Source: Cyanidioschyzon merolae (taxonomy: Eukaryota). Taken from it: DNA of 64,000 nt. Made by a program: the position numbers and the translations under genes. The notes beneath the pieces were generated by a model. That model was not told where the DNA came from. It did not search any database and saw only the letters and a program-made list of their open reading frames with translations. The stretch lies in NCBI GenBank assembly GCA_000091205.1, contig AP006487.2. The stretch is one strand, 5' to 3'. How positions within the stretch are numbered: position 1 is the first letter of the stretch; each line of letters begins with the position of its first letter. Positions 1 to 64,000 of the stretch are shown here, piece after piece.

Positions 1-1
1 G

Positions 2-298
2 CTGACGGAAGGGCGAATGGAAAGGAGAGCGAAAGTTCGAGGATTGCTTGCATCAGTAAGTACAACCAGTGATGGCAAGAAACGGATGGAGTTTGTGAAG
101 CGAGGTTTTAATGCCGCAATCAATCTACGGAGATGTGCGGTGCTAGAGAATAAACCTCCAGACTGGACAAGAAGGAACCTTGTTGGACAATCTCTCAAAG
201 GTGAACTATATGAGAGAAAGCTGGAAGCAGTAGTGGGTAGCCAGTCCAAAAAGACGGGGGGGGGGCGTCTGCACGTCAGCTGGAGACGATTTGTCTAA
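2..298 (+). CDS. C-terminal fragment of a Fanzor/TnpB-like RuvC nuclease (copy 1). The frame is open to the window edge, so it is truncated at the 5' side by the window.
   Basis: Translation ...KKRMEFVKRGFNAAINLRRCAVL carries the RuvC-III signature (R/K-D/G-x-NAAxNI) typical of TnpB/Cas12/Fanzor. It is about 80% identical to the C-terminus of the copy at 56435-56713 (LTEEQMERRATVRGLLASVSSTSGGKKRMEIVNRDLNAAINIRRCAML). Confidence 0.5.
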   Translation: MTEGRMERRAKVRGLLASVSTTSDGKKRMEFVKRGFNAAINLRRCAVLENKPPDWTRRNLVGQSLKGELYERKLEAVVGSQSKKTGGGRLHVSWRRFV

Positions 299-360
299 GG
301 CGCGTTCGCCGCCATTGCTGCGTACTGCCGGCGTCGTTCGACTTCGAACGGCGTTCGTGA
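130..360 (+). ncRNA. Conserved 3' segment of the Fanzor-like element, a candidate omega-RNA scaffold / right end. It overlaps the ORF end and extends past the stop codon.
   Basis: A nucleotide-level conserved block (...ggcgtctgcacgtcagctggagacgatttgtctaagg...cgttcgacttcgaacggcgtt) is shared with 56285-56560 and 44320-44580 (reverse complement) and with 6180-6300. The amino-acid C-termini differ between copies while the nucleotides are kept. It contains hairpin-capable inverted repeats. Confidence 0.35.
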
Positions 361-435
361 CCGAAGCTCATCCGCGGATCCAGCTGCACGCCGCTGCTTC
401 ATTCAGGACGCGTTGTATAACAACGTCAGGGAACC

Positions 436-756
436 ATGACGAAAGGAACATCTTCCAAGGGTCGCCGTCACGGCAAATCACATACACTCTGTATCCGTTG
501 TGGACGACGATCGTACCATATCCAGAAAAGTACCTGTGCGAGCTGCGGGTACCCGTCGCCGCGAAAGCGGACTTACAACTGGAGTTTGAAGAGCAAGCGG
601 CGACGCACTACAGGAACTGGGCGCATGCGGTACTTGAAGACGGTTGCTAGACGGTTTCGAAACGGGTTCCGCGAAGAGAACACTCGTAAGGCGATAAAGA
701 GGACAGTGGCTGCCGCTCCCGCACAGGAGAGCGGCCAGGAAGCAGCGAGCTCTTGA
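436..756 (+). CDS. RPL37: 60S ribosomal protein eL37
   Basis: Full-length match to eukaryotic eL37: [52 protein letters not shown]. It has the C4 zinc ribbon and is a single exon. Confidence 0.9.
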
Positions 757-2035
757 TTCGGAGTAGACGCGGCGCTACCCGTGTAGCACCGTATGCAGCG
801 CAGCCTCTCGTCGGAGAGCAGCGATTGAGGTTGCTAATGGGGTCTTTATGTGGTGAATCGAACTGGTGTAAAACTTCTTCCGAGTGTCCCCTAGCGCTCA
901 TACCAACACCCATGGACGTTACGTCGCTCGTATCGCGTACGCGGTGCGCGCTTGTCGCAGCACGTATTGCCGTGGCCCTTTGCGGGTCCGTCGAGCAACT
1001 TTGTACCACAGCTGCATGGCTTGCGCTCTTGTTTATGAGCCTGGTACGACGCGAGCCGATACGTTCCAGTCCCGACTGGAGCGCATCGGGTACCCGTTCC
1101 CGCTTGGAAGCTTGGGCACCCATCGCACTGCGTCGGCAGCGTTCCTAAATCGCGCATATCACCAACGATGGCCCGACACGAAATGGTTTCCGCGCGTCGA
1201 TTCTCTTCCTTCTGTCCTGAATAGGCGGAGAACATCATGGCTTGTCCATGCCTACCGGTGCATGAGCACCCATCCAGGAGTCGGTCGTGAGCGTTCTCGA
1301 TCAGTGCTCTGGAGGCCGCCAAGTTCATTTGAGGAAGCCCGACTTGCATGCGATGCGGCATGCAGCGGCGGGAAATGGCCTGCCGCTTCACACTGGGCGT
1401 AAAGTTGGGAGCAGTTGGCGTTGCTGACTCGCCGTTGTCGTTGTCGATGGCGAGTCGTGTACTTCGCTCGTGCTGAACTCGATGCAAAAATTGCTCGCTC
1501 GCATAGAAAACATGATATTCGAATCATGCGCATATGACGGACGGCGAATACGCGCTACAGCACATGGGCAAAGCTAGTCCACGCTGCGACTCGTATTCTT
1601 CCATCAAGCCCGAGGTTTCCCGATGGATAGGCCGAAGGTTTTCGCAGGTTTGCGATCAGCGCTAGCGCGGGCGCTGGGCATTCATTCGTGCTCCTGGCTT
1701 GTGCTTCGTCATCGAACTTGAGCTACTCCGCACCGCAATCATTCCCGGAAACGGCACTGGTTACTCTTCAACTGGCATGCATTTCGGTATTTCGCGGCAT
1801 CGACGACGGCGTACACTCCTGATGCACCACAGCGTAGAACTCTTGCTCCCGGGAGATGCCACTATTATCTTGCTTGCTGAACGTGTAAGCAGTTACGAAA
1901 CTAGGGCGCGCTGCTCCTCCATGCAAGTCGACAAATATCGTGTTCTGGAATCTGCTCTGATACATCCGTTCTACATCATAAATGAACGTATCATCTATGC
2001 TGGCGTCGTAGCTCGTTGTCCAGTACTGCGCGGCG

Positions 2036-3337
2036 ATGGTATTGCGGGTATCGTCCCGAGCGCGTCAGGCAGCGCTGCTGGTCCGCATCGACAAGGGCAT
2101 TGTAACCGGGACTCGCTTTGCGAGCTGGGGCGCTTTACACCAGGACTTGTTTGCTGGGTGGAAGGGCATGGAGTGGCCTGTCCGTTTTCATCGACTGCCT
2201 GGCGCTTTGCGGTTGACGGATACCGTTCTTCAGTTCCTGCCTCTGGATCGCGATGCAACCGTTCGCATCATACCGCTGAGTCGGGTGAAGCAGGTTCTGG
2301 TATCGGCCCCGGGAAGCCGCGTACACCTTCTAAAACTACAACTGGAGGATGCAACCTCCGCAGTTTTCGAGTTTGGCGGGGACCAGCGGTCCCGTGACCA
2401 GGCACGTGAGGCGATCGCTCGTGGGCTTCGGCGTCGTGGGGAGGTGGTGGCGGCGGCGGCGGCTGCAAGGCCCGTGGACGACCACGATCCGCTCTATCGG
2501 GAGCTGGTCGAGTCCGGTCTTGTTCCTGAGGATGTTTATCGCCTGTATGCGCCGTATCGGGAGGCAGCAAGCTGGCAGGCGAGGCTTTTCCAGGGTGGCA
2601 CGCTTGTTGAGGCACCCGCGCAACGTGCCGGTCTACCGTCGGCACTCTTATCGGAACTTCGACCCGCCGAGGAGAGCGGGCGCCGTGTCAAGTATCGCTT
2701 TGATCCGGCAACTATTCATCAGATCTTTGTAGAGGAACCTGCGGTTCAGCGCGCCTACGAGGATACAGTGGCTCGTGGCGTCCTTGATGAGAAAAGCTTC
2801 TGGAAAAAGTATGTTGAAATGCGGACGGCGTTGTCGGCATCTGCAAATGGAGTCAGGCCCAGTGATGCCCACGCTGCCGCACGTGCCTTTTTTGCCAAAT
2901 ACGAACAGCATACTCGAGATCATTCAAGCCGGAGCGATCATGAGAACGAGGCTGCGGGAGCTTCGCAGAGCGCGCTCCCTCTCGACGTGGACCTTCGCCG
3001 CAACGAATACGCCTCGCAGGAGCATCGTGAGGAGCACCTCGCTGATGCCCTCGAGCTCCTCCATCGTTTCAACCGTCATGGTCAACTGGTAATGGATGCG
3101 AGCCACTTTCGACCGGAAGAGCAGGAGTGGTTGAAACGTTCTTCCCTGATTCTCGAAGAGCTGGTGGAATCGCCTGCCTCCGATTCCAGCGATGACAACG
3201 TTGAGCTCGACGGCCGCGCCTGCGACGCAACAGTGCTCGCCGCTGGCCTGCTTCCCGCTCCATTTCAAATAGAGCGGGTCGCTGGTGAAGCCTATCGTGC
3301 AGCACTTTGTGCGCTCTCCGATGCAAATCTGTGCTAG
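2036..3337 (+). CDS. TFIIH subunit p62/Tfb1-like protein (PH-like N-terminus plus BSD-type motifs). The start codon is uncertain.
   Basis: A 433-aa ORF with an N-terminal PH-like segment, then LYRELVESGLVPEDVYRLY and VLDEKSFWKKYVEM (BSD-domain FW..Y pattern), and an acidic C-terminal region. Family assignment is by eye only. Confidence 0.45.
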   Translation: MVLRVSSRARQAALLVRIDKGIVTGTRFASWGALHQDLFAGWKGMEWPVRFHRLPGALRLTDTVLQFLPLDRDATVRIIPLSRVKQVLVSAPGSRVHLLKLQLEDATSAVFEFGGDQRSRDQAREAIARGLRRRGEVVAAAAAARPVDDHDPLYRELVESGLVPEDVYRLYAPYREAASWQARLFQGGTLVEAPAQRAGLPSALLSELRPAEESGRRVKYRFDPATIHQIFVEEPAVQRAYEDTVARGVLDEKSFWKKYVEMRTALSASANGVRPSDAHAAARAFFAKYEQHTRDHSSRSDHENEAAGASQSALPLDVDLRRNEYASQEHREEHLADALELLHRFNRHGQLVMDASHFRPEEQEWLKRSSLILEELVESPASDSSDDNVELDGRACDATVLAAGLLPAPFQIERVAGEAYRAALCALSDANLC

Positions 3338-4434
3338 GGTTCCTGCTGCAGCACACAATATGCACAGCGCGAGGATCCATGCCCCCGCAGATGCCACTGT
3401 ATGTTACCTGTTGGCAGACAGGGCACATACAAGAGGCAGGGCGCCTTGGTATCCCGCGAACACGCAACAGCCTGTGCGGATGCGAGACGGACTGTTGCAC
3501 TATTGGCCAGTATCCGAATCGAATGGAGCGTGCATCACCCGTGACCAGCTCGAGCTGTGCTATTTTTTCAGCGACTGACCTGTAATCGCGAACGCCCATG
3601 CATAGCCAGGACGGCGTCGATCCGTTCCCTGGTTTCAATAGCACAGGCGATGTCGAGAACGGCGCAAATAGGCTTGCGTTCACATCATGAAACCTCGATG
3701 ACAGCTCATGAGGGTCATCGCACAGTCGCGAAAAGGCATATTGTCCAAGGCGCGTGTCGACATCGACCGGAACCCGTCGGCCTGGTGAACGCACCATGGC
3801 GTGCCGTCTTCAGGCATAACCTCTCCGCGATGCGCGTTCGCGTTCGAGCGTGATCAAAAAGCTGTACCTTGTTTTGCCGAAGACTGCAAGCACCCAATTT
3901 AGGGATGACGTAAACGCCCCTGTACGTTACGGTGTGCCTGGTTCCCGAGTCGCGCTCGTTCGAACCGACAAGTCGCCTACCCGCGAAGAAACCAAGCACT
4001 GGAGGCGTTTTTCAACAAGCTACTGCTTCGGGTCCAACGGGATGCGCTTTTCGCCGTCGCTGCGCCTTAGCAGTGCCTCCTGCTGATCCTGAAGCCCGGT
4101 TACGCGTGATCGCAGGAACGAGAGAGAGTCATCCCTGGAAAACACATTATCAAAGCGATTTGCGCGCCACTTCACTGGTCCCGAATCACACGGGTAAGCA
4201 TCTTGTCCAGGAGGGGAATCGTCCGTCCATTCGTACACGGCGCGTCCATGTTCCCGGGAATCCGTATGCATCTTAAATGCCGCTTTCGACGCCGACACCC
4301 TGTTGCCCCAGTGAACAAGGAGGTGTCCCTCTGCTCGACAAATTGCCTTGCGAGGCGGAACGCAGGTGTGCGTGGATCGCTGCGAGCTTCCGGTACGCTG
4401 TCGATTGCCAGCGGTACGCCCGCACTCGGGTTCC

Positions 4435-5607
4435 TCAGCTTGTCGATCGAACGATTCGCCCTACGACAACAGTCACATCATCCGCTTTGCCGCCATAATA
4501 CCAGAAGCCAGCACTACGAGCGTTCACTGCAAATGGCGACATTCGGTTTTCGTCTGCTGCGAGCGTCACCGCCATCTGTGCCAAGCGCGTTGCCAGGTCT
4601 TGCAGCACAGGCGCGCCGTCCACAATCATCGCTGGTGCGGGTGCACAAGTGTTTGGCTCAGTGGCGATGTGCATTTCCCGACGTGCGTGGCCATCCGGCT
4701 CGCTTTTCAGCGTGGATTTGATCACAGCATTCGCTCGGGATCGCTCCGCCGGCGGCACGTCTGTTGCCGCCGCTTTCTTCTCAGTACGCTCCCGGTACCA
4801 GTCCTGAATGCAATCAACAATTTCTTTATCGTACACATTGTCGAAAAGGCCGTCTGTGCCCAGAACGAACCAGTCGCCCGCCTGCACTTCGAAACGGTCC
4901 ACGAACGCATCGTACGCGGTATCTTTGCTCTGAGATCCGAGCTGATACGGGCAGTTGAAGTAGTGCTGTTGTTCTTTCGAACGAAAGATAACATCGCCCT
5001 TGCGCATGACCAGGAGCCCAGAATCCCCCAAGTTCACACACGTGAGCGTACCACGTCGCGACACGACCTCCGCGCTCTCCAACGGAGTACTGAGCGCCAC
5101 GAGGCACGCAGTGCAACTACCGACCACATCATTGGACGCGGCCGCTTGATCCAGGACACTAACCAGGCTACCAGAAGCGTCCATACTTTCTGTGCCTGCA
5201 CGCACGAGCTCGGCAAGCCGCCTTGAATAGAGGCCCGGATCGACGCCTAGCGCCGACCAGCCACCGACACCGTCGAAAACACCGGCTGCTCGTTTTGTGA
5301 GGAAGAACGCGTCCTCGCCACCACGTTGGCGCTTGTTCGGATGCGGGATCATTGCGACACCCGCTTGGAAGTGAAGTCGTCGGCTGCAAACTATCCACCA
5401 GGCAGCGTGGCTAGGCACCCGCGGGGCATACCAGGCGGCTCGACGGCGCTCGGCAACGTTCCGTAGACCAGCTTCCGTTCGATTGGAAGCGAGCGAGCTC
5501 CACGGTCGAAAACTGCACGAAGCAGCACTCGCTCCCTGAGCGAACACCCAGCCGGTCAAGCGATAGTTAGCTGCCGCCTCTGCTGCCCAGAAAAACGCCC
5601 TCGTCAT
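4435..5607 (-). CDS. PP2C-family (PPM) protein phosphatase, PTC7/PPTC7-like, probably with a mitochondrial presequence. The alternative start at 5352 would give the catalytic domain only.
   Basis: Motifs GEDAFF...GVFDGVGGW, NLGDSGLLV, LGTDGLFDNV and GGKADDVTVVVG are PP2C catalytic signatures of the PTC7 type. The six-frame ORF runs further 5' (to 6030) through a (GAAC)n microsatellite, and I treat that part as non-coding. Confidence 0.7.
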   Translation of the reverse strand: MTRAFFWAAEAAANYRLTGWVFAQGASAASCSFRPWSSLASNRTEAGLRNVAERRRAAWYAPRVPSHAAWWIVCSRRLHFQAGVAMIPHPNKRQRGGEDAFFLTKRAAGVFDGVGGWSALGVDPGLYSRRLAELVRAGTESMDASGSLVSVLDQAAASNDVVGSCTACLVALSTPLESAEVVSRRGTLTCVNLGDSGLLVMRKGDVIFRSKEQQHYFNCPYQLGSQSKDTAYDAFVDRFEVQAGDWFVLGTDGLFDNVYDKEIVDCIQDWYRERTEKKAAATDVPPAERSRANAVIKSTLKSEPDGHARREMHIATEPNTCAPAPAMIVDGAPVLQDLATRLAQMAVTLAADENRMSPFAVNARSAGFWYYGGKADDVTVVVGRIVRSTS

Positions 5608-5622
5608 CGCAACCGTTGCAAG

Positions 5623-5668
5623 ACGAACGAACGAACGAACGAACGAACGAACGAACGAACGAACGAAC
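5623..5668. repeat. (GAAC)n microsatellite, about 11 units
   Basis: Direct reading shows acgaacgaacgaac... repeated. Confidence 0.95.
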
Positions 5669-5899
5669 AGGTAGTGCAAAGAACACACCGTACCGGTAAG
5701 TCGCGCGTGCCGTGGAGGCGAACGCTGTCGTTCATTCGGCAGCGCTCGAGGCTGGCACCGACTTGCCCGACTAGATGCACTACTTTTTGCTCTTTGACCA
5801 CAGTGAGATTGATTAGTCAGGTGTGTGTCATCAAATGCCTTATTCGGTTTATAGCAGATGGGCTGCAAAGTGCGTTCATTTAGAGAAATAGAGAATATA

Positions 5900-6380
5900 A
5901 GATATAGGTATGGAGATTGAAGTCGAGGATCCTGGATTGCCTCTGTCCACGGGTGTCGGAAAAGAACGGGAATTTTCTCATCTTTTCGACGATCGAGCGA
6001 AGAAGACCAAGAAGAGGGGAGATGGACCACAAAAATGTGTTTGCCCGACGGGGCGATGACGAGAATCTAATCGCACAGAGGGCACGAGTTCTGGCAATCC
6101 CTGCATTGATGCGTTGCACCAGATGAACTGCATAGAACGGCTCGTGAACGGAGACTTCGACGTCACAAGCAATATCAGGAGATGTGCGGTGCTGAAAACG
6201 AGACTCGCGGAGCTGACGCGAACTAAATTCGAGTGGCAGCCTCTAATACCCCCAGTGTGCCTGGATAAAAACCGCAACCGATGGCAGTCGGCGGATAGAA
6301 AAAGACTGGGCGGTGTCTGCGCGTGGGCAGCTATATGTACTCTCGATGGTGGTAAAACATTGCACGTTTTATAAATCATA
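5900..6380 (+). mobile_element. Degenerate Fanzor-derived remnant (copy 5) retaining part of the RuvC-III region and the conserved 3' segment.
   Basis: ORF 6114-6374 encodes ...DVTSNIRRCAVL (compare NAAINLRRCAVL). The nucleotides atcaggagatgtgcggtgct ... aaaaagactgggcggtgtctgcgcgtgggcagct align to copy 1 at 120-300 with internal deletions. Confidence 0.4.
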
Positions 6381-7914
6381 TGCCGAAGAGCAAGTTCGAT
6401 TTGCAGCGTATGGAACCTAGTAGCGTTTCTTAAGCAAGTCTGGTCGTTTTCTACGTAATCAGAAGCATTTGCTCCGCCATCGCTACCTGAATGGAATCAT
6501 TGATCCTGCATCATCAACACTGATTCCGTTGCACAGGACGTACGTAGAGCGCAATGATCACCGTGTGACGCCATGGCTCGCCAAAGCTCCAGGATCCGAG
6601 CACTGTGCAGGGACCAGCGAAGCTGCCGACTTTGTGGTTCCTCAAATGATAACACCTCGATTCGCGTCGAACGGTCTTCTGATCCACCAAAAAAATTTGG
6701 TGGGTCGTGATTTTGCGTTCTCCAAGCACGCCTCCATACACTGCTGCATCAGAGAACCCACTCGAAATGATGCCGTGTCCGTTATTGAATGACGCTTCCG
6801 AGCACTGGGCCTGCATGAAGCCGGTAGTCGATCCCTGAACGCTTCATGCGCGGACACGTACTATGCATAAGACTCGGAAACTCCGGGCTGCACAGGTCCA
6901 TTGTCTGATGCTTCCAGCATCAAAGTCGATCCCCGCTGACTGCCTAGATGACAAGCGAGATCCGCGTACAAGCCCGAGATCCCGTGCATCCAGCATCAAA
7001 CGCGATTTCGCTCTACTGCCCAGAAGCGCAAGCATGAAAGCGTCTTGCTCCCGTATTCGACTGTTCCCGACAATGGTCTCGGGCATATGTTTGCTCCCGA
7101 ATGAATACACCTTCGTGGAGCGCGCAGCATAGTGCTTTCTTTCCATCGCGCAAGATCAGAAAAGTCTAACCAGTTCTACCACGGATGCGTGTCGCGCGCT
7201 GGGCGTCGTACACGACCACGATGCCGTGCATCCACCGATTCTCATGATGCAGACACGGTGTATCGAAGGAGTCGATTCTGAGTAGCCGAACGGTGTCGAT
7301 ACCAGCGCCTGGACCTCACCATTTCCGCGCACGCTTCTTCCTTCTTCTATGCCAGCAGCAGCGTTCCTACATAAAAAACCCGCGCCATGAGACCTCTATC
7401 CGTCTACTGGGATAGCATAGGCCGGCCGCACTTGCTTGGCCGGGCACATGCGCTCGATTCGAAATCCTGTCAAAGCACAGTGCCATCCACGTAACCTGCA
7501 AAAGAGCGGAGCTTCTCAGTAAAGCCTGTGTTTGCCGCCTGCCCGAACGAGGTATCAGAAACGTGCTCACCGACGCGCTGCGCACCGGCGCCTTCCAGCG
7601 CTGGAAGCAGTGCGCCTCGAGTGCACGGGTGCGGCGCCTGCCTGCCTGCCTGCCGGCTCCTCTCTATTCCGCTAGCGAACCAAGCACCCTGCTCTTTCCC
7701 CAGACACCTTGTCCACTGTGGAGGCCGCTCAGCTACAACTCCGACGTGCAGCGTCTGTCCACGATCAACACGAGTACGCACCTTGTGAAGGGTACAGTCG
7801 CGAGATACGTATGCTGGGCGCCAGCGCTGGCAGGTAGGCGGCGCCCCGCGCATTCTCTGCACACCCGAGGCGCGTTTTCGCGACTTTCCGTTACGTGAAG
7901 TTGGTGTCGGGTTC

Positions 7915-8979
7915 ATGGCGTTTCTTTCAAGTTGTCCGGGTGGATCGTGCCTGACACGAGATCATCATAAGCATCGGTTGGCGATCCGTTCTCGTCTGCA
8001 ACGGTCTCTGTGTTGCACGACGGCTCGCACCGAGCAGCAGGTCCAGGCCCAAGAGGTGGAGCGCCCCAAGCACTTTTTCGGACGCGTTATTACCGCTCTG
8101 GTGACGCCATTCAAATTGACTGGCGTTGAGGTGGACTATGGTGTTGCTGAATCTTTAGCTGCTCACCTTGCTGAGAACGGTTCGGATGCGATAATTGTTG
8201 CAGGCACCACGGGAGAGTCGGCAACGCTGACCTGGTCGGAAGAGTACGAACTCTTTCGGGTGGTCAAGTCGGCCGTTGCAGGGACAAAGTGTCGGGTGAT
8301 AGCGGGTGCTGGCTCGAACTCGACGGAAGAGGCGATTGAGGCGACCAAAAAGTCGGCAAAGTTGGGTCTCGATGGAACCCTACAAGTTGTCCCGTACTAC
8401 AACAAACCCCCACAACAGGGTATTATGGCACATTTTCGGGCGATAGCCAACGCAGCACCTGATCTGCCTATGATGCTCTATAACATCCCCGGACGCACGG
8501 GCATCAATATGACAGCGGAAACGTCGATCAAGCTGGCGGAGATGTGTCCGAATATCGTGGCGCTGAAGGAAGCATCAGGCAACCTGGAGCAGTTTGCTCG
8601 AATTCGGCGAGCAACGTCACCCGACTTCGCCCTGTACTCTGGAGACGATGCGCTGACGCTTCCGCTTCTATCGCTCGGAGGCAATGGTGTGGTGAGCGTT
8701 GCCTCTCATTTCATCGGTCCCGAGATCCAGCGGATGATTGAGCACTTCGTGGACCTGGGGAATCCAGAAGAGGCGTTTCGAATTCACTGCCGATATATGG
8801 ACCTGTTCGAGGCACTCTTCGTGATGGCGAATCCAATACCGGCAAAAGCAGCGCTGCGTTTGCTTGGCTGGCCGGTGGGCCCCACGAGACTTCCGCTCAC
8901 GGATATCACAGCATCCGCAGAGCAGCAGTTGCGGCAGGCCATGATTGCGGCAGGCCTGCTTTCCAATGGAAGCGGATAG
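7915..8979 (+). CDS. dapA: 4-hydroxy-tetrahydrodipicolinate synthase (dihydrodipicolinate synthase) with an N-terminal extension of about 60 aa that looks like a transit peptide.
   Basis: ALVTPF, GTTGES.TL and YN.P...G core motifs are present, and the full-length DapA/NAL-family fold is evident. Confidence 0.9.
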   Translation: MAFLSSCPGGSCLTRDHHKHRLAIRSRLQRSLCCTTARTEQQVQAQEVERPKHFFGRVITALVTPFKLTGVEVDYGVAESLAAHLAENGSDAIIVAGTTGESATLTWSEEYELFRVVKSAVAGTKCRVIAGAGSNSTEEAIEATKKSAKLGLDGTLQVVPYYNKPPQQGIMAHFRAIANAAPDLPMMLYNIPGRTGINMTAETSIKLAEMCPNIVALKEASGNLEQFARIRRATSPDFALYSGDDALTLPLLSLGGNGVVSVASHFIGPEIQRMIEHFVDLGNPEEAFRIHCRYMDLFEALFVMANPIPAKAALRLLGWPVGPTRLPLTDITASAEQQLRQAMIAAGLLSNGSG

Positions 8980-11199
8980 TGCTTCCTGGCAAGGCTAGCG
9001 CAGGTCTCGTGCCTGTGGCTGCGTTATCCACATGGGGGCCAGTGCCTTTCGCCCGCGTCTCGCTCTATGTGCGGCGACTTTGGGATCGCGCTCGCCTTTC
9101 ACGCCAGTGTGTGTGTATCTATGTGTGGGTTGCCCTGTCTTTCATGCAGGGCTTGCGTACCATGCGGGCGTTTGTTGCCCTGCCCTTCGTAGTTCGCATC
9201 AAGTTGGAAAGACGCGAGTTTCAAAAAGCTCCGGACTGGATCAAAGCACATGGCCAGGAGTTCCCGAACGAGCACGTAAAGTTTGAAGCTGCGCGTTGTT
9301 GTCTCTCGGAGGTCGAGACGGACAGAAACGGATTTGTTTGGAAAGCCGACCAGGGCGCATTGGTCACGCAGGGCGCCTCGAGCGGAGTCCTGTTGCACAC
9401 GAGAACGCTGTCGAAGCCGAAAGGAGCATTTTCGAGCCAGAGCGCCATCGGGGCTGTTGCGCGTAAAACGGATCTTGCGACTTTATGCAGCCGCTGCTTG
9501 CATTAAAAATAAGCCTACTATGATCGTCTGCATGTCCTCGGTCGTGCGAAGATGCACGGCAGCTAGCTGGGTCTCAGCGGCGACAGTTTACGCTGGCCTG
9601 GTGGCATCGGCCTGTAACCGCAGGGCACCCGAAGGGATGGGCATTTCGGCCGCGCTCCGGGGACATGGTGATAAGTCCCCGCATTCATGCGTGCCGAGCT
9701 TCCCTGAACGTCGGTAATGATCGCGCACGTGAGCATTCCGGAGGACAGACTCAACAATCCAGCACCGTGAAAAATGGACGCGTATCGCCGGGACTCGAGC
9801 CCCGTGGACACCACGGCCAGCTGCGGTTGCCGTGGCAGAGCGCGAGCGGTGAGCGCCGGCTCCTTTTTGACGAATGCTTGACCCTGAGCCTGTCGATTTG
9901 CGTTCGAGAACCGCGAACACTCGCCGATGCTCTGGTTACGGATGCATCATCACAGCGCCACACGGCGCTGAACCGAAGGCACTGCAACACTGGGGGAGTG
10001 CATTGGCGTGCGGACGATTCGCTGGGGGTTTCGCAAGACGTTCGGATTTGCTCGTCATGAAGCAGGTTGGGATCTGGGTCTCTCATATGCAATCGCCACT
10101 GGGCATCGAATGGATTTGTTGACCTCGAATGGGGTTCGGATCCCGCTGGCTGGGTAGCTCGGCTACGCGCGCACTGGGCGCGCTTGTGCTGCTCCGGAGC
10201 ACGGACTACCGAAGCAACACAGCTGGACGCAGGGCTTGGATCCCGTCAGGCCAGAGAGGGCCGGCTTACTCAAGCGCGTTTTGAACACGTTGCAGGCGGT
10301 GAGCTCGAGGCACAATGTCTTCACATGCTGATCCTGAAGAAACTAAATTCACGCGCGGGGATTTTGTGTGCTGCAGACGAGGCTGGACACCGCAGCGACG
10401 ACCTCCACCAATGGGAGATTAAAATGGAGCACTGGGCTGCTCGCTATGTACGTGGATAGGTTCTTCTCGACTTGTCTTTTCAGATGTAGAGCTGTGACTT
10501 TTCGAGAGCAGCAACAAGGGCTTGAGCACTCGTGTGTCGGTTTAGGATTCTCGGCCATAGTTTCAGAGTGGTTTTTTCGACGCTCTTCCACTAGGACTCG
10601 TTACATCACCGAAATCAAGACCATTCCCGATGTTCCGGAACTAGGGTTCGTAAACGAACCAATATTCGTCTCCAATGTGTACGTAAAGGTTTCCAATCTT
10701 CTCAATATCTTACTTTTGTAGCGTGCTCAAGCCACGTATGCTTGTAGTTTTGTCTCTTTCTTTCTCAAGGCAACTCATTGATATCGCAATGCTCGCCATT
10801 GCTTCGACGAGGGAAAATGCTGGACGTCGTCCCTCGGAGACTTGTTCACGAGTTCATACCGACAATACGCGCAACATGCCACTTCGAATCATGCATTGCT
10901 TTCAAGCGGTACACTCAATGCTCTCTGCGGCGGTCAACGAAACAGGATTCGCTATCTGCCTCGTACGTCTCACAGGACATACTTCCGGAGGCTGCAGTCT
11001 GTCTCTATTTTGCCTGGAACGTTGTCTAGATTTCGGAATTGAGTCATCCGGGTGTCCGTGTCGAGTGCTACGTACGTCACTGTTTTGCACGAAGGAAGCG
11101 TCAAGGGATCGAATACCTTCGACTTGTTATCCAATCTGGATTTACCCCCCGATGTTTGTTTCATCACGAACAACATCGTGTTCCACCAATACGTTATCG

Positions 11200-11330
11200 A
11201 ACGGAACAGGGCGCGGTTGGACTTGCAGCCATCAGCGCCGTCGCCGAGTACATCGCTCAGATCAAGCACGTGATCGCAGAGCACGGCGCCGGGTGCGGAA
11301 ACTGCAATGGATATCAAGGGGAATCTTCTC
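11200..11330 (-). repeat. Short diverged fragment related to the 1.1-kb dispersed repeat at 26768-27895 / 38054-39173.
   Basis: About 60 nt (ccattgcagtttccgcacccggcgccgtgctctgcgatcacg) align with 27185-27250 (cctcctccgtttccgcgcccggtgccgtactcgccgttcacg). Confidence 0.3.
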
Positions 11331-11874
11331 TTCTCCGAAATGGCAAGTAGCCTGCGATGAAGCACGGGATCGCGCGCTGTAGGACGGCGCTCGGAGGACG
11401 AGGAGATATGGTCGATGCATAGGCACACTTGGCAGCGGTCAAATGTCACCGCTGTGAAGCGCGGACCCCAGCTGTACACAAAAACAGATGAAAACAGCAA
11501 GCGAAGCGCGGATCGCGATTTTCACCTGTGCATGGTTTGCGTGACCAGCAGCCGGACGCAACGGAATCGGAACTCGAATGCCGCCATCAACAACCCGCGA
11601 ATGCTGAGAACGGAACCGAAGACTCACGAGAGACCAGCATATGTAGATCAGCAGATAATCGAGAAGGAAAGAAAGTAGTCTCAGAAAATGCACTCAGAAT
11701 CTGGTATTGGTGATACGAGCACGTGATCAAAACGCTTGCGTTCTCGCCCGCGTCAGCAAAGTGATCGCGCGCATCGTTCCCCCACGCTGACACGCGTGTC
11801 CAGCGAGCTGCCTGCCAGGCACGCAGACGCGCACGCATGGCGGCGGATCGCGAAGGCGCCACCGCCGCGCTTCG

Positions 11875-11934
11875 GCGGCGATGCGCAGGAGCGCGCGGCG
11901 ATGCGCAGGAGCGCGCGGCGATGCGCAGGAGCGC
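11875..11934. repeat. 20-bp tandem repeat, 3 copies (gcggcgatgcgcaggagcgc)
   Basis: Direct reading. Confidence 0.9.
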
Positions 11935-11999
11935 AGCGCCAATTCAACGCAAACAATTTCCGTTGTATACGATCATCTTCGGATTTTGGTTGAATTCGT

Positions 12000-12779
12000 T
12001 TGTTTCGTGCCTTTGAGGGCACCAGAGCAAGTGTTTGTGCAATGAATTCGAGTTTTATAGTTTCCCCTGTGTACAAGAGTTGTAATTTGCGGTGTCGGGC
12101 TCTTTTGCTACGAAATCACTGCGCTTTTGGGTCGAACGTGAGCGGGAGCGTGAACCGCCAGTGCACCCAGTTCTGGCGTGCACCGCAGCGACGTGTCTTG
12201 CGATGCGGCCTGACAGCTACGGATTCTGGTCGGTCAACGCTTCCATCGCCCAAAGTTCGAGAAGAATCTAGCCGGAGGTTCTCAGATCAGGAGATCGCGT
12301 CTGAAACCCCGCTGGTCACCTTGCTCTACGACGGTGAATGCCCGATCTGCATGAAGGAAGTACGCTTCCTACAGTCGCGGGACGCGGGCCGTGGCCGTAT
12401 TGCATTCGTTGACATTACGTCGCCAGACTACGACCCCGCGAAATATGCCGGTATCACGTTTGAGCAGGCAATGGGCCGCATTCACGGTATTCTCCCCGAC
12501 GGCACGGTTGTGAAGAAGGTGGACGTCTTCCGAGCGTGCTACGAAGCAGTTGGCCTCGGCTGGCTTTGGGCAGTGACTAGCGTTCCCCTGGTGAAGAAGT
12601 TGGCGAATGCCGTGTATGACTTTTGGGCGGATCGGCGTCTGCAGTGGACCGGGCGCGGCACGCTCGAAAGCGTACTTGCAGCACGCCGCGGTGCAGCACC
12701 GGCCGCCGATGGGGACGACTGTTCCGAACGCTGCGTGATCGACTGGGGTGAAGATGAAGAGCCGGAGGAAAAGAAATAG
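12000..12779 (+). CDS. DUF393 / DCC-family thiol-disulfide oxidoreductase-like protein with an N-terminal extension of about 100 aa (possible targeting peptide; the true start may be downstream).
   Basis: Conserved LLYDGECPICM...F.D....Y........HG...DG..V.G.....AC..VG block characteristic of DUF393/DCC1-like proteins. Confidence 0.65.
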   Translation: MFRAFEGTRASVCAMNSSFIVSPVYKSCNLRCRALLLRNHCAFGSNVSGSVNRQCTQFWRAPQRRVLRCGLTATDSGRSTLPSPKVREESSRRFSDQEIASETPLVTLLYDGECPICMKEVRFLQSRDAGRGRIAFVDITSPDYDPAKYAGITFEQAMGRIHGILPDGTVVKKVDVFRACYEAVGLGWLWAVTSVPLVKKLANAVYDFWADRRLQWTGRGTLESVLAARRGAAPAADGDDCSERCVIDWGEDEEPEEKK

Positions 12780-13153
12780 TTTTCTTTTCAAAGGATCTGC
12801 GAACCATTGAGGTCATGCATGACGTGAAGCTGCGTTCGTTGCGCGCTGCGAGCACACCGAGCGACGGCGTTGGCGTCGCTTAACGCATTTGCGGACTCGC
12901 GATGCGCGGTTGGTGCCCACATCGAGTGCGTGCCCCAGCGGCGATTTGACCGCACATGTGCCAAGGCTGGTCGAGTAGGGAAGAAGGTTGAAATATTTGG
13001 AACAAATAGATTATTATGGACAAATGTGCATGCATATGCCCAGATTGACGCTGGTTCCTGTTCCCCCATGCTATGTAAAGTTGTCAACACTCGTACGTTT
13101 CTCTTTCCAACAAGGTGCCGCTGTTTCGCAGCGCTTTGTGAGCGTGAGCTCCA

Positions 13154-14887
13154 ATGCACGCGGGGGCTTTTTTGTCGGCACAACCAAGTGGTACGCTGGG
13201 TTACACGGCTAACCTTTGCCAGAGTTCTTTCGGCAAGCACTTGGATGCTCACTCTACGGCGCTCGGAAGCGCTGTACCCGCTTTCCGACGTTCACGTCAC
13301 CGGCGGGGCGCAGGCGCCTTGCTCCTGCGACGCCGGTCGCTCCTCGCCGAGTGCGAGCAGCGTGGCAGACTGCTCAGGTCCGCAGCTACGAAAGGACAGA
13401 GGGACGTCGAAAGGCACACCGCTACAAAGACGCTGGTGCTCACTCGACCGGTCTTTTACTCGAGGTGTCCTCAGCACCACAAGGCGTTCGAGAGACCAAT
13501 AGCACGCTGGATGCAGGCAGCTTCGCTGTCGAGAACAGGCGGAACAGCGCGTGCCTCGGTGCCAAGCTTCCCGACGGCGCTGCGCCACATTGCGAACACT
13601 CTCCAGGAACCGCTTCAGTACACAGACTTTGTTGCAGTGGAGCGCGCGCGTCGGCATGTCGAGGCGCTGCTGCGGGGCGGGCCCCAGAACCTACCGGCTT
13701 TTGAGTTTCTGGCACCTGTCTCCGAGGAAGCGCCGCAAAATGCTCGCGGGCCGCGGAACCGCGCAGCGCCGTCGCGCTATCCCTCGCGAAGCCCGGGCGG
13801 TGTTGCACCACCCCATCGCTACTATGAGTTACGCTTGCGGCCACCGGGTGAAGAGATCGTTCTGCGGTCTAGCGATTATAAGGAGCGATGCTGTGGGCGC
13901 ATGGGCGAGGAATGCCTCGCTAGCCAAGACTCGAATGGTGTCCAGTCATCGAGCGGCTCTTGCGAGCGCGAAGGGACTGCGTTTATTCGAGTTCCAGGGG
14001 TTGTAGATTGGACGGCGAAAGGCGCTCTCGAGAAATGGTTTGCACGAGCATCTCGTTGGCAACTGTTTGACGACGGCACCTTTGCTACCACCCAACGGCC
14101 GGTGATTGAGCTTTCCCATCGCGAGGAGTCGGCAGCAGCCGCACCGTTCGCTGAGCCAGTCGTTGGATTCCGGATACATGATCGCCAATGGAGCCGCTAC
14201 CTCTGCAACCATCCACGCGTCATCGCGATCGGTGACGTACATGGCTGTATCACAGAGCTGCAGGACCTACTCCGCGTCTGCGACTATCGACCTGGCGACG
14301 AGTTGATTCTGCTCGGAGACCTGGTAGCAAAGGGCCCCGATTCGCAAGCCGTCGTGCAAATGGCCCGTGAAATCGGTGCTCGGGCCGTGAGAGGCAACCA
14401 CGACCACGAGGTCATTCGTTGTCGGGAAGCAATGATGCGAGGCCACGATCCCAGCTACGCCTCCGTCGATCATCAGCGTATCGCGCGGCAACTGAGCCAA
14501 CAGGAGCACGAATGGTTGCGGAGCTGCCCCTGGTACATCCGCTCAGAGGATCTGGAAACGGTCTTTGTTCACGCCGGATTCCAGCCGGATGTGCCTTTCG
14601 AGGAACAGCTGCCTCGCCACATGATGAATCTGCGTTCTGTGCTCGAAAACGGTGCTCCAAGCGCTCGCCACTCGAATGGCATGGCTTGGGCGCGCCTCTG
14701 GAAAGGTCCGCTTCGTGTTGTATTTGGACATGACGCATACATGGGCCTCCAGCTCTGGGACAAGTGCATCGGCCTGGATACCGGATGCGTGTATGGTGGT
14801 AGACTCACAGCGCTGCTTTTGCCCGAAAATCGCCTGATATCTGTCCCTGCACGAAAGATGTACGTTGCTCCACGCAAACGAGGATGA
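13154..14887 (+). CDS. ApaH-like / bacterial-type PPP-family metallophosphoesterase (Ser/Thr phosphatase or diadenosine-tetraphosphatase-like). The catalytic domain is roughly 14200-14884; the long N-terminal region is unassigned and the start is uncertain.
   Basis: IAIGDVHGC (nt 14222-14248), LGDLVAKGPDS, RGNHD, VFVHAGF and VFGHDA are the GDxHG-GDxxDRG-GNH[DE] calcineurin-like phosphoesterase signatures. The GDLV..GPDS form resembles ApaH/ALPH-type enzymes. Confidence 0.65.
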   Translation: MHAGAFLSAQPSGTLGYTANLCQSSFGKHLDAHSTALGSAVPAFRRSRHRRGAGALLLRRRSLLAECEQRGRLLRSAATKGQRDVERHTATKTLVLTRPVFYSRCPQHHKAFERPIARWMQAASLSRTGGTARASVPSFPTALRHIANTLQEPLQYTDFVAVERARRHVEALLRGGPQNLPAFEFLAPVSEEAPQNARGPRNRAAPSRYPSRSPGGVAPPHRYYELRLRPPGEEIVLRSSDYKERCCGRMGEECLASQDSNGVQSSSGSCEREGTAFIRVPGVVDWTAKGALEKWFARASRWQLFDDGTFATTQRPVIELSHREESAAAAPFAEPVVGFRIHDRQWSRYLCNHPRVIAIGDVHGCITELQDLLRVCDYRPGDELILLGDLVAKGPDSQAVVQMAREIGARAVRGNHDHEVIRCREAMMRGHDPSYASVDHQRIARQLSQQEHEWLRSCPWYIRSEDLETVFVHAGFQPDVPFEEQLPRHMMNLRSVLENGAPSARHSNGMAWARLWKGPLRVVFGHDAYMGLQLWDKCIGLDTGCVYGGRLTALLLPENRLISVPARKMYVAPRKRG

Positions 14888-15539
14888 TCATTGCGCACCA
14901 GAACGGACAAGGGATCGAGCGAGACGCGCCTGTGCAGTGCGCTGCTGATCTTGGGTCTGCGAAAAGATGCCAATGCGACTTGGCGTTGGCGAGATATGTA
15001 TCGAGCATTCGCCACACGAAGCTTGCGCATGTATCCCGGGTATTCGATCTGGAGATTGAATCCATGCAGAGAACTGATAAGTGCTCGCACATCGAGGCTG
15101 TGGATCGCACGAAAGCGCCCTTCCACGAAGGACATCACGAGCGCTTTCCGTTGTATATCGACGGACTCGGTCTAGATCCAGAGACGTTGCATTGACCCCA
15201 TTCTGCTCATGAAATTCATGGAGAGCAATGATGTTACGCGCGCGCCTCGACGTGGACGGCAACGATGCAAGCATTGCTCCAGCGGCGACAGCGCACTGGT
15301 CTCTCGCTCGTGTCCGTCGTGAAGGCGCATTGCAATGGATATGTGCGAGAGCAACATACGATCTTTACCCGGCAATCATTCGGGAAGCTGCTGCAACAGC
15401 AATGATCCCCGTGGAGAACCCGAATACATACCATCACCTCTATTCTCGTATTCGCAAAACTCCTGGATACGCGTTGAAAAAGTGTGTGCGTTTGTACCGG
15501 AAATCAATGCATCCCGCACATAAACTGCCGCACAAATGT

Positions 15540-16064
15540 TTAAGCTTCTGTTTCCGCCGGCTCATCGGCTGACTCCTGTTCGCTCGGCTTGCGAAAGTCC
15601 ACCATAACCAGGATTTCTGCGAGGATGATGAGAGCGAAACTTACCCAACTCAGAGCCGCTGGTGTATTCACGTACGAATCGCTGGACCCCACAAGACTCT
15701 TGTAGCGTGCCACGCCCACGCTCATGACCACTGCGAATGCCAAATACCACAAGATGAAGAAACCGTTCACAACGAGTTCTATATAGAGAATTTCCTTCTC
15801 CAGCATAGAGGTAAACAAGCTCAAGATCAGCGCTATATCGAGGAACAAGTACCCGACAAAGCCGATAACACCAGCCGCTATGCCCCACTGGCAGAAGCTC
15901 AAAGAAGTTTCATCGCTGCTCAGGGCACAAATCTTGATACCGAAGACGGAACGGTATAGCTTTGCTGCAATAACCGCAAAAATCGTCAAACTAAACACCC
16001 ACACCACAAAATAGAGAAAACACCTCACCAGCCCCAATGGGCGCGAAGCTGCTTTCGTTGCCAT
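15540..16064 (-). CDS. Small 4-TM membrane protein (MARVEL / synaptogyrin-physin-like topology) with an acidic C-terminal tail.
   Basis: MATKAAS... is followed by four hydrophobic segments of about 20 aa. I chose the internal Met at 16064 because the upstream part of the ORF lacks coding character. Confidence 0.4.
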   Translation of the reverse strand: MATKAASRPLGLVRCFLYFVVWVFSLTIFAVIAAKLYRSVFGIKICALSSDETSLSFCQWGIAAGVIGFVGYLFLDIALILSLFTSMLEKEILYIELVVNGFFILWYLAFAVVMSVGVARYKSLVGSSDSYVNTPAALSWVSFALIILAEILVMVDFRKPSEQESADEPAETEA

Positions 16065-19000
16065 ATCGTTCTCAGTTTTCCGCTGTTCTCGTATCCACTC
16101 GAACGTGCCTGTGTACGACGCCGCGTGCACAACGCAAAGATTGTATACGCACGCTGCGTGCATGCTGAGTCATCGACGCTCAGCGCGCGCACGCCTGTCA
16201 CGTCGAGCAGCGCGGCGGCGGCGAACACCAGGGCCACGTGGCCGCATGTCTAGGCGAGATGAGGGACGGAGTCGGGGCCGAGGGTTCCTGTGACACGGAC
16301 ACGTCACAGGGGGATGCGTCACGGCATGGACAGCACCCGACCCGAGATGTTGAGATACCTGATCGGGAGCGCGCGTCGACGTGCCCGCTCGAGCTGCATC
16401 GTTCCCGAACAGCATGCTCGTGATTGCCTACATGAATAGGCAGTGCCGCTGCTGACGTAAAACTGGGCGTTGAGGTCGCCTGCGTCAGGGCGCGCCAGTC
16501 GGTGAGTCAGTCAGTGCGGCGACGACGCTGGCGCTGAGGTCAGCGAGTCGTGCTTTATGGGGATATGGTTAGCGAGGGCCCTTGTACTGCCTTTTTGCGC
16601 TGGACGTGTGCGTGGTGTTCGCTGGGGAAGTATTCCGAGTGCCAGCAGCTGCCGGACGGAGGTATTTGTACGGGTTCAGAAAGAATCTTGAATCTGTGCC
16701 AAGCACAAGTTGTGGGTGCGCGTTTACTGCCTGGGTCCGACGCTTCCTCGGTAGGGACGGTTTTGCTCGTGAGCGATCGGTAGCAGTCTGGAAGCCCGTG
16801 AACAGCAGATTCGCGGGAACGACTCCCACCGAGGATCGTTCGCGCTCCAGCGAATGGGGATTGTTAAGGAAATCGTTGCCTCTGGCGCCCGAATCATCGG
16901 CTTGTGGGCCGTTCTTTTTTGGTCCAGCGCCTGAATACCGCTGCCTCGCAGTGAAGCGTCACTGGTGTTCCCGTCCCGAGTCGCCACGAAGATATCGTTG
17001 TCGACATTGCGTGTCGCAGACGGCTTGAGCTAGACTCGTACCCGTATCCAATGTTGTACAAGGGAATGCAGCTAGCGCTCTTGCTTCTTTCCGCCAGATT
17101 TGGGATACTTGTATGCCGTGCTTGTCGCTGTTGTGCGGCGGACCGGCCCTCGCCTCATCGACTGCGAATTGCTCGGAAGCTTCCGTAGCCGACATGCGCT
17201 TTTGGCTAGCACCGCCGCACCTCCAAGCACATGTGTCTGTGCGACCTGGGGGATCCTGCAGAAAAAGCCGCGCAAGCGACAGACGCCACGGAGTCTCATG
17301 GCTCAACCCGTGTCTCCGTTGAAATCGAATATGCATGGGAGGCCCGGATGCACGACCAGTATTCGTGAGGAACGAGCGCGCAAGCGAACGTTTTTATGTT
17401 TTCAAATGCTTGCCGCCACCTGGTATAGACATGGCAGACTTTCCGTCGGCTGCTATCTACGGGCACGGGCTTAGCGCATCACACGGATGCAAGATGCATT
17501 GCTCGCGGCTTGTCCAACCGAGACAACGCTTGCGGTTTCCGTTGTACGTGACGTGTCTCTGAACGCTCCCTCCAGTAGTGATTGGTAAACGCTCGCGTCC
17601 TCCTAGCGCTTACGATACCGACCAGCACACACACCACACCAGGTTAAGGCGAGTTCATGGTTCGCGCATGCCGTCCGGGCGAGCGTGACCTCGTCCGTTT
17701 CATTCGTTCCCGCTGCGTTCCCAAACGAAAGCTGTATCCGCTCGCCGATGTACACGACAAATCCATGGATGCACATGGGACGACTCTGGTCGGAACCGCA
17801 AATCTCTCGCGATGGACGGCAACTTCGGCGACGCCTTTCCGCATCCCGCATGGTTCCATCAACGCCTTGAGAGCCAAGTCCCCGCGCTTTTCGCATTGTA
17901 TCGGGCACACAGTTACTCGCCCGCTAGATAACTGGTTTGTTTCATGGATGTTTCGACAATATCGAGAGCCAGTCCTTTTTGTATAGAACATGAATGAAGA
18001 ACTCGAGACCGATGAGTGAGAAAATCCCGATCCAGGCACCACGCTTCAGCACATCGATCGTTTCTGGAGTGTACGATGCCGATGAGCCACTCGCGTCACG
18101 AGAGCTCGAGCCCTCAGCGCTCGTTCCAGCTCGCCGGAAGAGCAAGTTTTTCAGGAACGTCGACGCGGAGCGATCGCTCTCGGCGTTACGCTGCTCTGCG
18201 GTACTGCGTCGTATGTCGCCGTCTGGTGGTGCAACGAACGGCAGTGGCGTCCCTAGTCCGGGGCGGACGTTTTGAGTGAGACGGCGCCCTGCCGCGCGAT
18301 TGCTGCCACGCTTTCCACCGCCACCGCCACCTTTTCGGGCGTAAACGTTCCAGCCGTGGGCGCTGGCAGGTGCCGTCTCGCCGACAGCGCCTGTGTGTCG
18401 AGTGCGGACGTACCGGTGCCGGTCGAGCACGCCCTGCCCAATGAACAAGGTCCTCTTGTTTTCTGAATGCATTACACTCCAAAACTGCACCGCAGGTCCC
18501 GTTCTTGCGGTTAAACTTCACGAACACGGCTCGCACAGCACCACGTCAGTTGCGACTCGTCTGGTACGCAACGTTGAAGCGCCAATAGCGTCGCCCACGA
18601 GACACACAGGCTTGTTTGCGCGTGTCTCTGATTGCACCAAACTCGCTTTGCAACGCTCTCCCAAGCTAGGGCACCCCAAAAAGAACCTTTGTCGCAGCAC
18701 AAACAACCCGGTGCACACCAATCATTGACCTCAAGCGGCCAGTGCGCAGCCGACTCTCGACCGGCCCCGTCTCAAGCAAAGTCCTGAACAATACCCGTAT
18801 GTTTTTGATGCGCAATGGATCGCGTGCCAATCCGCTAGCATTGACCAAAAGACCAGATTCCACGTTGAAAGAACGATGCCGCTCGCCGACGCCCTCTGTA
18901 GTGCGGCAAACCGGGTCTGTCTCCATACCGCATTCGCACCAGCGTCATGGGCGCTATCGCGGACGATCAGGGCAGGCACTCGGCGCACGATAGAACCTAC

Positions 19001-19492
19001 GGAACGACCGGGACATCCGAACGGAAGTACAATTCATGGAACGTGAATGTAGGGTGCACGATGATGATGATGATGATGACGACCAACACTGTCCCGATGG
19101 GCAATACGCATCCCGGAAACTAGGATCCATGGTCCATGGAAACGTTCCGTGTCCATCAGGGAAATCGCCTTGCTCCGCCAGCGTGATCATCAATGTCCAT
19201 ACTATTCCAATAAAGTTCCATATGATGCTGCCTGCCCATGCGCATCGATGTCGCCAATTGCGATCCCGGCCTGCGCCGGCCTCGACGCCCGCCAGCCTGT
19301 GTCCTATCATCGATTCAGCGTCGGGCGCAGCGGGACTCCTGCGATCATCGGCTGGCGCGTTCGTCCACGTGTGCCTAGCGTACGCCACTGGCAGAGCGTC
19401 CGGGAACGTTCACGTGTTTTCCTGGGGCGCAGGTCAGTTGACTCTAGTTTGCGTGTGTAAGCGAAGCCTCAATACATTGTATCCTCTGTTTC

Positions 19493-21463
19493 ATGTCCTT
19501 AAACAAGGAGTTGCGCAGCATCAAAAAGGCTGGCTCCCAGGAGACCTCGACTGAATCTGCGGTCTACGTGTGCGGGTACTCGATGGAGCCCATCTTGAGG
19601 CGCCCCTTCCCCGACGAGAACGTTCCACTGCACACGCTCTACGACATGTTCCTACGTGGTTGTCGGAAAAGCGGGGACGCTGCGCACTGTCTAGGGTATA
19701 GAAATAAGCAGCGGTCTGGGAACTACGACTGGTTGACCTATGGGCAAGTTCGAGAGCAGGCGGTTGCCGTAGGTGACGCGCTCGTGCGCGAGCTCCGTCT
19801 CCAGCGTGGTGACCGCGTCGGGATCTACGCGAAGAACTGCAAAGAATGGATGATCGTGCTTTTGGCTTGCTCAAGTCGGGGTTTGGTTCCAGTTCCCGTC
19901 TATGATAGTTTAGGCGCCAACTCAGCCGCTTATGTTATTGAGCATTCTGGTATGCAGGTGCTGTTCACCTCGGAGGAGAACCTCGAGCGGGCACGCAGTG
20001 CCGTCGGTTCTCGTGAGGTGCAGCTGATTGTGCTGGACGCTTACAAGCCTATGGATTCTTTGATGACGTTCCAGGACTTGCTCGAGAAGGGAAGTGCCGA
20101 GCATGCTCCGCCTGATTCAACTGAGAGCGACGATGATGAACTGATGGTTATCATGTACACCAGCGGCACGACAGGAACGCCGAAGGGCGTGATGCTCAAG
20201 AACGAAGCGTTGCTGGCGGAGGTCGCCGCACTGCAGCGGGCGACCGATGCCTTCCAGATCCCGATCGGCCCTGGTGATGTGCTGTTGTCGTATTTGCCAC
20301 TTGCCCATATTTTCGCTCAGGCAGCGGAGACTCTTTGGCTCGTATCGGGTGCATCGATCGCGTATTATGGGGGTGATGTGAAGCATCTCGTCGAAGATAT
20401 TATGGACGTGAAGCCGACGGTATTTATCGGAGTTCCCAGAGTTTTCGCTCGATTCTACGAGCAAGTCCAAAGTACGATAGCGGAACGTGGCTTGGTCGCG
20501 CGAACGCTCTTTCGCATAGCGTATTCGATGCAGTCGGCGAACGTTCGCGCGGGAACGCGCAGTCGGATTTGGGACCGCTTACTTTTCGAAAAGATACGCG
20601 AGAGACTATTTCCACGTGTTCGATTCTTTTTCTCGGGTGCAGCTCCGCTTGCTGAGCATTTGAATATCTTCATGCGGACGGTGTTCTGTGCGCCAATGCT
20701 CCAGGGCTACGGCATGACGGAGACGACTGCAGGCGCGTTTGTGGGCTCGCCGACCGACCGACCCGATAGTGTGGGTGGCGTCATGGCTTGCTTTGAATTC
20801 AAGCTCGTTGACGTACCCGAAATGAAGTACACACATCGTGACAAGCCCTGTCCACGCGGGGAACTGTGGCTCAAGGGGCCAGCCCTCACATGTGGCTACT
20901 ACAAGAATGAGCAAGCCACCAAGGAGGCGTTCCCCAATGATGACGGCTGGATGGCCACTGGTGATATCGGTCGCCTTAATCGCGACGGAACGCTTTCAAT
21001 TATCGATCGCAAGAAGAACATTTTCAAGTTAGCGCAAGGTGAATACGTGGCCGTTGAAGCGCTCGAGTCCGAGTATCAAAAAGCGAAAGGTATTGGACAA
21101 ATCTGGGTATATGGGAACTCTATGAAAAGCTCACTCGTGGCGGTGGTGGTTCCCGACCCCGGCTACCTGCGTCGACAGGGCCTCATTGCGGAGACCGGGC
21201 AGCTGACCCAGCTCTCGCCATCTACACGGGAGAAAATCAAGCAACAGCTTTTGAAAGAACTGCAGGCCCAGGCCAAAGCATCAAATCTCAAGGGCTACGA
21301 GTACGTGAAAGCGATCCACCTGGAGACGGATTTGAATGATCTCAATCAAGGATTTACGATTGAAAACGACTGCCTCACACCCACGATGAAGTTGAAGCGC
21401 CCCCAACTGTTGGAACGTTATCGTAAGACGATTGACCAGCTTTACAAACAACTCGGGGAATGA
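19493..21463 (+). CDS. Long-chain acyl-CoA synthetase (AMP-binding superfamily)
   Basis: AMP-binding motif MYTSGTTGTPKGV, then GYGMTET and GW..TGDIG...DG...IIDRKK..FKL.QGEYV. This is the LACS/ACSL family architecture, 656 aa, single exon. Confidence 0.9.
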   Translation: MSLNKELRSIKKAGSQETSTESAVYVCGYSMEPILRRPFPDENVPLHTLYDMFLRGCRKSGDAAHCLGYRNKQRSGNYDWLTYGQVREQAVAVGDALVRELRLQRGDRVGIYAKNCKEWMIVLLACSSRGLVPVPVYDSLGANSAAYVIEHSGMQVLFTSEENLERARSAVGSREVQLIVLDAYKPMDSLMTFQDLLEKGSAEHAPPDSTESDDDELMVIMYTSGTTGTPKGVMLKNEALLAEVAALQRATDAFQIPIGPGDVLLSYLPLAHIFAQAAETLWLVSGASIAYYGGDVKHLVEDIMDVKPTVFIGVPRVFARFYEQVQSTIAERGLVARTLFRIAYSMQSANVRAGTRSRIWDRLLFEKIRERLFPRVRFFFSGAAPLAEHLNIFMRTVFCAPMLQGYGMTETTAGAFVGSPTDRPDSVGGVMACFEFKLVDVPEMKYTHRDKPCPRGELWLKGPALTCGYYKNEQATKEAFPNDDGWMATGDIGRLNRDGTLSIIDRKKNIFKLAQGEYVAVEALESEYQKAKGIGQIWVYGNSMKSSLVAVVVPDPGYLRRQGLIAETGQLTQLSPSTREKIKQQLLKELQAQAKASNLKGYEYVKAIHLETDLNDLNQGFTIENDCLTPTMKLKRPQLLERYRKTIDQLYKQLGE

Positions 21464-24400
21464 GCGAAGACCGGATACGCCTCGCGCGTGATGCCCACTG
21501 CAATGAACGCTGGAAAATCTGTACCTGGACGATGTTTTTGTTTTTCTTCGTTTGTCTCGCAGATGTTCCATAACACGAGGTTTGTATCCTATCGATTGGT
21601 GAAAGGTGGCGGTAATTCGCTATCTCATAACTTGTTGCTTGCGAAGAACGGCCTCAATTGAACAAGTCCATTGTTCTACAATCAGCAGGAGGACACCTTG
21701 CTCTGCTCCGAGTGCGTGTCCTGGGCATTGTCGTGCACCCAAAACAGAGCTTGTCGAACGCTATCTCCACAACCGCCTGTTCGTCCATGCTCTCCTCTCT
21801 AAGCGTGTTCCAGGGAACACGAAGAACACAACCCACAGGAGATGAGTTCTCTGCTCCACTAGAGAGAACGGCGATGCAGAGACACGAATGAACGAAGAAG
21901 AAAGCGCGCTTGTACGCTGGACAAGTCGTGCACTGAACAACGCATGACCGAATTCGCAGTGAATCGTGGATACGTATAACAGGGGGCACGGGTGCATTCG
22001 TTTCACTCGAGGGCAGGTGATTCGGGAGAAATCATAGTACTACGTATGGGTACGCTTTTGATACCCGTATACCGTAATTCGTAAAGAGTTGACAATGGAG
22101 AATGGCGACAACAACAGCCGCCCGAGCTACGATGCTGTCGTGCGGTCGCAAGTACATCGCTGAGCGAACAGGAGCGTCCATTTGCTCATCGTTCGTCGAA
22201 TCACGCCTTGTGGCATCTGCTTCTCGCATGCTTCTGAACCGCGCCTAGACAACGTCGGTTTCTATCATTCAAAAGCGGCGAAAGCGTAAGCGATGAATCT
22301 TGGTATTGGGTTGCGCTTCGGGTTCGTCTGTTCTCCCAGGTTCGATTGACTCGAGGGCGTCCTCTCTCGAATCAAACGCCAAATTTACGCTGACAGATCA
22401 GGTGACGAGATGCTCGCTTCTGTAATCCACACGTTCTTCGACACATCGTTTTCGATATGTACCAGTCCGGATCTGCTGTGTTGACTCTCTGCTTGTGCGA
22501 TACCGGGAGCGACAAGGTATGCTTCTGCCTGGGGGTTTTCTCGCATCGGGGAAAGTGACGAAAAACTGTTTGAGAATTCGTCGATACATACTTAAAGCAT
22601 GCGGTTCGCGCTATCCCCGTCTACCCAGTGTAAATACAAGTGTGTGCACGTCTGTGGATCTCGGAGAAACAAACGAATGTGGCGTACCATCACCACATCC
22701 AAGCCGCACAGCCAAACAGCGGAGAACAAGACGGAACTGCACGGCAATGAAGAGCAAGATGCTCCCGACGGGCGGACGTGTAGGGCCAGGAGCGAAAGAG
22801 GCATCTGGAGCGGACACATCTCTCTGAAACCGTTGCCAAGGCCTCCATCCTTGAGCAAATCGACAAGCCGAGTCTTGCGTAAAGTGAGATGCTGGATACC
22901 AATGGGGATCGCTTGGTTTCCTACACGAGGACGGCTCGCCGCTTTCCCCTCGCGCTGACACACCTCGTGAAGCATCTCTTCACACAAGTGCCGAACGCTA
23001 TGCCACCAGCTGTCCACGTTTCTTCGGTACTCTTTCGATGAAATCATCGTCCGACAACAAGGGTCATGTCCGGGATAGACGGCACAGTGCTGTCTGATTG
23101 TAGGATCAGGGATTTGCACATCCGCTTCTCAGCGTACTTTGGCGTGTCGCCGCTACCCGTCGGCGATCGGAGCAACTACAGCGTATATCGAAAAAGCATC
23201 AAAAAACGTCGAAAACCAATACCCTAGACGGGTCAATGTCGAGCGCTTCCTGAATCGTCCTCTGGAGGTCTAGTATCCGAACTTCCTTGGCCGGCAAAAG
23301 CGCGGATTTATAGAAGGGATGCATCGCTTTCGAGTGCCGATCAACGTCCAGATGACTCTCGCGGACAACTTATGGCAGGAGTCCACGGGATTGCGTTGAA
23401 ATCGCCACCGGTTACATCCGTACGCAGCCCAGAATCGTGCATGAGCCAACTCGCTCAAAGCGAAGGAAAAAGGTAAATCAATCGAACGTCGTGCGATTTC
23501 CTGGTAACCGCTGGCGGTGACCCCGCTGGTTCATGCAAACGCTGCACACCTGCTCCTTTGAGTGAAGCGTACACGCGATGCAGAAATTGATTCTATACGA
23601 TTTCCGTTGATGCGTTCAGGATGCTATTGTCGCATCACGAGCACGGGTGTATGCTGAAACGTGAAGAGAAGAAGAGCGCGAAACGAATCCCTATCCACTA
23701 GATGCTGGGCGTGAAGCTGACCGCCGACCTTCAGATGACGAGTATATCAAAAGTCAGATGCTCGTCATGGTGTGCTGCTACCAGCAACCACGCACTCGCA
23801 AGCACTCTCTGCACAGAGACCTGAGAACGTCTCGATGCACATTCGGAAATGTCTTGTGCTGCCTAATCCGCCATCGGCCTCGTGTCGGGGCGAACGTTCA
23901 CGGGCATCGGTCAGGACTCGGTATGCGCATTGCGTTGAAACACGGACTACTTACGATGAAAAAATCAGTGGTCAATGGAGCATAACTGGATGCTCGCTTG
24001 GAGCCACGCATTGATGCGGTACCGTTCAGCAATCCAGTGTGCCTCGAGCACCGTATCCATGCACGTCGAACGACCTTTCCGGACGAGCGTTGAACGATGA
24101 TACCAGTTCATTCTTCGATATCGCTGGATTCCTGACTCCAAGACCTTAACTGGAAATCGGGTGCTTCGTGTCGTCGACCAAGGGATCGGCTCGTTAGCCA
24201 TTTCGCCTTGGCGCTCCCGGCACGCTTCAGCGAGTCCAGAGACGGGGCAACGCGAACCGGATGTCTCGCAGAGTAGCTGCGATTATTGGCGCGTCCCATT
24301 TCAAGTGCATGATGCTCCAACTTTCATAATACGCTGTGACGGACACATCGATGCAGCCGATTACCAACGGATTCGTAGACCTGTTGATGACGATTTTGAT

Positions 24401-24972
24401 GAAGCATACTCCGCATGGACACAGATGCGCGGGTCCTGTCTGTCATACGACCTGGTACCTGGCCCGGAACACTTCATACTCAATTGTATGCGCAGCCATC
24501 TCGTCTCCAGGTCGGATGCAATTCATTTACCCCGTTCTAGCATCCAGCACCGCAACCACGGAACTTTATGCCGAGTGGATTGTGAATACGATGCCAGAGT
24601 GCTTCGCACCCTGGGCGTTGCTCGGACATGCGCGTGACGAAAGCATCACACGATACGCGAAACGCATCCAGTCTGTGCCATTCGACACAAGGACGATAGC
24701 CGGTTCGCCACTGAAGCACCTCCTCGTATCTGCAGTGCGCGCTGACGCACATCGTTTGTATGCATTGCACAACCCGGAACTTGCCTCCGGCGGTGCATGA
24801 AGCGGCAGCGGCCGTCCGCAGGAATCCCATGGCAATGGCGACGTCGGGGAGGCCCAGAGTCCTCCCAGCGCCTGTTCTGGACACTGAGTAAACGCTCCTT
24901 GCTTGCATGCTTGCTTGCGGGCGTTTCGTTTGCCCTCGGTCCGCAGTCACCTTTCCGATACACCACGCGTCT

Positions 24973-26175
24973 CTAAGTCTTTTTCTTGACGCCTTGGCTC
25001 GTGACGTTGAATTTGACCAACAAAATATCTCCATCCAGTACCTCGTACGTCTTGCCCTGTTGCCGATACTTGCCAGTTGCCTTTAAAGCACTCTCAGAGC
25101 CAGCATCTCGAAGATCATCATAGTGCATCACTTCAGCGCAAATGAAACCTCGTTCAAAGTCGGAATGAATCGTTCCAGCAGCCTGAGGAGCGAGTGTCCC
25201 TCGTCGGATTGTCCAGGAGCGTACCTCGTCAGCTCCAACGGTGAAAAAGTTGATCAGATTCAGAGCCTGGTATCCGCCGCGGATGATTTTCGGCAATGCC
25301 GATTGGGTCTCGTGCTGCGCTAGGTAGGCATCGACGGCCTGCTTGCCTTCGTTGAGCTCCAAATCCACCAGACGCGCCTCGAGTGAGGCACTGAATGGAA
25401 TGACGGGTTCGTCGCCGGCATATTCCTTGATGGCGCGCAACCATTTGTTCTTCTTTCGAATGTAATCGTGCTCACTCAGGTTGACCAGGTACACAACGGG
25501 TTTGGCGGTGAGGAACAGATGCCGGTTGAGCACGTCGATTTCGGCGTTGCTCCAGTGTCCGTGTCGCACTGCCTGTTCCTGTTTCTCGAGGAGCTCGATG
25601 ACTTTGTGCAGCGTTTCCTCTTCGATACGAAGTTCCTTGGGTGCCTGTTGCCCAGCGCGCGTGAGACGCGCTTGTACGTCCGTAAGTAAGCGTTTTGCGC
25701 GTTCCAGGTCCTTGAAGCGGAGCTCGTCGGCCACGATGCGGAGATCTCTCACAGGATCGATCGCACCTTCGACATGAATAACCTCATCATCGTCGAAGGC
25801 ACGGCATACATGGTAGATGCCGTCGACGGCCTGGATATTGGACAGGAAGGCGTTGCCGAGGCCCTGGCCCTCGTGGGCCCCACGCACCAGCCCAGCGATA
25901 TCCCAAACCTCTAAAAAGGCCGGAACGCGACTCGTGGGTCGATAGAGCTCACAGAGCCAATCGTAGCGCTCGTCTGGGAGCGGTACTCGAGCCTCGTTTG
26001 GTTCGATTGTGCAAAACGGATAGTTTTCCGCAGCAACGTTCAGTTTAGAGAGCGTGTTGAAGAACGTCGACTTTCCCACGTTTGGCAAGCCGACGATGCC
26101 CATCTTCAGGTTGTGGGAGAATCGACCAAGAATAGGCCGTCTTTCCCCTTCATCTGTCCTTTTCTTGGGTGCCAT
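24973..26175 (-). CDS. OLA1: Obg-like ATPase 1 (YchF/OLA1 GTPase)
   Basis: N-terminus MAPKK....RPILGRF...LKMGIVGLPNVGKSTFFN is collinear with OLA1, and the C-terminal TGS domain is present. Confidence 0.9.
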   Translation of the reverse strand: MAPKKRTDEGERRPILGRFSHNLKMGIVGLPNVGKSTFFNTLSKLNVAAENYPFCTIEPNEARVPLPDERYDWLCELYRPTSRVPAFLEVWDIAGLVRGAHEGQGLGNAFLSNIQAVDGIYHVCRAFDDDEVIHVEGAIDPVRDLRIVADELRFKDLERAKRLLTDVQARLTRAGQQAPKELRIEEETLHKVIELLEKQEQAVRHGHWSNAEIDVLNRHLFLTAKPVVYLVNLSEHDYIRKKNKWLRAIKEYAGDEPVIPFSASLEARLVDLELNEGKQAVDAYLAQHETQSALPKIIRGGYQALNLINFFTVGADEVRSWTIRRGTLAPQAAGTIHSDFERGFICAEVMHYDDLRDAGSESALKATGKYRQQGKTYEVLDGDILLVKFNVTSQGVKKKT

Positions 26176-26767
26176 TTCCGAGACTCGAACTGCCGTTGGC
26201 ACACCAGTTTGTGTGCTTATTTAGGGGAAAGGTTGCGAGGTGCACGGCGCTGTACCTGCACCAATGCCACTCGTTCGAATAAGGCAGGGCGTCGTTGCGT
26301 CTGCGAAAGCACCGCATCACGAAATGCGGGGGGGATGTTATCAACTCGCGTGGCGAGGCTCAGGCATCGAACTGAGTTTTCTGGGACGCAAGGCTGATTC
26401 CGGCTACCAGAGTAGGAAGCTCGCCTCTTCAGTGGCGAATGGCTCGTGCGGGCGCTAGCGTCCAACTTCGTTGCAGCACAGGGCGTCCGTGGGAAGTTAA
26501 GAAGCGCGCTGGTGGCTGCTCTGCGAGTTCCGCTACCCCCAGCTTGGCGCAAAGTGCGTCAACGTCGAAGGTGTCCAGCGGACCTTGTCAAGGATATTCT
26601 TGTCGCTGCGGAGCGATGCAAGAACTGCAGGGTGTTTAGCTCTGTTCGTCGACGTACGACGCTGCTGTTTCCACGAGCGCTCGCACAGGTGGCAGCTCTG
26701 TTGGCAGCAGCTGGCCCAGCTTCTATGCCCACGGCAGACTACGCTGGACCGGAACATCTACTCGCGC

Positions 26768-27895
26768 GTATATCTTAAAGTTTGGGTCTCTTATGATTGT
26801 CCTTATCGAGACCAGCCTTTGAGGGCATTTTATGCGATTGTATCCTTTCTGGTGCTCTTATCTCCGGTTTCAATACGCCGGACGCTTCTTTCCCTGCAGC
26901 TCCGTTGCAGACCGTCGAAGCCTGTGGGGTGCAGCAGGAACGTCCTTATTTCGCTCTGCATGGCTATTGTCGATGCGGTTCGTGTACGGGTGGAAGCTGC
27001 GCCTTGCGGTTCGTTTGCAACATGATCCTCTTCCTAAACAGCTTCCGCGTGTTCTTCGCAGCGTTTGCTTGTAGCAGATCTCGAGTTTTATAATGTGACC
27101 ATTCGTATCTCCTCCATACAGTGCACTGCGACGCCTAGAGGCTTGCTTTGCTGGCCTGTACGTGCCCTTGACGTGCTCGGGAGACGTCGCTCGATACCCT
27201 CCTCCGTTTCCGCGCCCGGTGCCGTACTCGCCGTTCACGAGCATCGTCTAGGAGGTTCCCTCGACGAGGGCGCTGTCAGCTGCATGTGCAAGCGCGCACT
27301 GCTGCCTTCAGAGGAGGTTTTTCGGAACGCGATGTTCGCTGTGATGAAATACGTACGTGAAGAGAAAGTCAGGCTTGAGAAGAAGCTGAGAGATCTCGAT
27401 CCGTGTACATCCCTGACCCGCGCAGAGCGGTACCGTACTCTGCACTACAAGCGATACCTGCGATGATGCAGTTGCAAACGCATGACCCGTTTTGGTGCAA
27501 ATAGGAGACACGGGAGCCTCCGGGAGCATACCCCATGAGAGGTATCAAGCTGCTGTCGAGTGCTGCTTCGTCGATTGCCTCAAACATAGGATTGCTTGTC
27601 TTTCGATGTAAATAAGATGTTTCGTGTGAGGGATTCAGTTCTGTCTCGAAAAGGGCCGCAGATCGTGCCGCCAATTGGCATCATCGAGCCTGTTTTGCCC
27701 GTCATTGCACCAGCACGAATAGCAGTGTCCATGAGCTCCCTCGGAGCGGAAACTTCAAAAACTTGAAGCATGCGTGATTCGCGCAAGCTCTGTATGAGGA
27801 AACGAGGCGTATGGTTGACTGTACGTAGGAATTGTCGGGATGGTATCGACAATGTAAGAAACCTCTGTTTGCGGGCGTAACGAATCAGTTTGCGT
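26768..27895. repeat. Dispersed repeat, copy A (about 1.13 kb), about 97% identical to 38054-39173 in direct orientation.
   Basis: Six-frame ORFs are duplicated identically (26797-27093 = 38082-38378). Nucleotide comparison shows a few substitutions per 100 bp, and boundaries where similarity starts and stops. Confidence 0.85.
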
Positions 27896-29451
27896 CCGGT
27901 CACGTAACGCACTCTCGATGCAAAGCATTGGAAGAGGCATCCAGAAAAGCAGACGGAGAATCCTAAAACTCCGAATGGATACAAAGGCCCCTTATTTTTT
28001 TTCATTCCCAATATATCTTGGGTGCAGAGCTGGAGCAAATTTCGGAAACAGCCGCAAGGCAGGAACGCAGCGGTCAGTTTAGTGATGCTGCTGATTCTGA
28101 CACGGGTGCAGACTCCCGCACTGACGCGACGCCAAACGCTTTCTCTTTAGCACAATTCCCAAGCGTCTACGTAGGCTTTGCGCAGCTTTTTTATAGCTGA
28201 GGGTAAGCTGTTAACCACTTTGCGGTCGTGCATACTTCAGATTTGCTGCGAGCAGGCTCGGAAAGCTTCGCTTTCGTGGGAACGGCGCCACGTCATGACA
28301 GATTGCCATGTCAACAATGATGATCCACGAATGCGTTGCGGGCGGTGATTCTTTGAACGCAGAGCAATTCGTAAACACAGCGACGGTCGGCAACGTTTTC
28401 TGAAATGGACATCTCCAGAATGCCACAAAGATCCATCACGAAATACAGAGCCTTAAACGGGATATCAGACGCAATGCGCAACCTGGACACTGCCGTTTCC
28501 AAGGTCGATGTCTCCGTTTCGAAACGCTAATGCAAAGCGATTTTAGCGTATCGGTAAACTGGAGGTCCATTAGCGGCCGCCGTGCAGAGGTACCAGGGGC
28601 CGCATGCGGCGCTTGCAACCATAGCCACTCAAAATCTTTTCTGATCAGGTTGTTATTCTCGACGCGTCAACAAACAAAGCAAGACAAAAGCCCAAAGACG
28701 TCCTCGGCCGTGCAGTGTGGTGTCGTCATTCCCTTGGAGATGTCATAAGAAGCGATTGTACATGCGGCTGTTGAATTGTTTACGCAGCACGGGCAAAGCG
28801 CCGCTGGTTCAGCTGGAATCTCTCACTGAAGAAGCACTACAGCCAGCATTTGACCGGGCGCTTAAAGCACATCGACAACGATCCGTATTGGCGCAACGCT
28901 GAGCAGCATACGGCGCATCACGATGTGAGCGGGTGCAAACGCAGCATCCCGAGCTGCAGGCCATCCGTGCAGGCATGAATTCTGTCTCGCAAGGCCTGCG
29001 CACCCTACGTCACCCAGTGCTAAAGGCAAGCATGAAGCGACTGGTGTGTTGCTCGCGAACGCATCGGTATCGCGCATTACACCCGGTAGTCACCAGTGTA
29101 GGTGCATTGCGGGTGTGAATCCCGCACCAAGTACGATTACATAGATATGCCTCGCCTAGTCCCATGGAGCAAGCGAGGTCATACCAGAGCGTGGATCTAC
29201 CGCTACGATGTCCTTTGCGCGCAGTTGTTTCCGTCAGTCCGGGCTCCAATCTCGCAGAGAATGCCAAAATAGCTCTGTTGGGTATGTTACTGCTTGCTTC
29301 CGATCACGACGGAAACTGCTGTGAAAAAATTCCGCATGGGAGCCTTGACAGCCGCTCTCTGCGTTCTTCCACACTCAGCATACATCTTGTATCCAGCAAA
29401 TCCATGACAAGCGCACACTGCGTACGCAGGGCGCAGGGCTTCATGAATATT

Positions 29452-30033
29452 CTAGGGTGTATCCTCGTTAGCTGTCGAGGTGGAGTCAGTGCTGCTTGCT
29501 CCGATTCGCACCAAAGACTCACGGAGCGGTCGCGAACGTAAATAATACAGTTTGTTCCGATTGTATTTTCGTTGTTCTAGAATGCGTGCACTCTGAATCC
29601 ATGGCGAATACGCCATGATAGAGTGCTCCACAGCGACACCGTCGTAGACGTTGCGAATAAGAAAACTCGAGTTCACACTCCGGTGTCGGGCGGCTATGCA
29701 GAGACCCACTAGCGTACGAAGTGGGGCGCCCGGATCCGTCATACTTGTACGAAGTTTGAGCTCCACAACGTCGCCCGCTTGGATGTTCCTGAGCAAGTCG
29801 CCGTGCCGCGCCTCGCCACTGTTCACAAGCCGCGTGCACTCTTCCTGCTGCAGGGTTTGAAGCAGCGATTTGGCACGTTTGACAGGGTTCTTTCGTTTAG
29901 GATAGCGTGGGAGCGTGTTGTCAGGAGGCACATATGGGGCGTTATCTCGTAACCAGTTTGTCTCTGCGCTGGTCCGGTGTGGACGTCGGTAGCTCGCAAG
30001 CAAGGCGCGTGTCGCTCTGAGCAGTGTGTTCAT
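29452..30033 (-). CDS. Organellar (mitochondrial-type) ribosomal protein bL19 with an N-terminal presequence
   Basis: GDVVELKL....G....R...G.CIA.RHRS..SSF.IRNV.DGV.VE......SP.I.....L...K..R.KLYYLR matches the bacterial-type L19 signature. The start MNTLLRATRALLASYRR looks like a presequence. Confidence 0.7.
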   Translation of the reverse strand: MNTLLRATRALLASYRRPHRTSAETNWLRDNAPYVPPDNTLPRYPKRKNPVKRAKSLLQTLQQEECTRLVNSGEARHGDLLRNIQAGDVVELKLRTSMTDPGAPLRTLVGLCIAARHRSVNSSFLIRNVYDGVAVEHSIMAYSPWIQSARILEQRKYNRNKLYYLRSRPLRESLVRIGASSTDSTSTANEDTP

Positions 30034-30951
30034 TTCCGCGCCAGCCGCGGCGAGAAAACCCCTCTCCTGGATCCCAGCACGGTTTGACTCGTCTATCTCA
30101 CAGATTTCACTTCTCTGTATCGTTTCTATGCAATAAAAGGCACCCAGAGGCAAGAGCCTGCGAAACTAAGGTTCGGTTAGACGTGTATCGACTGTACGAA
30201 GACATAGTTGCTCACGCACGGCCGTCCTGCCGCATTGTACATAAAAATCCATTTCTATAGCAAAATAGATATAAAAAATCGTTTCGTACTAATTCCATTC
30301 GGTCCAGGGCGCGCTGCCTTGTTGGCCCTGCCCGGCAGGACCGCACCCGGGTCGCGCGAGATGCGCGCGTCACCGCGAGGGCCAGCGGCATCGCGCGCTG
30401 GACCACGGCCAGGGCGCTGCAGCGTCGTTGACTCTGGCTTCGCTGCGAGAGAGCCAAAAGGACACGCGATCGCGCTTGTGAAGCCAGCCAGTCGCCGCAA
30501 GCTGCCCATCTCGTGGCGGTCTCGGCACCAGCGCCGCCATGAAAACCGCCAGCAACAGTGCACACGTCCTACGGACACGACGCTGGCCAAAATGAGTTCG
30601 GAGCTCGATTCGGATCGGCAGATGACGCGTCGACAACGCTCGTGTGAAATCCGCCGCCATGCATTCTGTGGCTCTGATTCGCTCAAGAACAGCGCCGCAG
30701 GCTCACTCGCAGTTCTGTTGAGCGGCAGCGAGGTATCGAGATCAACAGATGCCGTCGATTGTCGAAAACAGAGGCCCGTCCGAGAGCATTTTGATAGATC
30801 CAGCCCAGCACAGGCTAGGTTTCACACGATCCTCCGCACGATCACAGAATTGCATTGGCTTTGTCGTTGTTATCGCTTGACAAGAAGAACGAGAGCCGCA
30901 AGTCTACGAAAGCTTTCGAACAAGTTGAATAGAAAACTGGACGAATACCCA

Positions 30952-31647
30952 ATGCACCGCACTTTGCTGATCTTTGCTTTCTTTGTGGCGATCTTCGCCG
31001 TGGCGAGTGGAGCACAGGCCTGGACTACAACGCCACCTCCGGTAGTGTACCAGCAGCAGTGCCACGAGGAGACTACCAAACAGCCGATCAAGCAGACATA
31101 CACTGTGTACGAGAACCAGGAATACACGGTGTACGAGCAACAGAAATATGAGGTCAAGGTTCCAATCACCAAGTACAAGAACGTGACCTACTACGAGCCG
31201 GTGAAGGAGGTGCGCTACAAGCAGTACGAGGTCAAAGTTCCGTACCAAGTGCAGAAGTTCAAGACGGAGACGTACTACGTGAAGGTGCCGTTCAAGGTTG
31301 TCAAATACAAGCTTGTGCCCTACACTGCATACAAGAACGTCTCCTACGAGGTGACTGAGTACCAGAAGGAGGAGCGTCAGAAGCAGATCCCGTACACGGT
31401 TACCGAGTACCGGACGGAGCAGAAGCAGCAGCCATACTACGTGACCATCCAGGAGCCGCATCAGAAACAGGTTGCATACACGGAGTACATCACCCAGCAG
31501 CGCACTCGGCAGATCCCAGTGAAGAAGGTGCGCAAGGTTCCAGTGCAGAAGACCCGCATCGAATACAAGATCATCAAGACCAACGTCTGCGTGAAGCAGC
31601 CTGTGAAGAAGACGCAGCAGCCCGTGAAGAAGAGCAGCTACTACTAA
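30952..31647 (+). CDS. Secreted K/Y/V/Q-rich tandem-repeat protein with a signal peptide and YxVKVP / VxEYxxE type repeats; a putative structural, extracellular or cell-wall protein.
   Basis: MHRTLLIFAFFVAIFAVASGAQA is a signal peptide. Degenerate repeats of about 12-15 aa follow (YEVKVPITKYKNVTYYEP, YEVKVPYQVQKFKTETYYVKVPFKVVKYKLVPY ...). The upstream part of the six-frame ORF (30208-30951) lacks coding character. Confidence 0.55.
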   Translation: MHRTLLIFAFFVAIFAVASGAQAWTTTPPPVVYQQQCHEETTKQPIKQTYTVYENQEYTVYEQQKYEVKVPITKYKNVTYYEPVKEVRYKQYEVKVPYQVQKFKTETYYVKVPFKVVKYKLVPYTAYKNVSYEVTEYQKEERQKQIPYTVTEYRTEQKQQPYYVTIQEPHQKQVAYTEYITQQRTRQIPVKKVRKVPVQKTRIEYKIIKTNVCVKQPVKKTQQPVKKSSYY

Positions 31648-32289
31648 GAGACAACTTGATGGTACGCGTTACGTTTGTTGTGATTTTGAAGATGGTTGGG
31701 GTCGATTTGGAGTGTGTTGGTCTCTGGGGCAGTGGCGGAGGAAAATACTACTTGCTCCACTAGTGCGTGTGCATGGGGTTTTGGCTTGGAACGTGTAAAG
31801 GGCGTATATCAGGTATTCGATTTTTTTGGCATCGTCAAAACATTTGGCGTTTACCAGCGACACGCGTGCTCCATTCTCTATCCATGGGAGCCTGCATGGC
31901 TTGCGCGCGAGCCAAAGCGTGCATGGTCATTTCCGCGAAGCGCGCGACGCTCACGACCTCGAGTGTGAGTCCCAGCGATGCGTAGACGCACGGCATCGGC
32001 ATGGCGGTGCATCACTGGCAGGTGCCGCACCTGCCAGCAGCGGCGAAACGTGCTGATTCACTGCTCGAACGATGCATTCGATGCTCGCTGCGCGACGGAG
32101 TCGTGGCCGCGGTATGTGATCTGGGCTTTATCCAGAGGGAACGCTGTGTCAATGCTGCCTTGGGCCCATCAGTTGCCCTGTGAACCACTTCGCCGGCAGC
32201 CTCTCCAGCAGCGGTCAACAGCAGACAGTGCGACTTTTCCCGTCTGCACGATAACGAGACCAGAGCCCGGTACCAGCGGCACGTTTCCA

Positions 32290-33576
32290 TCAGCATTCCG
32301 ACAACTCGAAGCGTTCTGTGCCAAAGTAGCGCTCCGCAAACCATCCGATACCCGGTACCACCAATCCCTGTTCGTTGACGCCGCGATCGACGGCGCTCAC
32401 GACAAGGCGTACATTCGTCCATCCGTTGCCACATACCGCGGCGATAGCCTCGGGGCTGGCGATCAGCGACAGAACAATCATGTTACTTTGCATACACCCG
32501 ATGCGTGCCAGATCCGTAAGCACCGTGTTTAACGTTGCACCAGTGTCCAGCACCGGAAGCAGAATAAGGAGTTTGCGACGCGCAACGCCTGGTGGATAGC
32601 GGTGAAACTCGATCATGCGATTTCCGTCTGCACTGGCGACGACAGCGACTTTTCCAATGCGAACCTCCCGGATGACTTCACGAACACCATGCTCCATGGC
32701 TTCACCCCCTGGGCTTACGCTGATTGCCGCTATTCTGTTTGAGAACGAAAACCCCTGATAAACCTCACCTGTAGGTGTCGTGACTCGTTTCGTTTGAAAC
32801 GGCAGCATGTTCAGGGCCTCCTCCACTAAAAGGCGAATCATTCGGTCGACATAGAAGATGAACTGGTCCCTGGAAGCATCACAACGGCGGAAGCACGTAT
32901 GCAGGGCGCGAACCTGGCCTGTCAGCGGCATCTCATGCAGGTTTGTGTACAACCGATTGAGTCCACGCTGTTCAAGTTTTACCGCGATATGTTTCACCAG
33001 CAGGTCGATGGCAATGACGTTCTCGACGCCGCGTTGTATAATGATGTCGGCAAGTCGTTTTTGTGGATTGATAAAGTTGTCCAGCGCTGGTTTCACAGTC
33101 TTCTCATACTGGGCAAGAACGGACTCGACTGATCGACCGCGCTGAACAACATCACGTTGGATACGTCGACACAAGCATACATCCGCATCTTCGTCGACGA
33201 AAACCTTTAAATGCAGCAGCTCTCTGACTTTCTCATGATAAAACGTCAAGATTCCCTCCAGAATCAACACTTCTGTACCGCTGGGGAGCGTGATCTCCGG
33301 TCCACAGCGCTGGTGCGTCACGTAGTCGTAGCTCTGAAGGGACACGCTCTTGCCCAGCGCCAGCTCCTTGATCGCCGCAGCGCAGGACTCAAAGTCAAAC
33401 GCATTTGGCGAATCAAAGTCGTACTCTAGCGGATCGCAACCCGGCGGTAGGCCGTGGTAGAACGAGTCCAAGCAGAGCAGCGCGCACTGGTGAGACCCGA
33501 TCGCAGACACGATCCGCTCCACAACAGAGGATTTACCCGCAGCGGAGGGCCCTGCCACGCCAATAACAAAGAGCAT
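32290..33576 (-). CDS. Bifunctional uridine-cytidine kinase / uracil phosphoribosyltransferase
   Basis: N-terminal P-loop IGVAGPSAAGKSSV (uridine kinase) and a C-terminal UPRT domain (..LRA.....R.....G..I..ILRAG..M.....VGIQR.E); 428 aa. Confidence 0.9.
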   Translation of the reverse strand: MLFVIGVAGPSAAGKSSVVERIVSAIGSHQCALLCLDSFYHGLPPGCDPLEYDFDSPNAFDFESCAAAIKELALGKSVSLQSYDYVTHQRCGPEITLPSGTEVLILEGILTFYHEKVRELLHLKVFVDEDADVCLCRRIQRDVVQRGRSVESVLAQYEKTVKPALDNFINPQKRLADIIIQRGVENVIAIDLLVKHIAVKLEQRGLNRLYTNLHEMPLTGQVRALHTCFRRCDASRDQFIFYVDRMIRLLVEEALNMLPFQTKRVTTPTGEVYQGFSFSNRIAAISVSPGGEAMEHGVREVIREVRIGKVAVVASADGNRMIEFHRYPPGVARRKLLILLPVLDTGATLNTVLTDLARIGCMQSNMIVLSLIASPEAIAAVCGNGWTNVRLVVSAVDRGVNEQGLVVPGIGWFAERYFGTERFELSEC

Positions 33577-36501
33577 TTGGGCATGAAGGCCTGCAGATCT
33601 CGAGGCGGTCGCTGGTGCGGTAGCACTGCGAACCAGTGCTGCAGGGTGGAACGCTTCGCGCGCCCCGGCGTGCGACGCTAACGGTAGCGCAGAGGCGCTG
33701 CTCAGGCGGCGCTGTGCGACTGTGTAAGTGTGCGCTTGCTATCTATAAATCTATATCTATATCTATATGGGAACGCAAAGATGCAGTCAGTGGAACCCAA
33801 AATTGTCCCATAACCATTTAAAATAACTGAATATCCACGTGCAGATATCTCCTGGCCTTTCCCGACCGGCGCCCTGCTGTCGGCTTTAGTTCCTCCTTGT
33901 GTATCTCGACCCTGAGAGGCTATTCCATAAAGTTCGATCGTGTCAGCTCCGTGGGTCCCGTCTTCTGCACTACGAATCTTCAACTATTACTTGCGGCATT
34001 GAAGTCGGGGTTTACGAACTCCATACGTGTCTTGCCATTGGTTGTGCACATGAATGCGACGAGTCCTCGAACTCGTGCCTTGTGTGCAATTTGGGGCTCT
34101 GTCAGATCGTCCAGCTTTCCTACCTCCGAAGCGCTCCGCAGCTTTTCCTGCGTCTCGACACTCTCAAGTATGATCCCTAGTACATCCCTTAATATTCCGA
34201 AATGAACTCACTTCTCTACGTCCCTAGGTGAGGACCTTACTGGATGTGTAGGACTCGCGGAGGAAAGACGACATGTGCCTCTGTGTGTCATCATGCTGAA
34301 ATCTGCAGTGATTCACCCAGTGGAGCGATGATTACTTTTCACGATAGAAAACACTCCCTCAATTGGGTTGAACTGTGGAGCGTACATAGGAATGAAAAGC
34401 AGTACCAACTCAATAGAATCGACAAAAGCTCGAACGCAAAAAGAATGGTTAAACACTAACTTGTCCAGTTGAAGGACGTTGCCAGACGTCGGGGGAAGAA
34501 TAAAGCCCCATCAACTGAAAAACAAACCGACATCCCTGTGTTTCATATCCACTGTGACTTTTCAGGAACAATATAGTTGAAATTTCGGTGCAAGATGGCC
34601 GATGAATGACCTCGCCATGTTTTTTTATTCAACTGTACCTCTGTGTTTTCAGGGCAATACGAACAAGAAGTTGAGAAACGGAGACGCTCGTGGTGGCTAG
34701 TATCGTCGCTTTTGGTTTCCGCTGGGTGTTCAACGGTTCGTTTTCTATCATTGGCTGCTAGCAGTCTATGACAATACAGGATTTTGGCGCAGAGCGCATC
34801 TACTTGTTTCTTTCAGTGTTCCTGAAACATCCGAGTACGGTGGTATGACGAATATGAAGGAGGAATACAATCCTCCTTCTACTATTCAGTAAAGAATTTG
34901 AATCTTTCAGGCAACTCTTTGACGATCTATAAGGTATACTACATCGTGATTTCGAACTCCTGTCCTACACCGCAGCTGTGATGGTACAGCATTGAGTTGA
35001 AATACTAGAAAAAGGAGCTGATTCGCCAACACCGGCATACACACTGCAGGTCATGAATATTCATACCCTTACCCAGGGCAGCCTTGGGATATTTTCCATG
35101 CAGTGGCTTCGGTTTTCTCTTTATTATATTCGGCATTAAACACGCCGGTCTCTTCCCTGTCTCTACCTCAGATGACACAAGTCGAGGGATGCTGGCGGCA
35201 GCGTTCGCGTCCCGATTTCGCTACTTTCTGCTGCTATCGACCCATTTGATGCACGGGCAGAAGTTGCAATTCATGCATCGATTGCAATGCTCGTCTTCTT
35301 ATTGTACTGCGTCGGGGCTCCCTCCGCATCGACGACTGTATACAGTTGCCAGGTGTTCCCATATGCCCGCCTCATCTTCTCCAAAATCCGCTTTATGGCT
35401 CAAGAAGGCTGGCCTCATCGCTCAGTGCATGCTGTTGCTAGGCGCAGAAGACTCACCTCGATGTACTCCCCCGTATACACGTTCGGCAGCATACCATATA
35501 AATATGGGCTTCTTCTAGAAGATCCCCTCGGCGAGTACGTCGCCCGCTGCACATGCAAGCACCTCGTGCCGCTTTCGATAAAACAGATGTGTTAGGCGAT
35601 TTTGCCTACGATGGCACAAGTACCCGACGAGAAAATCCAGACTGGAGAACAAGCCCAGAATTTTCGATCCATCTACGTACCAGTCACGCAAAGCGATGAC
35701 ATGCACTCCACCGGAAGTGATTCCTAGCGTGTCTGAAGTCTGAGACCCGCCCCCTTTCCACATACCAACAGAAGAGAGCGGAGGCGCTGGAAGCGTATCA
35801 CACGAGCGGGATCATGCTGCCGTCCAATGCCGTTTTATCTGCAGCCACAAAGAGATGGAGTTTGTCTTTCGACCGGAATCGATTCGTAGACGAGCGCTGT
35901 GCAGTGTACGTTCACCATGAGCCTTGTAAATATGTCGTCGAGTGACGGCTTCGAGTCTTCGTTCTTCTTCAATCCAGCGGCGCGAATCGCTGCGCCAATG
36001 CGTTTCTTTGAAATGGGAAAATCGAAAACTTGAACAATGCATGATACGAGCCTGCTACGCATAAGGAATGAGGCACCACATCCGAAAACGTTCGGAAAAT
36101 ACATCTCAAGGCGGGAACACATCAAGCAGCGCAGAGTTCCTGTTTCATCCGTCACGGAGTTTCGACACACTGCGCTGTCATGGGTGCGCACCGGCCGCTG
36201 TTATTCCAAAATGCACACAGGCGTTCCGAGCCGCAGCGCCGGCCCTGAGCCCTTTTGAAAGCTTGACAAGCGACCAGCGCTTCTGCACCTCGGGGAAACA
36301 GAAGCGCGGAACCTGGTACCGTGCGCGTCGGTGGACGCAGCGCGTCCACAAGAGCCTGGTGGACGGCGGCGTTTCGTCGAGTTTGCAGGACGGGAAGCTC
36401 CTGGGTCCTGCCTATGGGAGCCAGGCACCTGACCTGTGCTACTAGCTCGGTACGTGTGTTGTTCAGGTTTCCTGTAGCGGCGAATCGCGTACCTGCTGGC
36501 C

Positions 36502-37635
36502 ATGCGACACCACGGTAAGGAGTGGAGGTTGAGGTACGAATGGCAGCCGGTGCACCGAGCTGAACGACACGTAGTCGCGAACCGTTGGCTCTGGTTGCGT
36601 ACTCGAAAGATTGCGTTTCTCGTGCTACTACTTCCACTACTTGTAATGCTTTACTCTGTTTCGCCCAAGGCGCCGCTTCAAAGACACAGCGCTTCCACAC
36701 TGACGAGCTACACGAGAACACACCGTGCTGACGAGGTTTGGCCAACACCCGCGCCAGGCGAGGATTCCACCGGGGAGGGTATCACGCTCATCACCAGCGT
36801 GCCTGCGAGCGGTGCTTGGCGCCATGCCGGGCGGTTGAGCGACGTATTTCAAGAAGCAATCTCAAGCTGGCTGCGCTTCGCTTCTCGCATCGTCTTGATC
36901 GCTGATCGCGCCGACTTCTGTCACGACTTAGCGACCAGCCTCCCGAAGCATGTTCTTTGTGTGACGCATCGTTGCTCGGGCGCCCGTGGTATCCCCATCG
37001 TTCCTTGTCTCGTAGCTACCGGTCTTGCAAACACGAACACTGAGGTTATCATGTACACAAACTTCGATATTGCGTTTTCGGGGTTGGTAAGGGAATTAAT
37101 TCAAGCGGCGAGGCAGCAGATGGGTTCCTTTGCTGTATTCGGCCGTCGATACGACCGGAACTTGTCTCCAGGAGCGTCCGATAACGAGGAGCTGCACGCT
37201 GCTTGGGGTCTCGATTACTTCATCTGCAGGAAGCAGGACTTTCCTGTACAAAGTATGCCACCATTTGTTATTGGCAATTGGCGCTGGGACAACTGGCTGG
37301 CTGACTATTTTATTCGGCATCCGCAGATTGCCGACATCGACGCGACTGCCGTGATTCGGGCTTTGCATCTGAGCGGCGCGCCGCACGTGCCTGCTGCAGA
37401 ACGGGATGGTGCGGTCTACAACGAAGGTTTAGTACCGCGCGTGGACTCTGGGGATTTTCGTGACCTAGGGCGCAGCGACAATTCCAACTGGATTGCCTAT
37501 GCGTATCCGACTGCGTTTGTTTTTTGTCATCGACGCCCTGATCCTGTTACACTAGCACAATTCTGTCGGGTGACTCGACGCGATCGCGACTGTGAGTCAA
37601 GACAGTATCTTGGTGACCTTCGAGTGACCGCCTGA
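36502..37635 (+). CDS. Uncharacterised type-II membrane (signal-anchor) protein, possibly a glycosyltransferase-like Golgi/ER protein.
   Basis: A 377-aa ORF with coding-like composition and an N-terminal hydrophobic anchor IAFLVLLLPLLVMLYSV. I could not recognise a family. Confidence 0.35.
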   Translation: MRHHGKEWRLRYEWQPVHRAERHVVANRWLWLRTRKIAFLVLLLPLLVMLYSVSPKAPLQRHSASTLTSYTRTHRADEVWPTPAPGEDSTGEGITLITSVPASGAWRHAGRLSDVFQEAISSWLRFASRIVLIADRADFCHDLATSLPKHVLCVTHRCSGARGIPIVPCLVATGLANTNTEVIMYTNFDIAFSGLVRELIQAARQQMGSFAVFGRRYDRNLSPGASDNEELHAAWGLDYFICRKQDFPVQSMPPFVIGNWRWDNWLADYFIRHPQIADIDATAVIRALHLSGAPHVPAAERDGAVYNEGLVPRVDSGDFRDLGRSDNSNWIAYAYPTAFVFCHRRPDPVTLAQFCRVTRRDRDCESRQYLGDLRVTA

Positions 37636-38053
37636 CCCTATTCGCGATCAGCGTAGATTCGGATGCGAAGACAGGTCGTCGCCAATGCGACTCGCCCTCT
37701 ATCCGACGCCGGCTAACGTATCGGAAAGCCGTGCTGTCTCTGTATGGTGTCGGCATCGGAGCTTCCGGCGCTGTGCTGGTGGCTCACTGCAGACTCCGCA
37801 CTCGGAGTATCTTATGAACGATCGATCTTCTCTTGAGGGAAGTTTTGGTGGTGGTTCCCGCAACGCGCAATTCTTGTGTAAAATCATGGCTGCTTCAATA
37901 GATGCATATAACCTTCGCCCACATTGGTATGATTCGCTAGTTTCCACGATCCTACACAATAGAAAGACCAATCTGAACAGCGGCAGATCGATCACAACAA
38001 ACTGCGTTTCCACCAGACCTAGATGAAACGCGTCCGCTCAGCTGTCTCGGAGA

Positions 38054-39173
38054 CGTATCCTTAAGTTAAGGTCTCTTATGATTGTCCTTATCGAGACCAG
38101 CCTTTGAGGGCATTTTATGCGACTGTATCCTTTCTGGTGCTCTTATCTCCGGTTTCAATACGCCGGACGCTTCTTTCCCTGCAGCTCCGTTGCAGACCGT
38201 CGAAGCCTGTGGGGTGCAGCCGGAACGTCCTTATTTCGCTCTGCATGGCTATTGTCGATGCGGTTCGTGTACGGGTGGAAGCTGCGCCTTGCGGTTCGTT
38301 TGCAACATGATCCTCTTCCTAAACAGCTTCCGCGTGTTCTTCGCAGCGTTTGCTTGTAGCAGATCTCGAGTTTTATAATGTGACCATTAGTATCTCCTCC
38401 ATACACTGCACTGCGACGCCTAGAGGCTCGCTTTGCTGGCGTGTACGTGCCCTTGACGTGCTCGGGAGACGTCGCTCGATACCCTCCTCCGTTTCCGCGC
38501 CCGGTGCCGTACTCGCCGTTCACGAGCATCGTCTAGGAGGTTCCCTCGACGAGGGCGCTGTCAGCTGCATGTGCAAGCGCGCACTGCTGCCTTCAGAGGA
38601 GGTTTTTCGGAACGCGATGTTCGCTGTGATGAAATACGTACCTGAAGAGAAAGTCAGGCTGGAGAAGAAGCTGAGAGATCTCGATCCGTGTACATCCCTG
38701 ACCCGCGCAGAGCGGTACCGGACTCTGCACTACAAGCGATACCTGCGATGATGCAGTTGCAAACGCATGACCCGCTTTGGTGCAAATAGGAGACACACGG
38801 GAGCCTCCGGGAGCATACCCCCATGAGAGGTATCAAGCTGCTACCGAGTGCTGCTTCGTCGATTGCCTCAAACGTAGGATTGCCTGTCTTTCGATGTAAA
38901 TAGGATGTTTCCTGTGAGGGATTCAGTTCTGTCTCGAAAAGGGCCGCAGATCGTGCCGCCAATTGGCATCATCGAGCCTGTTTTGCCCGTCATTGCACCA
39001 GCACGAATAGCAGTGTCCATGAGCTCCCTCGGAGCGGAAACTTCAAAAACTTGAAGCATGCGTGATTCGCGCAAGCTCTGTATGAGGAAACGAGGCGTAT
39101 GGGTGACTGTACGTAGGAATTGTCGGGATGGTATCGATAATGTAAGAAACCTCTGTTCGCGGGCGTGACGATT
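38054..39173. repeat. Dispersed repeat, copy B (direct repeat of 26768-27895)
   Basis: See copy A. Confidence 0.85.
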
Positions 39174-39350
39174 CCCAACCGAAAAAGTGCATCGGAGAAG
39201 CCCCTCTACAAAAAACTACCCATAGCGCCAAGACCCACGCACAAAAGATCCCAACTCATAATCACTACATCTCTAATCTCGAGGCCTTGTCGCCCCTAAT
39301 CCCTGTAGAAATATCGAAAAGCACAACCTGATCGAGCAGTTCCCTATTCC

Positions 39351-40727
39351 GTGTTCACCGAACGCTGGTTCAGAGACACACCCCCGAGGTCGCTCATGTC
39401 GCGCCTCGCAGCGCGACGCTCGCCCGATGCGCGATCCCGCTGCCGCTCGCCGACGTCTCGTAGGGGGCGTCGACGGGGTTGCGGCACTGCTCAGCGTCAG
39501 ACTGCCGAAAAGGCCGAAGCACATACACGACCTATGTTTTTGCTGCCTAGTGGAACGCTCGAGACGGTGTTTTGTGGTAGGCGAGCGTATACTTCGCGTC
39601 CGAAACGCTTTTTTTCTTTGAAGGCTGTGGAAGCGTCCGGTCAGGAAACGGCCTCGAGTTCAAGTGCTGCGGGCGAGCGTGCACAAGCCATGCAACCGCT
39701 TCTGGTGCGCGCGATACGGCATGAGCAGGTTGAACGACCGCCTATTTGGCTCATGCGTCAGGCTGGCCGCCACATGAACGCATACCGTGAACTGTGCAAG
39801 CGACATCCGTCGTTTCGGGAACGCTCCGAGGTCGCCGCGCTGTCAACAGAGATCTCGTTACAGCCGTATCGTGCGTATCACCCGGATGCGGTGATTATGT
39901 TCTCGGATATCCTGACACCGTTGCCAGGAATGGGCATAACCTTTGATATACCGGAGCGTGGACCAGTGGTTAGTCCACCTGTGCGGAGCTACGATGACTT
40001 GCAGCGCTTCCGTGAGATGGATCCATACAAGTCGACGCCTTTTGTTCGAGAGACGCTGCAGACGCTGCGGCGTGTGGTTGAACCCGAGGTTGCAGTGCTT
40101 GGATTTGTAGGGGCTCCTTGGACGCTGCTCACATATTGCATTGAGGGCGGCTCGAGCCAGACATATTCGCAGATCAAGAAAGTAGCGTTCACCGAGCCAG
40201 CTCTGCTTCATGAGCTGCTTGCGAGAGTCACGGACAATTTGGCGATTTATGCGAACTTTCAGATCGAATGCGGTGCTGATGCAATTCAGATCTTTGACTC
40301 TTGGGCAGGGCAGTTAGCTCCATCGGATTTTGACGAGTTCGCGGGTCCGTATCTGAACCGGCTCGTCAGAGAGGTGAAAGCGTCGCACCCTGAGACGCCG
40401 CTGATTCTTTACATTAATCAAGGCTCACATCTGCTGGAGCGCATGCGGGAGACTGGAGTCGATGTCGTCTCCGTTGACTGGACCATCGATATTGGGGAGG
40501 CTCGGTCACGGCTGGGCCCGCGCGTAGCCGTCCAAGGCAACATGGATCCAGCATGTTTGCTCGGGTCGCGAGAACTCATTCAACGGCGAGCTTACGAGAT
40601 CATTACCAAGGCTGGGAAAACAGGACATATCATGAATCTTGGCCACGGGGTGCTCCCGGAGACTCCCGAGGAGAACGTACTCGAATTCTTTCGTCTCGTT
40701 CGTGGGTATCGCTATGATGAGCACTAG
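39351..40727 (+). CDS. hemE: Uroporphyrinogen decarboxylase with an N-terminal extension of about 100 aa (organelle targeting likely)
   Basis: PIWLMRQAGR signature motif, then ...FSDIL.....G..F...E..GP and the C-terminal ...GHIMNLGHGV...TP. Full-length UROD. Confidence 0.9.
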   Translation: MFTERWFRDTPPRSLMSRLAARRSPDARSRCRSPTSRRGRRRGCGTAQRQTAEKAEAHTRPMFLLPSGTLETVFCGRRAYTSRPKRFFSLKAVEASGQETASSSSAAGERAQAMQPLLVRAIRHEQVERPPIWLMRQAGRHMNAYRELCKRHPSFRERSEVAALSTEISLQPYRAYHPDAVIMFSDILTPLPGMGITFDIPERGPVVSPPVRSYDDLQRFREMDPYKSTPFVRETLQTLRRVVEPEVAVLGFVGAPWTLLTYCIEGGSSQTYSQIKKVAFTEPALLHELLARVTDNLAIYANFQIECGADAIQIFDSWAGQLAPSDFDEFAGPYLNRLVREVKASHPETPLILYINQGSHLLERMRETGVDVVSVDWTIDIGEARSRLGPRVAVQGNMDPACLLGSRELIQRRAYEIITKAGKTGHIMNLGHGVLPETPEENVLEFFRLVRGYRYDEH

Positions 40728-41784
40728 TACGACAAGTGCCGGCCTCGGTTCGGGTCGGCGTCTGGGAGCATCCCTCATCCGAGCATAGAGCAGATAAAGG
40801 TTGCTGCACGGAGGGCAGGTTTCCGAACCCTTTGTCAGCAGTCGTATTCTGGCGTTTGAAATGGAGATGACATTGAGAACGTGGGAAGCCGACGCTGCCT
40901 CGTCGACAAGCAGTGTCGCACTGCGATGTTGCGCATGGCCTGAAGACTCGTCCAGAGCGCCCGCTTGATCGAGTGCGGCGGGGTCTTGGTATCGTTGACA
41001 CAGCATGCCATGAAACGCGGAAGACGAGAAACCGCATTCCGTTGACAGCGCATCACAAACTTGTGTTTACAGGGTGCGATATGGGCTCGTTCACGCGTCG
41101 AAGCTACCGTTAATATGACAGCAACCTTAAGAGGTTTCAAGAACGAGCCTCATGCAATAGAATCGATTGCATCTGCTGCATCTGCGGGTACTTCCAGCTG
41201 TCTACGGCGGATGACCGAGTTTTGAATGCGTCTACATGCGTCCTTGACGGGCTCAGACACGCGGTTGCCGAAAAGTGACCAACGAGCGATACCTCTGCAA
41301 GCGGATCACCCGTCCATTCGTGTATTTGAATGAGGGCTTCGGTGGCACAAGGACTCGCTTACCCATTGCCTGCTCTCCAAGTGGACAGGGCTCCAAGTGT
41401 ATGCACCACGAGGTCGCTAGAGCGCAGCGCAGCACGTGACTCGCTCTCGACCAGAGATACCCTCAAACGCAACCGCATGGATGAAACAAGTGCGTATCGG
41501 ATTCCTGGCTTTGACAAAGCATGCAGGCATCGTTACAGGAATAGTCTCTAGCGTTCCAGTAGAGCGCTCGCAGCATATGCTACATGCACCGAGGCACCCA
41601 GGAATCCATCAGCTGTACGACTGGACGCGAACAGCCTGTCACTGGCATGCCGGGCGATACGTACCGCGAAGCAGGTGGTGCAGCCTCCTCAAACTGGGAT
41701 CCACCCGCAGTCCATCTCCCAAGACGTAGCTGTGGCATTTCTTAGCGTTATTGCCCCGATCATGATACTCGTAGATGATCGGAT

Positions 41785-44331
41785 TTACGTGCGTGAGAGC
41801 CTAAGCCATGTCTCTAGTGCGCACGTTCTCTCCAGACGCTTACGCGCTTCTGGGAATGCTAATAGTTGATGCAGCACCTGATCGACCAGCGGTTGCAGGC
41901 GATCTCGAAATCTAAGGGCGAAGGTTTTGCGTCCCACAAGATATGAATAAAGACGATGGCGTCTCAAAATAGCGTAAAAAGGATCCGAGGTGTCGTTACC
42001 TTCAAGAAGAAGCTGCAGCAGAAATTCGTGAACGCGCTCTTCCGGTGAATAGATCATCTCATGGACACCGGGGAGTTCCTCCATGAGCGACCAGCACGGA
42101 CGCAGTAGCGTTACCTTCCAAGCGAACTTGAACAAATCATGGTTACCGTTTGTGACAATCTCTGCTAACGAGGCGAAGAGCGCACATTGGATACGGGGTA
42201 GCCTCTGATATGGCTGTGTGATGGACGAGCGCAGGACATCCAACACCGCCTGGACGAGACGGCGCTCACGAAGTTCCACTGCAACCGGCACAAGCCGATA
42301 AAACGTTGCCAGAATATCGTAGGCTTTGTGGCGGATCTCGTTCTGCTCCACAGCCAGCATGAAAAGGACCGATCGGAGCGCACCACTTTGAATAAAGTCG
42401 CGAGCGTCTCCGATGCGGGAATCGTAAAGCGCATCCAAATGGCGAGCATCCGGCGCTAGCACCTGCAGTACCTGCTGGCCTGCACGTGGTACGACCATAG
42501 CATTTTCCACGGATACTGGACTTGCCTCAGCAGGTGCTGGTGGTGGCGATGTGGTCTCAGAACCCGACCGCATGATCGCCATGCAGGCCTTGATATGCTT
42601 GAGACAATACTCCAGGTAGGGATCGCTGGTGCTCCGAACGCGTCGCTCGACTGCAATCCACAACGGCGATAGTTGAAAGCTCGTTTCACCCGGAGCCTGG
42701 CTGTGCAAAGCATCATCAAGAATGGCATAGGGCTTGCAAGTTGCTTCAGTGATGATGCGCTCAAACAGCGCTCTCGTGGACGGCGCAGCAAAACGCAGCA
42801 AATCTAACCAAAGGCTCGCTTCCAGCGAACACGTTTCGCCTGAGTGTGGATTACGCAGCAGGCCGTATTCGTTCAGGTATTGCAGGAAAAAGGCGTACAG
42901 CGGGGCTCTTGGAAGCGCCCTCAACTCGAAGAGATCCTGCAACCGGGTCGCTAGACGGATGCTCCGGTTCTGGGAGAACATTGCTCCGAGCGTTCGTACG
43001 AGTTCAGCGCCTGTGAACGAACAAGCGTAAGTGATTGTTTCTGGTGCCTTTGGTATGATCTTTGTGAGGTCGAGACCAGACTGAAAAATCTGCTCAGGGC
43101 GCTTCTCGATGCACAGGCGGAGAAGACGCAAGCCGCGCGCAAGCCGGAGCGAACCGAGGGTATTGGAAGCTCGCATCGCCTCTTGTCGGATATAGTCAAT
43201 CAGCACGGTTAATGACGGGATTGTCTTGCCTCCGTTTTCAAGTGCTGCAATCCACGCATTGCAAGTCACAAAGTCTAGTCGCATATTCTGCGGCAATGAG
43301 AATGCTGCTGTACATGTACATTGCCGCAGCGCAGCGATCGCAAGGGCAACTTGCTCGCTTTTCCAGATCGATTGGCTTTGGTTGGTATCCTGGAGCGCTG
43401 ACTCCGACGTAAGCGCTTTGAGAAATGCCAAAGACATTTCGGGGCCACCTGCTTGTAACATGCTTTGAGCGAGGCGAAGCTTGACGGAACTGGAAAGATT
43501 TTCGCGTGCGAGATATTGCGCTAGGGAGCGCTGGTCTCGAGTTTGCGCGATGATCTTGATCAGACCTGCTCGGTGTTGCTCGCCTCTTACGAACTCAACG
43601 ATGCTAAGGAGGCTACCAAGCATACGACCGCTGTTGAGCCAGGTTGCCGTGCGGAGTACTCGAAGGAGTCGTCCTATATCATTGGCGCCTTGGCGAAACC
43701 GGATTCGTTGGAGCACCTGCCGAAGGAGTACTGCATACAGCTCTCGTAGGTCCGGGGCGAACGTATTCGAAGCGAGAGCGCTCGCGTCGAGCCACTGCAA
43801 AAGCGACTTTTCCAATGTTGTGGTTCTTTTCTCCAGTTCGGAGAGGCGCCTTCGCTTTCGTTGCTGTCTCTGGCGCTGCTTTTGCAAAAGCTGAACCAGC
43901 AAGTCGCGGTTTGGTTGCACCGTCAAAAACGTTTCCCGTGCGTAACCGCTGCCGAAGCGGGCAACGGCAGCGAGAAGGCGAAGGGCACTCATCGTCAGAG
44001 CTGCCTGTTCGGATCGCAGAAACCCCTGCAGTACAGCGCGGTACTCCGTTAGCAGCGCCTGTGCTAACCCCTGAAAATCGACCGACTTCGCTTCTACTTC
44101 CGGCGATGTGGAGTGTTGGGTTCGATCATCTGCATTTGGAGTCAGAAGCGTTGCCAGCTGTGTTGCTGCTAAGGCTGCTTGACTGGGGTTAGCACTCACC
44201 AGTGCCGAAAGTAGGGTGCCCGCAGATGGCTGAGCATTTTCGTCTGCAACCTTCGCTGACTCGTGCCCTCGATGCATCTGGTTTGCACCAGCACCTTGGA
44301 CTCCAAAGTCAGGTATCCCTGAGGTCATTGT
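41785..44331 (-). CDS. Large alpha-helical repeat protein (HEAT/ARM-like) of unknown function. The ORF's first Met (44454) lies inside the Fanzor-derived repeat, so the true start is probably the internal Met at about 44331 or on an upstream exon.
   Basis: An 889-aa uninterrupted ORF with coding-like composition, leucine-rich helical segments and a polybasic/acidic stretch (QRQRQQRKRRRLSELEKR). Confidence 0.4.
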   Translation of the reverse strand, partial: TMTSGIPDFGVQGAGANQMHRGHESAKVADENAQPSAGTLLSALVSANPSQAALAATQLATLLTPNADDRTQHSTSPEVEAKSVDFQGLAQALLTEYRAVLQGFLRSEQAALTMSALRLLAAVARFGSGYARETFLTVQPNRDLLVQLLQKQRQRQQRKRRRLSELEKRTTTLEKSLLQWLDASALASNTFAPDLRELYAVLLRQVLQRIRFRQGANDIGRLLRVLRTATWLNSGRMLGSLLSIVEFVRGEQHRAGLIKIIAQTRDQRSLAQYLARENLSSSVKLRLAQSMLQAGGPEMSLAFLKALTSESALQDTNQSQSIWKSEQVALAIAALRQCTCTAAFSLPQNMRLDFVTCNAWIAALENGGKTIPSLTVLIDYIRQEAMRASNTLGSLRLARGLRLLRLCIEKRPEQIFQSGLDLTKIIPKAPETITYACSFTGAELVRTLGAMFSQNRSIRLATRLQDLFELRALPRAPLYAFFLQYLNEYGLLRNPHSGETCSLEASLWLDLLRFAAPSTRALFERIITEATCKPYAILDDALHSQAPGETSFQLSPLWIAVERRVRSTSDPYLEYCLKHIKACMAIMRSGSETTSPPPAPAEASPVSVENAMVVPRAGQQVLQVLAPDARHLDALYDSRIGDARDFIQSGALRSVLFMLAVEQNEIRHKAYDILATFYRLVPVAVELRERRLVQAVLDVLRSSITQPYQRLPRIQCALFASLAEIVTNGNHDLFKFAWKVTLLRPCWSLMEELPGVHEMIYSPEERVHEFLLQLLLEGNDTSDPFYAILRRHRLYSYLVGRKTFALRFRDRLQPLVDQVLHQLLAFPEARKRLERTCALETWLRLSRT

Positions 44332-44900
44332 CCAGGCCTTCAACGCCGTTCTAAGTCGAAGGACGGCAGTGTACAGTAGTGGCGAGAGGCCCGCCCTAGA
44401 CAAGAAGTTTCCAATTGATGTGCAGACGCCTCCCAGTTTTCCTCGACCGCCCACCCATTACTGCTTCCAACTTTTTCTCATACAGTTCGACATAAAGAGG
44501 TTGTCCAATAAAATTTCATCTTGTCCACTCTGGAGGTTTCGTCTCCAGCACCGAACATTTCCTGAGACTGATTTTTTTCCATTGCCAAAACGTTTACTCA
44601 GGCCAGCGTTCTCCGATTATGCGCATTTTTCTTTTCCTACTTTTTTTGTTTTATTTTTTCAGTGCGCGGTGAAGTATCCGTCAACCCCCTACCTCCATGT
44701 TACATTACCCATACTTCATCTCGGATATTCTGGTCGTTTCGTACGTCCTATTGTGTGTGCCTAGTGCCTGCCGAAAGCGACCGCAATGGCGCGTATAGCA
44801 CCGGTGCGGTCGCTGCACGGAGACAGAACGGCGTTGCCGTACCACAAAGGGTGTCGACTTGAGGCGTGGTATCGATGGTGTCCCTGTTGTCTCGTCTTTT
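44320..44900 (-). mobile_element. Degenerate short Fanzor-derived element (copy 3) retaining the conserved 3' segment and a decayed C-terminal coding remnant.
   Basis: 44369-44580 aligns with 56343-56540 (agtagtggcgaga..cccgccctagac...gtgcagacgcctccca...catcttgtccactctggaggt). 44330-44370 aligns (reverse complement) with copy 1 at 300-350 (actgccgtccttcgacttagaacggcgtt). Confidence 0.45.
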
Positions 44901-47026
44901 GGGGTCGCAAGTTTCATCCACTCCGTCGCGATACCGTCGACGCCAGGTGTTTTGCGGTTGCTTGAGCATAGCAGGGTCTGAACATATTCAGTCCAGAAGA
45001 TTGGGTCGTTCCATTCCGGTACCGATTCGAGGCGCAGTAGTTCTGCGGCATACTGGTGCCAATAGATTCGGTTTTGGCAGTGCCCAGTTGCGTCTTCATG
45101 CAGCTCTGGCCCGTGGTCCGTCCAGGCCTCATTCACTGAGGCACTCTCCGTCCTCAGCTCTTCCTCATAAACGATTGGTGTGAGCCCCAAGCACTTTTTT
45201 GGTGGGTCAAGTCTCGATCGGATGTAGCGCCAAGTCTCATCTTCGTTGATGCTCTCTAGCATAGATTTCGCCAGGGAGGCGATTTTGCGGTTTCGATCCT
45301 CTCGTTTGTCTTCTCTGGAAAGTTTCTTCTTTCTTTTGATAGCTTCCTCATGTTGCGCCTGTAGCGCCGGTAGCGCTGCCTTCGCTTCCTTGTCTCCGGC
45401 GTTGGCGCGTATGGCGGTGCGGTTGACGATCTTGTTGAGTCGGTGGCATTCATCAATCCGAGTTTTGGTATGTCGTTTCAGGTACTGAGGTTTGCAACTG
45501 TTGCATTCTGGTGCAAGCAGTCCCAGTTCTCTGGCAATCTTCTGATTCCCATCTACAAACTCGCGTGCCAGTTGGTCTACGGATTTGCATGCACGGCTTT
45601 TCGGATCTTCAGCGCTGTGAGTAGGTGACTTGGCTTGGCGGCAGCTTTCTTGAGTTCCCGCTGGGGGTGCCCTTTCGGGGGATGACTTGTGATGGGCTCG
45701 CTGGAGCTCCCGCCTGTAGGCTCGTTCGGGAGTTCTTCTTTCTATTCTTCTGTTTTTTTTCTTGCTGGTCTACTTCTTCTTCGGGCTCTTTCCTGAGCTG
45801 CTTTCTCTGGTTATTTTGCATTTAGGTGGATCATGAGGTTTCTGTATCTCCTTCTCCGTACCTCGTTGGGTCTCTTTTCCTATTGTAGAATCCTCGACTT
45901 CTATCAGCTCTTCGTTATAGTACTGGTGATTCGATATCTCGTCGTCCAGTGTCGAGGCTACACCCCAGATATTACAAGTTGTGAGACCTATCGAGTCATA
46001 GCACATAAGGGAATAGGAGTAGCGCTGCGGTACTCCGCAGATACGTCGTCGATTTAGACGCACCCTCCACGGGGTTTTTGAGCGCACATGCCACCAGCGC
46101 CTCCTGCATTCCAGTCGTTCATAGAATGCTTGCCGCTGCGCGAAGTTAGCATCAGAAGTACATTAGTCAAGGTCGATTCGAATGCGACCTTTATCTTGCC
46201 GGACGCGTGAAGCTACCCTCAACCACTGGGGATACTCTACGAACCACCCTTTCAGCAGCTTCGTATCCGCTCCCCAAACACATAGGCGGATAAGTCGCAT
46301 ATTCCAGCTTCAACCGCGAACATGCTGCCAGCCGTCTTCCAAAATATCCGCCGATATTTCTTCCAAAGTTTAGATAGGTACCAACGAAGGAGGTAAAACT
46401 GAGCCCGAGTTCAAGGATGGATCCAGGCCTCACGCCCGAACCTGCAGCGTTGTTTCGGGAGCAGCAGATGACTGCTCAGAACTCTCGTCAATATTTTCTG
46501 CTGCTACTGCCTGCGCCCCTCTGTTCGTTGCAGTCAAGGTCCCTGGCGTGGGCTTCCTTCCCCGTCGCCCGAACACCCCGCGTTGACTCACTTTCAGAGC
46601 TCCTCTGGAAAAGCTAGACCGCCAAGGCGAACGTGGGGTGTGGGGCTTTAAGATAGTTGTTCTTTGATAAATAGTTTGCGACTAGTTTCCTTTTTTTTTG
46701 ACAAGTCAACCCCGCATCATCGGATGCAATGCTGAGGAGCTCTGGACCGCTCGATCGTCGCCTTACCATAATATTTTGGGATGGACAGAGCTGTGTTTGC
46801 AGGGAAATCGCCCGCTTTTAGGCTCTTTCCGGTTATTCAGTTGTGCTCACGAGCTCTGCCCAAAGCACTATGAAACGCGGGGTTCGCATCGCGCGGTGAG
46901 CTGAATTGGTGATTGATGAACTGCTTGCGGGGCCTTGACAGGGTAGCGAGTGTGGAACGCAAACTTTTGGCTGGATGACCTTCAGCGATTGAAAGCGTCA
47001 TCAAGTTTGCAGTTGTCCATGGCAAA

Positions 47027-48052
47027 GTGCTTCACGAAGCCGCTCTTTTTGACAGCTTTGTGACCACAACGTCGAAGCAGGAACCCACAGTACCGGACCT
47101 GATCGACAATAGCGACTGGTCCGTGGTGCGACTGCTCATCCGACCCGATGTCGGTGCGAAGAACCTGCGCCAGCATGGCATCCTCGATCCGGGTCTTTTG
47201 CCGTGGAACATAGAACCTGCACCGCACGCCATACCGCACGAACGTTCGCTCTGGTCTCGCCTGTGGATGTTGCTCGTTATGGGCGCGCACGAGTCTGGTC
47301 TGGATCGTGCAAGGCTCCAAAGTCTGTACGAGCAACTCGTCGCTACGAATGAGGACGAAACTGAGAAGCTAGCGGCTTCCGGGCATAGCACGGGGCTTGT
47401 CGCTTCTGAATGGGCACGATTTCTGGCACCCTTTGACTTTGGATACCGACTTGTTGCACTACAACGTGAGTCGAAACGCGTTGCTGCTGCGCTTACGCGA
47501 GCACTCTATGGAATCGATACCTCCGGTGCATCGGAACACGATCCGCTCTGGGCAGTTGAGCACAGGGTACTGCCGGTTCCCGTAACAGATCGCTTGCTCT
47601 TCTGTGAGATGCGCTTTCTCCTGGTTTTGGCGTTGTCTAGGCGCCTATGGATGCGGCTGGAGCGCGTTGACCCACTTGGACAAGAGAACCCATTTCCAAG
47701 AGACGCTGAGATCATCGAGCGTGTGGAGGATCTTGCGCGTCAGTCGCGTGAGCGTCTAGCGCTATTGGCGGAGCGTTCACCCGAAGCCTTGAACGCGGGA
47801 AAGCAGGAGGCGCATGACTGTATTGAAGACTTGCGTACCAAAGAGACGCGCGCTGCGGAACAGGTAGCAGGCTTTGCGCAAGCGCTTGGAGATGCGGCGC
47901 TACTGGAGAAGGTCTGGCACGCTCTAGTGGACGAGATCGCGCAGAATCGTCAGCTCAATCACGCCCTTCTACAGACACTTTGCCAATGGGTGTTGATGCT
48001 CATCGGTGCTGATACCGAGGTACCGTCTAGTGCCTCGTGTAGCGATGAATGA
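47027..48052 (+). CDS. Hypothetical protein (341 aa); no family recognised.
   Basis: Long ORF with coding-like composition and a predicted C-terminal coiled-coil-like helical region. Confidence 0.3.
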   Translation: MLHEAALFDSFVTTTSKQEPTVPDLIDNSDWSVVRLLIRPDVGAKNLRQHGILDPGLLPWNIEPAPHAIPHERSLWSRLWMLLVMGAHESGLDRARLQSLYEQLVATNEDETEKLAASGHSTGLVASEWARFLAPFDFGYRLVALQRESKRVAAALTRALYGIDTSGASEHDPLWAVEHRVLPVPVTDRLLFCEMRFLLVLALSRRLWMRLERVDPLGQENPFPRDAEIIERVEDLARQSRERLALLAERSPEALNAGKQEAHDCIEDLRTKETRAAEQVAGFAQALGDAALLEKVWHALVDEIAQNRQLNHALLQTLCQWVLMLIGADTEVPSSASCSDE

Positions 48053-50173
48053 ATGCACTGGATGTTTTGCTTTAGCTGAGGATGCTTGCGAACGCAGGTA
48101 GCAATGCTTGTCCGTGTTCACTGGTGCTTGCCGTTGGGTATGCGTACCTTCATAGATGCCTGGGTTCATTTCAGGTTTCAGTGGATGAAAAAGGATTTGT
48201 ATCTTTGTTGACAGATGCTTGCGCTTGCGTATGCACACAGTCGTAGATGCGTCGGTACGTTTATTCGCCTGTGGTTGGATTGCGTAAGTTCGCATGTCCA
48301 GTGATGTACTTGTTATAGATGACGAGTGTGACTGCCCTGTTTGGGCATATGGGCCATTGCAATGATAGGCCTGAGGACCGATACTAACCAGAGCTGGTCG
48401 ACTAGATCGGTTCATATCCCAGAAGCAAGGCTTACGCACGGACACGGCATCGTTGTCGATGAACGGTCACTTGCTTCCGAAGCATTGGCGTGGGAGCATT
48501 CGCACCGAAGCGCACTGGGCATGCTCAGTTGCTTGGAGAGGCGTTTGATCTGTGCACCTATTCGGCTCTTTGAGCAACGTTGCTATCTTGCATACAAATC
48601 GGGTCTGAGACCATCTCAAGAAGCACCATGTAGCATCTAGGCTGAAGATGAGAGAAAGGCTTCACTGAGCGCTCCTCATGCGGTACGCCGCGTACATGCA
48701 ACACCTGTATTCCACGTCTGCAAGAGATGACTTTAACGGAACGGGTTCGGGTTGAGCAAGGCATGTAGATGCAGACAAAGTGCCTCTGGCACTTGATGCA
48801 GGTTCGCGTGCACCGTTCTTTATACCCGAGCGGATCTTGCGTGCTTCGAAAAGTGCTGATAGCGGCTACCCAATGAAGAGAAACGTTCATGCTCACAGTC
48901 GATGACACCAATGGAGCGACTTTTGCCGTTTTCAGTGTCACGGCTACCGTCCGATCGCTCCTGGATCGTGACTAGAATGCGTTGTTTTGTGAATATCGGA
49001 TCCGAGACGAGCCGCATCTGTGGTGCAGTGGTGCAGGGCAGTGAATATCATCGTGTACTCGTGCGCGTCAGCTGTCGAGACAGCGGCATTGATGACGCTA
49101 TTGAAGAGGCATTTATCCGATGCCAGCCAGTGCATTCAAGCTGCTGGATTTGAGCACTGCGGAGTCCTCGTCGCTACCATCATTCCCGTCTGAGCCCTGT
49201 CTTGGCACGCAGTGAACACGCGTCGTGCTCTTGTATAAACGCACCAGCGCATGGACCAGAGCACGAATAAACGCTCTTCGTTCACATCCGAGTCGTGCCT
49301 GTGAATGTACAGTGCACTCAGGCGGTGCTCTCGTGGCGCACGATTCACTCCCGGTGCGCTGTTGTCGTTCATGCGACGAGTGCGGGCGAGCGTGCAGACA
49401 TCGCTCTGCGCTGGGGTTGTGCAGGGCACTGACCTGGATCAGGAACGCTTGACGCTAGATTGCTCGGAAGCACAGCGCAGCCTCGAACGAGCAAATCGAT
49501 AAGGATGCTTCGAGCGCGACGGTCAACTCGTCTCGATCTGGTTATGCGAGCCGTCGGGGATACAGCTCGCGTGCTCATGTAAGCGATACTATCCAGATCG
49601 TCTTTTCTCCAGCTGGGGAGCCGCTGGTATCATGCACCACAGTCTGAGCGCGGGCTCAAACACGTCTGTGTATTGCTCTGCCCCAGGGTTACGCTCTGTG
49701 CAATTCGATCCCATGCGATGCAGTACCAAAGACGACTAGCATGCGAAAGTACGCTGAGGCTGGAATCTATTCGTATCACGCCTGGACGCTGCTGCCCGTC
49801 GCTCTGCCCAGCGGAAAGCGCAGCATTCGACGATACGCTCGACGATCTCCGGATCGTGGCCCGTGCAACGTACAGCGCGTAGCGGCTGTGCGGCTTTTCT
49901 CAAGGGTATGGATCGCTGCACGGTGATGAGAGCAACAGCGCCTTCACAGTTTGACAGAGTCAAATCCAGACAGTGCTGACGGTAATTTGCGTCTGAGGCA
50001 GCGATCAAACACCAAGGCTCGCCACACTACCGCTAAAGCTGAGGTCGGTGAGCCGTATCCGCATCAGGGCAACGATGCGTTCGAGTGGGTGTCCAACGGA
50101 CCCCCGTATCACCGACCACTAGCCTGAAACGTGTACGTCAATCAGTAGGGCCATATTATGCCTAAAGCTGTGC

Positions 50174-51802
50174 CTATTTCGATCTGGTATCACGTCCGGC
50201 CTTGAGCAATTCATCGACGAGCAGAAGTTGTGTGGTGATTGTCGAGGCCAAACTAAGCGCGTGCCGTTTCGGCCGGCAGCAATCAACGATGCCGCGTCCG
50301 AGCGGCTCTACCAGTTCACCAGAGTGCGCATCCAGACCCACCGTTCGCCCGGCTTCGTGGGCCTCGATCATCTGCAGGACGGTTTCCTGTGCGTCTAGGC
50401 CGGAATTCTCGGCGAGCGTCTTTGGAATCACCAAAAGCGCATCGGCAAAGGTCTGGACACCGAGGCGTGCTCGACCCTGGACAGTTTTGCTGTACGCTTG
50501 GAGGTGCTGATACGCTGCACACTCGAACGCCCCACCTCCGGGTACGACATAGGCGTCATCCAGGAAATGCCGGGCAGTATGAAGGCCGTCCCGCACGGCA
50601 TCCTTCAGTTGTTGCAGCGTTTGCTTGTCGGAGCCCCGCAGCACGAGCGTGCAGCTGCGCGCTGTCGGGGGCGCCTCCACGAAGGTATATTTGTCCTCTC
50701 CATGGGTTTCTTCAAAGACTCGTACCGCTTTTCCCAGCACCGATGGATTGAGGTCATCCAGGGAATTCACAGCCGTACCGCCACACGCAAGAACGAGGCG
50801 TTCCATGTTGCGGCGCTTTGCCCGCCGCAGCGCCATGATTCCTTCGCGTGCTAGCATCTCCAGTGCATCCGGCGAGATGCCCTTTTGATTGACGATCAGG
50901 AATCCCGCTTTCGTGCCTACCTCATCACAGACTTGGCGCTTCAGACGCAAAATTTTTTCAACTTGATGAGCAACAGCCTCGCGCTCGGCCTGTGCGAGTC
51001 GCTCTCTCTGCCCTGCACTAGAGTAGAAGAACCCGCCACCTAGCTCGGGTTTCTCGTACTCGAGCGAGACATTGCAGGTGAGCACGTACGCGTTCTCCAG
51101 ATCCTTTGGCATATCCGGGTGCCGCGTGCCATGATCTAGAACCAGACCTCGCACCAAGCTCGAGTGCATCGCTGTGCGCGACTCTATTGTCATTATTTCC
51201 ACCATGAAGAGATCGATAGGTTCGTTATCGTGATGCACGATCAGCGCTGCATCGGCAACGAGGTCAGAAATATGCGCTACCAAAGCGTCATCTGAGAGCT
51301 TCGTCGCGAGCGCACAGCGAACGGCCCGTCCGAGCTGTTCGCGGTCGTTGCGATCAACGGCGATCTGTACACTGGGAATAAAGCTTCGGAGCAGCTCGGT
51401 CCGGGCCAACTCAATCCCGTCCACGAGGTGCCGCGGGTGAATACCGTCCACGAGCGGTCGTTCCGCCTGGCGTAGGATCTCACCAACCAGCAGCACGACA
51501 CTAGTGGTACCATCACCGCACTCGTCGTCCTGCGCAGTCGCGGCCCTTGCGATGATCTTGGCTGTAGGATGAATGATCTCCATGTTATGAAGCAGCACCG
51601 CGCCGTCCTTGGTAAGTTTGAGCTCCCCGCTACCGCTCACGAGCAGCTTCAGGGTGCCACGCGGCCCCAGGTTCGATCGCAGGATATCCTCGAGCCCGCC
51701 CGCCGCAGTGATGCTTGCGTGCAACGCCAAGCCACGACGGGAGACCTCAGCGTGGGGATTCAAAAACTTGACAGCTGGGGCAGCGCTCATTGCAGGCAAC
51801 AC
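50174..51802 (-). CDS. CCT6: T-complex protein 1 (CCT/TRiC) subunit zeta
   Basis: LNPHAEV....AL..NI.AA.GL.D.LR.NLGPRGT.K.LVSG.G..KLTKDG.VLL..M.I.HPTA..IA.AA.AQDD..GDGTTS.VLL.GE.L is collinear with CCT-zeta. Full-length group II chaperonin. Confidence 0.9.
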   Translation of the reverse strand: MLPAMSAAPAVKFLNPHAEVSRRGLALHASITAAGGLEDILRSNLGPRGTLKLLVSGSGELKLTKDGAVLLHNMEIIHPTAKIIARAATAQDDECGDGTTSVVLLVGEILRQAERPLVDGIHPRHLVDGIELARTELLRSFIPSVQIAVDRNDREQLGRAVRCALATKLSDDALVAHISDLVADAALIVHHDNEPIDLFMVEIMTIESRTAMHSSLVRGLVLDHGTRHPDMPKDLENAYVLTCNVSLEYEKPELGGGFFYSSAGQRERLAQAEREAVAHQVEKILRLKRQVCDEVGTKAGFLIVNQKGISPDALEMLAREGIMALRRAKRRNMERLVLACGGTAVNSLDDLNPSVLGKAVRVFEETHGEDKYTFVEAPPTARSCTLVLRGSDKQTLQQLKDAVRDGLHTARHFLDDAYVVPGGGAFECAAYQHLQAYSKTVQGRARLGVQTFADALLVIPKTLAENSGLDAQETVLQMIEAHEAGRTVGLDAHSGELVEPLGRGIVDCCRPKRHALSLASTITTQLLLVDELLKAGRDTRSK

Positions 51803-52850
51803 TTAGCAGGCACGTAAACGCAGAAGCGTTTGCACTGGTGCTTCGAAAAAGTGCGCAGCGCTGCGGCACCTCCGCGGCTTTCGACTCGCATCGCGTGACG
51901 CGCGTGACATGCGTGTCGCCCATCGATGCTTCTTTCGTGTTCGTTGCTGAGAACTCTAGAGCGCTACATCGATGGAATCTATGGAGCGCCTTTTATGATG
52001 CGATAAATGCGCTCGACCTGGAAAGCGACCACCATACGCTTACCGGTGTTCATAGGTTTCAGAATTTCTTGATTGGTCTTTTTGTGGGTCACAGCGTTGC
52101 AGCTGCCAATGATTGAGGGCTTTCTGTGTGCTTGCAGGCAGCGCAAGAGCGCAGCAGGCAGTCTGGCTAGCGTGTGCAGTGCGCACACTGTATCATCATC
52201 ATGGTCCACTTGTGTGGATCCGCTACGAAACAGCAAAAGGGCTCCGACACCCTGGTACGGAACGCGCGTCGTGATCGATCTAGAAGGAGATTACCGGCTG
52301 CTGCGTGATCCTTAGCACACGAGAAGCCTTCCGTGATATCAGGCAATGCGGCACCCGTACCTAAATGCGCGCCATTTGTTGTGCAATAGATGCAGTGATT
52401 GGAGCACAACGGTCACCGCAGAATCATCGTAAAGTAAAGGCTTTCAAAACGCGTACGCAATATGAAATCGATTCCTTCTATGCTTCAGTCTCTTCAGAAT
52501 GAAGCGGTTGCTGCCTTGCATCCTCATCGCCTATTCCTCATCGCAATGCTTTACAAAATATTACAAACAACTCACTTCGAGGACGTAGCAGGCACTTTCC
52601 AGAGCAATAGACAAGTCAACAGGTGCTTCCGCAACGTCTCAAGTCGAGTGCACTTTCGCGTACCTGAGACATCAGATTATGACGCTCAGCGCTCCGTCTT
52701 CGTTCGAGCGCGTCGATCAAACAGAAGCGGCGCGCAGTGCGCACCAGCGTTGAAGCGTCAGCTACAGGCTACCAGCGACCGGGAGCGAGAAACTCGGAAA
52801 CCGGGTGCTACAGCGTCGGTGCTCGGGAACGAGCCTGGTTATCCGCCGTC

Positions 52851-53531
52851 ATGGTAAGATCAAACCTGGGACTGCTTGCGAGCTGCGGTGCCGCGTACTG
52901 GAGACGACTGGCAACGAGCGCTGGGTCGGCGGCTTCCGCTGACGCCAACAGCGCAGTCGCCGCGACAAAGCAGTTGACGGGTGTTGCCGGTCGCTATGCG
53001 GGCTCGTTGCTGCGGGTCGCGATGAAGGCGAACCAACTGAACGAAGTCCACCGTGACGTTGACGCGCTCGAGCGTCTCCTGCGAGAGAATCCCCGGATCG
53101 AAGAGTTTCTTCGGGATCCGACGCGCTCGCAGGTAGCGAAGCAGCGTGCTCTCGAGAAGCTACTTGACGCCGCAGGTGTGCAAACAGTCTTTGTGCGCAG
53201 ACTTCTTGATCTACTTGCGGATAACCGGCGCTTGAGTCACGTGTCGCAGGTGCTGCATTCGTTCCAGTCTGTGATCGCTGCGCAGCGGGGCTCAACGCAG
53301 GCAGTCGTTACGAGTGCAGTGCCGCTCACCGAGTGGCAGCTGGCTCTTTTGCGCCAGCGGCTGCAGCGACGCTTTTATCCGGATATGCCGGATGCCCGTG
53401 TTGATCTGATCACAAGGATTGATCGGGACCTCATTGGAGGCTTCACCGTGCAGCTCGGCGACAAGTTCATGGACTTGAGCCTCAAGTCTGAGGTTCGTCG
53501 TCTCCGAGACGAGCTCGCACAGCAGGTATAG
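52851..53531 (+). CDS. ATP5O: ATP synthase OSCP (subunit O / delta), mitochondrial-type, with a presequence
   Basis: GRYA.AL..A...N.L..V..D.......L......F..P and a C-terminal ...IGGF.V..GD...D.S..S....L OSCP pattern. The start MVRSNLGLLASCGAAYWRRLATSA looks like a presequence. The six-frame ORF begins upstream at 52737. Confidence 0.7.
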   Translation: MVRSNLGLLASCGAAYWRRLATSAGSAASADANSAVAATKQLTGVAGRYAGSLLRVAMKANQLNEVHRDVDALERLLRENPRIEEFLRDPTRSQVAKQRALEKLLDAAGVQTVFVRRLLDLLADNRRLSHVSQVLHSFQSVIAAQRGSTQAVVTSAVPLTEWQLALLRQRLQRRFYPDMPDARVDLITRIDRDLIGGFTVQLGDKFMDLSLKSEVRRLRDELAQQV

Positions 53532-55591
53532 TGCCGATCGGTGTCCGCGAGGTTACGGACATGTGAGGTGCTTGAAACCTGAGGAGCTGTCGGAGGTTGT
53601 TTGTGTCAGAGCCTGACCTGCTCTCACTCTCTGTGCCCTAGCAGTGTTGAAGGAATGTTGTCGCACTTGCAAAGCAGCGCATGCTCGGGAGCAGGCTCGA
53701 GACCCTGGTGTATAACGATGGAATGCAGGGGCTCGGCGTTCCAGCAGTAGTTTGACGCAGCTCCAGACGCAGAAGGGTTATCCTTGTATTGTGTACGATC
53801 TGAACATCTGCAGTGGCACGCTCCGCGAGGTCCGTTGCAGAACTAGTCTCAATTTATGCTATTGAATAGCGTACGCGGACACGAAAGGATGTCTGGACCG
53901 TCATAGACGAGCAGCAACTCGCTGCTGGTGCAGTGCGGCCATGCTCTGATGGACGACTTGTGTTCGCCCTCGTGATCGACCGATCGATCGATGGATACTT
54001 GGCGTGCCCGTGGATGTATATCCGTAAAAGCCGTGCTCTAAGCGGCGTTCGCACAATAGAAAATGGGAATCCATAGGAACCGGCCGCACAAGTCGTGCGG
54101 AAGATGATGCGTTGGGAGCCATAGCGCTACACGCTTCTAGTCTATGGAAAAGCATGTCATGCAGTTCTGTAATCTGCTGCGCAATGTATCCGCATCAGTT
54201 GGGTTCTCTTAAGATCCTAAGTGTATGACGTTCCTCGTGTATGCGATACTTGGATGCGAGCATGATAGCAAACTCCAGGCTGGAGCTTGATGGATGAAAT
54301 GCGTATCCTGCGGCCCTCGGAGTTGTGCCTTTTGGATCGCGACATGTCCAGAGACGCGCACTTGCCATGTCACCTTGTTGCTCGTTTGACTGAGATGATA
54401 AGCAGCCGCTAGACTGCGACGCGAATCCGCATCATTGCAACGCCTTACAGGGGCGCGACAGCATCCCCGCTACGCAAAACTGTATCATGGTTGATGTCAG
54501 GCTATCTCAGGATGTGGCTCTCTGTACTTGGTATCCGACTCGACGCTAGAGTCGTGCTATGCAGCGGATCGCCTGAGGCCACAGGAGTACCGATTTGTCT
54601 GGTTACGAGGTAGGTAAACTGTCTGGCTTTCCGTGATAGAGGTATAAGGTCATTGGATAATGTGGATAAGCTGTGACATTTTGCGGTACCGTGCGAACAC
54701 TTTTGTTCAAGATTCTATGAAATCCTTGTCAAAGCTGCAGCTCGTCGTCGTGCTGCTTACTATGCTCATCGGTTGTCAAATCGCAGGTAGTTAGCAATGT
54801 GCTTCCAATGCACTTGTTTCTGGGCAGCTATTGGAATCATCAATGCGAGGCTATTCCTAACCAAAAAAGGAGGCAATGGCACACGTTTTGACGCAGTTCG
54901 AGTCAGCACATGGGAATCCTCGCTGGCGTCTCGGAAGCGCATGATTGGTTGAAAGAATGTATCGAGCGGTCCGCACGGATGAAGTAAGCGCCAGCTTTTC
55001 TCGCATAGAGAGCGGCTCTTACAAATTAGAGCCATTTTGAAACAAATTTGAATTGCTGTGTGCTCATGAAACTCTGACAAACGTACGAAATAAGATTTCA
55101 GAAGACCTAGCACCAGCTCCAGAACTGTACATTACAGTTCTCCACTCCAAAGCGCTCGCACCCAGGTATTCGCGCTCACTCGAGGCCTGCCAAAGCGCCA
55201 ACCGGGAACCTGGGCAAATCCCGGACAGCGCCTAGCTGCTGCCATGAACATTGCCCAACGTCACTCTACAGGCCGAAGCGATCGTGCCCTTGACTTTCAT
55301 AGATATCGAATTCATAATGACTGCAGCTGAAGCGCGCGTCGGGTACGAGAGCTTTTATGCAGTCTCGCCCGGACGCCGCACCGTACGACATACACCCGCG
55401 ACGCGATGTATGCCTCCATTCCCACCATTACAGGCTCTATTGCGTACACGCTCTTGCATCCCTTCACCGCTGCTGGCAAAGATGTGGTACACAATTGGAT
55501 AGCGCATCTTTCGTGGAAGCGCATCCGCAACTGCGGAAACGGTGCTGCCACATCGGTCGTTATGCGAGCCTACGCAATGAACCTAGTATAA

Positions 55592-56050
55592 TCATTCGTT
55601 GCTCGTGGCCAGCAGCAGGGTGTACATACGCGCCATCGACCAGAAGCCTCGTTTATCACCACAGCGCAGCAGGTTCCCAGCGTCGCAGTTCAGTGGAGAC
55701 GACGGCTCCGGCTCTGAGAGGAGCAGTTGAATCGCCCTCAGACACGACGCAAGGCTCCAGGCTGGCGACCACGCCGACTGCAGAATGTCAAGGCAAACTT
55801 CGCCGGTGCGGAAGTTGATGTTTGGGTGAAAAATTGGAGTCAGAAAGCGCACTGTCGGTGGCACGAGCGGGTACGCAGCCGGTAGTGTCAGCGCGACGCG
55901 AAAACAGCCTCCCTCGTAAGGTGTAGCGGCGGGTCCGCGCAGGTAGCCTTGCAGCCGGAGTGGGTTGCCTTCCTCGGGCTCCAGGCAGAAGTTTGTCGGG
56001 TCTTCGCGGAGCTCTCTAAGCTCTGTGAGCAGACGTTTCTGCAGAAGCAT
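55592..56050 (-). CDS. Ubiquitin-conjugating enzyme E2
   Basis: UBC fold with the active-site motif FHPNIN..TGEVCLDIL and a downstream W/P; 152 aa. Confidence 0.85.
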   Translation of the reverse strand: MLLQKRLLTELRELREDPTNFCLEPEEGNPLRLQGYLRGPAATPYEGGCFRVALTLPAAYPLVPPTVRFLTPIFHPNINFRTGEVCLDILQSAWSPAWSLASCLRAIQLLLSEPEPSSPLNCDAGNLLRCGDKRGFWSMARMYTLLLATSNE

Positions 56051-56284
56051 GGTGCAGTCCTAGGGTTCGCGTTGGGGTACGAAAAGCTGCAAGCGAGCAC
56101 TGCCTGGAGGTAGCGCGAACGCTAGAGTGACTCTCACCAGCGAACACACCTAGAGCGAAGGATGCAAGTATGCTTAGTGGCACCGAGTGCGCGGATAGTG
56201 ACGAAAACAAGTACAGCGCCTCAAGAGCGATACAGAGTGCACAGAACTGCGCCTTTAGCGAGTAGGATCTATGGAGGGCTTTGG

Positions 56285-56560
56285 TATTTCGGATGACGGC
56301 AGCGACAACAAACGCCTTTCCAGAAAAAAAACGCGCCCGCGAGTGGGGCAAAGTAGTGGCGAGAAACCCGCCCTAGACGAAACGTCTACAGCTGAGGTGC
56401 AGACGCCTCCCAACCGTTTTGGACCGGCCAACTACTACAGCTTGCAATTCTTTCTCATATAGGAACACTTTGAAAGGTTGTCCCACAAAATACCATCTTG
56501 TCCACTCTGGAGGTCTCCCTCCAGCATCGCACACCGTCTGATGTTGATGGCGGCGTTCAA
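56285..56560 (-). ncRNA. Conserved 3' segment of the Fanzor-like element (copy 2), a candidate omega-RNA scaffold; about 150 nt of it lie beyond the stop codon.
   Basis: Same conserved block as copies 1, 3 and 5. Read on the minus strand, ...ggcgtctgcacctcagctgtagacgtttcgtctaggg... contains the hairpin tagacg-ttt-cgtcta. Confidence 0.35.
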
Positions 56561-58663
56561 GTCTCGGTTCACAATCTCCATACGTTTCTTGCCGCCGCTA
56601 GTAGAACTGACCGATGCAAGCAATCCTCGAACTGTCGCCCTCCTTTCCATTTGCTCCTCCGTCAGCGGTCCGTACTTTTGTATATCCTCGGGGCTCCTCT
56701 GGCACTTTTCCATCTCGACTCTCTGAAGTGTACACCCTAGCTCATGGTGTGTTTACGATGTTCGGAACTCATCTACGGGTATCGTGACGAAACGCCTTGC
56801 GCACTCTTTGTATGTTCTTGTCGTTGGAGCTGGCGTAATCCCTTTTTGGGTCTTCCAGCGTCCTGCTCCGGATGCTAGTACAAGCCTCTGACTTTCATCC
56901 TCCTTCAAAGCGCTCAACTGACTGAAAAAGATGGCAAATGCCCGCGGTTTCCCACAGTATAGATTCATTCGCAGACGAGCCCACCGAGGCTTTGTATACG
57001 CTTCTCACAGCGCATCCCAGTCGGCAACACGAACTAGCATGAATTCCCGAAACGCTTAAAAGCCGGCTCCTCGGCTCGTCACCTCGCTCAAAGCTTCTAG
57101 GCGATCCTTCATTTCTGCAGTCCATGTCTTGATTTCCTTCCTTGCATTCATGATTGCCGATCCTCGAGAGTACCCCGCTCTAGACACTCAACAGACGCGT
57201 ATCTTTCTGACATAAGTTGCGGTCAGTACCATCTTCCGCACGCTTGGGTACTGCGTCGGTAACGATATATGTGTTTCCGGGGTCCGCGCCAACGACAAAG
57301 TCGTTCTCATGCACTTTCGGCGTCGAAGGATCCACCTCCTTCTCATCTTCTTGCATCATCGAGGACGGGACTGGACGCTATGGGTTGGACCACCGATCGT
57401 GTACACACATAGCCACTCCATCGGTTTCGATCATCCCAGTCAATGCCTTTCGTTTGTTAACTTTGAGACGTTTGAGATGGAAGACGTTCTTCCAGTACGT
57501 CTCCCGGTTTTGGCCAGTGAACTCTATCTTCCTTACATTGAACTCCGGACTGATCTCCTTCATGATGCCGTGAAGGATTCTGGAGTCGATAGTCACGAAA
57601 TGTGACTTGATATTGGACAATGGAACGACGGTGAAGCGCTTCCCCATTAGGACAGACTTCCGTCTCTCCCACTCTTCATTTGTCTCTTCACTCAGCTTCA
57701 TTTCTGCCTTGCGTTCGAGCTCTCGGTCCAGAAACACGAAATACCGCAGGATGAGGCGATAGTATCTTTCCTTATCGTTTTTCAACTCTGATATCTTTTC
57801 TGTTGGATTCGCCAGCCCCAGTACCGCACGATGCTCTTGTATAGCCGCGCGGATGACGGAATCCTCATCCGTGCTCCCATTTGACGCCTTCTTGTCGACG
57901 CATCCGATCTCATCTTTATGCTTACGATCCTTCGTGATGCCATTGATCATCGCCCCTTTTCCTTTGCGAGGGATGCCTGGGTAGAGTGCAAACACGGCGC
58001 GTTTCATGAACCGCTCGAGGTTCTCTTTCAAATGGTTCTTCAGGTTCGCAATGTACTTCATTGCCACGTACTTGTAGCTAGCCTGGTTACCCTTTTATCG
58101 ATTACCCTTTAAGCGGAATTCCGCGAAGTTTTCATGGAGAGCGTGGACTACCTCATTTTCCTTCCGCGCTTTCTCTGTACCAAGCTTCAGGTGACGAATA
58201 GAGGTCTAATCGAAGAACTCATCGGGAGGCTCGATTGTTTCCATGTGTGTCACGCCTCCGTACATCTCCTTCACCGGATTCATTTGTACTGACGACGCCT
58301 TTATCATACGCATGGTGTGCAACTCGACACGGTTTCTAATAGCGTTTCGCAATTTTCTCCGTAGGGATCCTTGATATGTTTAAGGAGGCAGGCTTTCACC
58401 ACCATATGGTCGTACAGTCGTCTTTCCTGCCGCCTCCGACTTGGGGCCGCTTTTTGCTTCATTTTCTCTTCCTTTTCTTCTGGACTCAGCACTTTTTGTT
58501 GTTCTTTCTGGCAGCCGGTGACCCTGGGCCTCCAGGATCGTCGACTTGCACTTGTACAACATTCCTTTTGATAGTTATTTTTTTGAAAAAGAATGCTCTC
58601 TAAACGCCCCTGATGCATACTGCAAAACAACACGTGAATGCACTTTCTTGAAGTTTTAAGCAC
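56435..58663 (-). pseudogene. Near-full-length Fanzor / TnpB-like RuvC nuclease gene (copy 2) interrupted by several in-frame stops and frameshifts. It is either a pseudogene or contains small unrecognised introns.
   Basis: Minus-strand translation gives a long N-terminal region (58663-57380); then Ruv[18 protein letters not shown] (about 57250-57300); then VTIPVDEFRTS, which matches the TnpB V-D-P-R-Y-T-S-Q zinc-finger lead (56753-56968); then RuvC-III RDLNAAINIRRC (56435-56713). The order and spacing are those of TnpB/Fanzor. Confidence 0.6.
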
Positions 58664-58699
58664 AAATGAACTGAAAAACTGTACTTTGCTACGTCTCTA

Positions 58700-59110
58700 A
58701 CGCAAATACAACTTGTATAGTAGAGCGGCACGCAAGTGATCAGGATCGCGTTTTCCTTCAACGGAGAGACGCATCGCGTCAGTCGGCTGCCTGATCACCA
58801 ACGTCCGCCCACCGAGCCCGATTCTATTTTTTCATGGACAAGACGTTTACTTAGGCCAGCGTTCTCCGATTATGTGCATTTTATTCTTCGTACTTTTTTT
58901 TGTGTGTTTTTTCAGTGCGCAGTTCGGTATCCATCAACCCCCTACCTCCATGATACATTATCTATACATCCTCTCGGATATTCCGGTCGTTTCGTACGCC
59001 CTATCGTGTGCGCCAACTGCCTGCCAAAACCGACAGCAATGGCGCTCATAGCGCCGGTGCGGCCGCTGCACGTAGGCGGAACGGCGTTGCCGTACCACAG
59101 AGGGCGGCGG
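58700..59110 (-). mobile_element. Short degenerate Fanzor-derived element (copy 4). It abuts the 5' end of copy 2 and lies about 290 bp upstream of the PT-Hint gene.
   Basis: 58830-59110 is highly similar to 44590-44900 (ORFs 58736-59233 and 44369-44764 share ...RLLRPAFSDY.HF....FF.VFFQCAV.YPSTPYLH.TL...LGYSGRFVRPIVCA). Its 3' part, 58715-58830, is a deleted version of 44369-44590. Confidence 0.4.
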
Positions 59111-59441
59111 CTAGAGCGAGACGCCGTGCACCGCGATGGTGGCGATCGCACCAATTGGCGGCGTCGGCTGCCCCCTGTCGTGTCTACACGTCATATGGGT
59201 GTCACGAGAAAAATGTCCGTTATAGGTGCATAGGTATAGGAGCAGACGCCCGTTCCGTTACACCGGCGTCGGAATGGGCGTTATGTACAGGTTCTCCGTT
59301 CGCGCGTCACAGCGCGAAAATGACGTGGAAACACGGCAAGCCTTACGGTACCCGCCAGCTTTCGTATAGCGCAAAAGTTCCTGGTTTAAAGAACGAATGG
59401 GTTCTACGAATCAGCCTACAAATAGATATCTCTTCTCAAGT

Positions 59442-59936
59442 ATGGCGAAAGGAACTGCACTAAGTCAGAAGAAGCGGTTTACAACAGCACGCCGTCGACA
59501 CCAACGAGCTTTTCGCTTTATGTTGATGCTCGTCCTGGTAATGTTTTGGTTGGAAAAAGTGATAATCGTACAACCTACGGCAGCAGCAACACCAACGCCG
59601 ACGGCAACACCGACACCTTCGCCTACGCCAACTGCGACACCAACGCCTACGCCTACACCGACACCGACACCGACACCGACGGCAACAAAAACGCCTACAC
59701 CGACGGCAACACCGACACCGACACCGACACCGACGGCAACAAAAACGCCTACGCCTACGGCAACCGCGACACCGACACCAACACCTACGCCTACGCCAAC
59801 AGCAACACCGACACCAACGCCTACGCCAACTGCGACACCAACGCCTACGCCTACGCCTACGCCGACTGCAACTCCGACGCCAACACCAACTGCGACACCA
59901 ACTGCAACACCGACACCGACGGCAACACCAACTGCA

Positions 59937-59971
<35 letters not shown>

Positions 59972-60326
59972 AACGCCAACTGCGACACCAACGCCTACGC
60001 CTACGCCAACTGCGACACCGACACCGACACCAACGCCTACGCCAACTGCAACGCCGACACCAACACCTACGCCAACTGCGACACCAACGCCTACGCCAAC
60101 TGCAACGCCGACACCTACACCGACACCTACACCAACTGCAACACCAACGCCTACGCCTACGGCAACCGCGACACCGACACCAACATCTACGCCAACGCCT
60201 ACGCCAACTGCAACACCAACGCCAACTGCAACACCAACGCCTACGCCTACGCCTACGCCGACGGCAACACCAACTGCGACACCAACTGCAACACCGACTG
60301 CAACTCCGACGCCTACGCCAACTGCA

Positions 60327-60379
<53 letters not shown>

Positions 60380-60602
60380 AACGCCTACGCCAACTGCAAC
60401 CCCGACACCGACGCCGACACCAACACCAACGCCAACTGCGACACCAACGCCTACGCCTACGCCAACTGCAACACCGACACCAACGCCTACGCCAACTGCG
60501 ACACCAACGCCTACGCCTACGCCTACGCCGACTGCAACTCCGACGCCAACACCAACTGCGACACCAACTGCAACACCGACACCGACGGCAACACCAACTG
60601 CC

Positions 60603-60643
<41 letters not shown>

Positions 60644-60998
60644 AACGCCAACTGCGACACCAACGCCTACGCCTACGCCAACTGCGACACCGACACCGAC
60701 ACCAACGCCTACGCCAACTACAACGCCGACACCAACACCTACGCCAACTGCGACACCAACGCCTACGCCAACTGCAACGCCGACACCTACACCGACACCT
60801 ACACCAACTGCAACACCAACGCCTACGCCTACGGCAACCGCGACACCGACACCAACATCTACGCCAACGCCTACGCCAACTGCAACACCAACGCCAACTG
60901 TGACACCAACGCCTACGCCTACGCCTACGCCGACGGCAACACCAACTGCGACACCAACTGCAACACCGACTGCAACTCCGACGCCTACGCCAACTGCA

Positions 60999-61033
<35 letters not shown>

Positions 61034-62654
61034 AACGCCAACTGCGACACCAACGCCTACGCCTACGCCAACTGCGACACCGACACCGACACCAACGCCT
61101 ACGCCAACTGCGACACCGACACCGACACCAACGCCTACGCCAACTGCAACGCCGACACCAACACCTACGCCAACTGCAACGCCGACACCTACACCGACAC
61201 CTACACCAACTGCAACACCAACGCCTACGCCTACGGCAACCGCGACACCTACACCGACACCTACACCAACTGCAACACCAACGCCTACGCCTACGACAAC
61301 CGCGACACCGACACCTACACCGACGCCAACACCAACTGCGACACCGACACCAACGCCAACTGCGACACCTACACCAACACCTACGCCGACGGCAACACCG
61401 TCACCTACGCCTACCCCGGCAATAGCCGGTGTTGCATTCTCTGCGGTGGTCAGTGTGGTGGACAAGACCGTGTATGTTGATGTTGCGGTCGTTCTCCAGG
61501 ATAACTTAGAAACCAAGCTGAATGGAACTGGAGCGAACGTCACTGTGTCGGATAACTGCGATAGTATCTTCGTGTCAATAGCCTCGCGGTTCGCCGACTG
61601 GTACGAGAGAAGCAGCCTCGACGTTCAACGTGTATTCAGCGCAACATCAGCAGTGAATGCAAGCTACAATATCTCTATCTTAGCACCTACCGCGCTCGTA
61701 TCCAACGTGACGAAGATCTCTACCAATTTTACAAGTAGCGTTCCAAGTATCCTGCCAAGTGGAGCGAGTCTCGCGGCGATCTCGACTCCGAAAGTTGTGC
61801 CAACACCCACACCCACACCTACACCGACACCGACACCAACACCGACAACTTCAGCAACGCCTACGCCTACCGTCTCAGTGACGCCTTCACCGACAGCAAA
61901 TGTTACACAGGTTTCTGTGGGTGGCGGCGCTGCGGTCTGCTTCCCAGCGGGTGCTTCGGTGCTTATTGATGGTCTTGGCAAGACGCGGCGGATAAGCGAA
62001 TTGCGCCCGGGTATGACCGTAATCGGCGTCGATTCACGTGGGCGACTGGTCGAGGACACAGTTCTGGGGTGGTTGCACAAAGAGACTCGCGCCACAGCAG
62101 AAATCCTATTGATCAAGACGCGTTCGGGGAAGGAGCTGCGCTTGACGAGGCAGCATCTGGTGTACCGGATGAACGAGAACCCGAGAGTCCCGGGCCGCAA
62201 AATGACAGCTGTGTCGAGTCTTTCACATGAGAAAGAGCAGCACATACAGAAGATCCTCGAACTGGAGACGTCTGTAGGTGAAGCGGTTTTCGCAGAAGAT
62301 ATCCGCATAGGCGACGCCTTATTCGACATTGCTGCGCACCTGCCGGACCCCGTGGTGGCAATTGACACTCTCGTTACGAGTGATGGCCTCTATGCGCCGC
62401 TGACGCGCTCAGGGCGCCTTGTGGTAGACGGAATTCTTGTTAGTTGCTACGGGACCTATGCATCGCACACTGTGGCACATGCTGTATTGTGGCCTGCGCG
62501 GGTTGAACTTTTGCGCAAGATATGGGGAGCAGCGCTCGGCTCTGACAGCACGGAAGGTATCATGCCATATGCAGAAGGACTGTACCGCGTATGGACAAGT
62601 GCAGCACGTATTCTGAAAGATAGTCGCGTGAATGCTATAGCTGTTGCCTGCTAA
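59442..62654 (+). CDS. Signal-anchored, mucin-like (Pro-Thr-Ala)n repeat glycoprotein with a C-terminal Hedgehog-type Hint (Hog) autoprocessing domain followed by a sterol-recognition-like tail.
   Basis: The N-terminus has a basic stretch followed by hydrophobic [12 protein letters not shown]. About 610 aa of [10 protein letters not shown] repeats follow, then an N-glycosylation-rich spacer (NGT, NVT, NAS, NIS, NFT). From Cys at nt 61938, the sequence GGGAAV|[12 protein letters not shown]...[10 protein letters not shown] (TxxH)...[26 protein letters not shown] shows the Hog-domain hallmarks (G|CF cleavage site, TxxH, SCY). A candidate upstream start also exists at 59397. Confidence 0.8.
59581..61418. 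repeat. Coding tandem-repeat array (ACN-CCN hexamers) organised into a higher-order repeat of about 666 bp present about 2.4 times; it encodes the PT-rich domain.
   Basis: The 60-nt string ctacgccaactgcgacaccaacgcctacgcctacgcctacgccgactgcaactccgacgc occurs at 59821 and 60487. All three forward frames and the reverse strand are open across the array. Confidence 0.9.
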
Positions 62655-64000
62655 GAATGCGCTGCGAAGCAAAGAAGGGGGAGAGCTGATACTGGAGACC
62701 AACTCTGAGATGCCTTGCAGACACTTTGCGACTTTTTTTACGAGTATTATTCGTAGTAGGATTCTCCGAACCGAAAAAGATCCAGGGGGAGGCTGTTTTG
62801 ATATGCGGACCAAGAACGAAATCTTAGCACCAATAGGGAAGGCGGAGTGCCTTGCAGAGAGAGGATTTCCGCAAAAGAGAAATCCAGTCAGAAACATTTG
62901 TCGTCAAAAAAATGAACTGGAGAAAAGAACCAACCGTGGCTACAGCATCCGAGGCGGTCCGATTGGAAAAGATGCGATCAACTCTACAGGTGCATGGATC
63001 GTTGAGAATTCCATGGGTGCTCTCAGGTGCCAAAGGCATCCGTCGAAATATGCTCGAAGTGAGAGATTATCGGTTTCGTATGTGGATATGCTCATGAACG
63101 GATTTGCGCGCAATCGAGATTCGATCGGAGGGAAGCACCCTGTACCCCAAATGGGATACACTCGCTCAAGTCGCGGGAGAAATGCTACAGTATATGATAC
63201 GTTAACCAGATTTTCGCTGGGCGGAAAAAGCCAAAATTGGTTTATAGCGGCTCGAGATTTCCTCTCAAGCACAGGAACGATAAAGGAAAGATTCACTATC
63301 AAAAGTGTAAACATATGAAAATTGCCGATTAGAACCTCGTAAGGTATGATAATGCCCACAAAAAAAAGCAAAGGCGTACAATTACAAGTACAGGACAGCG
63401 AACCTAACATGGAGAGAAAAAACGAAGAGAAAACGAGCAGGAGTGATTATCAAGAGTAAACTACATGTAAGACATGAAAACAGAAATATGATTAATACCA
63501 TGAAAAATTACAGAAAAAGATTCGCCCCTAGAAAAAGCATCCAAATCATAGTCGATATAAAGACTAGAACGGGTGCTAATAAGTACAGAGCGACGATTTA
63601 TAACATGGTAAATTTTTGGTCTAATATCAATTAGAAAGAAGAGAACCAAAAGAGTTGATATAAAGAGCATGCCGGAAAGTACTCTATTATTAAGGAGACA
63701 AAGCAGGGTAACAAAAGAGTCATGAAAAAAGGTGCTATGAAAATGCAGGCAGAGCTTGCCTCCAAATACTACGTAGAATAGAGCACATTATCTAAAAAAA
63801 CCCTGCCTTATACCTAAGAAGCTGTACCAAAATCGAAATCCGTTATAATAGCAACGCCCGGCACTGATCTATTCTGCAATCTAAAAACCAAGATATAGAA
63901 AAAAATGGAACAAAAAATCTTTAATAAAAAGCGGTAAATACAGAAAGAAAACTCGATATACAAGAAAGATAAAAATATGAGGATCATGGAGAATGGGGGG

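Follow-up and report, generated by a model that had tools for sequence, protein, structure and literature searches.

The window, i.e., the whole 64-kb stretch of DNA that was analyzed, contains CMe-1A, a transposable element family of the Fanzor1 kind, in the form of six decayed insertions, and the short non-coding tail extending from the stop codon up to the element's right boundary probably constitutes an omega-RNA scaffold, which would be read together with a guide taken from the flanking DNA. We give this reading a probability of roughly 60%. It concerns a known family and an ordinary mechanism, to which a small new detail is added. Nothing in the main claim is new in kind, since the family and its Fanzor1 nature were described in 2013 and the RNA-guided cleavage by Fanzor1 in 2023; the new point is a testable CMe-1A omega-RNA candidate, composed of two stems and ~65–70 nt long, that extends from the stop codon to ...GGCGTT.

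The CMe-1A family and its protein

A TCP-1 zeta ORF that is 100% identical over 538 aa to the protein of Cyanidioschyzon merolae 10D identifies the window as nuclear DNA of this strain. The sequence-only reading, made earlier on this DNA, had proposed a repeat family with TnpB/Fanzor motifs, and such a family is present. It is not a novel one, however, as was supposed there, because it was already published as CMe-1A (Bao and Jurka 2013, Mob DNA 4:12, PMC3627910), with ~150 copies that are ~80% identical to the consensus, a length of ~3 kb and no clear TIRs or TSDs, and was left unclassified by these authors. A 635-bp 5′ stretch is common to CMe-1A and a shorter repeat, TE-N2_CMe (PMC3627910). 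We conclude that the window repeats and CMe-1A are one family, from a comparison of their descriptions (host, type of protein, features of the copies and overall layout). They are alike in host, in protein class, in length (~3 kb, with ~2.8 kb for copy 2), in having many ~80% identical copies and a separable 5′ module, and in the lack of clear TIRs and TSDs. In hot-spring metagenomes containing Cyanidioschyzon-like contigs 343 related stretches were found, and the identity between copies amounts to 72–83%, with both of which the ~150 copies at ~80% reported for CMe-1A agree; along with the six remnants in 64 kb, these numbers display the multi-copy character of Fanzor1 transposable elements. 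The 2013 paper (PMC3627910) predates the discovery of omega-RNA and contains neither the two-hairpin tail nor the 12-nt inverted repeat described below.

An intact CMe-1A element is predicted to encode a TnpB-type RNA-guided RuvC endonuclease of ~700 residues that belongs to the Fanzor1 class. Profile searches for TnpB/Fanzor gave weak matches (NCBIfam guided_TnpB, E 0.016; Pfam TNB, E 0.23 on P0001), and a distant member of the family, P0064, has a precomputed match to PF07282. The Fanzor assignment was borne out by structure. The AlphaFold (AF2) model of P0044 (pLDDT 86.8, pTM 0.84), an intact relative that is ~40% identical to the CMe-1A proteins and is not itself a window copy, has the bilobed TnpB/Cas12-type fold with REC and RuvC insertions that characterizes Fanzor1, and in Foldseek its top seven PDB matches were all Fanzor1 proteins (PpFz, SpuFz, GtFz; E 1e-14 to 1e-18, TM 0.53–0.71), while Cas12o and Cas12f matched far more weakly. 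The Fanzor1 signature was defined as D-X(125,275)-[TS][TS]-X-X-[C4 zinc finger]-X(5,50)-RD (Bao and Jurka 2013, PMC3627910). The catalytic residues of this signature hardly vary across 41 relatives; they are D422, E593 and D662 and lie within the motifs GxDPG (D422), DEFRT[ST] (E593, then T/S-T/S) and NRDxNAA (R661-D662) at spacings of 174 and 64 residues; VDEFRTS, which had been taken for a zinc-finger lead, is instead the RuvC-II glutamate motif. A C4 zinc ribbon was not found between RuvC-II and RuvC-III, where the family consensus keeps one conserved Cys (LLWC) between DEFRTT and NRD. The ribbon appears to be degenerate in the CMe-1A clade, with the fold match unaffected.

Six remnants in the window

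All six copies are dead remnants and none of them encodes an intact protein. The most complete one, copy 2 in the numbering of the sequence-only reading, was rightly called near full length, as long as it is understood as a Fanzor1 pseudogene with seven in-frame stops and at least three frameshifts; its coding part was traced to 56373–58663 (−) by six-frame translation, tblastn frame changes and motif coordinates. Its RuvC D, E and D motifs are all still readable (GADPG 57276–57290, VDEFRTS 56756–56776 and RDLNAAINIRRC 56531–56566, all −), and the stitched protein matches 48 relatives (best E 9e-263). The upstream/left-end region of this copy occupies 58664–59120 (−) and consists of a module U5 (to 58826) and a module M5 (58827–59120). 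It includes what had been listed as a separate copy 4 (58700–59110): the segment 58827–59116 is 84% identical to 44574–44863 of copy 3 and directly adjoins the element in L032 and L072.

Copy 1, truncated by the window edge, retains a remnant of the C-terminal coding region (2–298, +; translation and tblastn, 79% identity to residues 333–429 of P0017), which is open in the ancestral frame until a TAA at 296–298 and has a mutated RuvC-III aspartate (KRGFNAA). Copy 3 (44342–44863, −; 66.7 bits with the covariance model R1) is an internally deleted derivative, in which the left module M5 (44574–44863) is joined to the last ~58 codons (44399–44572) and the tail (44342–44398), the whole being flanked by a perfect 12-nt inverted repeat, CAACGCCGTTCT / AGAACGGCGTTG. 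Copy 5 is real as a degenerate C-terminal coding remnant (6122–6334, +; nhmmer E 7.9e-18, tblastn E 4e-7) and lacks a recognizable 3′ tail, for which no R1 match was obtained even with filters off, so that an intact 3′ end is kept by three copies (1, 2 and 3) and not by four. Copies 1, 2, 3 and 5 of the earlier list therefore stand, copy 4 is merged into copy 2, and two remnants that had been overlooked are added. One of them is a degenerate C-terminal remnant of ~47% aa identity (33800–34180, −; tblastn E 2e-25, nhmmer E 4e-27). The other is very degenerate, internally deleted and of ~34% aa identity (22751–23794, +), and matches residues 45–179 and 542–654 of P0044 in tblastn (E 1e-7 to 6e-12).

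The conserved 3′ block and its hairpin tail

The 3′ blocks are ~77% identical between copies (56357–56666 vs. 1–314; 56352–56533 vs. 44375–44557). As read against the intact relatives, the block common to copies 1, 2 and 3 is composed of the last ~60 ORF codons and of a non-coding tail of 60–70 nt that reaches the right boundary. The location of an omega-RNA at the 3′ end of the element, as first proposed, is retained, but the post-stop tail is a better candidate than the core chosen originally. That core, GGAGGCGTCTGCAC..GTCTAGG, was thought to span the ORF end, to be kept by RNA-level and not by protein constraint, and to fold through inverted repeats of its own. It is indeed conserved in copies 1–3 and has short inverted repeats (CGTCT/AGACG, AGAC/GTCT), and the omega-RNAs of TnpB and GtFz1 do overlap the 3′ end of the ORF. 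However, the core belongs to the coding region, being ordinary coding sequence of a longer ORF in intact relatives, an outcome that the sequence-only reading had itself listed as counting against it. The 39-nt core pattern matches at 261–299 (+) and 56372–56410 (−), with 0 matches expected by chance. In copy 2 it encodes the last 12 residues, GRRLHLSCRRFV (56376–56411, −), followed by the stop TAG at 56373–56375, and its translation in the ancestral frame, G-R-R-L-H-x-S-W-R-R-F-V-stop, is the same as the C-terminus of the intact relatives (...GRRLHVSWRRFV-stop, i.e., ...RRLHVSWRRFV-stop).

The pattern of variation also argues against RNA-level constraint on the core. Its variable sites are mainly third codon positions, which across the ORF are twice as variable as the first and second ones, and the last 50 codons are the part of the ORF least conserved at positions 1 and 2, with no drop of third-position diversity (0.22–0.27 vs. 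the family mean of 0.25). In the two candidate stems compensatory changes are no more frequent than in shuffled controls, the values being equal; changes break their pairs, and RNAalifold predicts no pairs in the core. The stop codon, which had seemed to shift between copies while the nucleotides were kept, lies in the ancestral frame at one aligned position (TAA 296–298 in copy 1, TAG 44396–44398 in copy 3, TAG 56373–56375 in copy 2); the apparent shifts are an artefact that arises because the pseudogene copies contain frameshifts. The core as an omega-RNA is thus already largely refuted and extremely improbable, and the case teaches that pseudogene frameshifts can disguise coding sequence as a conserved non-coding block.

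Conservation past the true stop is real, although it spans ~60–70 nt only. The tail begins at the stop codon with a GC-rich hairpin, continues through a conserved linker, ACTACTGTACAC, and closes with a terminal hairpin of 8–11 bp that ends in GGCGTT. In copy 2 this candidate scaffold lies at 56311–56375 (−; R1 62.1 bits, E 2e-17) and folds in the order hairpin 1, linker ACTAC-TTTG.., terminal hairpin 2; in copy 1 it lies at 296–355 (+; R1 73.9 bits, E 4e-21), with −28.4 kcal/mol and an 11-bp terminal stem in RNAfold. Conservation of the family collapses 65–75 nt past the stop, and given the weak conservation (0.3–0.6 bits) of the initial ~11 nt after GGCGTT, the junction between scaffold and guide and the actual end of the element are placed only approximately. 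Of the 57 distinct tails, most fold into both the stop-proximal and the terminal hairpin, with exceptions among the divergent copies. In an unfitted MAFFT alignment 78.9% of the cells pair, vs. 36–62% with slid partners, and 11 pairs have double changes, vs. 6.8 ± 1.4 in shuffles. In a model-fitted alignment of 63 distinct tails (A7) double changes occur in 15 of 20 pairs vs. 8.6 ± 1.5, a value reached by 0 of 500 shuffles; this alignment is fitted to the structure. In both alignments the copies share descent, so that shuffle controls overstate the significance. From a wider alignment RNAalifold recovers only 3 pairs. Hairpin 1 has two registers, and its inner pairs include many cells that do not pair. 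Folding is more stable for the sense than for the antisense strand (−20.6 vs. −18.3 kcal/mol, p = 1.6e-4), and G-U is the commonest pair type at several positions. The compensatory changes and the sense-strand bias lend moderate support to the tail as a putative omega-RNA scaffold.

Such a tail could also be an ordinary 3′ UTR or transcript-end signal of the Fanzor mRNA, conserved through recent descent and with hairpins that play no guide-RNA role. Its nucleotide diversity (~0.21) is barely below that of third codon positions (0.25), it folds only modestly better than dinucleotide shuffles (mean z-score −1.24; below −2 in just 13 of 56), and relatedness alone can beat shuffle controls without any real structure. 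Yet the slid-partner controls, which retain this relatedness, pair far less (36–62% vs. 78–79%) and give fewer double changes, and in divergent copies a terminal hairpin persists although its sequence is quite different, e.g., as a 15-bp stem in L030. As sister elements of ~40% protein identity also keep covarying stems at the same position, and the layout is that of an experimentally characterized omega-RNA, we regard a plain 3′ UTR as quite unlikely.

A further explanation, which we consider unlikely, is that the hairpins are DNA-level transposition signals (terminal or subterminal hairpins plus short inverted repeats) for a transposase supplied in trans, e.g., Helitron2-type hairpin ends with asymmetric TIRs or IS200/IS605-like single-strand ends. 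Hairpin 2 stands at the extreme end of family conservation. The left module of copy 3 contains a perfect inverted partner (12 nt) of its 3′ arm, AGAACGGCGTTG, and a similar motif is present in L032, L072 and copy 2, in the last of which GGCAACGCCGTTCC, near 59087 at the left end, is complementary to the arm of the 3′ terminal hairpin. The left-end partner likewise lies within a small hairpin, and M5-bearing copies have the 12-nt inverted repeat and small hairpins at both ends (the termini being approximate). Fanzor1 genes were moreover reported inside Helitron2 elements with hairpins at both ends, CMe-1A being unclassified (PMC3627910). However, most copies carry alternative 5′ modules without the inverted-repeat partner, and no transposase partner was seen near CMe-1A copies, nor was a Rep/helicase noticed there in passing. 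The many G-U pairs and the preference for the sense strand fit RNA better than duplex or bottom-strand DNA. Nor is a DNA signal exclusive of the scaffold, since the transposon end belongs to the RNA scaffold in known Fanzor1 elements, where TIR and TSD make up part of its terminal stem.

Proposed mechanism and comparison with known systems

If the tail is an omega-RNA scaffold, it would, by analogy with SpuFz1, be transcribed in the sense direction and fold into two stems connected by a linker, the terminal stem including the transposon end. Read-through past GGCGTT would then add ~15 nt of flanking DNA as the guide (in copy 2 it would begin below 56311), which could steer an intact Fanzor protein, bound to the RNA and provided in trans, to the corresponding empty site for cleavage. 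If confirmed, the scaffold would be among the shortest of Fanzor1, and its source, an alga of hot acid springs, may interest engineers of compact or heat-tolerant genome editors. In a bolder version, very unlikely in our estimate, the terminal hairpin would have two jobs, namely that of a DNA recognition hairpin (a short asymmetric inverted repeat) of an unclassified, possibly Helitron2-like transposon and that of the RNA closing stem of an unusually short (~65–70 nt) Fanzor1 scaffold, and gene-less derivatives like copy 3 would act as extra guide-only loci. CMe-1A would thereby be classified, and would offer a minimal, naturally heat- and acid-adapted Fanzor/omega-RNA pair.

The TnpB proteins of IS200/IS605 and IS607 use a guide RNA that originates from the 3′ end of the element and extends into the flanking DNA. 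Like the CMe-1A protein, they are RuvC nucleases in which D, E and D motifs are present. The omega-RNAs of TnpB have an extensive overlap with the ORF and contain a pseudoknot, whereas the ORF-overlapping part of CMe-1A shows no RNA-level constraint and its candidate scaffold finishes with a plain stem, as reported for Fanzor1 and unlike in TnpB.

For SpuFz1 expression, binding and cleavage were demonstrated, and the omega-RNA scaffold is 75 nt long (Saito et al. 2023, PMC10432273; PDB 8GKH). The P0044 model is alike in fold (TM 0.61/0.71, E 2e-16) at a protein identity of 12–15%, and the scaffold layout matches that of the candidate scaffold in the CMe-1A tail. The SpuFz1 guide is read from the flank, as we infer for CMe-1A. 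In S. punctatus there are gene-less "ghost" loci of ~550 nt that keep the scaffold (PMC10432273), a short layout similar to that of copy 3. The 30-nt inverted repeats and the defined CATA TAM of SpuFz1 elements have no definable counterpart in CMe-1A; no long TIR was found in its copies, from which no TAM, TSD or left end is definable either.

A further comparison is provided by a sister clade (P0044, P0049–P0052) of Fanzor1 proteins in Tc1/mariner-type DDE_3 transposons, which are ~36–41% identical to the CMe-1A protein and have the same catalytic motifs. In the sister elements, which have ~30-nt TIRs, a DDE_3 transposase of their own is encoded upstream of the Fanzor gene, whereas CMe-1A has no transposase gene. 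The stop-to-end region of the sister elements measures 183 nt, the CMe-1A tail being less than half of that. Between stop and TIR they share a consensus fold with covariation (−31 kcal/mol, double changes in 17 of 44 pairs). At least one sister element comes from a brine metagenome and not from a hot spring.

Fanzor1 remnants in the window and their setting

Protein and profile searches found six remnants of one family in the 64-kb window, so the repeat family claimed by the sequence-only reading is real. Four of them are the copies 1 (2-363, +), 5 (6122-6334, +), 3 (44342-44863, -) and 2 (56300-59120, -); the other two, absent from that earlier list, are a very degenerate remnant with an internal deletion at 22751-23794 (+), ~34% identical in amino acids to family members, and a degenerate one at 33800-34180 (-), ~47% identical. 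Copy 5 is genuine, but the intact 3′ end ascribed to it is lost (no tail-model match), and the supposed separate copy 4 belongs to copy 2 as its upstream module, since 58827-59116 is 84% identical to 44574-44863 in copy 3. By the same match copy 3 is an internally deleted derivative, composed of the left module, the last ~58 codons and the tail. Copy 2 is a pseudogene of a ~700-residue protein, interrupted by seven in-frame stops and by three or more frameshifts, and its motifs GADPG, VDEFRTS and RDLNAAINIRRC lie at the positions already assigned to them. With no intact ORF in any copy and the RuvC-III aspartate of copy 1 lost, the Fanzor system in the window is inert.

When the copy 2 ORF pieces and intact relatives were scanned with Pfam and NCBIfam, no match reached significance (best guided_TnpB, E 0.016; TNB, E 0.23), and the HMM check proposed against TnpB/Fanzor profiles thus gave weak signals at most; a profile search against PDB sequences found nothing, and the precomputed Pfam label on the relatives is just DUF8286, a domain of unknown function. 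Family membership was therefore taken from fold comparison. The stitched copy 2 translation has 48 relatives, a profile search added others, some intact with 600-700 residues, and the protein family amounts to 7,094 cluster representatives at E <= 1e-3. The AlphaFold model of the intact relative P0044, which was built on 41 sequences and belongs to a sister clade rather than to the window, is confident (pLDDT 86.8, pTM 0.84); its best seven PDB matches are all Fanzor1 (PpFz, SpuFz and GtFz; E 1e-14 to 1e-18, TM 0.53-0.71), and Cas12 structures rank far below. Together with the three RuvC acidic residues, which are nearly invariant across the family, this fold match bears out the Fanzor assignment made from the sequence. 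The C4 zinc ribbon of the classical Fanzor signature is not conserved within the CMe-1A-related clade in the family alignment. Just N-terminal of RuvC-I, a tandem repeat of ~25 residues (roughly DNDxxVDxxKHEExKxAxPxxQxV) is present in one to four copies depending on the family member (L004, L005, L008, L018, L085 and other related loci); its single-copy equivalent in the window lies at ~57290-57360 (-), just upstream of GADPG.

The element family is already known. CMe-1A is the one Fanzor1 family listed for C. merolae, with ~150 copies, each ~80% identical to a consensus of ~3 kb, without TIRs, with TSDs undetermined and with some copies still intact; its 5′ 635 bp are common to the shorter repeat TE-N2_CMe (Bao and Jurka, 2013; PMC3627910). 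The window family fits this description in every property measured. With ~150 copies a genome-wide average of about one per 110 kb is expected, vs. six per 64 kb here. Rhodophytes are among the Fanzor hosts listed by Jiang et al., and beyond Bao and Jurka (2013) no account of a Cyanidioschyzon Fanzor was found in the searchable literature, one text naming both words aside. What remains of use is a candidate scaffold of 65-70 nt, defined well enough to be tested.

Genes of an ordinary eukaryotic kind (TCP-1, YchF, uridine kinase/UPRT, DHDPS and acyl-CoA synthetase) lie in the window, whose G+C content is ~55%. Look-ups of two window proteins by exact sequence gave no match, but in a homology search the TCP-1 zeta ORF (50174-51802, -) matched the C. 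merolae strain 10D protein at 100% identity across 538 residues, which marks the window as nuclear DNA of C. merolae. The nearest related contigs come from hot-spring metagenomes, one of which (Ga0078972) is from a Yellowstone hot spring; three of these contigs match 56150-59400 at 95-98% identity, flanks included. Next to this region, at 59397-62654 (+), lies a 1085-residue ORF, of which ~650 residues are Thr-Pro/Ala-Pro repeats and the C-terminus is a Hint module (PF01079, E 7e-37); the repeats also leave other frames and the opposite strand with long but spurious ORFs.

The 3′ end of the reading frame

The sequence-only reading placed a non-coding omega-RNA core over the ORF 3′ end, and this is wrong, as the block is coding in intact relatives. 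Where the C-terminus is undamaged, close relatives finish with ...GQPLKVELYEKKLEAVVGGRSKKTGRRLHVSWRRFV-stop, and the core, GGAGGCGTCTGCAC.TCAGCTG.AGACG.TT.GTCTAGG, in the ancestral frame reads exactly G-R-R-L-H-x-S-W-R-R-F-V-stop, with three of its four variable positions being third codon positions. The stop codon, thought to differ between copies, is the same aligned triplet in copies 1, 2 and 3 when they are translated in the ancestral frame; the apparent ORF of copy 2 ends early because of a one-base deletion just past RuvC-III. Across 66 copies the nucleotide diversity at codon positions 1, 2 and 3 is 0.155, 0.125 and 0.249, a clear coding signature, and over the final 50 codons variability rises at positions 1 and 2 while position 3 is unchanged at 0.22-0.27, with no sign of extra nucleotide-level constraint over the ORF end. 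The two short inverted repeats within the core, which had been taken as hairpin-forming, pair in ~80% of copies, yet they show no compensatory excess: variation breaks the pairs, and double changes are as frequent as in shuffled controls. RNAalifold predicted no structure for the core. The coding frame, the pair-breaking variation, the position 3 diversity and this null prediction largely refute an RNA-level core inside the ORF end, coding sequence in intact copies being an outcome that the sequence-only reading had itself named as refuting.

The tail past the true stop

Conservation past the stop is nevertheless real: when 74 distinct 3′ ends are aligned, it runs for ~65-75 nt and then collapses, and only this part of the conserved 3′ block is non-coding. 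Rfam gave no match across the whole window, and RNAalifold on the 300-column 3′ alignment returned only three pairs, for which reason two hairpins were defined from single-sequence folds and then tested. Most of the 57 distinct tails, some divergent copies excepted, share a common plan. Hairpin 1, found in two registers, begins at the stop codon (TAG-GGCGGG-loop-CTCGCC-a-CTA) and is followed by the conserved linker CTGTACAC and by a terminal hairpin of 8-11 bp that ends in GGCGTT. At least two sequence variants of the terminal hairpin exist, TCGTTCGA-CTT-TCGAACGG and GCGTTTTTC-TTTT-GAAAGGCG, and a few copies have quite different yet perfect terminal stems, e.g., of 15 bp in the related locus L030.

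Pairing holds in 78.9% of the cells of the unfitted MAFFT alignment, vs. 36-62% with slid partners, and both-side changes occur in 11 of 20 pairs, vs. 6.8 +/- 1.4 in shuffles, the pairs being counted against the structure defined within this analysis. In the alignment fitted to that structure, double changes occur in 15 of 20 pairs, vs. 8.6 +/- 1.5, and none of 500 shuffles reaches the observed value; both sets of pair statistics rest on copies that share descent. At several positions G-U outnumbers every other pair type. Folding energy favours the sense over the antisense strand (-20.6 vs. -18.3 kcal/mol, p = 1.6e-4), and folding z-scores against shuffles are modest (mean -1.24). The covariance model of the tail (R1), built from the unfitted alignment, matches three tails in the window (291-363, 44334-44403 and 56303-56380) and 91 in related loci. 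A further weak match at 18254-18351 (+; 10.5 bits, E 0.18), whose hairpin 1 is interrupted by 36 extra nt and which has no Fanzor coding remnant beside it, is probably due to chance.

Beyond GGCGTT (window 56295-56310 and the equivalent flank in 39 loci) the first ~11 nt are weakly conserved and A-poor (T-G-T-T-G-T-N-G-G-N-G, 0.3-0.6 bits), and the sequence is random thereafter. These positions, which are not fully random, could mark the true end of the element, a preference for certain target sites or a TSD taken up into the scaffold.

Element ends and the candidate omega-RNA scaffold

A sister Fanzor1 clade (P0044 and P0049-P0052; loci L086, L087-L091 and L093), at least one sample of which is from brine, has ~36-41% protein identity. 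A DDE_3 (Tc1/mariner-type) transposase immediately precedes P0050, P0051 and P0052, and the elements that contain P0044, P0050 and P0052 measure 3.4-3.6 kb and have ~30-nt TIRs (TATACTCTG...GGAACACC / GGTGTTCC...GAGTATA). Their region from the stop to the right TIR is 183 nt, much longer than that of CMe-1A; aligned over four distinct sequences, it has a consensus structure of -31 kcal/mol, and pairing survives both-side changes at 17 of its 44 pairs. A structured non-coding region from the stop to the right end is thus a property of this Fanzor1 lineage, which supports the tail structure independently from relatives. In Fanzor1 the TIR and TSD belong to the scaffold, and a terminal stem replaces the TnpB pseudoknot (Yoon et al.); in Spizellomyces punctatus the scaffold persists in ~550-nt "ghost" loci that have no gene (Saito et al., 2023; PMC10432273). 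As the CMe-1A tail is alike in position, size and plan to the omega-RNA scaffold of S. punctatus Fanzor1 (SpuFz1), and copy 3, bracketed by a perfect 12-nt inverted repeat, has the layout of the ghost loci, we infer that the tail is probably the omega-RNA scaffold. The guide would then begin just past GGCGTT, and an intact Fanzor protein would need to be supplied from elsewhere in the genome.

The tail hairpins could equally be DNA-level transposition signals. The inverted repeat of copy 3, CAACGCCGTTCT / AGAACGGCGTTG at 44341-44352 / 44825-44836 (also at ~59080-59095), has a 3′ copy that is the 3′ arm of the terminal hairpin and a left copy that lies within a small hairpin, ACGGC-AAC-GCCGT, ~25 nt inside the left conservation boundary. 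In copies bearing M5, the left-end module of copies 2 and 3, each end has a hairpin and the inverted repeat is short and asymmetric, loosely as in Helitron2 ends (PMC3627910), and the repeat geometry of copy 3, on the opposite strand, recalls the asymmetric terminal inverted repeats of Helitron2. However, the partner of the inverted repeat is limited to M5. A common left end and TIR were sought across the copies and not found, since these carry differing 5′ modules above a shared junction, ..|ACGCATCGCGCTC, with at least three unrelated modules upstream of it (L007, L008, L011, L013, L027, L039, L040 and L045 vs. window 58826), and modules other than M5 are without the partner. In the four copies with M5 no TSD is readable, and, as in 2013, the comparison yielded neither a left end nor a TAM for the family. 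The copy 2 module M5 is found before other copies too, either detached or in inverted orientation (L005, L015, L023, L051, L063 and L069).

What the first reader, a model, noticed from the sequence alone, without database searches (positions are those of the whole stretch)
130..56560. 3' ends of the Fanzor-like elements sit directly upstream of same-strand host genes
The conserved 3' end of copy 1 (+, ends about 360) lies 76 bp before the RPL37 start (436, +). Copy 2 (-, ends about 56285) is about 235 bp upstream of the E2 gene start (56050, -). Copy 3 (-, ends about 44320) runs into the 5' end of the 889-aa gene (41785-44331/44454, -) and supplies the first 41 codons of its annotated ORF. Three of three well-defined 3' ends are promoter-proximal and co-oriented with the downstream gene. 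This could reflect an insertion-site preference such as open promoter chromatin or a target motif. It could reflect selection-tolerated positions in a compact genome, or read-through transcription providing or borrowing promoter activity. It could also be chance.
Basis: inference. Interest (0 to 1): 0.5.

Follow-up and report, generated by a model that had tools for sequence, protein, structure and literature searches.

The report
Fanzor 3' ends abut host gene starts

Summary
The window is C. merolae 10D chromosome 5. The repeats are the known Fanzor1 family CMe-1A. They end at 355, about 56294-56310 and 44342. The same-strand starts of RPL37e (436), an E2 gene (56050) and a URB1-like gene (44328) lie 80, about 250 and 13 nt further on. 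Copy 3 does not supply codons; the gene starts at ATG 44328.

Three cases alone are weak evidence, so I surveyed 44 non-redundant 3' ends in the window and in Cyanidioschyzon-like metagenome contigs. The next gene is co-oriented at 32 of 39 metagenome sites (p=7e-5). At 24 of 44 sites its ATG lies within 150 nt, against 5.5% for random intergenic positions (p about 4e-19). The genes are diverse housekeeping genes, including HSP70, RPS4e, ATP synthase beta, KTI12 and eIF5B. A second 3'-end type, with two more window copies, shows the same tendency. Chance is excluded.

Most likely the omegaRNA-encoding end is transcribed outward, and in a haploid compact genome only insertions that keep the downstream gene expressed persist. 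Oriented targeting of 5' leaders is not excluded. No transcript-start data were available, and I found no prior report of this bias.

The parts
1..355 (+). Copy 1. This is the 3' portion of a Fanzor1 CMe-1A element, cut by the window start. It holds the C-terminal coding region (stop TAA at 296-298) and the non-coding tail with a terminal hairpin that ends in GAACGGCGTT.
436..756 (+). RPL37e gene. Its ATG lies 80 nt after the end of copy 1, on the same strand.
   Evidence: Pfam PF01907, E=2.4e-25; sequence
5925..6395 (+). Short non-autonomous element (MITE-like) of about 470 nt with a Fanzor C-terminal remnant and the second ('type C') 3' end. It sits in the divergent spacer between the gene at 4435-5607 (-) and DHDPS at 7915 (+). 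The boundaries are good to about 15 nt.
   Evidence: nhmmer 6154-6324, E=1e-18; family alignment
18872..19070 (+). Solo fragment of the 5' module (TE-N2_CMe-like), about 420 nt upstream of the acyl-CoA synthetase ATG at 19493 (+).
23441..23662 (+). Fanzor coding fragment (residues 607-672) with no detectable 3' end. It lies in a convergent spacer and is not promoter-proximal.
   Evidence: tblastn; no nhmmer hit
33780..34260 (-). 5'-truncated Fanzor copy (residues about 640-751) with the type C 3' end. It ends about 200 nt upstream of the uridine kinase ATG on the same strand. An (ATAG)n TATA-like run lies at the junction.
32290..33576 (-). Uridine kinase gene (BAM79395).
44342..44880 (-). Copy 3, an internally deleted element. 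A 5' module (44573 to about 44880, about 85% identical to 58827-59104) is fused directly to the last 230 nt of the 3' end (44342-44573). The 5' boundary is uncertain, and an RT-like ORF fragment lies further upstream.
41785..44328 (-). URB1/Npa1-like gene of 847 aa. Its ATG lies 13 nt after the end of copy 3.
   Evidence: Pfam; P0177 identical gene call and 848-aa orthologues
56294..59120 (-). Copy 2, a full-length but degenerate CMe-1A element. It has a 5' module, a Fanzor pseudogene with stops and frameshifts that keeps the RuvC motifs GADPGN, VDEFRTS and NRDLNAAINI, and a subfamily-B 3' end.
55592..56050 (-). E2 ubiquitin-conjugating enzyme gene (PEX4-like, BAM79402). Its ATG lies about 245-260 nt after the end of copy 2.
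   Evidence: Pfam UQ_con
59397..62654 (+). Divergent neighbour of copy 2. It is a repeat-rich ORF with a C-terminal Hint module, and its start lies about 280 nt from the 5' end of the element.

Best explanation
These are old, mostly dead copies of the C. merolae Fanzor1 transposon family CMe-1A and of a sister subfamily. Their 3' end encodes the C-terminus of the nuclease, followed by a roughly 60-nt structured tail. In Fanzor/TnpB elements this region is the omegaRNA scaffold, and its guide is read from the flanking DNA.

Shown: across the species these ends lie non-randomly just upstream of co-oriented host genes, often 0-150 nt from the ATG. The elements sit mostly in divergent (5'-5') intergenic regions.

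Inferred, step 1: the organism is haploid and many of the genes are essential, so the genes must be transcribed from inside or through the 3' end. The 3' end would then act as an outward-reading transcription unit. This is the same outward transcription needed to make an omegaRNA with a flank-derived guide, and it also supplies the 5' leader, and probably the promoter, of the downstream gene.

Inferred, step 2: the genomic pattern is mainly a survivorship filter. In a compact genome, insertions whose outward transcription replaces the interrupted leader are tolerated. Insertions that fire antisense into a gene's 3' end, or that split a promoter from its gene, are lost.
For: Identity. The window is C. 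merolae 10D chromosome 5. The family is described in PMC3627910 and PMC1955436. A profile of the family hits solved Fanzor1 structures (9CF0, E=1.2e-18).

Pattern. I examined 44 non-redundant 3' ends, and each downstream gene is unique. The next ORF of at least 150 aa is co-oriented at 32 metagenome sites and opposite at 7 (p=7e-5). The count is 35:7 when the window sites are called by Pfam. The median distance to the ATG is about 68 nt. The ATG lies within 150 nt at 24 of 44 sites, against 5.5% for random intergenic position-by-orientation combinations in the same loci (p=4e-19).

Host genes. Pfam verifies RPS4e, HSP70, ATP synthase beta, PGM, G3PDH, KTI12, eIF5B, an ABC transporter, an M18 peptidase and a Macro-domain protein, with N-termini that match the profile starts. 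For KTI12, profile position 1 aligns to residue 1 and the ATG lies 16 nt after GCGTT.

Upstream side. The nearest gene upstream is divergent at 14 sites and tandem at 6, and lies 400-3000 nt from the Fanzor ORF start. Site classes are divergent 10, tandem-sense 5, tandem-antisense 3 and convergent 1. That is what is expected if ends facing a gene's 3' end are removed.

Other support. The independent second 3'-end type is co-oriented at about 10 of 13 sites and includes head-to-head pairs that each face a gene. The only two copies with intact ORFs both face gene 3' ends (Fisher p=0.024), which argues against obligatory targeting of 5' ends at insertion. The elements are reported to be transcribed (PMC1955436). 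A terminal 10-12-bp hairpin is conserved in structure between subfamilies A and B despite different sequence.
Against: No transcript 5'-end data could be reached, and a 2025 paper states that no TSS or TATA box is known for any C. merolae promoter. Outward transcription is therefore an inference, not an observation.

No convincing promoter motif is shared by the two 3'-end types. The conserved CTATATGAG lies in coding sequence and is absent from type C.

The one orthologous comparison shows no clear purifying selection on the 3' end. Divergence of the 3' end is 4.2% and 1.5%, against 3.4% and 3.2% for the element body.

RNAalifold found no significant consensus structure with covariation.

Survivorship alone has to explain why few copies sit 150-1000 nt upstream of genes.

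The survey uses metagenome contigs of close relatives, home-made ORF-based gene calls, and 3' ends that are good only to about 20 nt. The intact-copy argument rests on two copies.
Confidence: 0.5

Rival explanations
1. True integration-site preference. The unknown transposition machinery inserts the element in a fixed orientation into 5' leaders or promoter-proximal DNA. One possible route is single-stranded non-template DNA in transcription bubbles or R-loops, as expected for an HUH or rolling-circle type transposase. Another is open chromatin at divergent promoters. Outward transcription would still be needed for the hit gene to survive.
For: Distances cluster very tightly next to ATGs, with a median of about 68 nt. 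Sites are enriched in divergent spacers and depleted in convergent ones, 10 against 1, although 3'-3' spacers are usually the safest places for a transposon. The element has no TIRs or TSDs, a constant 3' end with a terminal hairpin, and heterogeneous or truncated 5' ends (PMC3627910). These features are typical of rolling-circle or single-strand transposons.
Against: No conserved target motif is seen after the 3' end. The 5' boundary could not be defined, so no TAM or target could be read. No transposase is encoded. The two intact copies are not at 5' ends. No young or polymorphic insertions were available to separate insertion from selection; all copies are about 82-84% identical to each other.
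Confidence: 0.3
2. Chance combined with genome compactness. Intergenic spacers are short, so any element is bound to be near some gene, and three of three means nothing.
For: Orientation alone for three cases gives p=0.125. The genome is compact, with about 20 genes in 54 kb.
Against: The orientation count is 32:7 (p=7e-5). An ATG lies within 150 nt at 55% of sites against 5.5% expected (p=4e-19). Random intergenic positions have a median distance of 666 nt to a co-oriented start.
Confidence: 0.02
3. The element borrows from the host rather than giving to it. It lacks its own terminator or polyadenylation signal, so Fanzor and omegaRNA transcripts need a co-oriented downstream gene for 3'-end formation.
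For: Co-orientation is common and the spacers are very short. No obvious terminator follows the 3' end.
Against: This does not explain how the host gene, now cut off from its promoter, stays expressed. Dead copies show the bias even though they gain nothing from expression. The two intact ORFs sit in the opposite configuration.
Confidence: 0.08
4. RNA-guided cis-regulation. The guide of each omegaRNA is by construction the leader of the adjacent gene, so Fanzor or a dead derivative could bind there and regulate the gene. This would resemble bacterial TldR repressors derived from TnpB.
For: The geometry fits, because the guide would equal the host 5' leader. Two intact Fanzor ORFs exist in the population. 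TldR precedents exist (PMC10705468, listed).
Against: At an occupied site the base 5' of the target is the element end, not a TAM, which in TnpB systems prevents self-targeting (established knowledge). Most copies are dead. There is no evidence of selection on the 3' end.
Confidence: 0.05
5. The elements are spliced out of host 5' UTRs as introns, like introner elements, so the host promoter upstream of the element still drives the gene.
For: Insertion in the sense orientation within leaders is what introner-like elements show.
Against: The 3' end finishes in ...GAACGGCGTT, with no conserved AG or polypyrimidine tract. Only 0.5% of C. merolae genes have introns (PMC1955436). The 5' ends are heterogeneous.
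Confidence: 0.03

Closest known systems
Fanzor1 family CMe-1A / TE-N2_CMe of C. merolae (Bao & Jurka 2013, PMC3627910), the same as the '253-copy interspersed element related to WSSV WSV486' of Nozaki et al. 2007 (PMC1955436)
   Same: It is the same organism. The element length is about 3 kb. There are no TIRs or TSDs. The copies are about 80% alike, the 5' module is shared with a short element, and the ORFs are truncated.
   Different: Those papers describe the copies as unclassified and 'distributed randomly on all chromosomes'. Neither reports the local rule found here, a 3' end abutting the start of a co-oriented gene. Neither reports the second 3'-end type.
Maize Mutator insertions in 5' UTRs that provide an outward-reading promoter (bioRxiv 10.1101/2023.06.05.543741, listed; not read in full)
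   Same: A DNA transposon sits in the 5' leader of a host gene. Transcription that starts in the transposon end keeps the gene expressed.
   Different: Mu has TIRs and makes 9-bp TSDs, and its promoter activity has been shown experimentally. Here the end is an omegaRNA-type 3' end, the orientation is strongly biased, and promoter activity is only inferred.
Promoter-targeting and position-specific eukaryotic elements: P element, S. pombe Tf1, and Dictyostelium TRE5-A upstream of tRNA genes (own knowledge; the P-element heat-shock promoter paper PMC1592238 is listed)
   Same: Insertions are strongly enriched just upstream of genes. TRE5-A also has a fixed orientation and distance.
   Different: Those cases rest on known integrase or tethering mechanisms, and de novo insertions have been mapped. 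Here only ancient insertions are seen, so targeting cannot be separated from selection.
Bacterial IS200/IS605 TnpB elements and their omegaRNA (own knowledge; PMC10278001 is listed)
   Same: The nuclease ORF overlaps a structured 3' end, and the guide lies in the flank. There are no TIRs or TSDs, and there are subterminal hairpins.
   Different: No TnpA is present and the host is eukaryotic. A rule linking the right end to host gene starts is not a known feature of these IS elements.

Membership tests
Fanzor1 (eukaryotic TnpB-like RNA-guided nuclease) | RuvC-like catalytic motifs in the Fanzor arrangement: DPG for RuvC-I, D-E-F-R-T-S with the shifted glutamate, and N-R-D-x-N-A-A-x-N for RuvC-III | tested here: met
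   Copy 2 reads GADPGN, VDEFRTS and NRDLNAAINI. The same columns are invariant in alignments A2 and A4.
Fanzor1 (eukaryotic TnpB-like RNA-guided nuclease) | Sequence homology to experimentally characterised Fanzor1 proteins | tested here: met
   Profile A4 hits Parasitella parasitica Fanzor1 (9CF0, E=1.2e-18, across the RuvC-I to RuvC-III segments) and G. theta Fanzor1 (9CER, E=0.036). The narrower profile A2 gave no hit. Local Pfam gave none. The precomputed family is DUF8286.
Fanzor1 (eukaryotic TnpB-like RNA-guided nuclease) | A conserved non-coding 3' end that overlaps the ORF end and encodes the omegaRNA scaffold, with the guide in the flank | tested here: inconclusive
   The last 250 nt are 80-90% conserved and the stop codon lies about 60 nt before the end. 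The terminal hairpin folds in subfamilies A and B (z about -3 in well-kept copies). RNAalifold gave no significant covarying structure. No RNA data were available.
Fanzor1 (eukaryotic TnpB-like RNA-guided nuclease) | RNA-guided, TAM-dependent DNA cleavage | not testable with these tools
   This needs biochemistry. The 5' boundary and the TAM could not be defined.
CMe-1A element of Bao & Jurka | An element of about 3 kb in C. merolae with many diverged copies, no TIRs or TSDs, and a 5' part shared with a short element | tested here: met
   Organism. Copy 2 is about 2.8 kb. Median pairwise identity is about 82-84%. The 5' module also occurs alone and in either orientation. Paper text.
Promoter- or 5'-leader-targeting transposons | Insertions enriched upstream of genes beyond the random expectation | tested here: met
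   An ATG lies within 150 nt at 24 of 44 sites against 5.5% expected. The orientation count is 32:7.
Promoter- or 5'-leader-targeting transposons | The bias is present at the moment of insertion, in de novo or polymorphic insertions | not testable with these tools
   All copies are old. Orthologous sites in close relatives are filled, and distant species lack the element entirely at the URB1 locus.
Transposon ends with outward-reading promoters | Transcripts start inside the element end and continue into the flanking gene | not testable with these tools
   This is inferred only from ATGs that lie 2-20 nt from the end in a haploid organism. No TSS data exist for C. merolae promoters.

The most novel reading that the evidence does not exclude
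The omegaRNA-encoding 3' ends of Fanzor1 elements may have become the working promoters or 5' leaders of a substantial number of C. merolae housekeeping genes, possibly more than 100. Because each omegaRNA guide is then the leader of its neighbour gene, the few intact Fanzor proteins could even act on these genes in an RNA-guided way. That would be a genome-wide co-option of an RNA-guided transposon end for host gene expression.
Probability: 0.15. Interest if true: 0.85.

Novelty: new variant of a known kind. Interest (0 to 1): 0.62.

Why it matters
Fanzor elements are studied mostly as genome-editing nucleases. Almost nothing is known about how they live in eukaryotic genomes, how their omegaRNAs are transcribed, or what they cost or give the host.

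C. merolae is haploid, nearly free of introns, genetically tractable and has a fully finished genome. About 5% of that genome is this one family. A rule that the guide-RNA end sits on the start of a host gene makes several questions directly testable with existing tools such as RNA 5'-end mapping, reporter assays and targeted deletions:
- Does the omegaRNA unit carry a Pol II promoter?
- Do host genes depend on it?
- Is there oriented targeting of transcribed leaders?

It would also give the first structural information on C. merolae promoters, which a 2025 paper says is lacking for every gene. If the bias turns out to be plain survivorship, it is still a clean example of how a compact haploid genome filters transposon insertions.

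Tried and rejected
- The repeat finder on the whole window was swamped by the 12/18-nt tandem array, so I replaced it with a masked self-BLAST.
- Exact look-ups of RPL37e and of the 389-aa BSD protein, meant to extend the window leftwards and see the whole of copy 1, found nothing on record.
- Local Pfam does not recognise the Fanzor protein. The narrow profile A2 gave no PDB hit. The broader profile A4 was needed.
- I tried to define the left end, and from it a TAM or target motif. The 5' regions are mosaic, and homology continues into different upstream repeats in different copies. I abandoned this.
- I searched for empty sites. No downstream gene has an unoccupied orthologue among the loci. 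The URB1-like orthologues in Cyanidiococcus and in another relative lack the element but are too diverged (53-56% protein identity) to align the insertion point. Ten contigs carrying the uridine kinase gene all show the same filled arrangement.
- I hoped to find transcript contigs from Logan assemblies that would show TSSs, but the tool returns the longest (genomic) contigs first.
- The test for selective constraint on the 3' end (copy 2 against L040 and L042) was inconclusive.
- RNAalifold on 26 3' ends gave no significant structure.
- A TATA-like CTATATGAG about 145 nt before the end is conserved, but it lies in coding sequence and is absent from the second 3'-end type, so it is not evidence for a promoter.
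- I checked generality in distant Fanzor1 relatives (30-33% identity). Two of four are followed by co-oriented genes, which leaves the question undecided.
- I considered and rejected the introner (spliced-out) idea because the end has no conserved AG.
- Literature searches found no prior report of the bias.

Full report
**What the window is**

Exact look-ups of seven window proteins return Cyanidioschyzon merolae 10D entries on a 528,682-bp record, which is chromosome 5 (BAM79383-BAM79402, with CME193C at 36.5 kb). The genome is compact and almost free of introns. A simple codon-bias ORF caller, trained on Pfam- or cluster-supported window genes, recovers about 19 genes. The right part of the window (CCT, ATP5/OSCP, E2) matches the gene content that Nozaki et al. 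give for subtelomeric homologous blocks (PMC1955436).

**What the repeats are**

A masked self-BLAST finds three related 3' ends. Their coordinates are 1-355 (+), 44342-44573 (-) and 56352-56666 (-). It also finds a shared 5' module at 44573-44851 and 58827-59104.

Copy 2 (about 56294-59120, minus strand) is a full-length pseudogene. Its three-frame translation carries GADPGN, VDEFRTS and NRDLNAAINI. Copy 3 is an internal-deletion derivative in which the 5' module is fused to the last 230 nt. Copy 1 is cut by the window start.

Homologues are abundant in hot-spring metagenomes. A profile of diverse homologues hits the solved Fanzor1 structure of Parasitella parasitica (9CF0, E=1.2e-18) and, weakly, that of Guillardia theta.

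The family is already described. Bao & Jurka call it Fanzor1 CMe-1A: about 150 copies, a 3-kb consensus, no TIRs or TSDs, and a 5' part shared with TE-N2_CMe. Nozaki et al. counted 253 copies of a 3.2-kb element with a truncated ORF related to WSSV WSV486. They described it as 'distributed randomly on all chromosomes', as about 5% of the genome, and as transcribed.

**Checking the observation**

Conservation among about 44 copies stops at TTCGACTTTCGAA[C/A]GGCGTT. Subfamily B carries a further TGTTGTCGCTGCCGTC. The ends and the following starts are:
- Copy 1 ends at 355, and the RPL37e ATG is at 436.
- Copy 3 ends at 44342, and the ATG is at 44328.
- Copy 2 ends at 56310, or about 56294 with the extension, and the E2 ATG is at 56050.

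Pfam confirms the three genes.

The statement that copy 3 supplies the first 41 codons is not right. Only the mechanical GTG-started ORF reaches into the element. An identical 847-aa gene call and 848-aa orthologues in Cyanidiococcus and in another relative start at ATG 44328.

A profile search adds two more 3' ends of a second type ('type C'). This type shares the Fanzor C-terminal region but has a different last 80 nt or so. One lies at 6154 to about 6395 (+) and the other at 34005 to about 33780 (-). The second is about 200 nt upstream of the co-oriented uridine kinase start. The first is 1.5 kb upstream of co-oriented DHDPS. A Fanzor fragment at 23441-23662 has no 3' end and sits in a convergent spacer.

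**Is it more than chance?**

In the window alone the evidence is thin. Orientation gives p=0.125. About 6.7% of intergenic position-by-orientation combinations lie within 260 nt upstream of a co-oriented start, so three of three gives about 3e-4, but the threshold was chosen after the fact.

I obtained 80 metagenome loci encoding relatives of the protein, all from Cyanidioschyzon-like contigs. Some are orthologous to the window copies at 95-98% identity. I located their 3' ends, merged sites that share a downstream flank, and obtained 44 non-redundant sites, including the three in the window.

The results are:
- The nearest downstream ORF of at least 150 aa is co-oriented at 33 sites and opposite at 9. 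Two of the nine are window sites that the ORF caller mis-called, because RPL37e and E2 are short.
- For metagenome sites only, the count is 32:7 (p=7e-5). The result holds for ORF thresholds from 150 to 300 aa.
- Distances from the element end to the first ATG of a co-oriented gene have a median of about 68 nt.
- The ATG lies within 150 nt at 24 of 44 sites and within 500 nt at 30 of 44. For random intergenic positions and orientations in the same loci the figures are 5.5% and 15.6%, with a median of 666 nt (p=4e-19 and 8e-15).

The downstream ORFs are all different and are genuine host genes. They include RPS4e, HSP70, ATP synthase beta, phosphoglucomutase, G3P dehydrogenase, KTI12, eIF5B, an ABC transporter, an M18 aminopeptidase and a Macro-domain protein. 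Their Pfam profiles start at or near residue 1. For KTI12 the ATG is 16 nt after GCGTT, which abuts the subfamily-B end. For G3PDH it is 2 nt, and for the URB1-like gene 13 nt.

On the other side of the element, the nearest gene is divergent at 14 sites and tandem at 6, and lies 400-3000 nt from the Fanzor ORF start. The elements therefore sit mostly in 5'-5' intergenic regions with their 3' end against one of the two genes. The type C ends behave alike. About 10 of 13 are co-oriented and 7 lie within 300 nt. They include head-to-head pairs in divergent spacers, each facing its own gene.

Counter-examples exist. At L001 the 3' end faces the 3' end of a GRAM/VASt gene at 480 nt. Others are L021, L056_14193, L059, L066 and L078.

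**How it most likely works**

The pattern itself is shown. What follows is inference.

C. merolae 10D is haploid, and many of the genes concerned are essential. Their start codons lie 2-120 nt from the end of a 0.5-3-kb insertion, so they must be transcribed from within or through the element's 3' end. In TnpB/Fanzor systems (established knowledge), the omegaRNA is read out of the 3' end into the flank, because the guide is flanking sequence. An outward transcription unit at this end is therefore expected in any case. Nozaki et al. report that the elements are transcribed.

I consider it most likely (0.5) that this outward transcription supplies the leader and promoter of the downstream gene, and that the distribution is chiefly a survivorship filter. 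Sense insertions in a leader compensate for the damage they cause. Ends that fire antisense into a gene's 3' end, and insertions that split a promoter from its gene, are removed. This predicts the observed site classes: divergent 10, tandem-sense 5, tandem-antisense 3, convergent 1. It also fits the fact that the only two copies with intact ORFs (L001-L003 with 752 aa, and L021) both face gene 3' ends (Fisher p=0.024).

The main rival (0.3) is real, oriented targeting of transcribed 5' leaders, for example through single-stranded non-template DNA. It is favoured by the tightness of the clustering and by the rolling-circle-like anatomy: no TIRs or TSDs, a constant hairpin-bearing 3' end, and ragged 5' ends. 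The two explanations are not exclusive, and both need outward transcription.

**Weak points**

- No TSS data could be reached, and none is known for any C. merolae promoter.
- No shared promoter motif was found.
- The one orthologous comparison shows no clear constraint on the 3' end.
- There is no covariation-supported RNA structure.
- No empty sites are close enough to align.
- Gene calls are ORF-based, and the 3' ends of diverged copies are extrapolated to about 20 nt.
- In distant Fanzor1 relatives from other organisms the picture is mixed. GFAT and RNase HII follow co-oriented at 264 and 113 nt after the stop, but two other cases have an opposite ORF next.

**Comparison with what is known**

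The element is a member of Fanzor1 and is the known CMe-1A family. What is not in the papers I could search is the local rule, and the genome paper calls the distribution random.

In function, the nearest analogue is maize Mutator in 5' UTRs with an outward-reading promoter (listed). The nearest analogues for position are promoter-targeting elements such as P, Tf1 and TRE5-A (own knowledge).

I rate this a new variant of a known kind: a known type of transposon-host relationship, shown for the first time for an RNA-guided-nuclease transposon, with unusual strength, in a minimal haploid eukaryote.

Noticed in passing
window 6154-6395 (+) and 33780-34260 (-); loci L007 4209, L030 13566, L032 8672 and 10534, L064 5080, L066 8636, L078 5011, 13664 and 13969: This is a second Fanzor-derived repeat family ('type C'). 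It shares the C-terminal coding region and the start of the 3' tail with CMe-1A but has a different last 80 nt or so. Many copies are short non-autonomous elements (MITE-like) of about 450 nt with their own 5' part (GAAATCGAGGATCC...). Some form head-to-head pairs in divergent spacers, each facing a gene.
   Followed up: partly
L001-L003 (Fanzor ORF at 10001-12259 in L001) and L021 (829-3108): Two loci in the metagenome population keep an intact Fanzor ORF (752 aa; 759 open codons) with all the RuvC motifs. Both face the 3' end of the next gene, unlike most degenerate copies.
   Followed up: partly
window 44853-45800 (-), and L012 around 7831: An ORF fragment with an RT-like motif (PGVDGIATEWMK) lies directly upstream of copy 3's 5' module. 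It is part of a longer repeat shared with L012, so the 5' regions of the elements are mosaics of other repeats.
   Followed up: partly
window 26767-27883 and 38054-39171: A 1.1-kb direct duplication, 97.5% identical, unrelated to the Fanzor repeats.
   Followed up: no
window 59397-62654 (+): A 1085-aa ORF made largely of 12/18-nt tandem repeats, with strong GC and AT skew and a C-terminal Hint (hedgehog/intein-type) module. It is the divergent neighbour of copy 2.
   Followed up: no
window 50174-56050: The CCT, ATP5/OSCP and E2 genes match the gene content that Nozaki 2007 lists for subtelomeric homologous blocks. The E2 protein has a paralogue at least 90% identical on the 584,452-bp chromosome. 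Copy 2 may therefore have been duplicated together with such a block.
   Followed up: partly
5' module, e.g. window 58950-59104 and 44700-44853; loci listed: The shared 5' module contains a conserved core, GTGGTACGGCAACGCCGTTCTGTCTCCGTGCAGC, followed by TATA-like GCTATAAG or GGTATATAA. An 11-nt stretch (CAACGCCGTTC) is the reverse complement of the element's 3'-terminal GAACGGCGTTG. Solo modules occur in either orientation, often facing the divergent upstream gene.
   Followed up: partly
L082 (Cyanidiococcus yangmingshanensis VWRR01000004.1) compared with window 32290-44328: Synteny of the URB1-like, URO-D, hypothetical and uridine kinase genes is conserved. The divergent spacer in front of uridine kinase is 544 nt in Cyanidiococcus and 2926 nt in C. 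merolae, where it holds the type C remnant. No Fanzor or 3'-end homology was found in L082.
   Followed up: partly
P0100; L100 378-3181: One metagenome gene call fuses a Fanzor C-terminal remnant to a methyltransferase, a by-product of the tight co-oriented spacing. In a distant relative, the Fanzor gene directly follows a DDE_3 (Tc1/mariner) transposase gene.
   Followed up: no

Follow-up and report, generated by a model that had tools for sequence, protein, structure and literature searches.

CME205C of Cyanidioschyzon merolae, a predicted Hedgehog-type Hog domain behind a long Thr/Pro/Ala array at the right end of chromosome 5

Outside the animals, Hog proteins have been described in protists, red algae and mosses, where a signal sequence and an unrelated cargo precede the Hog domain (Burglin 2008). 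The same survey reported cargoes rich in threonine, with a Thr stretch of about 200 aa in the choanoflagellate Hoglet and about 70 aa of Thr/Ser in Thog of Xiphinema, and found that the red algae and mosses it covered have Ser, Thr or Asp where motif J otherwise carries a cysteine. In the Cyanidiales, papers of 2007, 2017, 2023 and 2026 describe a Kelch/trefoil/Hog (K/T/H) family with Thr/Pro/Ala linkers between its domains (Nozaki 2007; Cho 2023; Plant Cell 2026), and the 2026 paper reclassifies the hedgehog-like genes of Cyanidioschyzon merolae as non-Hh Hog. One of these genes, CME205C, has carried a hedgehog-like annotation from the complete C. merolae genome onwards and is listed in a published table as 'KTH variants: Hog'. 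A first-pass annotation of the DNA studied here had presented its Hog gene as a novelty, Hog proteins being sparsely described outside Metazoa and this type of cargo unusual; that framing has to be given up, since CME205C is published and both red-algal Hog proteins and poly-Thr cargo were described in 2008.

The window that we analysed, a stretch of 64,000 nucleotides of C. merolae (contig AP006487.2 of assembly GCA_000091205.1), is the right end of chromosome 5. Its genes are, in order, those for uridine kinase, URO-D, CCT6a, ATP5, E2 and the Hog protein, followed by the telomere, which equals the published order CME192C, CME194C, CME197C, CME198C, CME199C and CME205C; in the published list, the entry after CME205C opens the next chromosome. 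The CCT6a ORF of the window matches its C. merolae 10D counterpart at 100% identity, the genes that the 2007 genome paper reports from chromosome termini include those for the hedgehog protein, CCT6a, ATP5 and E2, and the very end of the window (63,992-64,000, plus strand) reads AATGGGGGG, the C. merolae telomere repeat unit, 1.34 kb from the stop codon of the Hog gene. A complete ORF of 1085 aa plus stop, at 59,397-62,654 on the plus strand, can be identified from sequence and gene order as CME205C ('similar to hedgehog protein', the Hog-only variant), the terminal gene of the right arm of chromosome 5. The span first proposed for it, 59,442-62,654, was correct at its end, but 59,442 is the second in-frame ATG (Met16), an alternative start, and the ORF opens at 59,397. 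The name was given by synteny and literature tables, without a direct sequence match, because the 10D Hog product is absent from the protein collection: neither the 1085-aa nor the 1070-aa product was retrieved by exact look-up, and a Hog-domain search of the same collection returned only metagenome fragments and Cyanidiococcus sequences, with no C. merolae 10D entry.

Immediately upstream of CME205C are transposon-like repeat fragments. A TnpB/Fanzor-type gene at 56.4-58.1 kb (minus strand), prompted by the motifs GADPGN, VDEFRTS and NRDLNAAINI, was rejected after Pfam and PDB sequence searches with the joined fragments proved negative, and a mobile element at this place is backed by repeat structure only.

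A scan of the full-length protein against Pfam gave a single match, PF01079 at aa 845-1065, and thus no HhN ('Hedge') signalling domain. A bona fide Hedgehog ligand was accordingly discarded as a candidate, as there is no HhN and the N-terminal part consists of a Thr/Pro/Ala array and a spacer without detectable relatives. The Hint module (aa 848-1020; 61,938-62,456, plus strand) was delimited from PF01079, an alignment to Sonic hedgehog (SHH), an AlphaFold model and Foldseek; the Pfam match has an E-value of 6e-37 and 127.7 bits, for a gathering cut-off of 29.7 bits, and covers profile positions 10-207 of 213. Searching the sequences of solved structures retrieved human SHH (7e2i, E=3e-15) and also the Drosophila Hedgehog C-domains 6td6, 6tyy and 1at0. 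In the AlphaFold2 model the blocks of the Hint core have pLDDT values of 74-92, and a Foldseek search of the PDB places two structures of the Drosophila Hedgehog autoprocessing domain first, 6TYY and 1AT0 (E~1e-10, target TM 0.85, rmsd 2.8 A), with inteins and BIL domains ranking behind them. The module is about 27 aa longer than that of Drosophila Hedgehog between TxxH and SCY, and a stretch of about 32 aa inside it, roughly aa 928-959, is poorly modelled. The profile search that the first-pass annotation had named as its check thus identifies the C-terminus as a Hint module of Hedgehog type, and from sequence and model together this end of CME205C is predicted to be a Hedgehog-type Hog domain.

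All five active-site positions are filled (coordinates on the plus strand): C848 at the nucleophile position (61,938-61,940), H894 at the position of Hedgehog D46 (62,076-62,078), T917 and H920 of TxxH (62,145-62,147 and 62,154-62,156) and C1017 of the SCY motif (62,445-62,447). C848-F849 (in CFPAGASV) aligns with SHH C198-F199, T917 and H920 (in LTRQH) with SHH T267 and H270 (LTAAH), and C1017 (in LVSCYG) with the SHH SCY motif, so that the CFPAGASV, TxxH and SCY motifs already recognised by the first reading do lie at the Hedgehog catalytic positions, and misplacement of Cys, Thr and His, which it had named as grounds for refutation, was not found. The Gly-Cys-Phe junction that it had reported, by contrast, reads Val-Cys-Phe (GGGAAV|CF), with Val847 before C848, and it had not mentioned H894 in place of Asp at the general-base position. 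We counted residues in about 190 aligned related sequences (nearest relatives, cluster members and best representatives), taking for each site the rows that cover it: Cys1 is conserved in 140/140, Thr/Ser69 and His72 each in 183/184 and Cys143 in 181/190, and the residue at -1 is Gly in 41, Val in 18, Ser in 9 and Leu in 9. At the general-base position, nearest relatives have His in 121 cases vs Asp in 58. A published engineered swap of this Asp (D46H/D303H) in Hedgehog kept structure and activity and broadened sterol tolerance, and H894 would be the general base in CME205C; a catalytic role for the second cysteine (C143) is described in published Hedgehog work. Compared with the animal HhC, the domain thus has in common the fold, the Cys-Phe start, TxxH, the SCY cysteine and a C-terminal tail (with helices that are predicted here), and differs by His for the Asp base and Val for Gly at -1. 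Cyanidiales Hog proteins retain SCY, unlike the red-algal and moss proteins of the 2008 survey.

A published GO analysis placed the C. merolae Hog genes under protein splicing, which would make CME205C a protein-splicing intein, and inteins indeed have the Hint fold in common with it and appear among the weaker structural matches. The anatomy of the gene rules this out: the stop comes about 65 aa past SCY, after ...NAIAVAC, leaving no C-extein, and the terminal His-Asn and downstream nucleophile are absent; together with Hedgehog C-domains being the best matches in both sequence and fold, this makes an intein exceedingly improbable.

The part of the protein preceding the Hog domain is dominated by a Thr/Pro/Ala array of 615 residues (aa 60-674; 59,574-61,418, plus strand), with 306 Thr, 235 Pro and 67 Ala, which bears out the (TP/TA)n domain of about 610 aa noticed at first. 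Its codons are mixed (ACA/ACG/ACT and CCA/CCG/CCT); the repeat is therefore maintained at the level of the protein, unlike a pure microsatellite. Custom self-comparison located a segmental duplication inside the array (59,934-61,037), in which 59,934-60,365 and 60,606-61,037 are 98.4% identical at an offset of 672 bp. On the minus strand, a 692-aa Gly/Val ORF and, in another plus frame, one of 644 aa run over the array; both were considered and set aside as by-products of the repeat. The array is followed by a non-repeat spacer of 124 aa (aa 675-798; 61,419-61,790) with six N-x-S/T sequons, in agreement with the N-glycosylation-rich spacer previously proposed; a seventh sequon, at N835, lies beyond it. 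Neither a Pfam family nor homologues in the protein collection were found for this spacer, its comparison with a Cyanidiococcus ORF gave one short common motif only (VTV..NCDSIF, 18/34 match), and its AlphaFold model from the single sequence is uninformative (pLDDT 41). A second short Thr/Pro linker and pre-cleavage segment (aa 799-847; 61,791-61,937) ends at Val847, which would form the C-terminal residue of a released fragment. The composition of the array fits a putative O-glycoprotein of the mucin or arabinogalactan-protein kind, and GT39 protein O-mannosyltransferases are encoded and expressed in C. merolae. It is far longer than the Hoglet or Thog cargo, consists of Thr-Pro and not of poly-Thr, and also exceeds the 'up to 365 aa' quoted for Cyanidiococcus linkers.

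How the protein would be targeted is less secure. Behind a basic leader, a hydrophobic segment (aa 38-59; 59,508-59,573, plus strand) was recognised by hydropathy as a probable signal peptide or signal anchor; its core has only 14-15 residues and is preceded by a very basic leader of 22-37 aa. The segment lines up by eye with the classical signal peptide of a Cyanidiococcus relative that has the same layout (signal peptide, PT array, small N-glycosylated segment, PT, Hog). A published annotation table gives neither a SignalP signal peptide nor a Phobius transmembrane segment for CME205C, which makes ER entry of this copy insecure, and the signal anchor assumed in the first-pass annotation is not established.

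CME205C is a Hog-only member of the subtelomeric K/T/H family of Cyanidiales, the traits of which it displays in its subtelomeric position, its Thr/Pro/Ala-rich array and its Hint domain. Subtelomeric site, Thr/Pro/Ala-rich linker, C-terminal Hint/Hog and haploid-biased expression are common to both, and CME205C differs in having no Kelch propeller. According to published data, most members of the family are haploid-biased in expression, with proteome support, and CME205C itself reaches about 533 TPM in wall-less haploid 10D vs about 22 in diploid cells, a 10D value that could be raised by multi-mapping with CMG221C, the near-identical sister copy at 7L. A contig carrying a Kelch+Hog paralogue aligns to 61,809-63,445 with 94.9% identity, an alignment that includes the 3' flank (62,655-63,445); the Hog domain and this flank are thus a subtelomeric duplicated element. 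Such surroundings could suggest that CME205C is a decaying or silenced subtelomeric duplicate without a function of its own and its long repeat a neutral expansion: the gene is subtelomeric and duplicated, with its sister copy at 7L, Hog loci carry H3K27me3 and are moderately repressed, the published table has no signal peptide for the protein, the 672-bp duplication within the array is recent, and the transposon-like fragments lie directly upstream. However, its 1085 codons are uninterrupted and every catalytic residue is intact, the transcript level in 10D haploid cells is as given above, and the Hog domain has a dN/dS of 0.23 vs the Kelch+Hog paralogue while the 3' flank differs by 6%, values that indicate purifying selection on the domain at the sequence level. 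We therefore regard decay as quite unlikely.

The C-terminal tail (aa 1021-1085; 62,457-62,651, plus strand) is, by its sequence, the putative equivalent of the sterol/adduct recognition region, which in Hedgehog is a helix-loop-helix. Its length agrees with the tail of about 65 aa after SCY that had been noted at first, and helices are predicted at about aa 1026-1047, 1057-1073 and 1076-1084, in a part of the model with pLDDT <50. A 10-residue motif of the tail lines up with GIHWYSQLLY of SHH; for its second helix, the similarity to SHH stays under the significance threshold. Across Cyanidiales the tail is conserved, and the PF01079 profile extends over it up to the position given above; the final residue of CME205C, a Cys (...NAIAVAC), is conserved in 7/7 cyanidialean sequences examined.

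Taken together, CME205C is probably a Hog-only K/T/H gene, with an intact Hint module and a predicted helical tail, whose product would cleave itself with the help of a sterol or water, the mechanism being proposed by analogy to Hedgehog. The precursor would enter the ER via its N-terminal hydrophobic segment; C848 would then attack the carbonyl of Val847 in an N-to-S acyl shift assisted by T917 and H920, and the thioester, which may pass through C1017, would be resolved either by water or by a sterol hydroxyl that H894 would activate and the helical tail would present. The fragment freed in this way, of about 790 aa, would comprise the 615-aa array, the N-glycosylated spacer and the short linker; if a sterol were used, it would bear a lipid ester at Val847 and, once O-glycosylated, could build an extended glycoprotein brush, held at the cell surface by the lipid. 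We infer both the cleavage and the esterification to a sterol, and in the literature we found no published test of self-cleavage or adduct transfer on a red-algal Hog protein. Several observations speak against self-cleavage with sterylation: a beta-branched Val and not Gly precedes C848, the tail is modelled at low confidence, ER entry is insecure and the Hog loci are marked and moderately repressed.

The two outcomes differ in what becomes of the cargo. If the thioester were resolved by water or another non-sterol nucleophile, the Thr/Pro/Ala glycoprotein would be secreted in soluble form, without lipid anchor. The name 'adduct recognition regions' was chosen for non-animal Hog tails for want of a known substrate, according to one review cholesterol capture is known only for Hedgehog proteins, and the low-confidence tail model, with its second helix below significance against SHH, points the same way. 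Set against this are the His that fills the general-base position, a residue that in the D46H mutant sustains sterol transfer, the conservation of the tail across Cyanidiales within the PF01079 profile, and the sterol pathway of C. merolae, in which the cycloartenol synthase CMJ009C is encoded and expressed. Soluble release is a possibility to which we give limited credence. Arabinogalactan proteins and mucins combine a signal sequence, a long Pro/Ala/Ser/Thr-rich O-glycosylation domain and a C-terminal lipid-anchoring device, which in arabinogalactan proteins is a GPI signal; CME205C would have a presumed self-cleaving Hog domain in its place. We tentatively suggest that CME205C and its paralogues might esterify a plant-type sterol to Val847, the Hog domain replacing the GPI signal and tethering an acid-resistant coat of glycoprotein to the haploid cell, which lacks a wall, and the His base giving broad sterol tolerance. 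If true, protein sterylation would thereby be demonstrated for the first time outside animals.

CME205C is thus already known: earlier papers cover the family and its Thr/Pro/Ala linkers as well as the chromatin marks and the haploid-biased expression. The question that it poses is whether a non-animal Hog domain cleaves itself and attaches a sterol. Since it keeps every residue needed, together with a His base variant known to broaden sterol tolerance, in a host that is genetically tractable and makes sterols, CME205C and CMG221C are sensible choices for testing what the ancestral role of Hedgehog autoprocessing was.

The window terminates on AATGGGGGG (63992-64000), the telomere unit of C. 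merolae, and therefore represents a chromosome end, which synteny identifies as 5R, with the Hog gene as the last gene before the telomere. Its neighbours are eukaryotic nuclear genes, tightly packed and read as unbroken ORFs, and the CCT6a ORF has 100% identity with its counterpart in Cyanidioschyzon merolae 10D. By gene order, the uridine kinase (32.3 kb), URO-D (39.4 kb), CCT6a (50.2 kb), ATP5/OSCP (52.7 kb) and E2 (55.6 kb) genes correspond to CME192C, CME194C, CME197C, CME198C and CME199C, respectively, and are followed by the Hog gene (59.4 kb) and then the telomere. As this is the order of the published list from CME192C to CME205C (in which chromosome 6 begins with the next entry), the Hog gene is CME205C (BAM79403.1), annotated as 'similar to hedgehog protein' and placed in the class 'KTH variants: Hog'. 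According to the same list, the CCT6a-ATP5-E2 block (50177-56050) has a second copy at the left terminus of chromosome 7, where the sister block comprises CMG221C, CMG003C, CMG004C and CMG005C; the subtelomeric duplication thus includes housekeeping genes.

The repeat structure of the window suggests a full-length mobile element immediately upstream of the Hog gene, plus a short deletion derivative. Dispersed repeats pair 58827-59116 with 44574-44863 (84% match), 56352-56533 with 44375-44557 (77%) and, in inverted orientation, 56357-56666 with 1-314 (77%), and the copy at 44.4-44.9 kb resembles both ends of the copy at 56.35-59.12 kb, about 2.3 kb of interior being absent. On the minus strand, 56435-58067 contains broken ORFs in several frames, with the motifs GADPGN, VDEFRTS and NRDLNAAINIRR, which are reminiscent of a TnpB/Fanzor-type RuvC nuclease; the joined fragments gave no match in Pfam or PDB sequence searches.

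CME205C is a single ORF on the plus strand (59397-62654, 1085 aa). The start proposed in the first-pass annotation, 59442, is a real in-frame ATG, yet it is the second one, and the ORF opens at 59397. A strongly basic leader precedes a hydrophobic core (aa 38-52; mean hydropathy up to about 2.3 in 15-residue windows), and the published annotation table carries no SignalP or Phobius call for this protein. Then follow a 615-aa array (aa 60-674) that is almost wholly Thr, Pro and Ala (306, 235 and 67 residues) and bears out the Thr/Pro-rich cargo previously read upstream of the Hog domain, a non-repeat spacer of 124 aa in which six N-x-S/T sequons occur, a further short linker of Thr/Pro and a C-terminal domain of 238 aa beginning CFPAGASV. 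The array codons are mixed; the repeat accounts for the extreme base skew and for the presence of long ORFs in the other strand and frame. Within the array, 59934-60365 is duplicated at 60606-61037 (432 bp, 98.4% identity, 672-bp offset), either by recent expansion or possibly as an assembly issue in a repeat that is hard to assemble.

Residues 845-1065 matched PF01079, the Hedgehog-type Hint module (E=6e-37; 127.7 bits, with a cut-off of 29.7 bits; profile positions 10-207 of 213), and the Pfam scan of the whole protein gave no match besides this one. A sequence search of solved structures recovered human Sonic hedgehog (SHH; E=3e-15) and also Drosophila Hedgehog C-domains. The AlphaFold2 model, built from eight input sequences, has a confident core (pLDDT 74-92 by block), and the folds closest to it are 6TYY and 1AT0, both structures of the Drosophila Hedgehog autoprocessing domain (target TM 0.85, rmsd 2.8 A), with inteins and BIL domains ranked under them. 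Profile, sequence and fold matches all agree with the initial reading of a Hedgehog-type Hog domain. The intein reading was rejected for CME205C, which has no C-extein.

The published Hedgehog active site (C1, D46, T69, H72 and C143) aligns with C848, H894, T917, H920 and C1017. Across about 190 aligned sequences, consisting of relatives, cluster members and the top representatives of a 1.84-billion-protein library (2415 matches at E<=0.001, only 4 at E<=1e-30), Cys1, His72 and Cys143 are nearly invariant. The D46 position is filled by His in 121 rows and by Asp in only 58. This predominance of His matters because engineered D46H/D303H Hedgehog, the mutant whose structure is 6TYY, remains folded as before and active and tolerates more kinds of sterol. 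The residue preceding the catalytic Cys, first taken for Gly, is Val, the second commonest -1 residue in the aligned relatives. The approximately 65 aa past the SCY motif are predicted to be helical and are conserved in seven aligned cyanidialean sequences; a ten-residue motif aligns with GIHWYSQLLY of SHH, thus covering the position of SHH Y435, and this section of the AlphaFold2 model is of low confidence. The terminal Cys1085 (62649-62651) is also conserved, all seven cyanidialean Hog sequences (P0001-P0007) ending in ...AAC or ...VAC; the distant match P0008 is without a C-terminal Cys.

CME205C is an already annotated member of a published family. The complete-genome paper of 2007 described hedgehog protein genes at chromosome termini, and a 2017 study found H3K27me3 at the Hog loci of C. 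merolae. A comparison of Cyanidiales (2023) described subtelomeric Kelch (K), trefoil (T) and Hint (H) genes in the variants K, T, H, K+T and K+H, with Thr/Pro/Ala-rich linkers of variable length between domains. A 2026 paper counted 17 Hog genes in C. merolae, reclassified them as non-Hh Hog proteins and found, with support from the proteome, that most are expressed chiefly in haploid cells, which lack a wall; CME205C reached about 533 TPM in haploid 10D and about 22 TPM in the diploid. The cargo type had been thought unusual, but Thr-rich Hog cargos have precedents: a 2008 survey of Hog proteins from red algae, mosses and protists included the poly-Thr cargos of Hoglet and Thog.

On the metagenome contig L004, a coding region combines Kelch repeats with a Thr/Pro linker and a Hog domain; between this Hog domain and that of the window, 9 of 245 residues differ. 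DNA homology (L004 1458-3095 against window 61809-63445, 94.9% identity) starts within the short Thr/Pro linker, and further upstream the similarity is at repeat level only; the two loci carry different cargos on a shared Hog-plus-flank element. Since the homology starts in the linker, repeat-coding DNA may be the junction where recombination exchanges cargos on this common element. The Hog domains differ by 13 synonymous and 9 non-synonymous changes (dN/dS 0.23) beside a 6% difference in the 3' flank, and the catalytic domain is therefore constrained. In Cyanidiococcus, on contig L005 (VWRR01000017.1), the full ORF (5314-6870; 518 aa) lies some 3.4 kb short of the contig end. It opens with a classical signal peptide and continues with a Thr/Pro array, a short segment that is N-glycosylated and has the motif VTV..NCDSIF in common with CME205C, more Thr/Pro sequence and finally the Hog domain. 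The deposited model P0005 (289 aa) is truncated, beginning at an internal Met.

Prokaryotic pipelines misannotate metagenomic Hog fragments as 'ribosome-associated protein YbcJ' (P0011, P0013, P0016), and on L004 a Gly/Val-rich gene call lies antisense to the repeat (758-1525, minus strand). The window proteins at 13154-14887 and 32290-33576 are identical in dozens of JGI/ENA metagenome assemblies (71 and 82 index blocks; loci L001-L003 and L006-L015), and an alga near-identical to C. merolae 10D in these genes is therefore widespread in the sampled environments.

If CME205C follows the established Hedgehog mechanism, the precursor would enter the ER and undergo an N-to-S acyl shift at Val847-Cys848, assisted by T917 and H920, and the thioester would possibly be handed to C1017. 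Either water or a sterol would then resolve it, the sterol acting through a hydroxyl that H894 would activate and the helical tail would present. The resulting glycoprotein, extended and about 790 aa long, would sit on the wall-less cell, with a lipid tether in the sterol case. The alga has expressed genes for cycloartenol synthase and for GT39 protein O-mannosyltransferases, and therefore has a sterol donor as well as a route for O-glycosylation at its disposal. The weak points of this scheme are the Val at -1, the low-confidence tail and the lack of a published SignalP or Phobius call for this copy. By this analogy self-cleavage is a probable activity of CME205C, and sterol attachment a tentative candidate. 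The main value of CME205C lies in its tractability for testing sterol transfer by a Hog domain from outside the animals.
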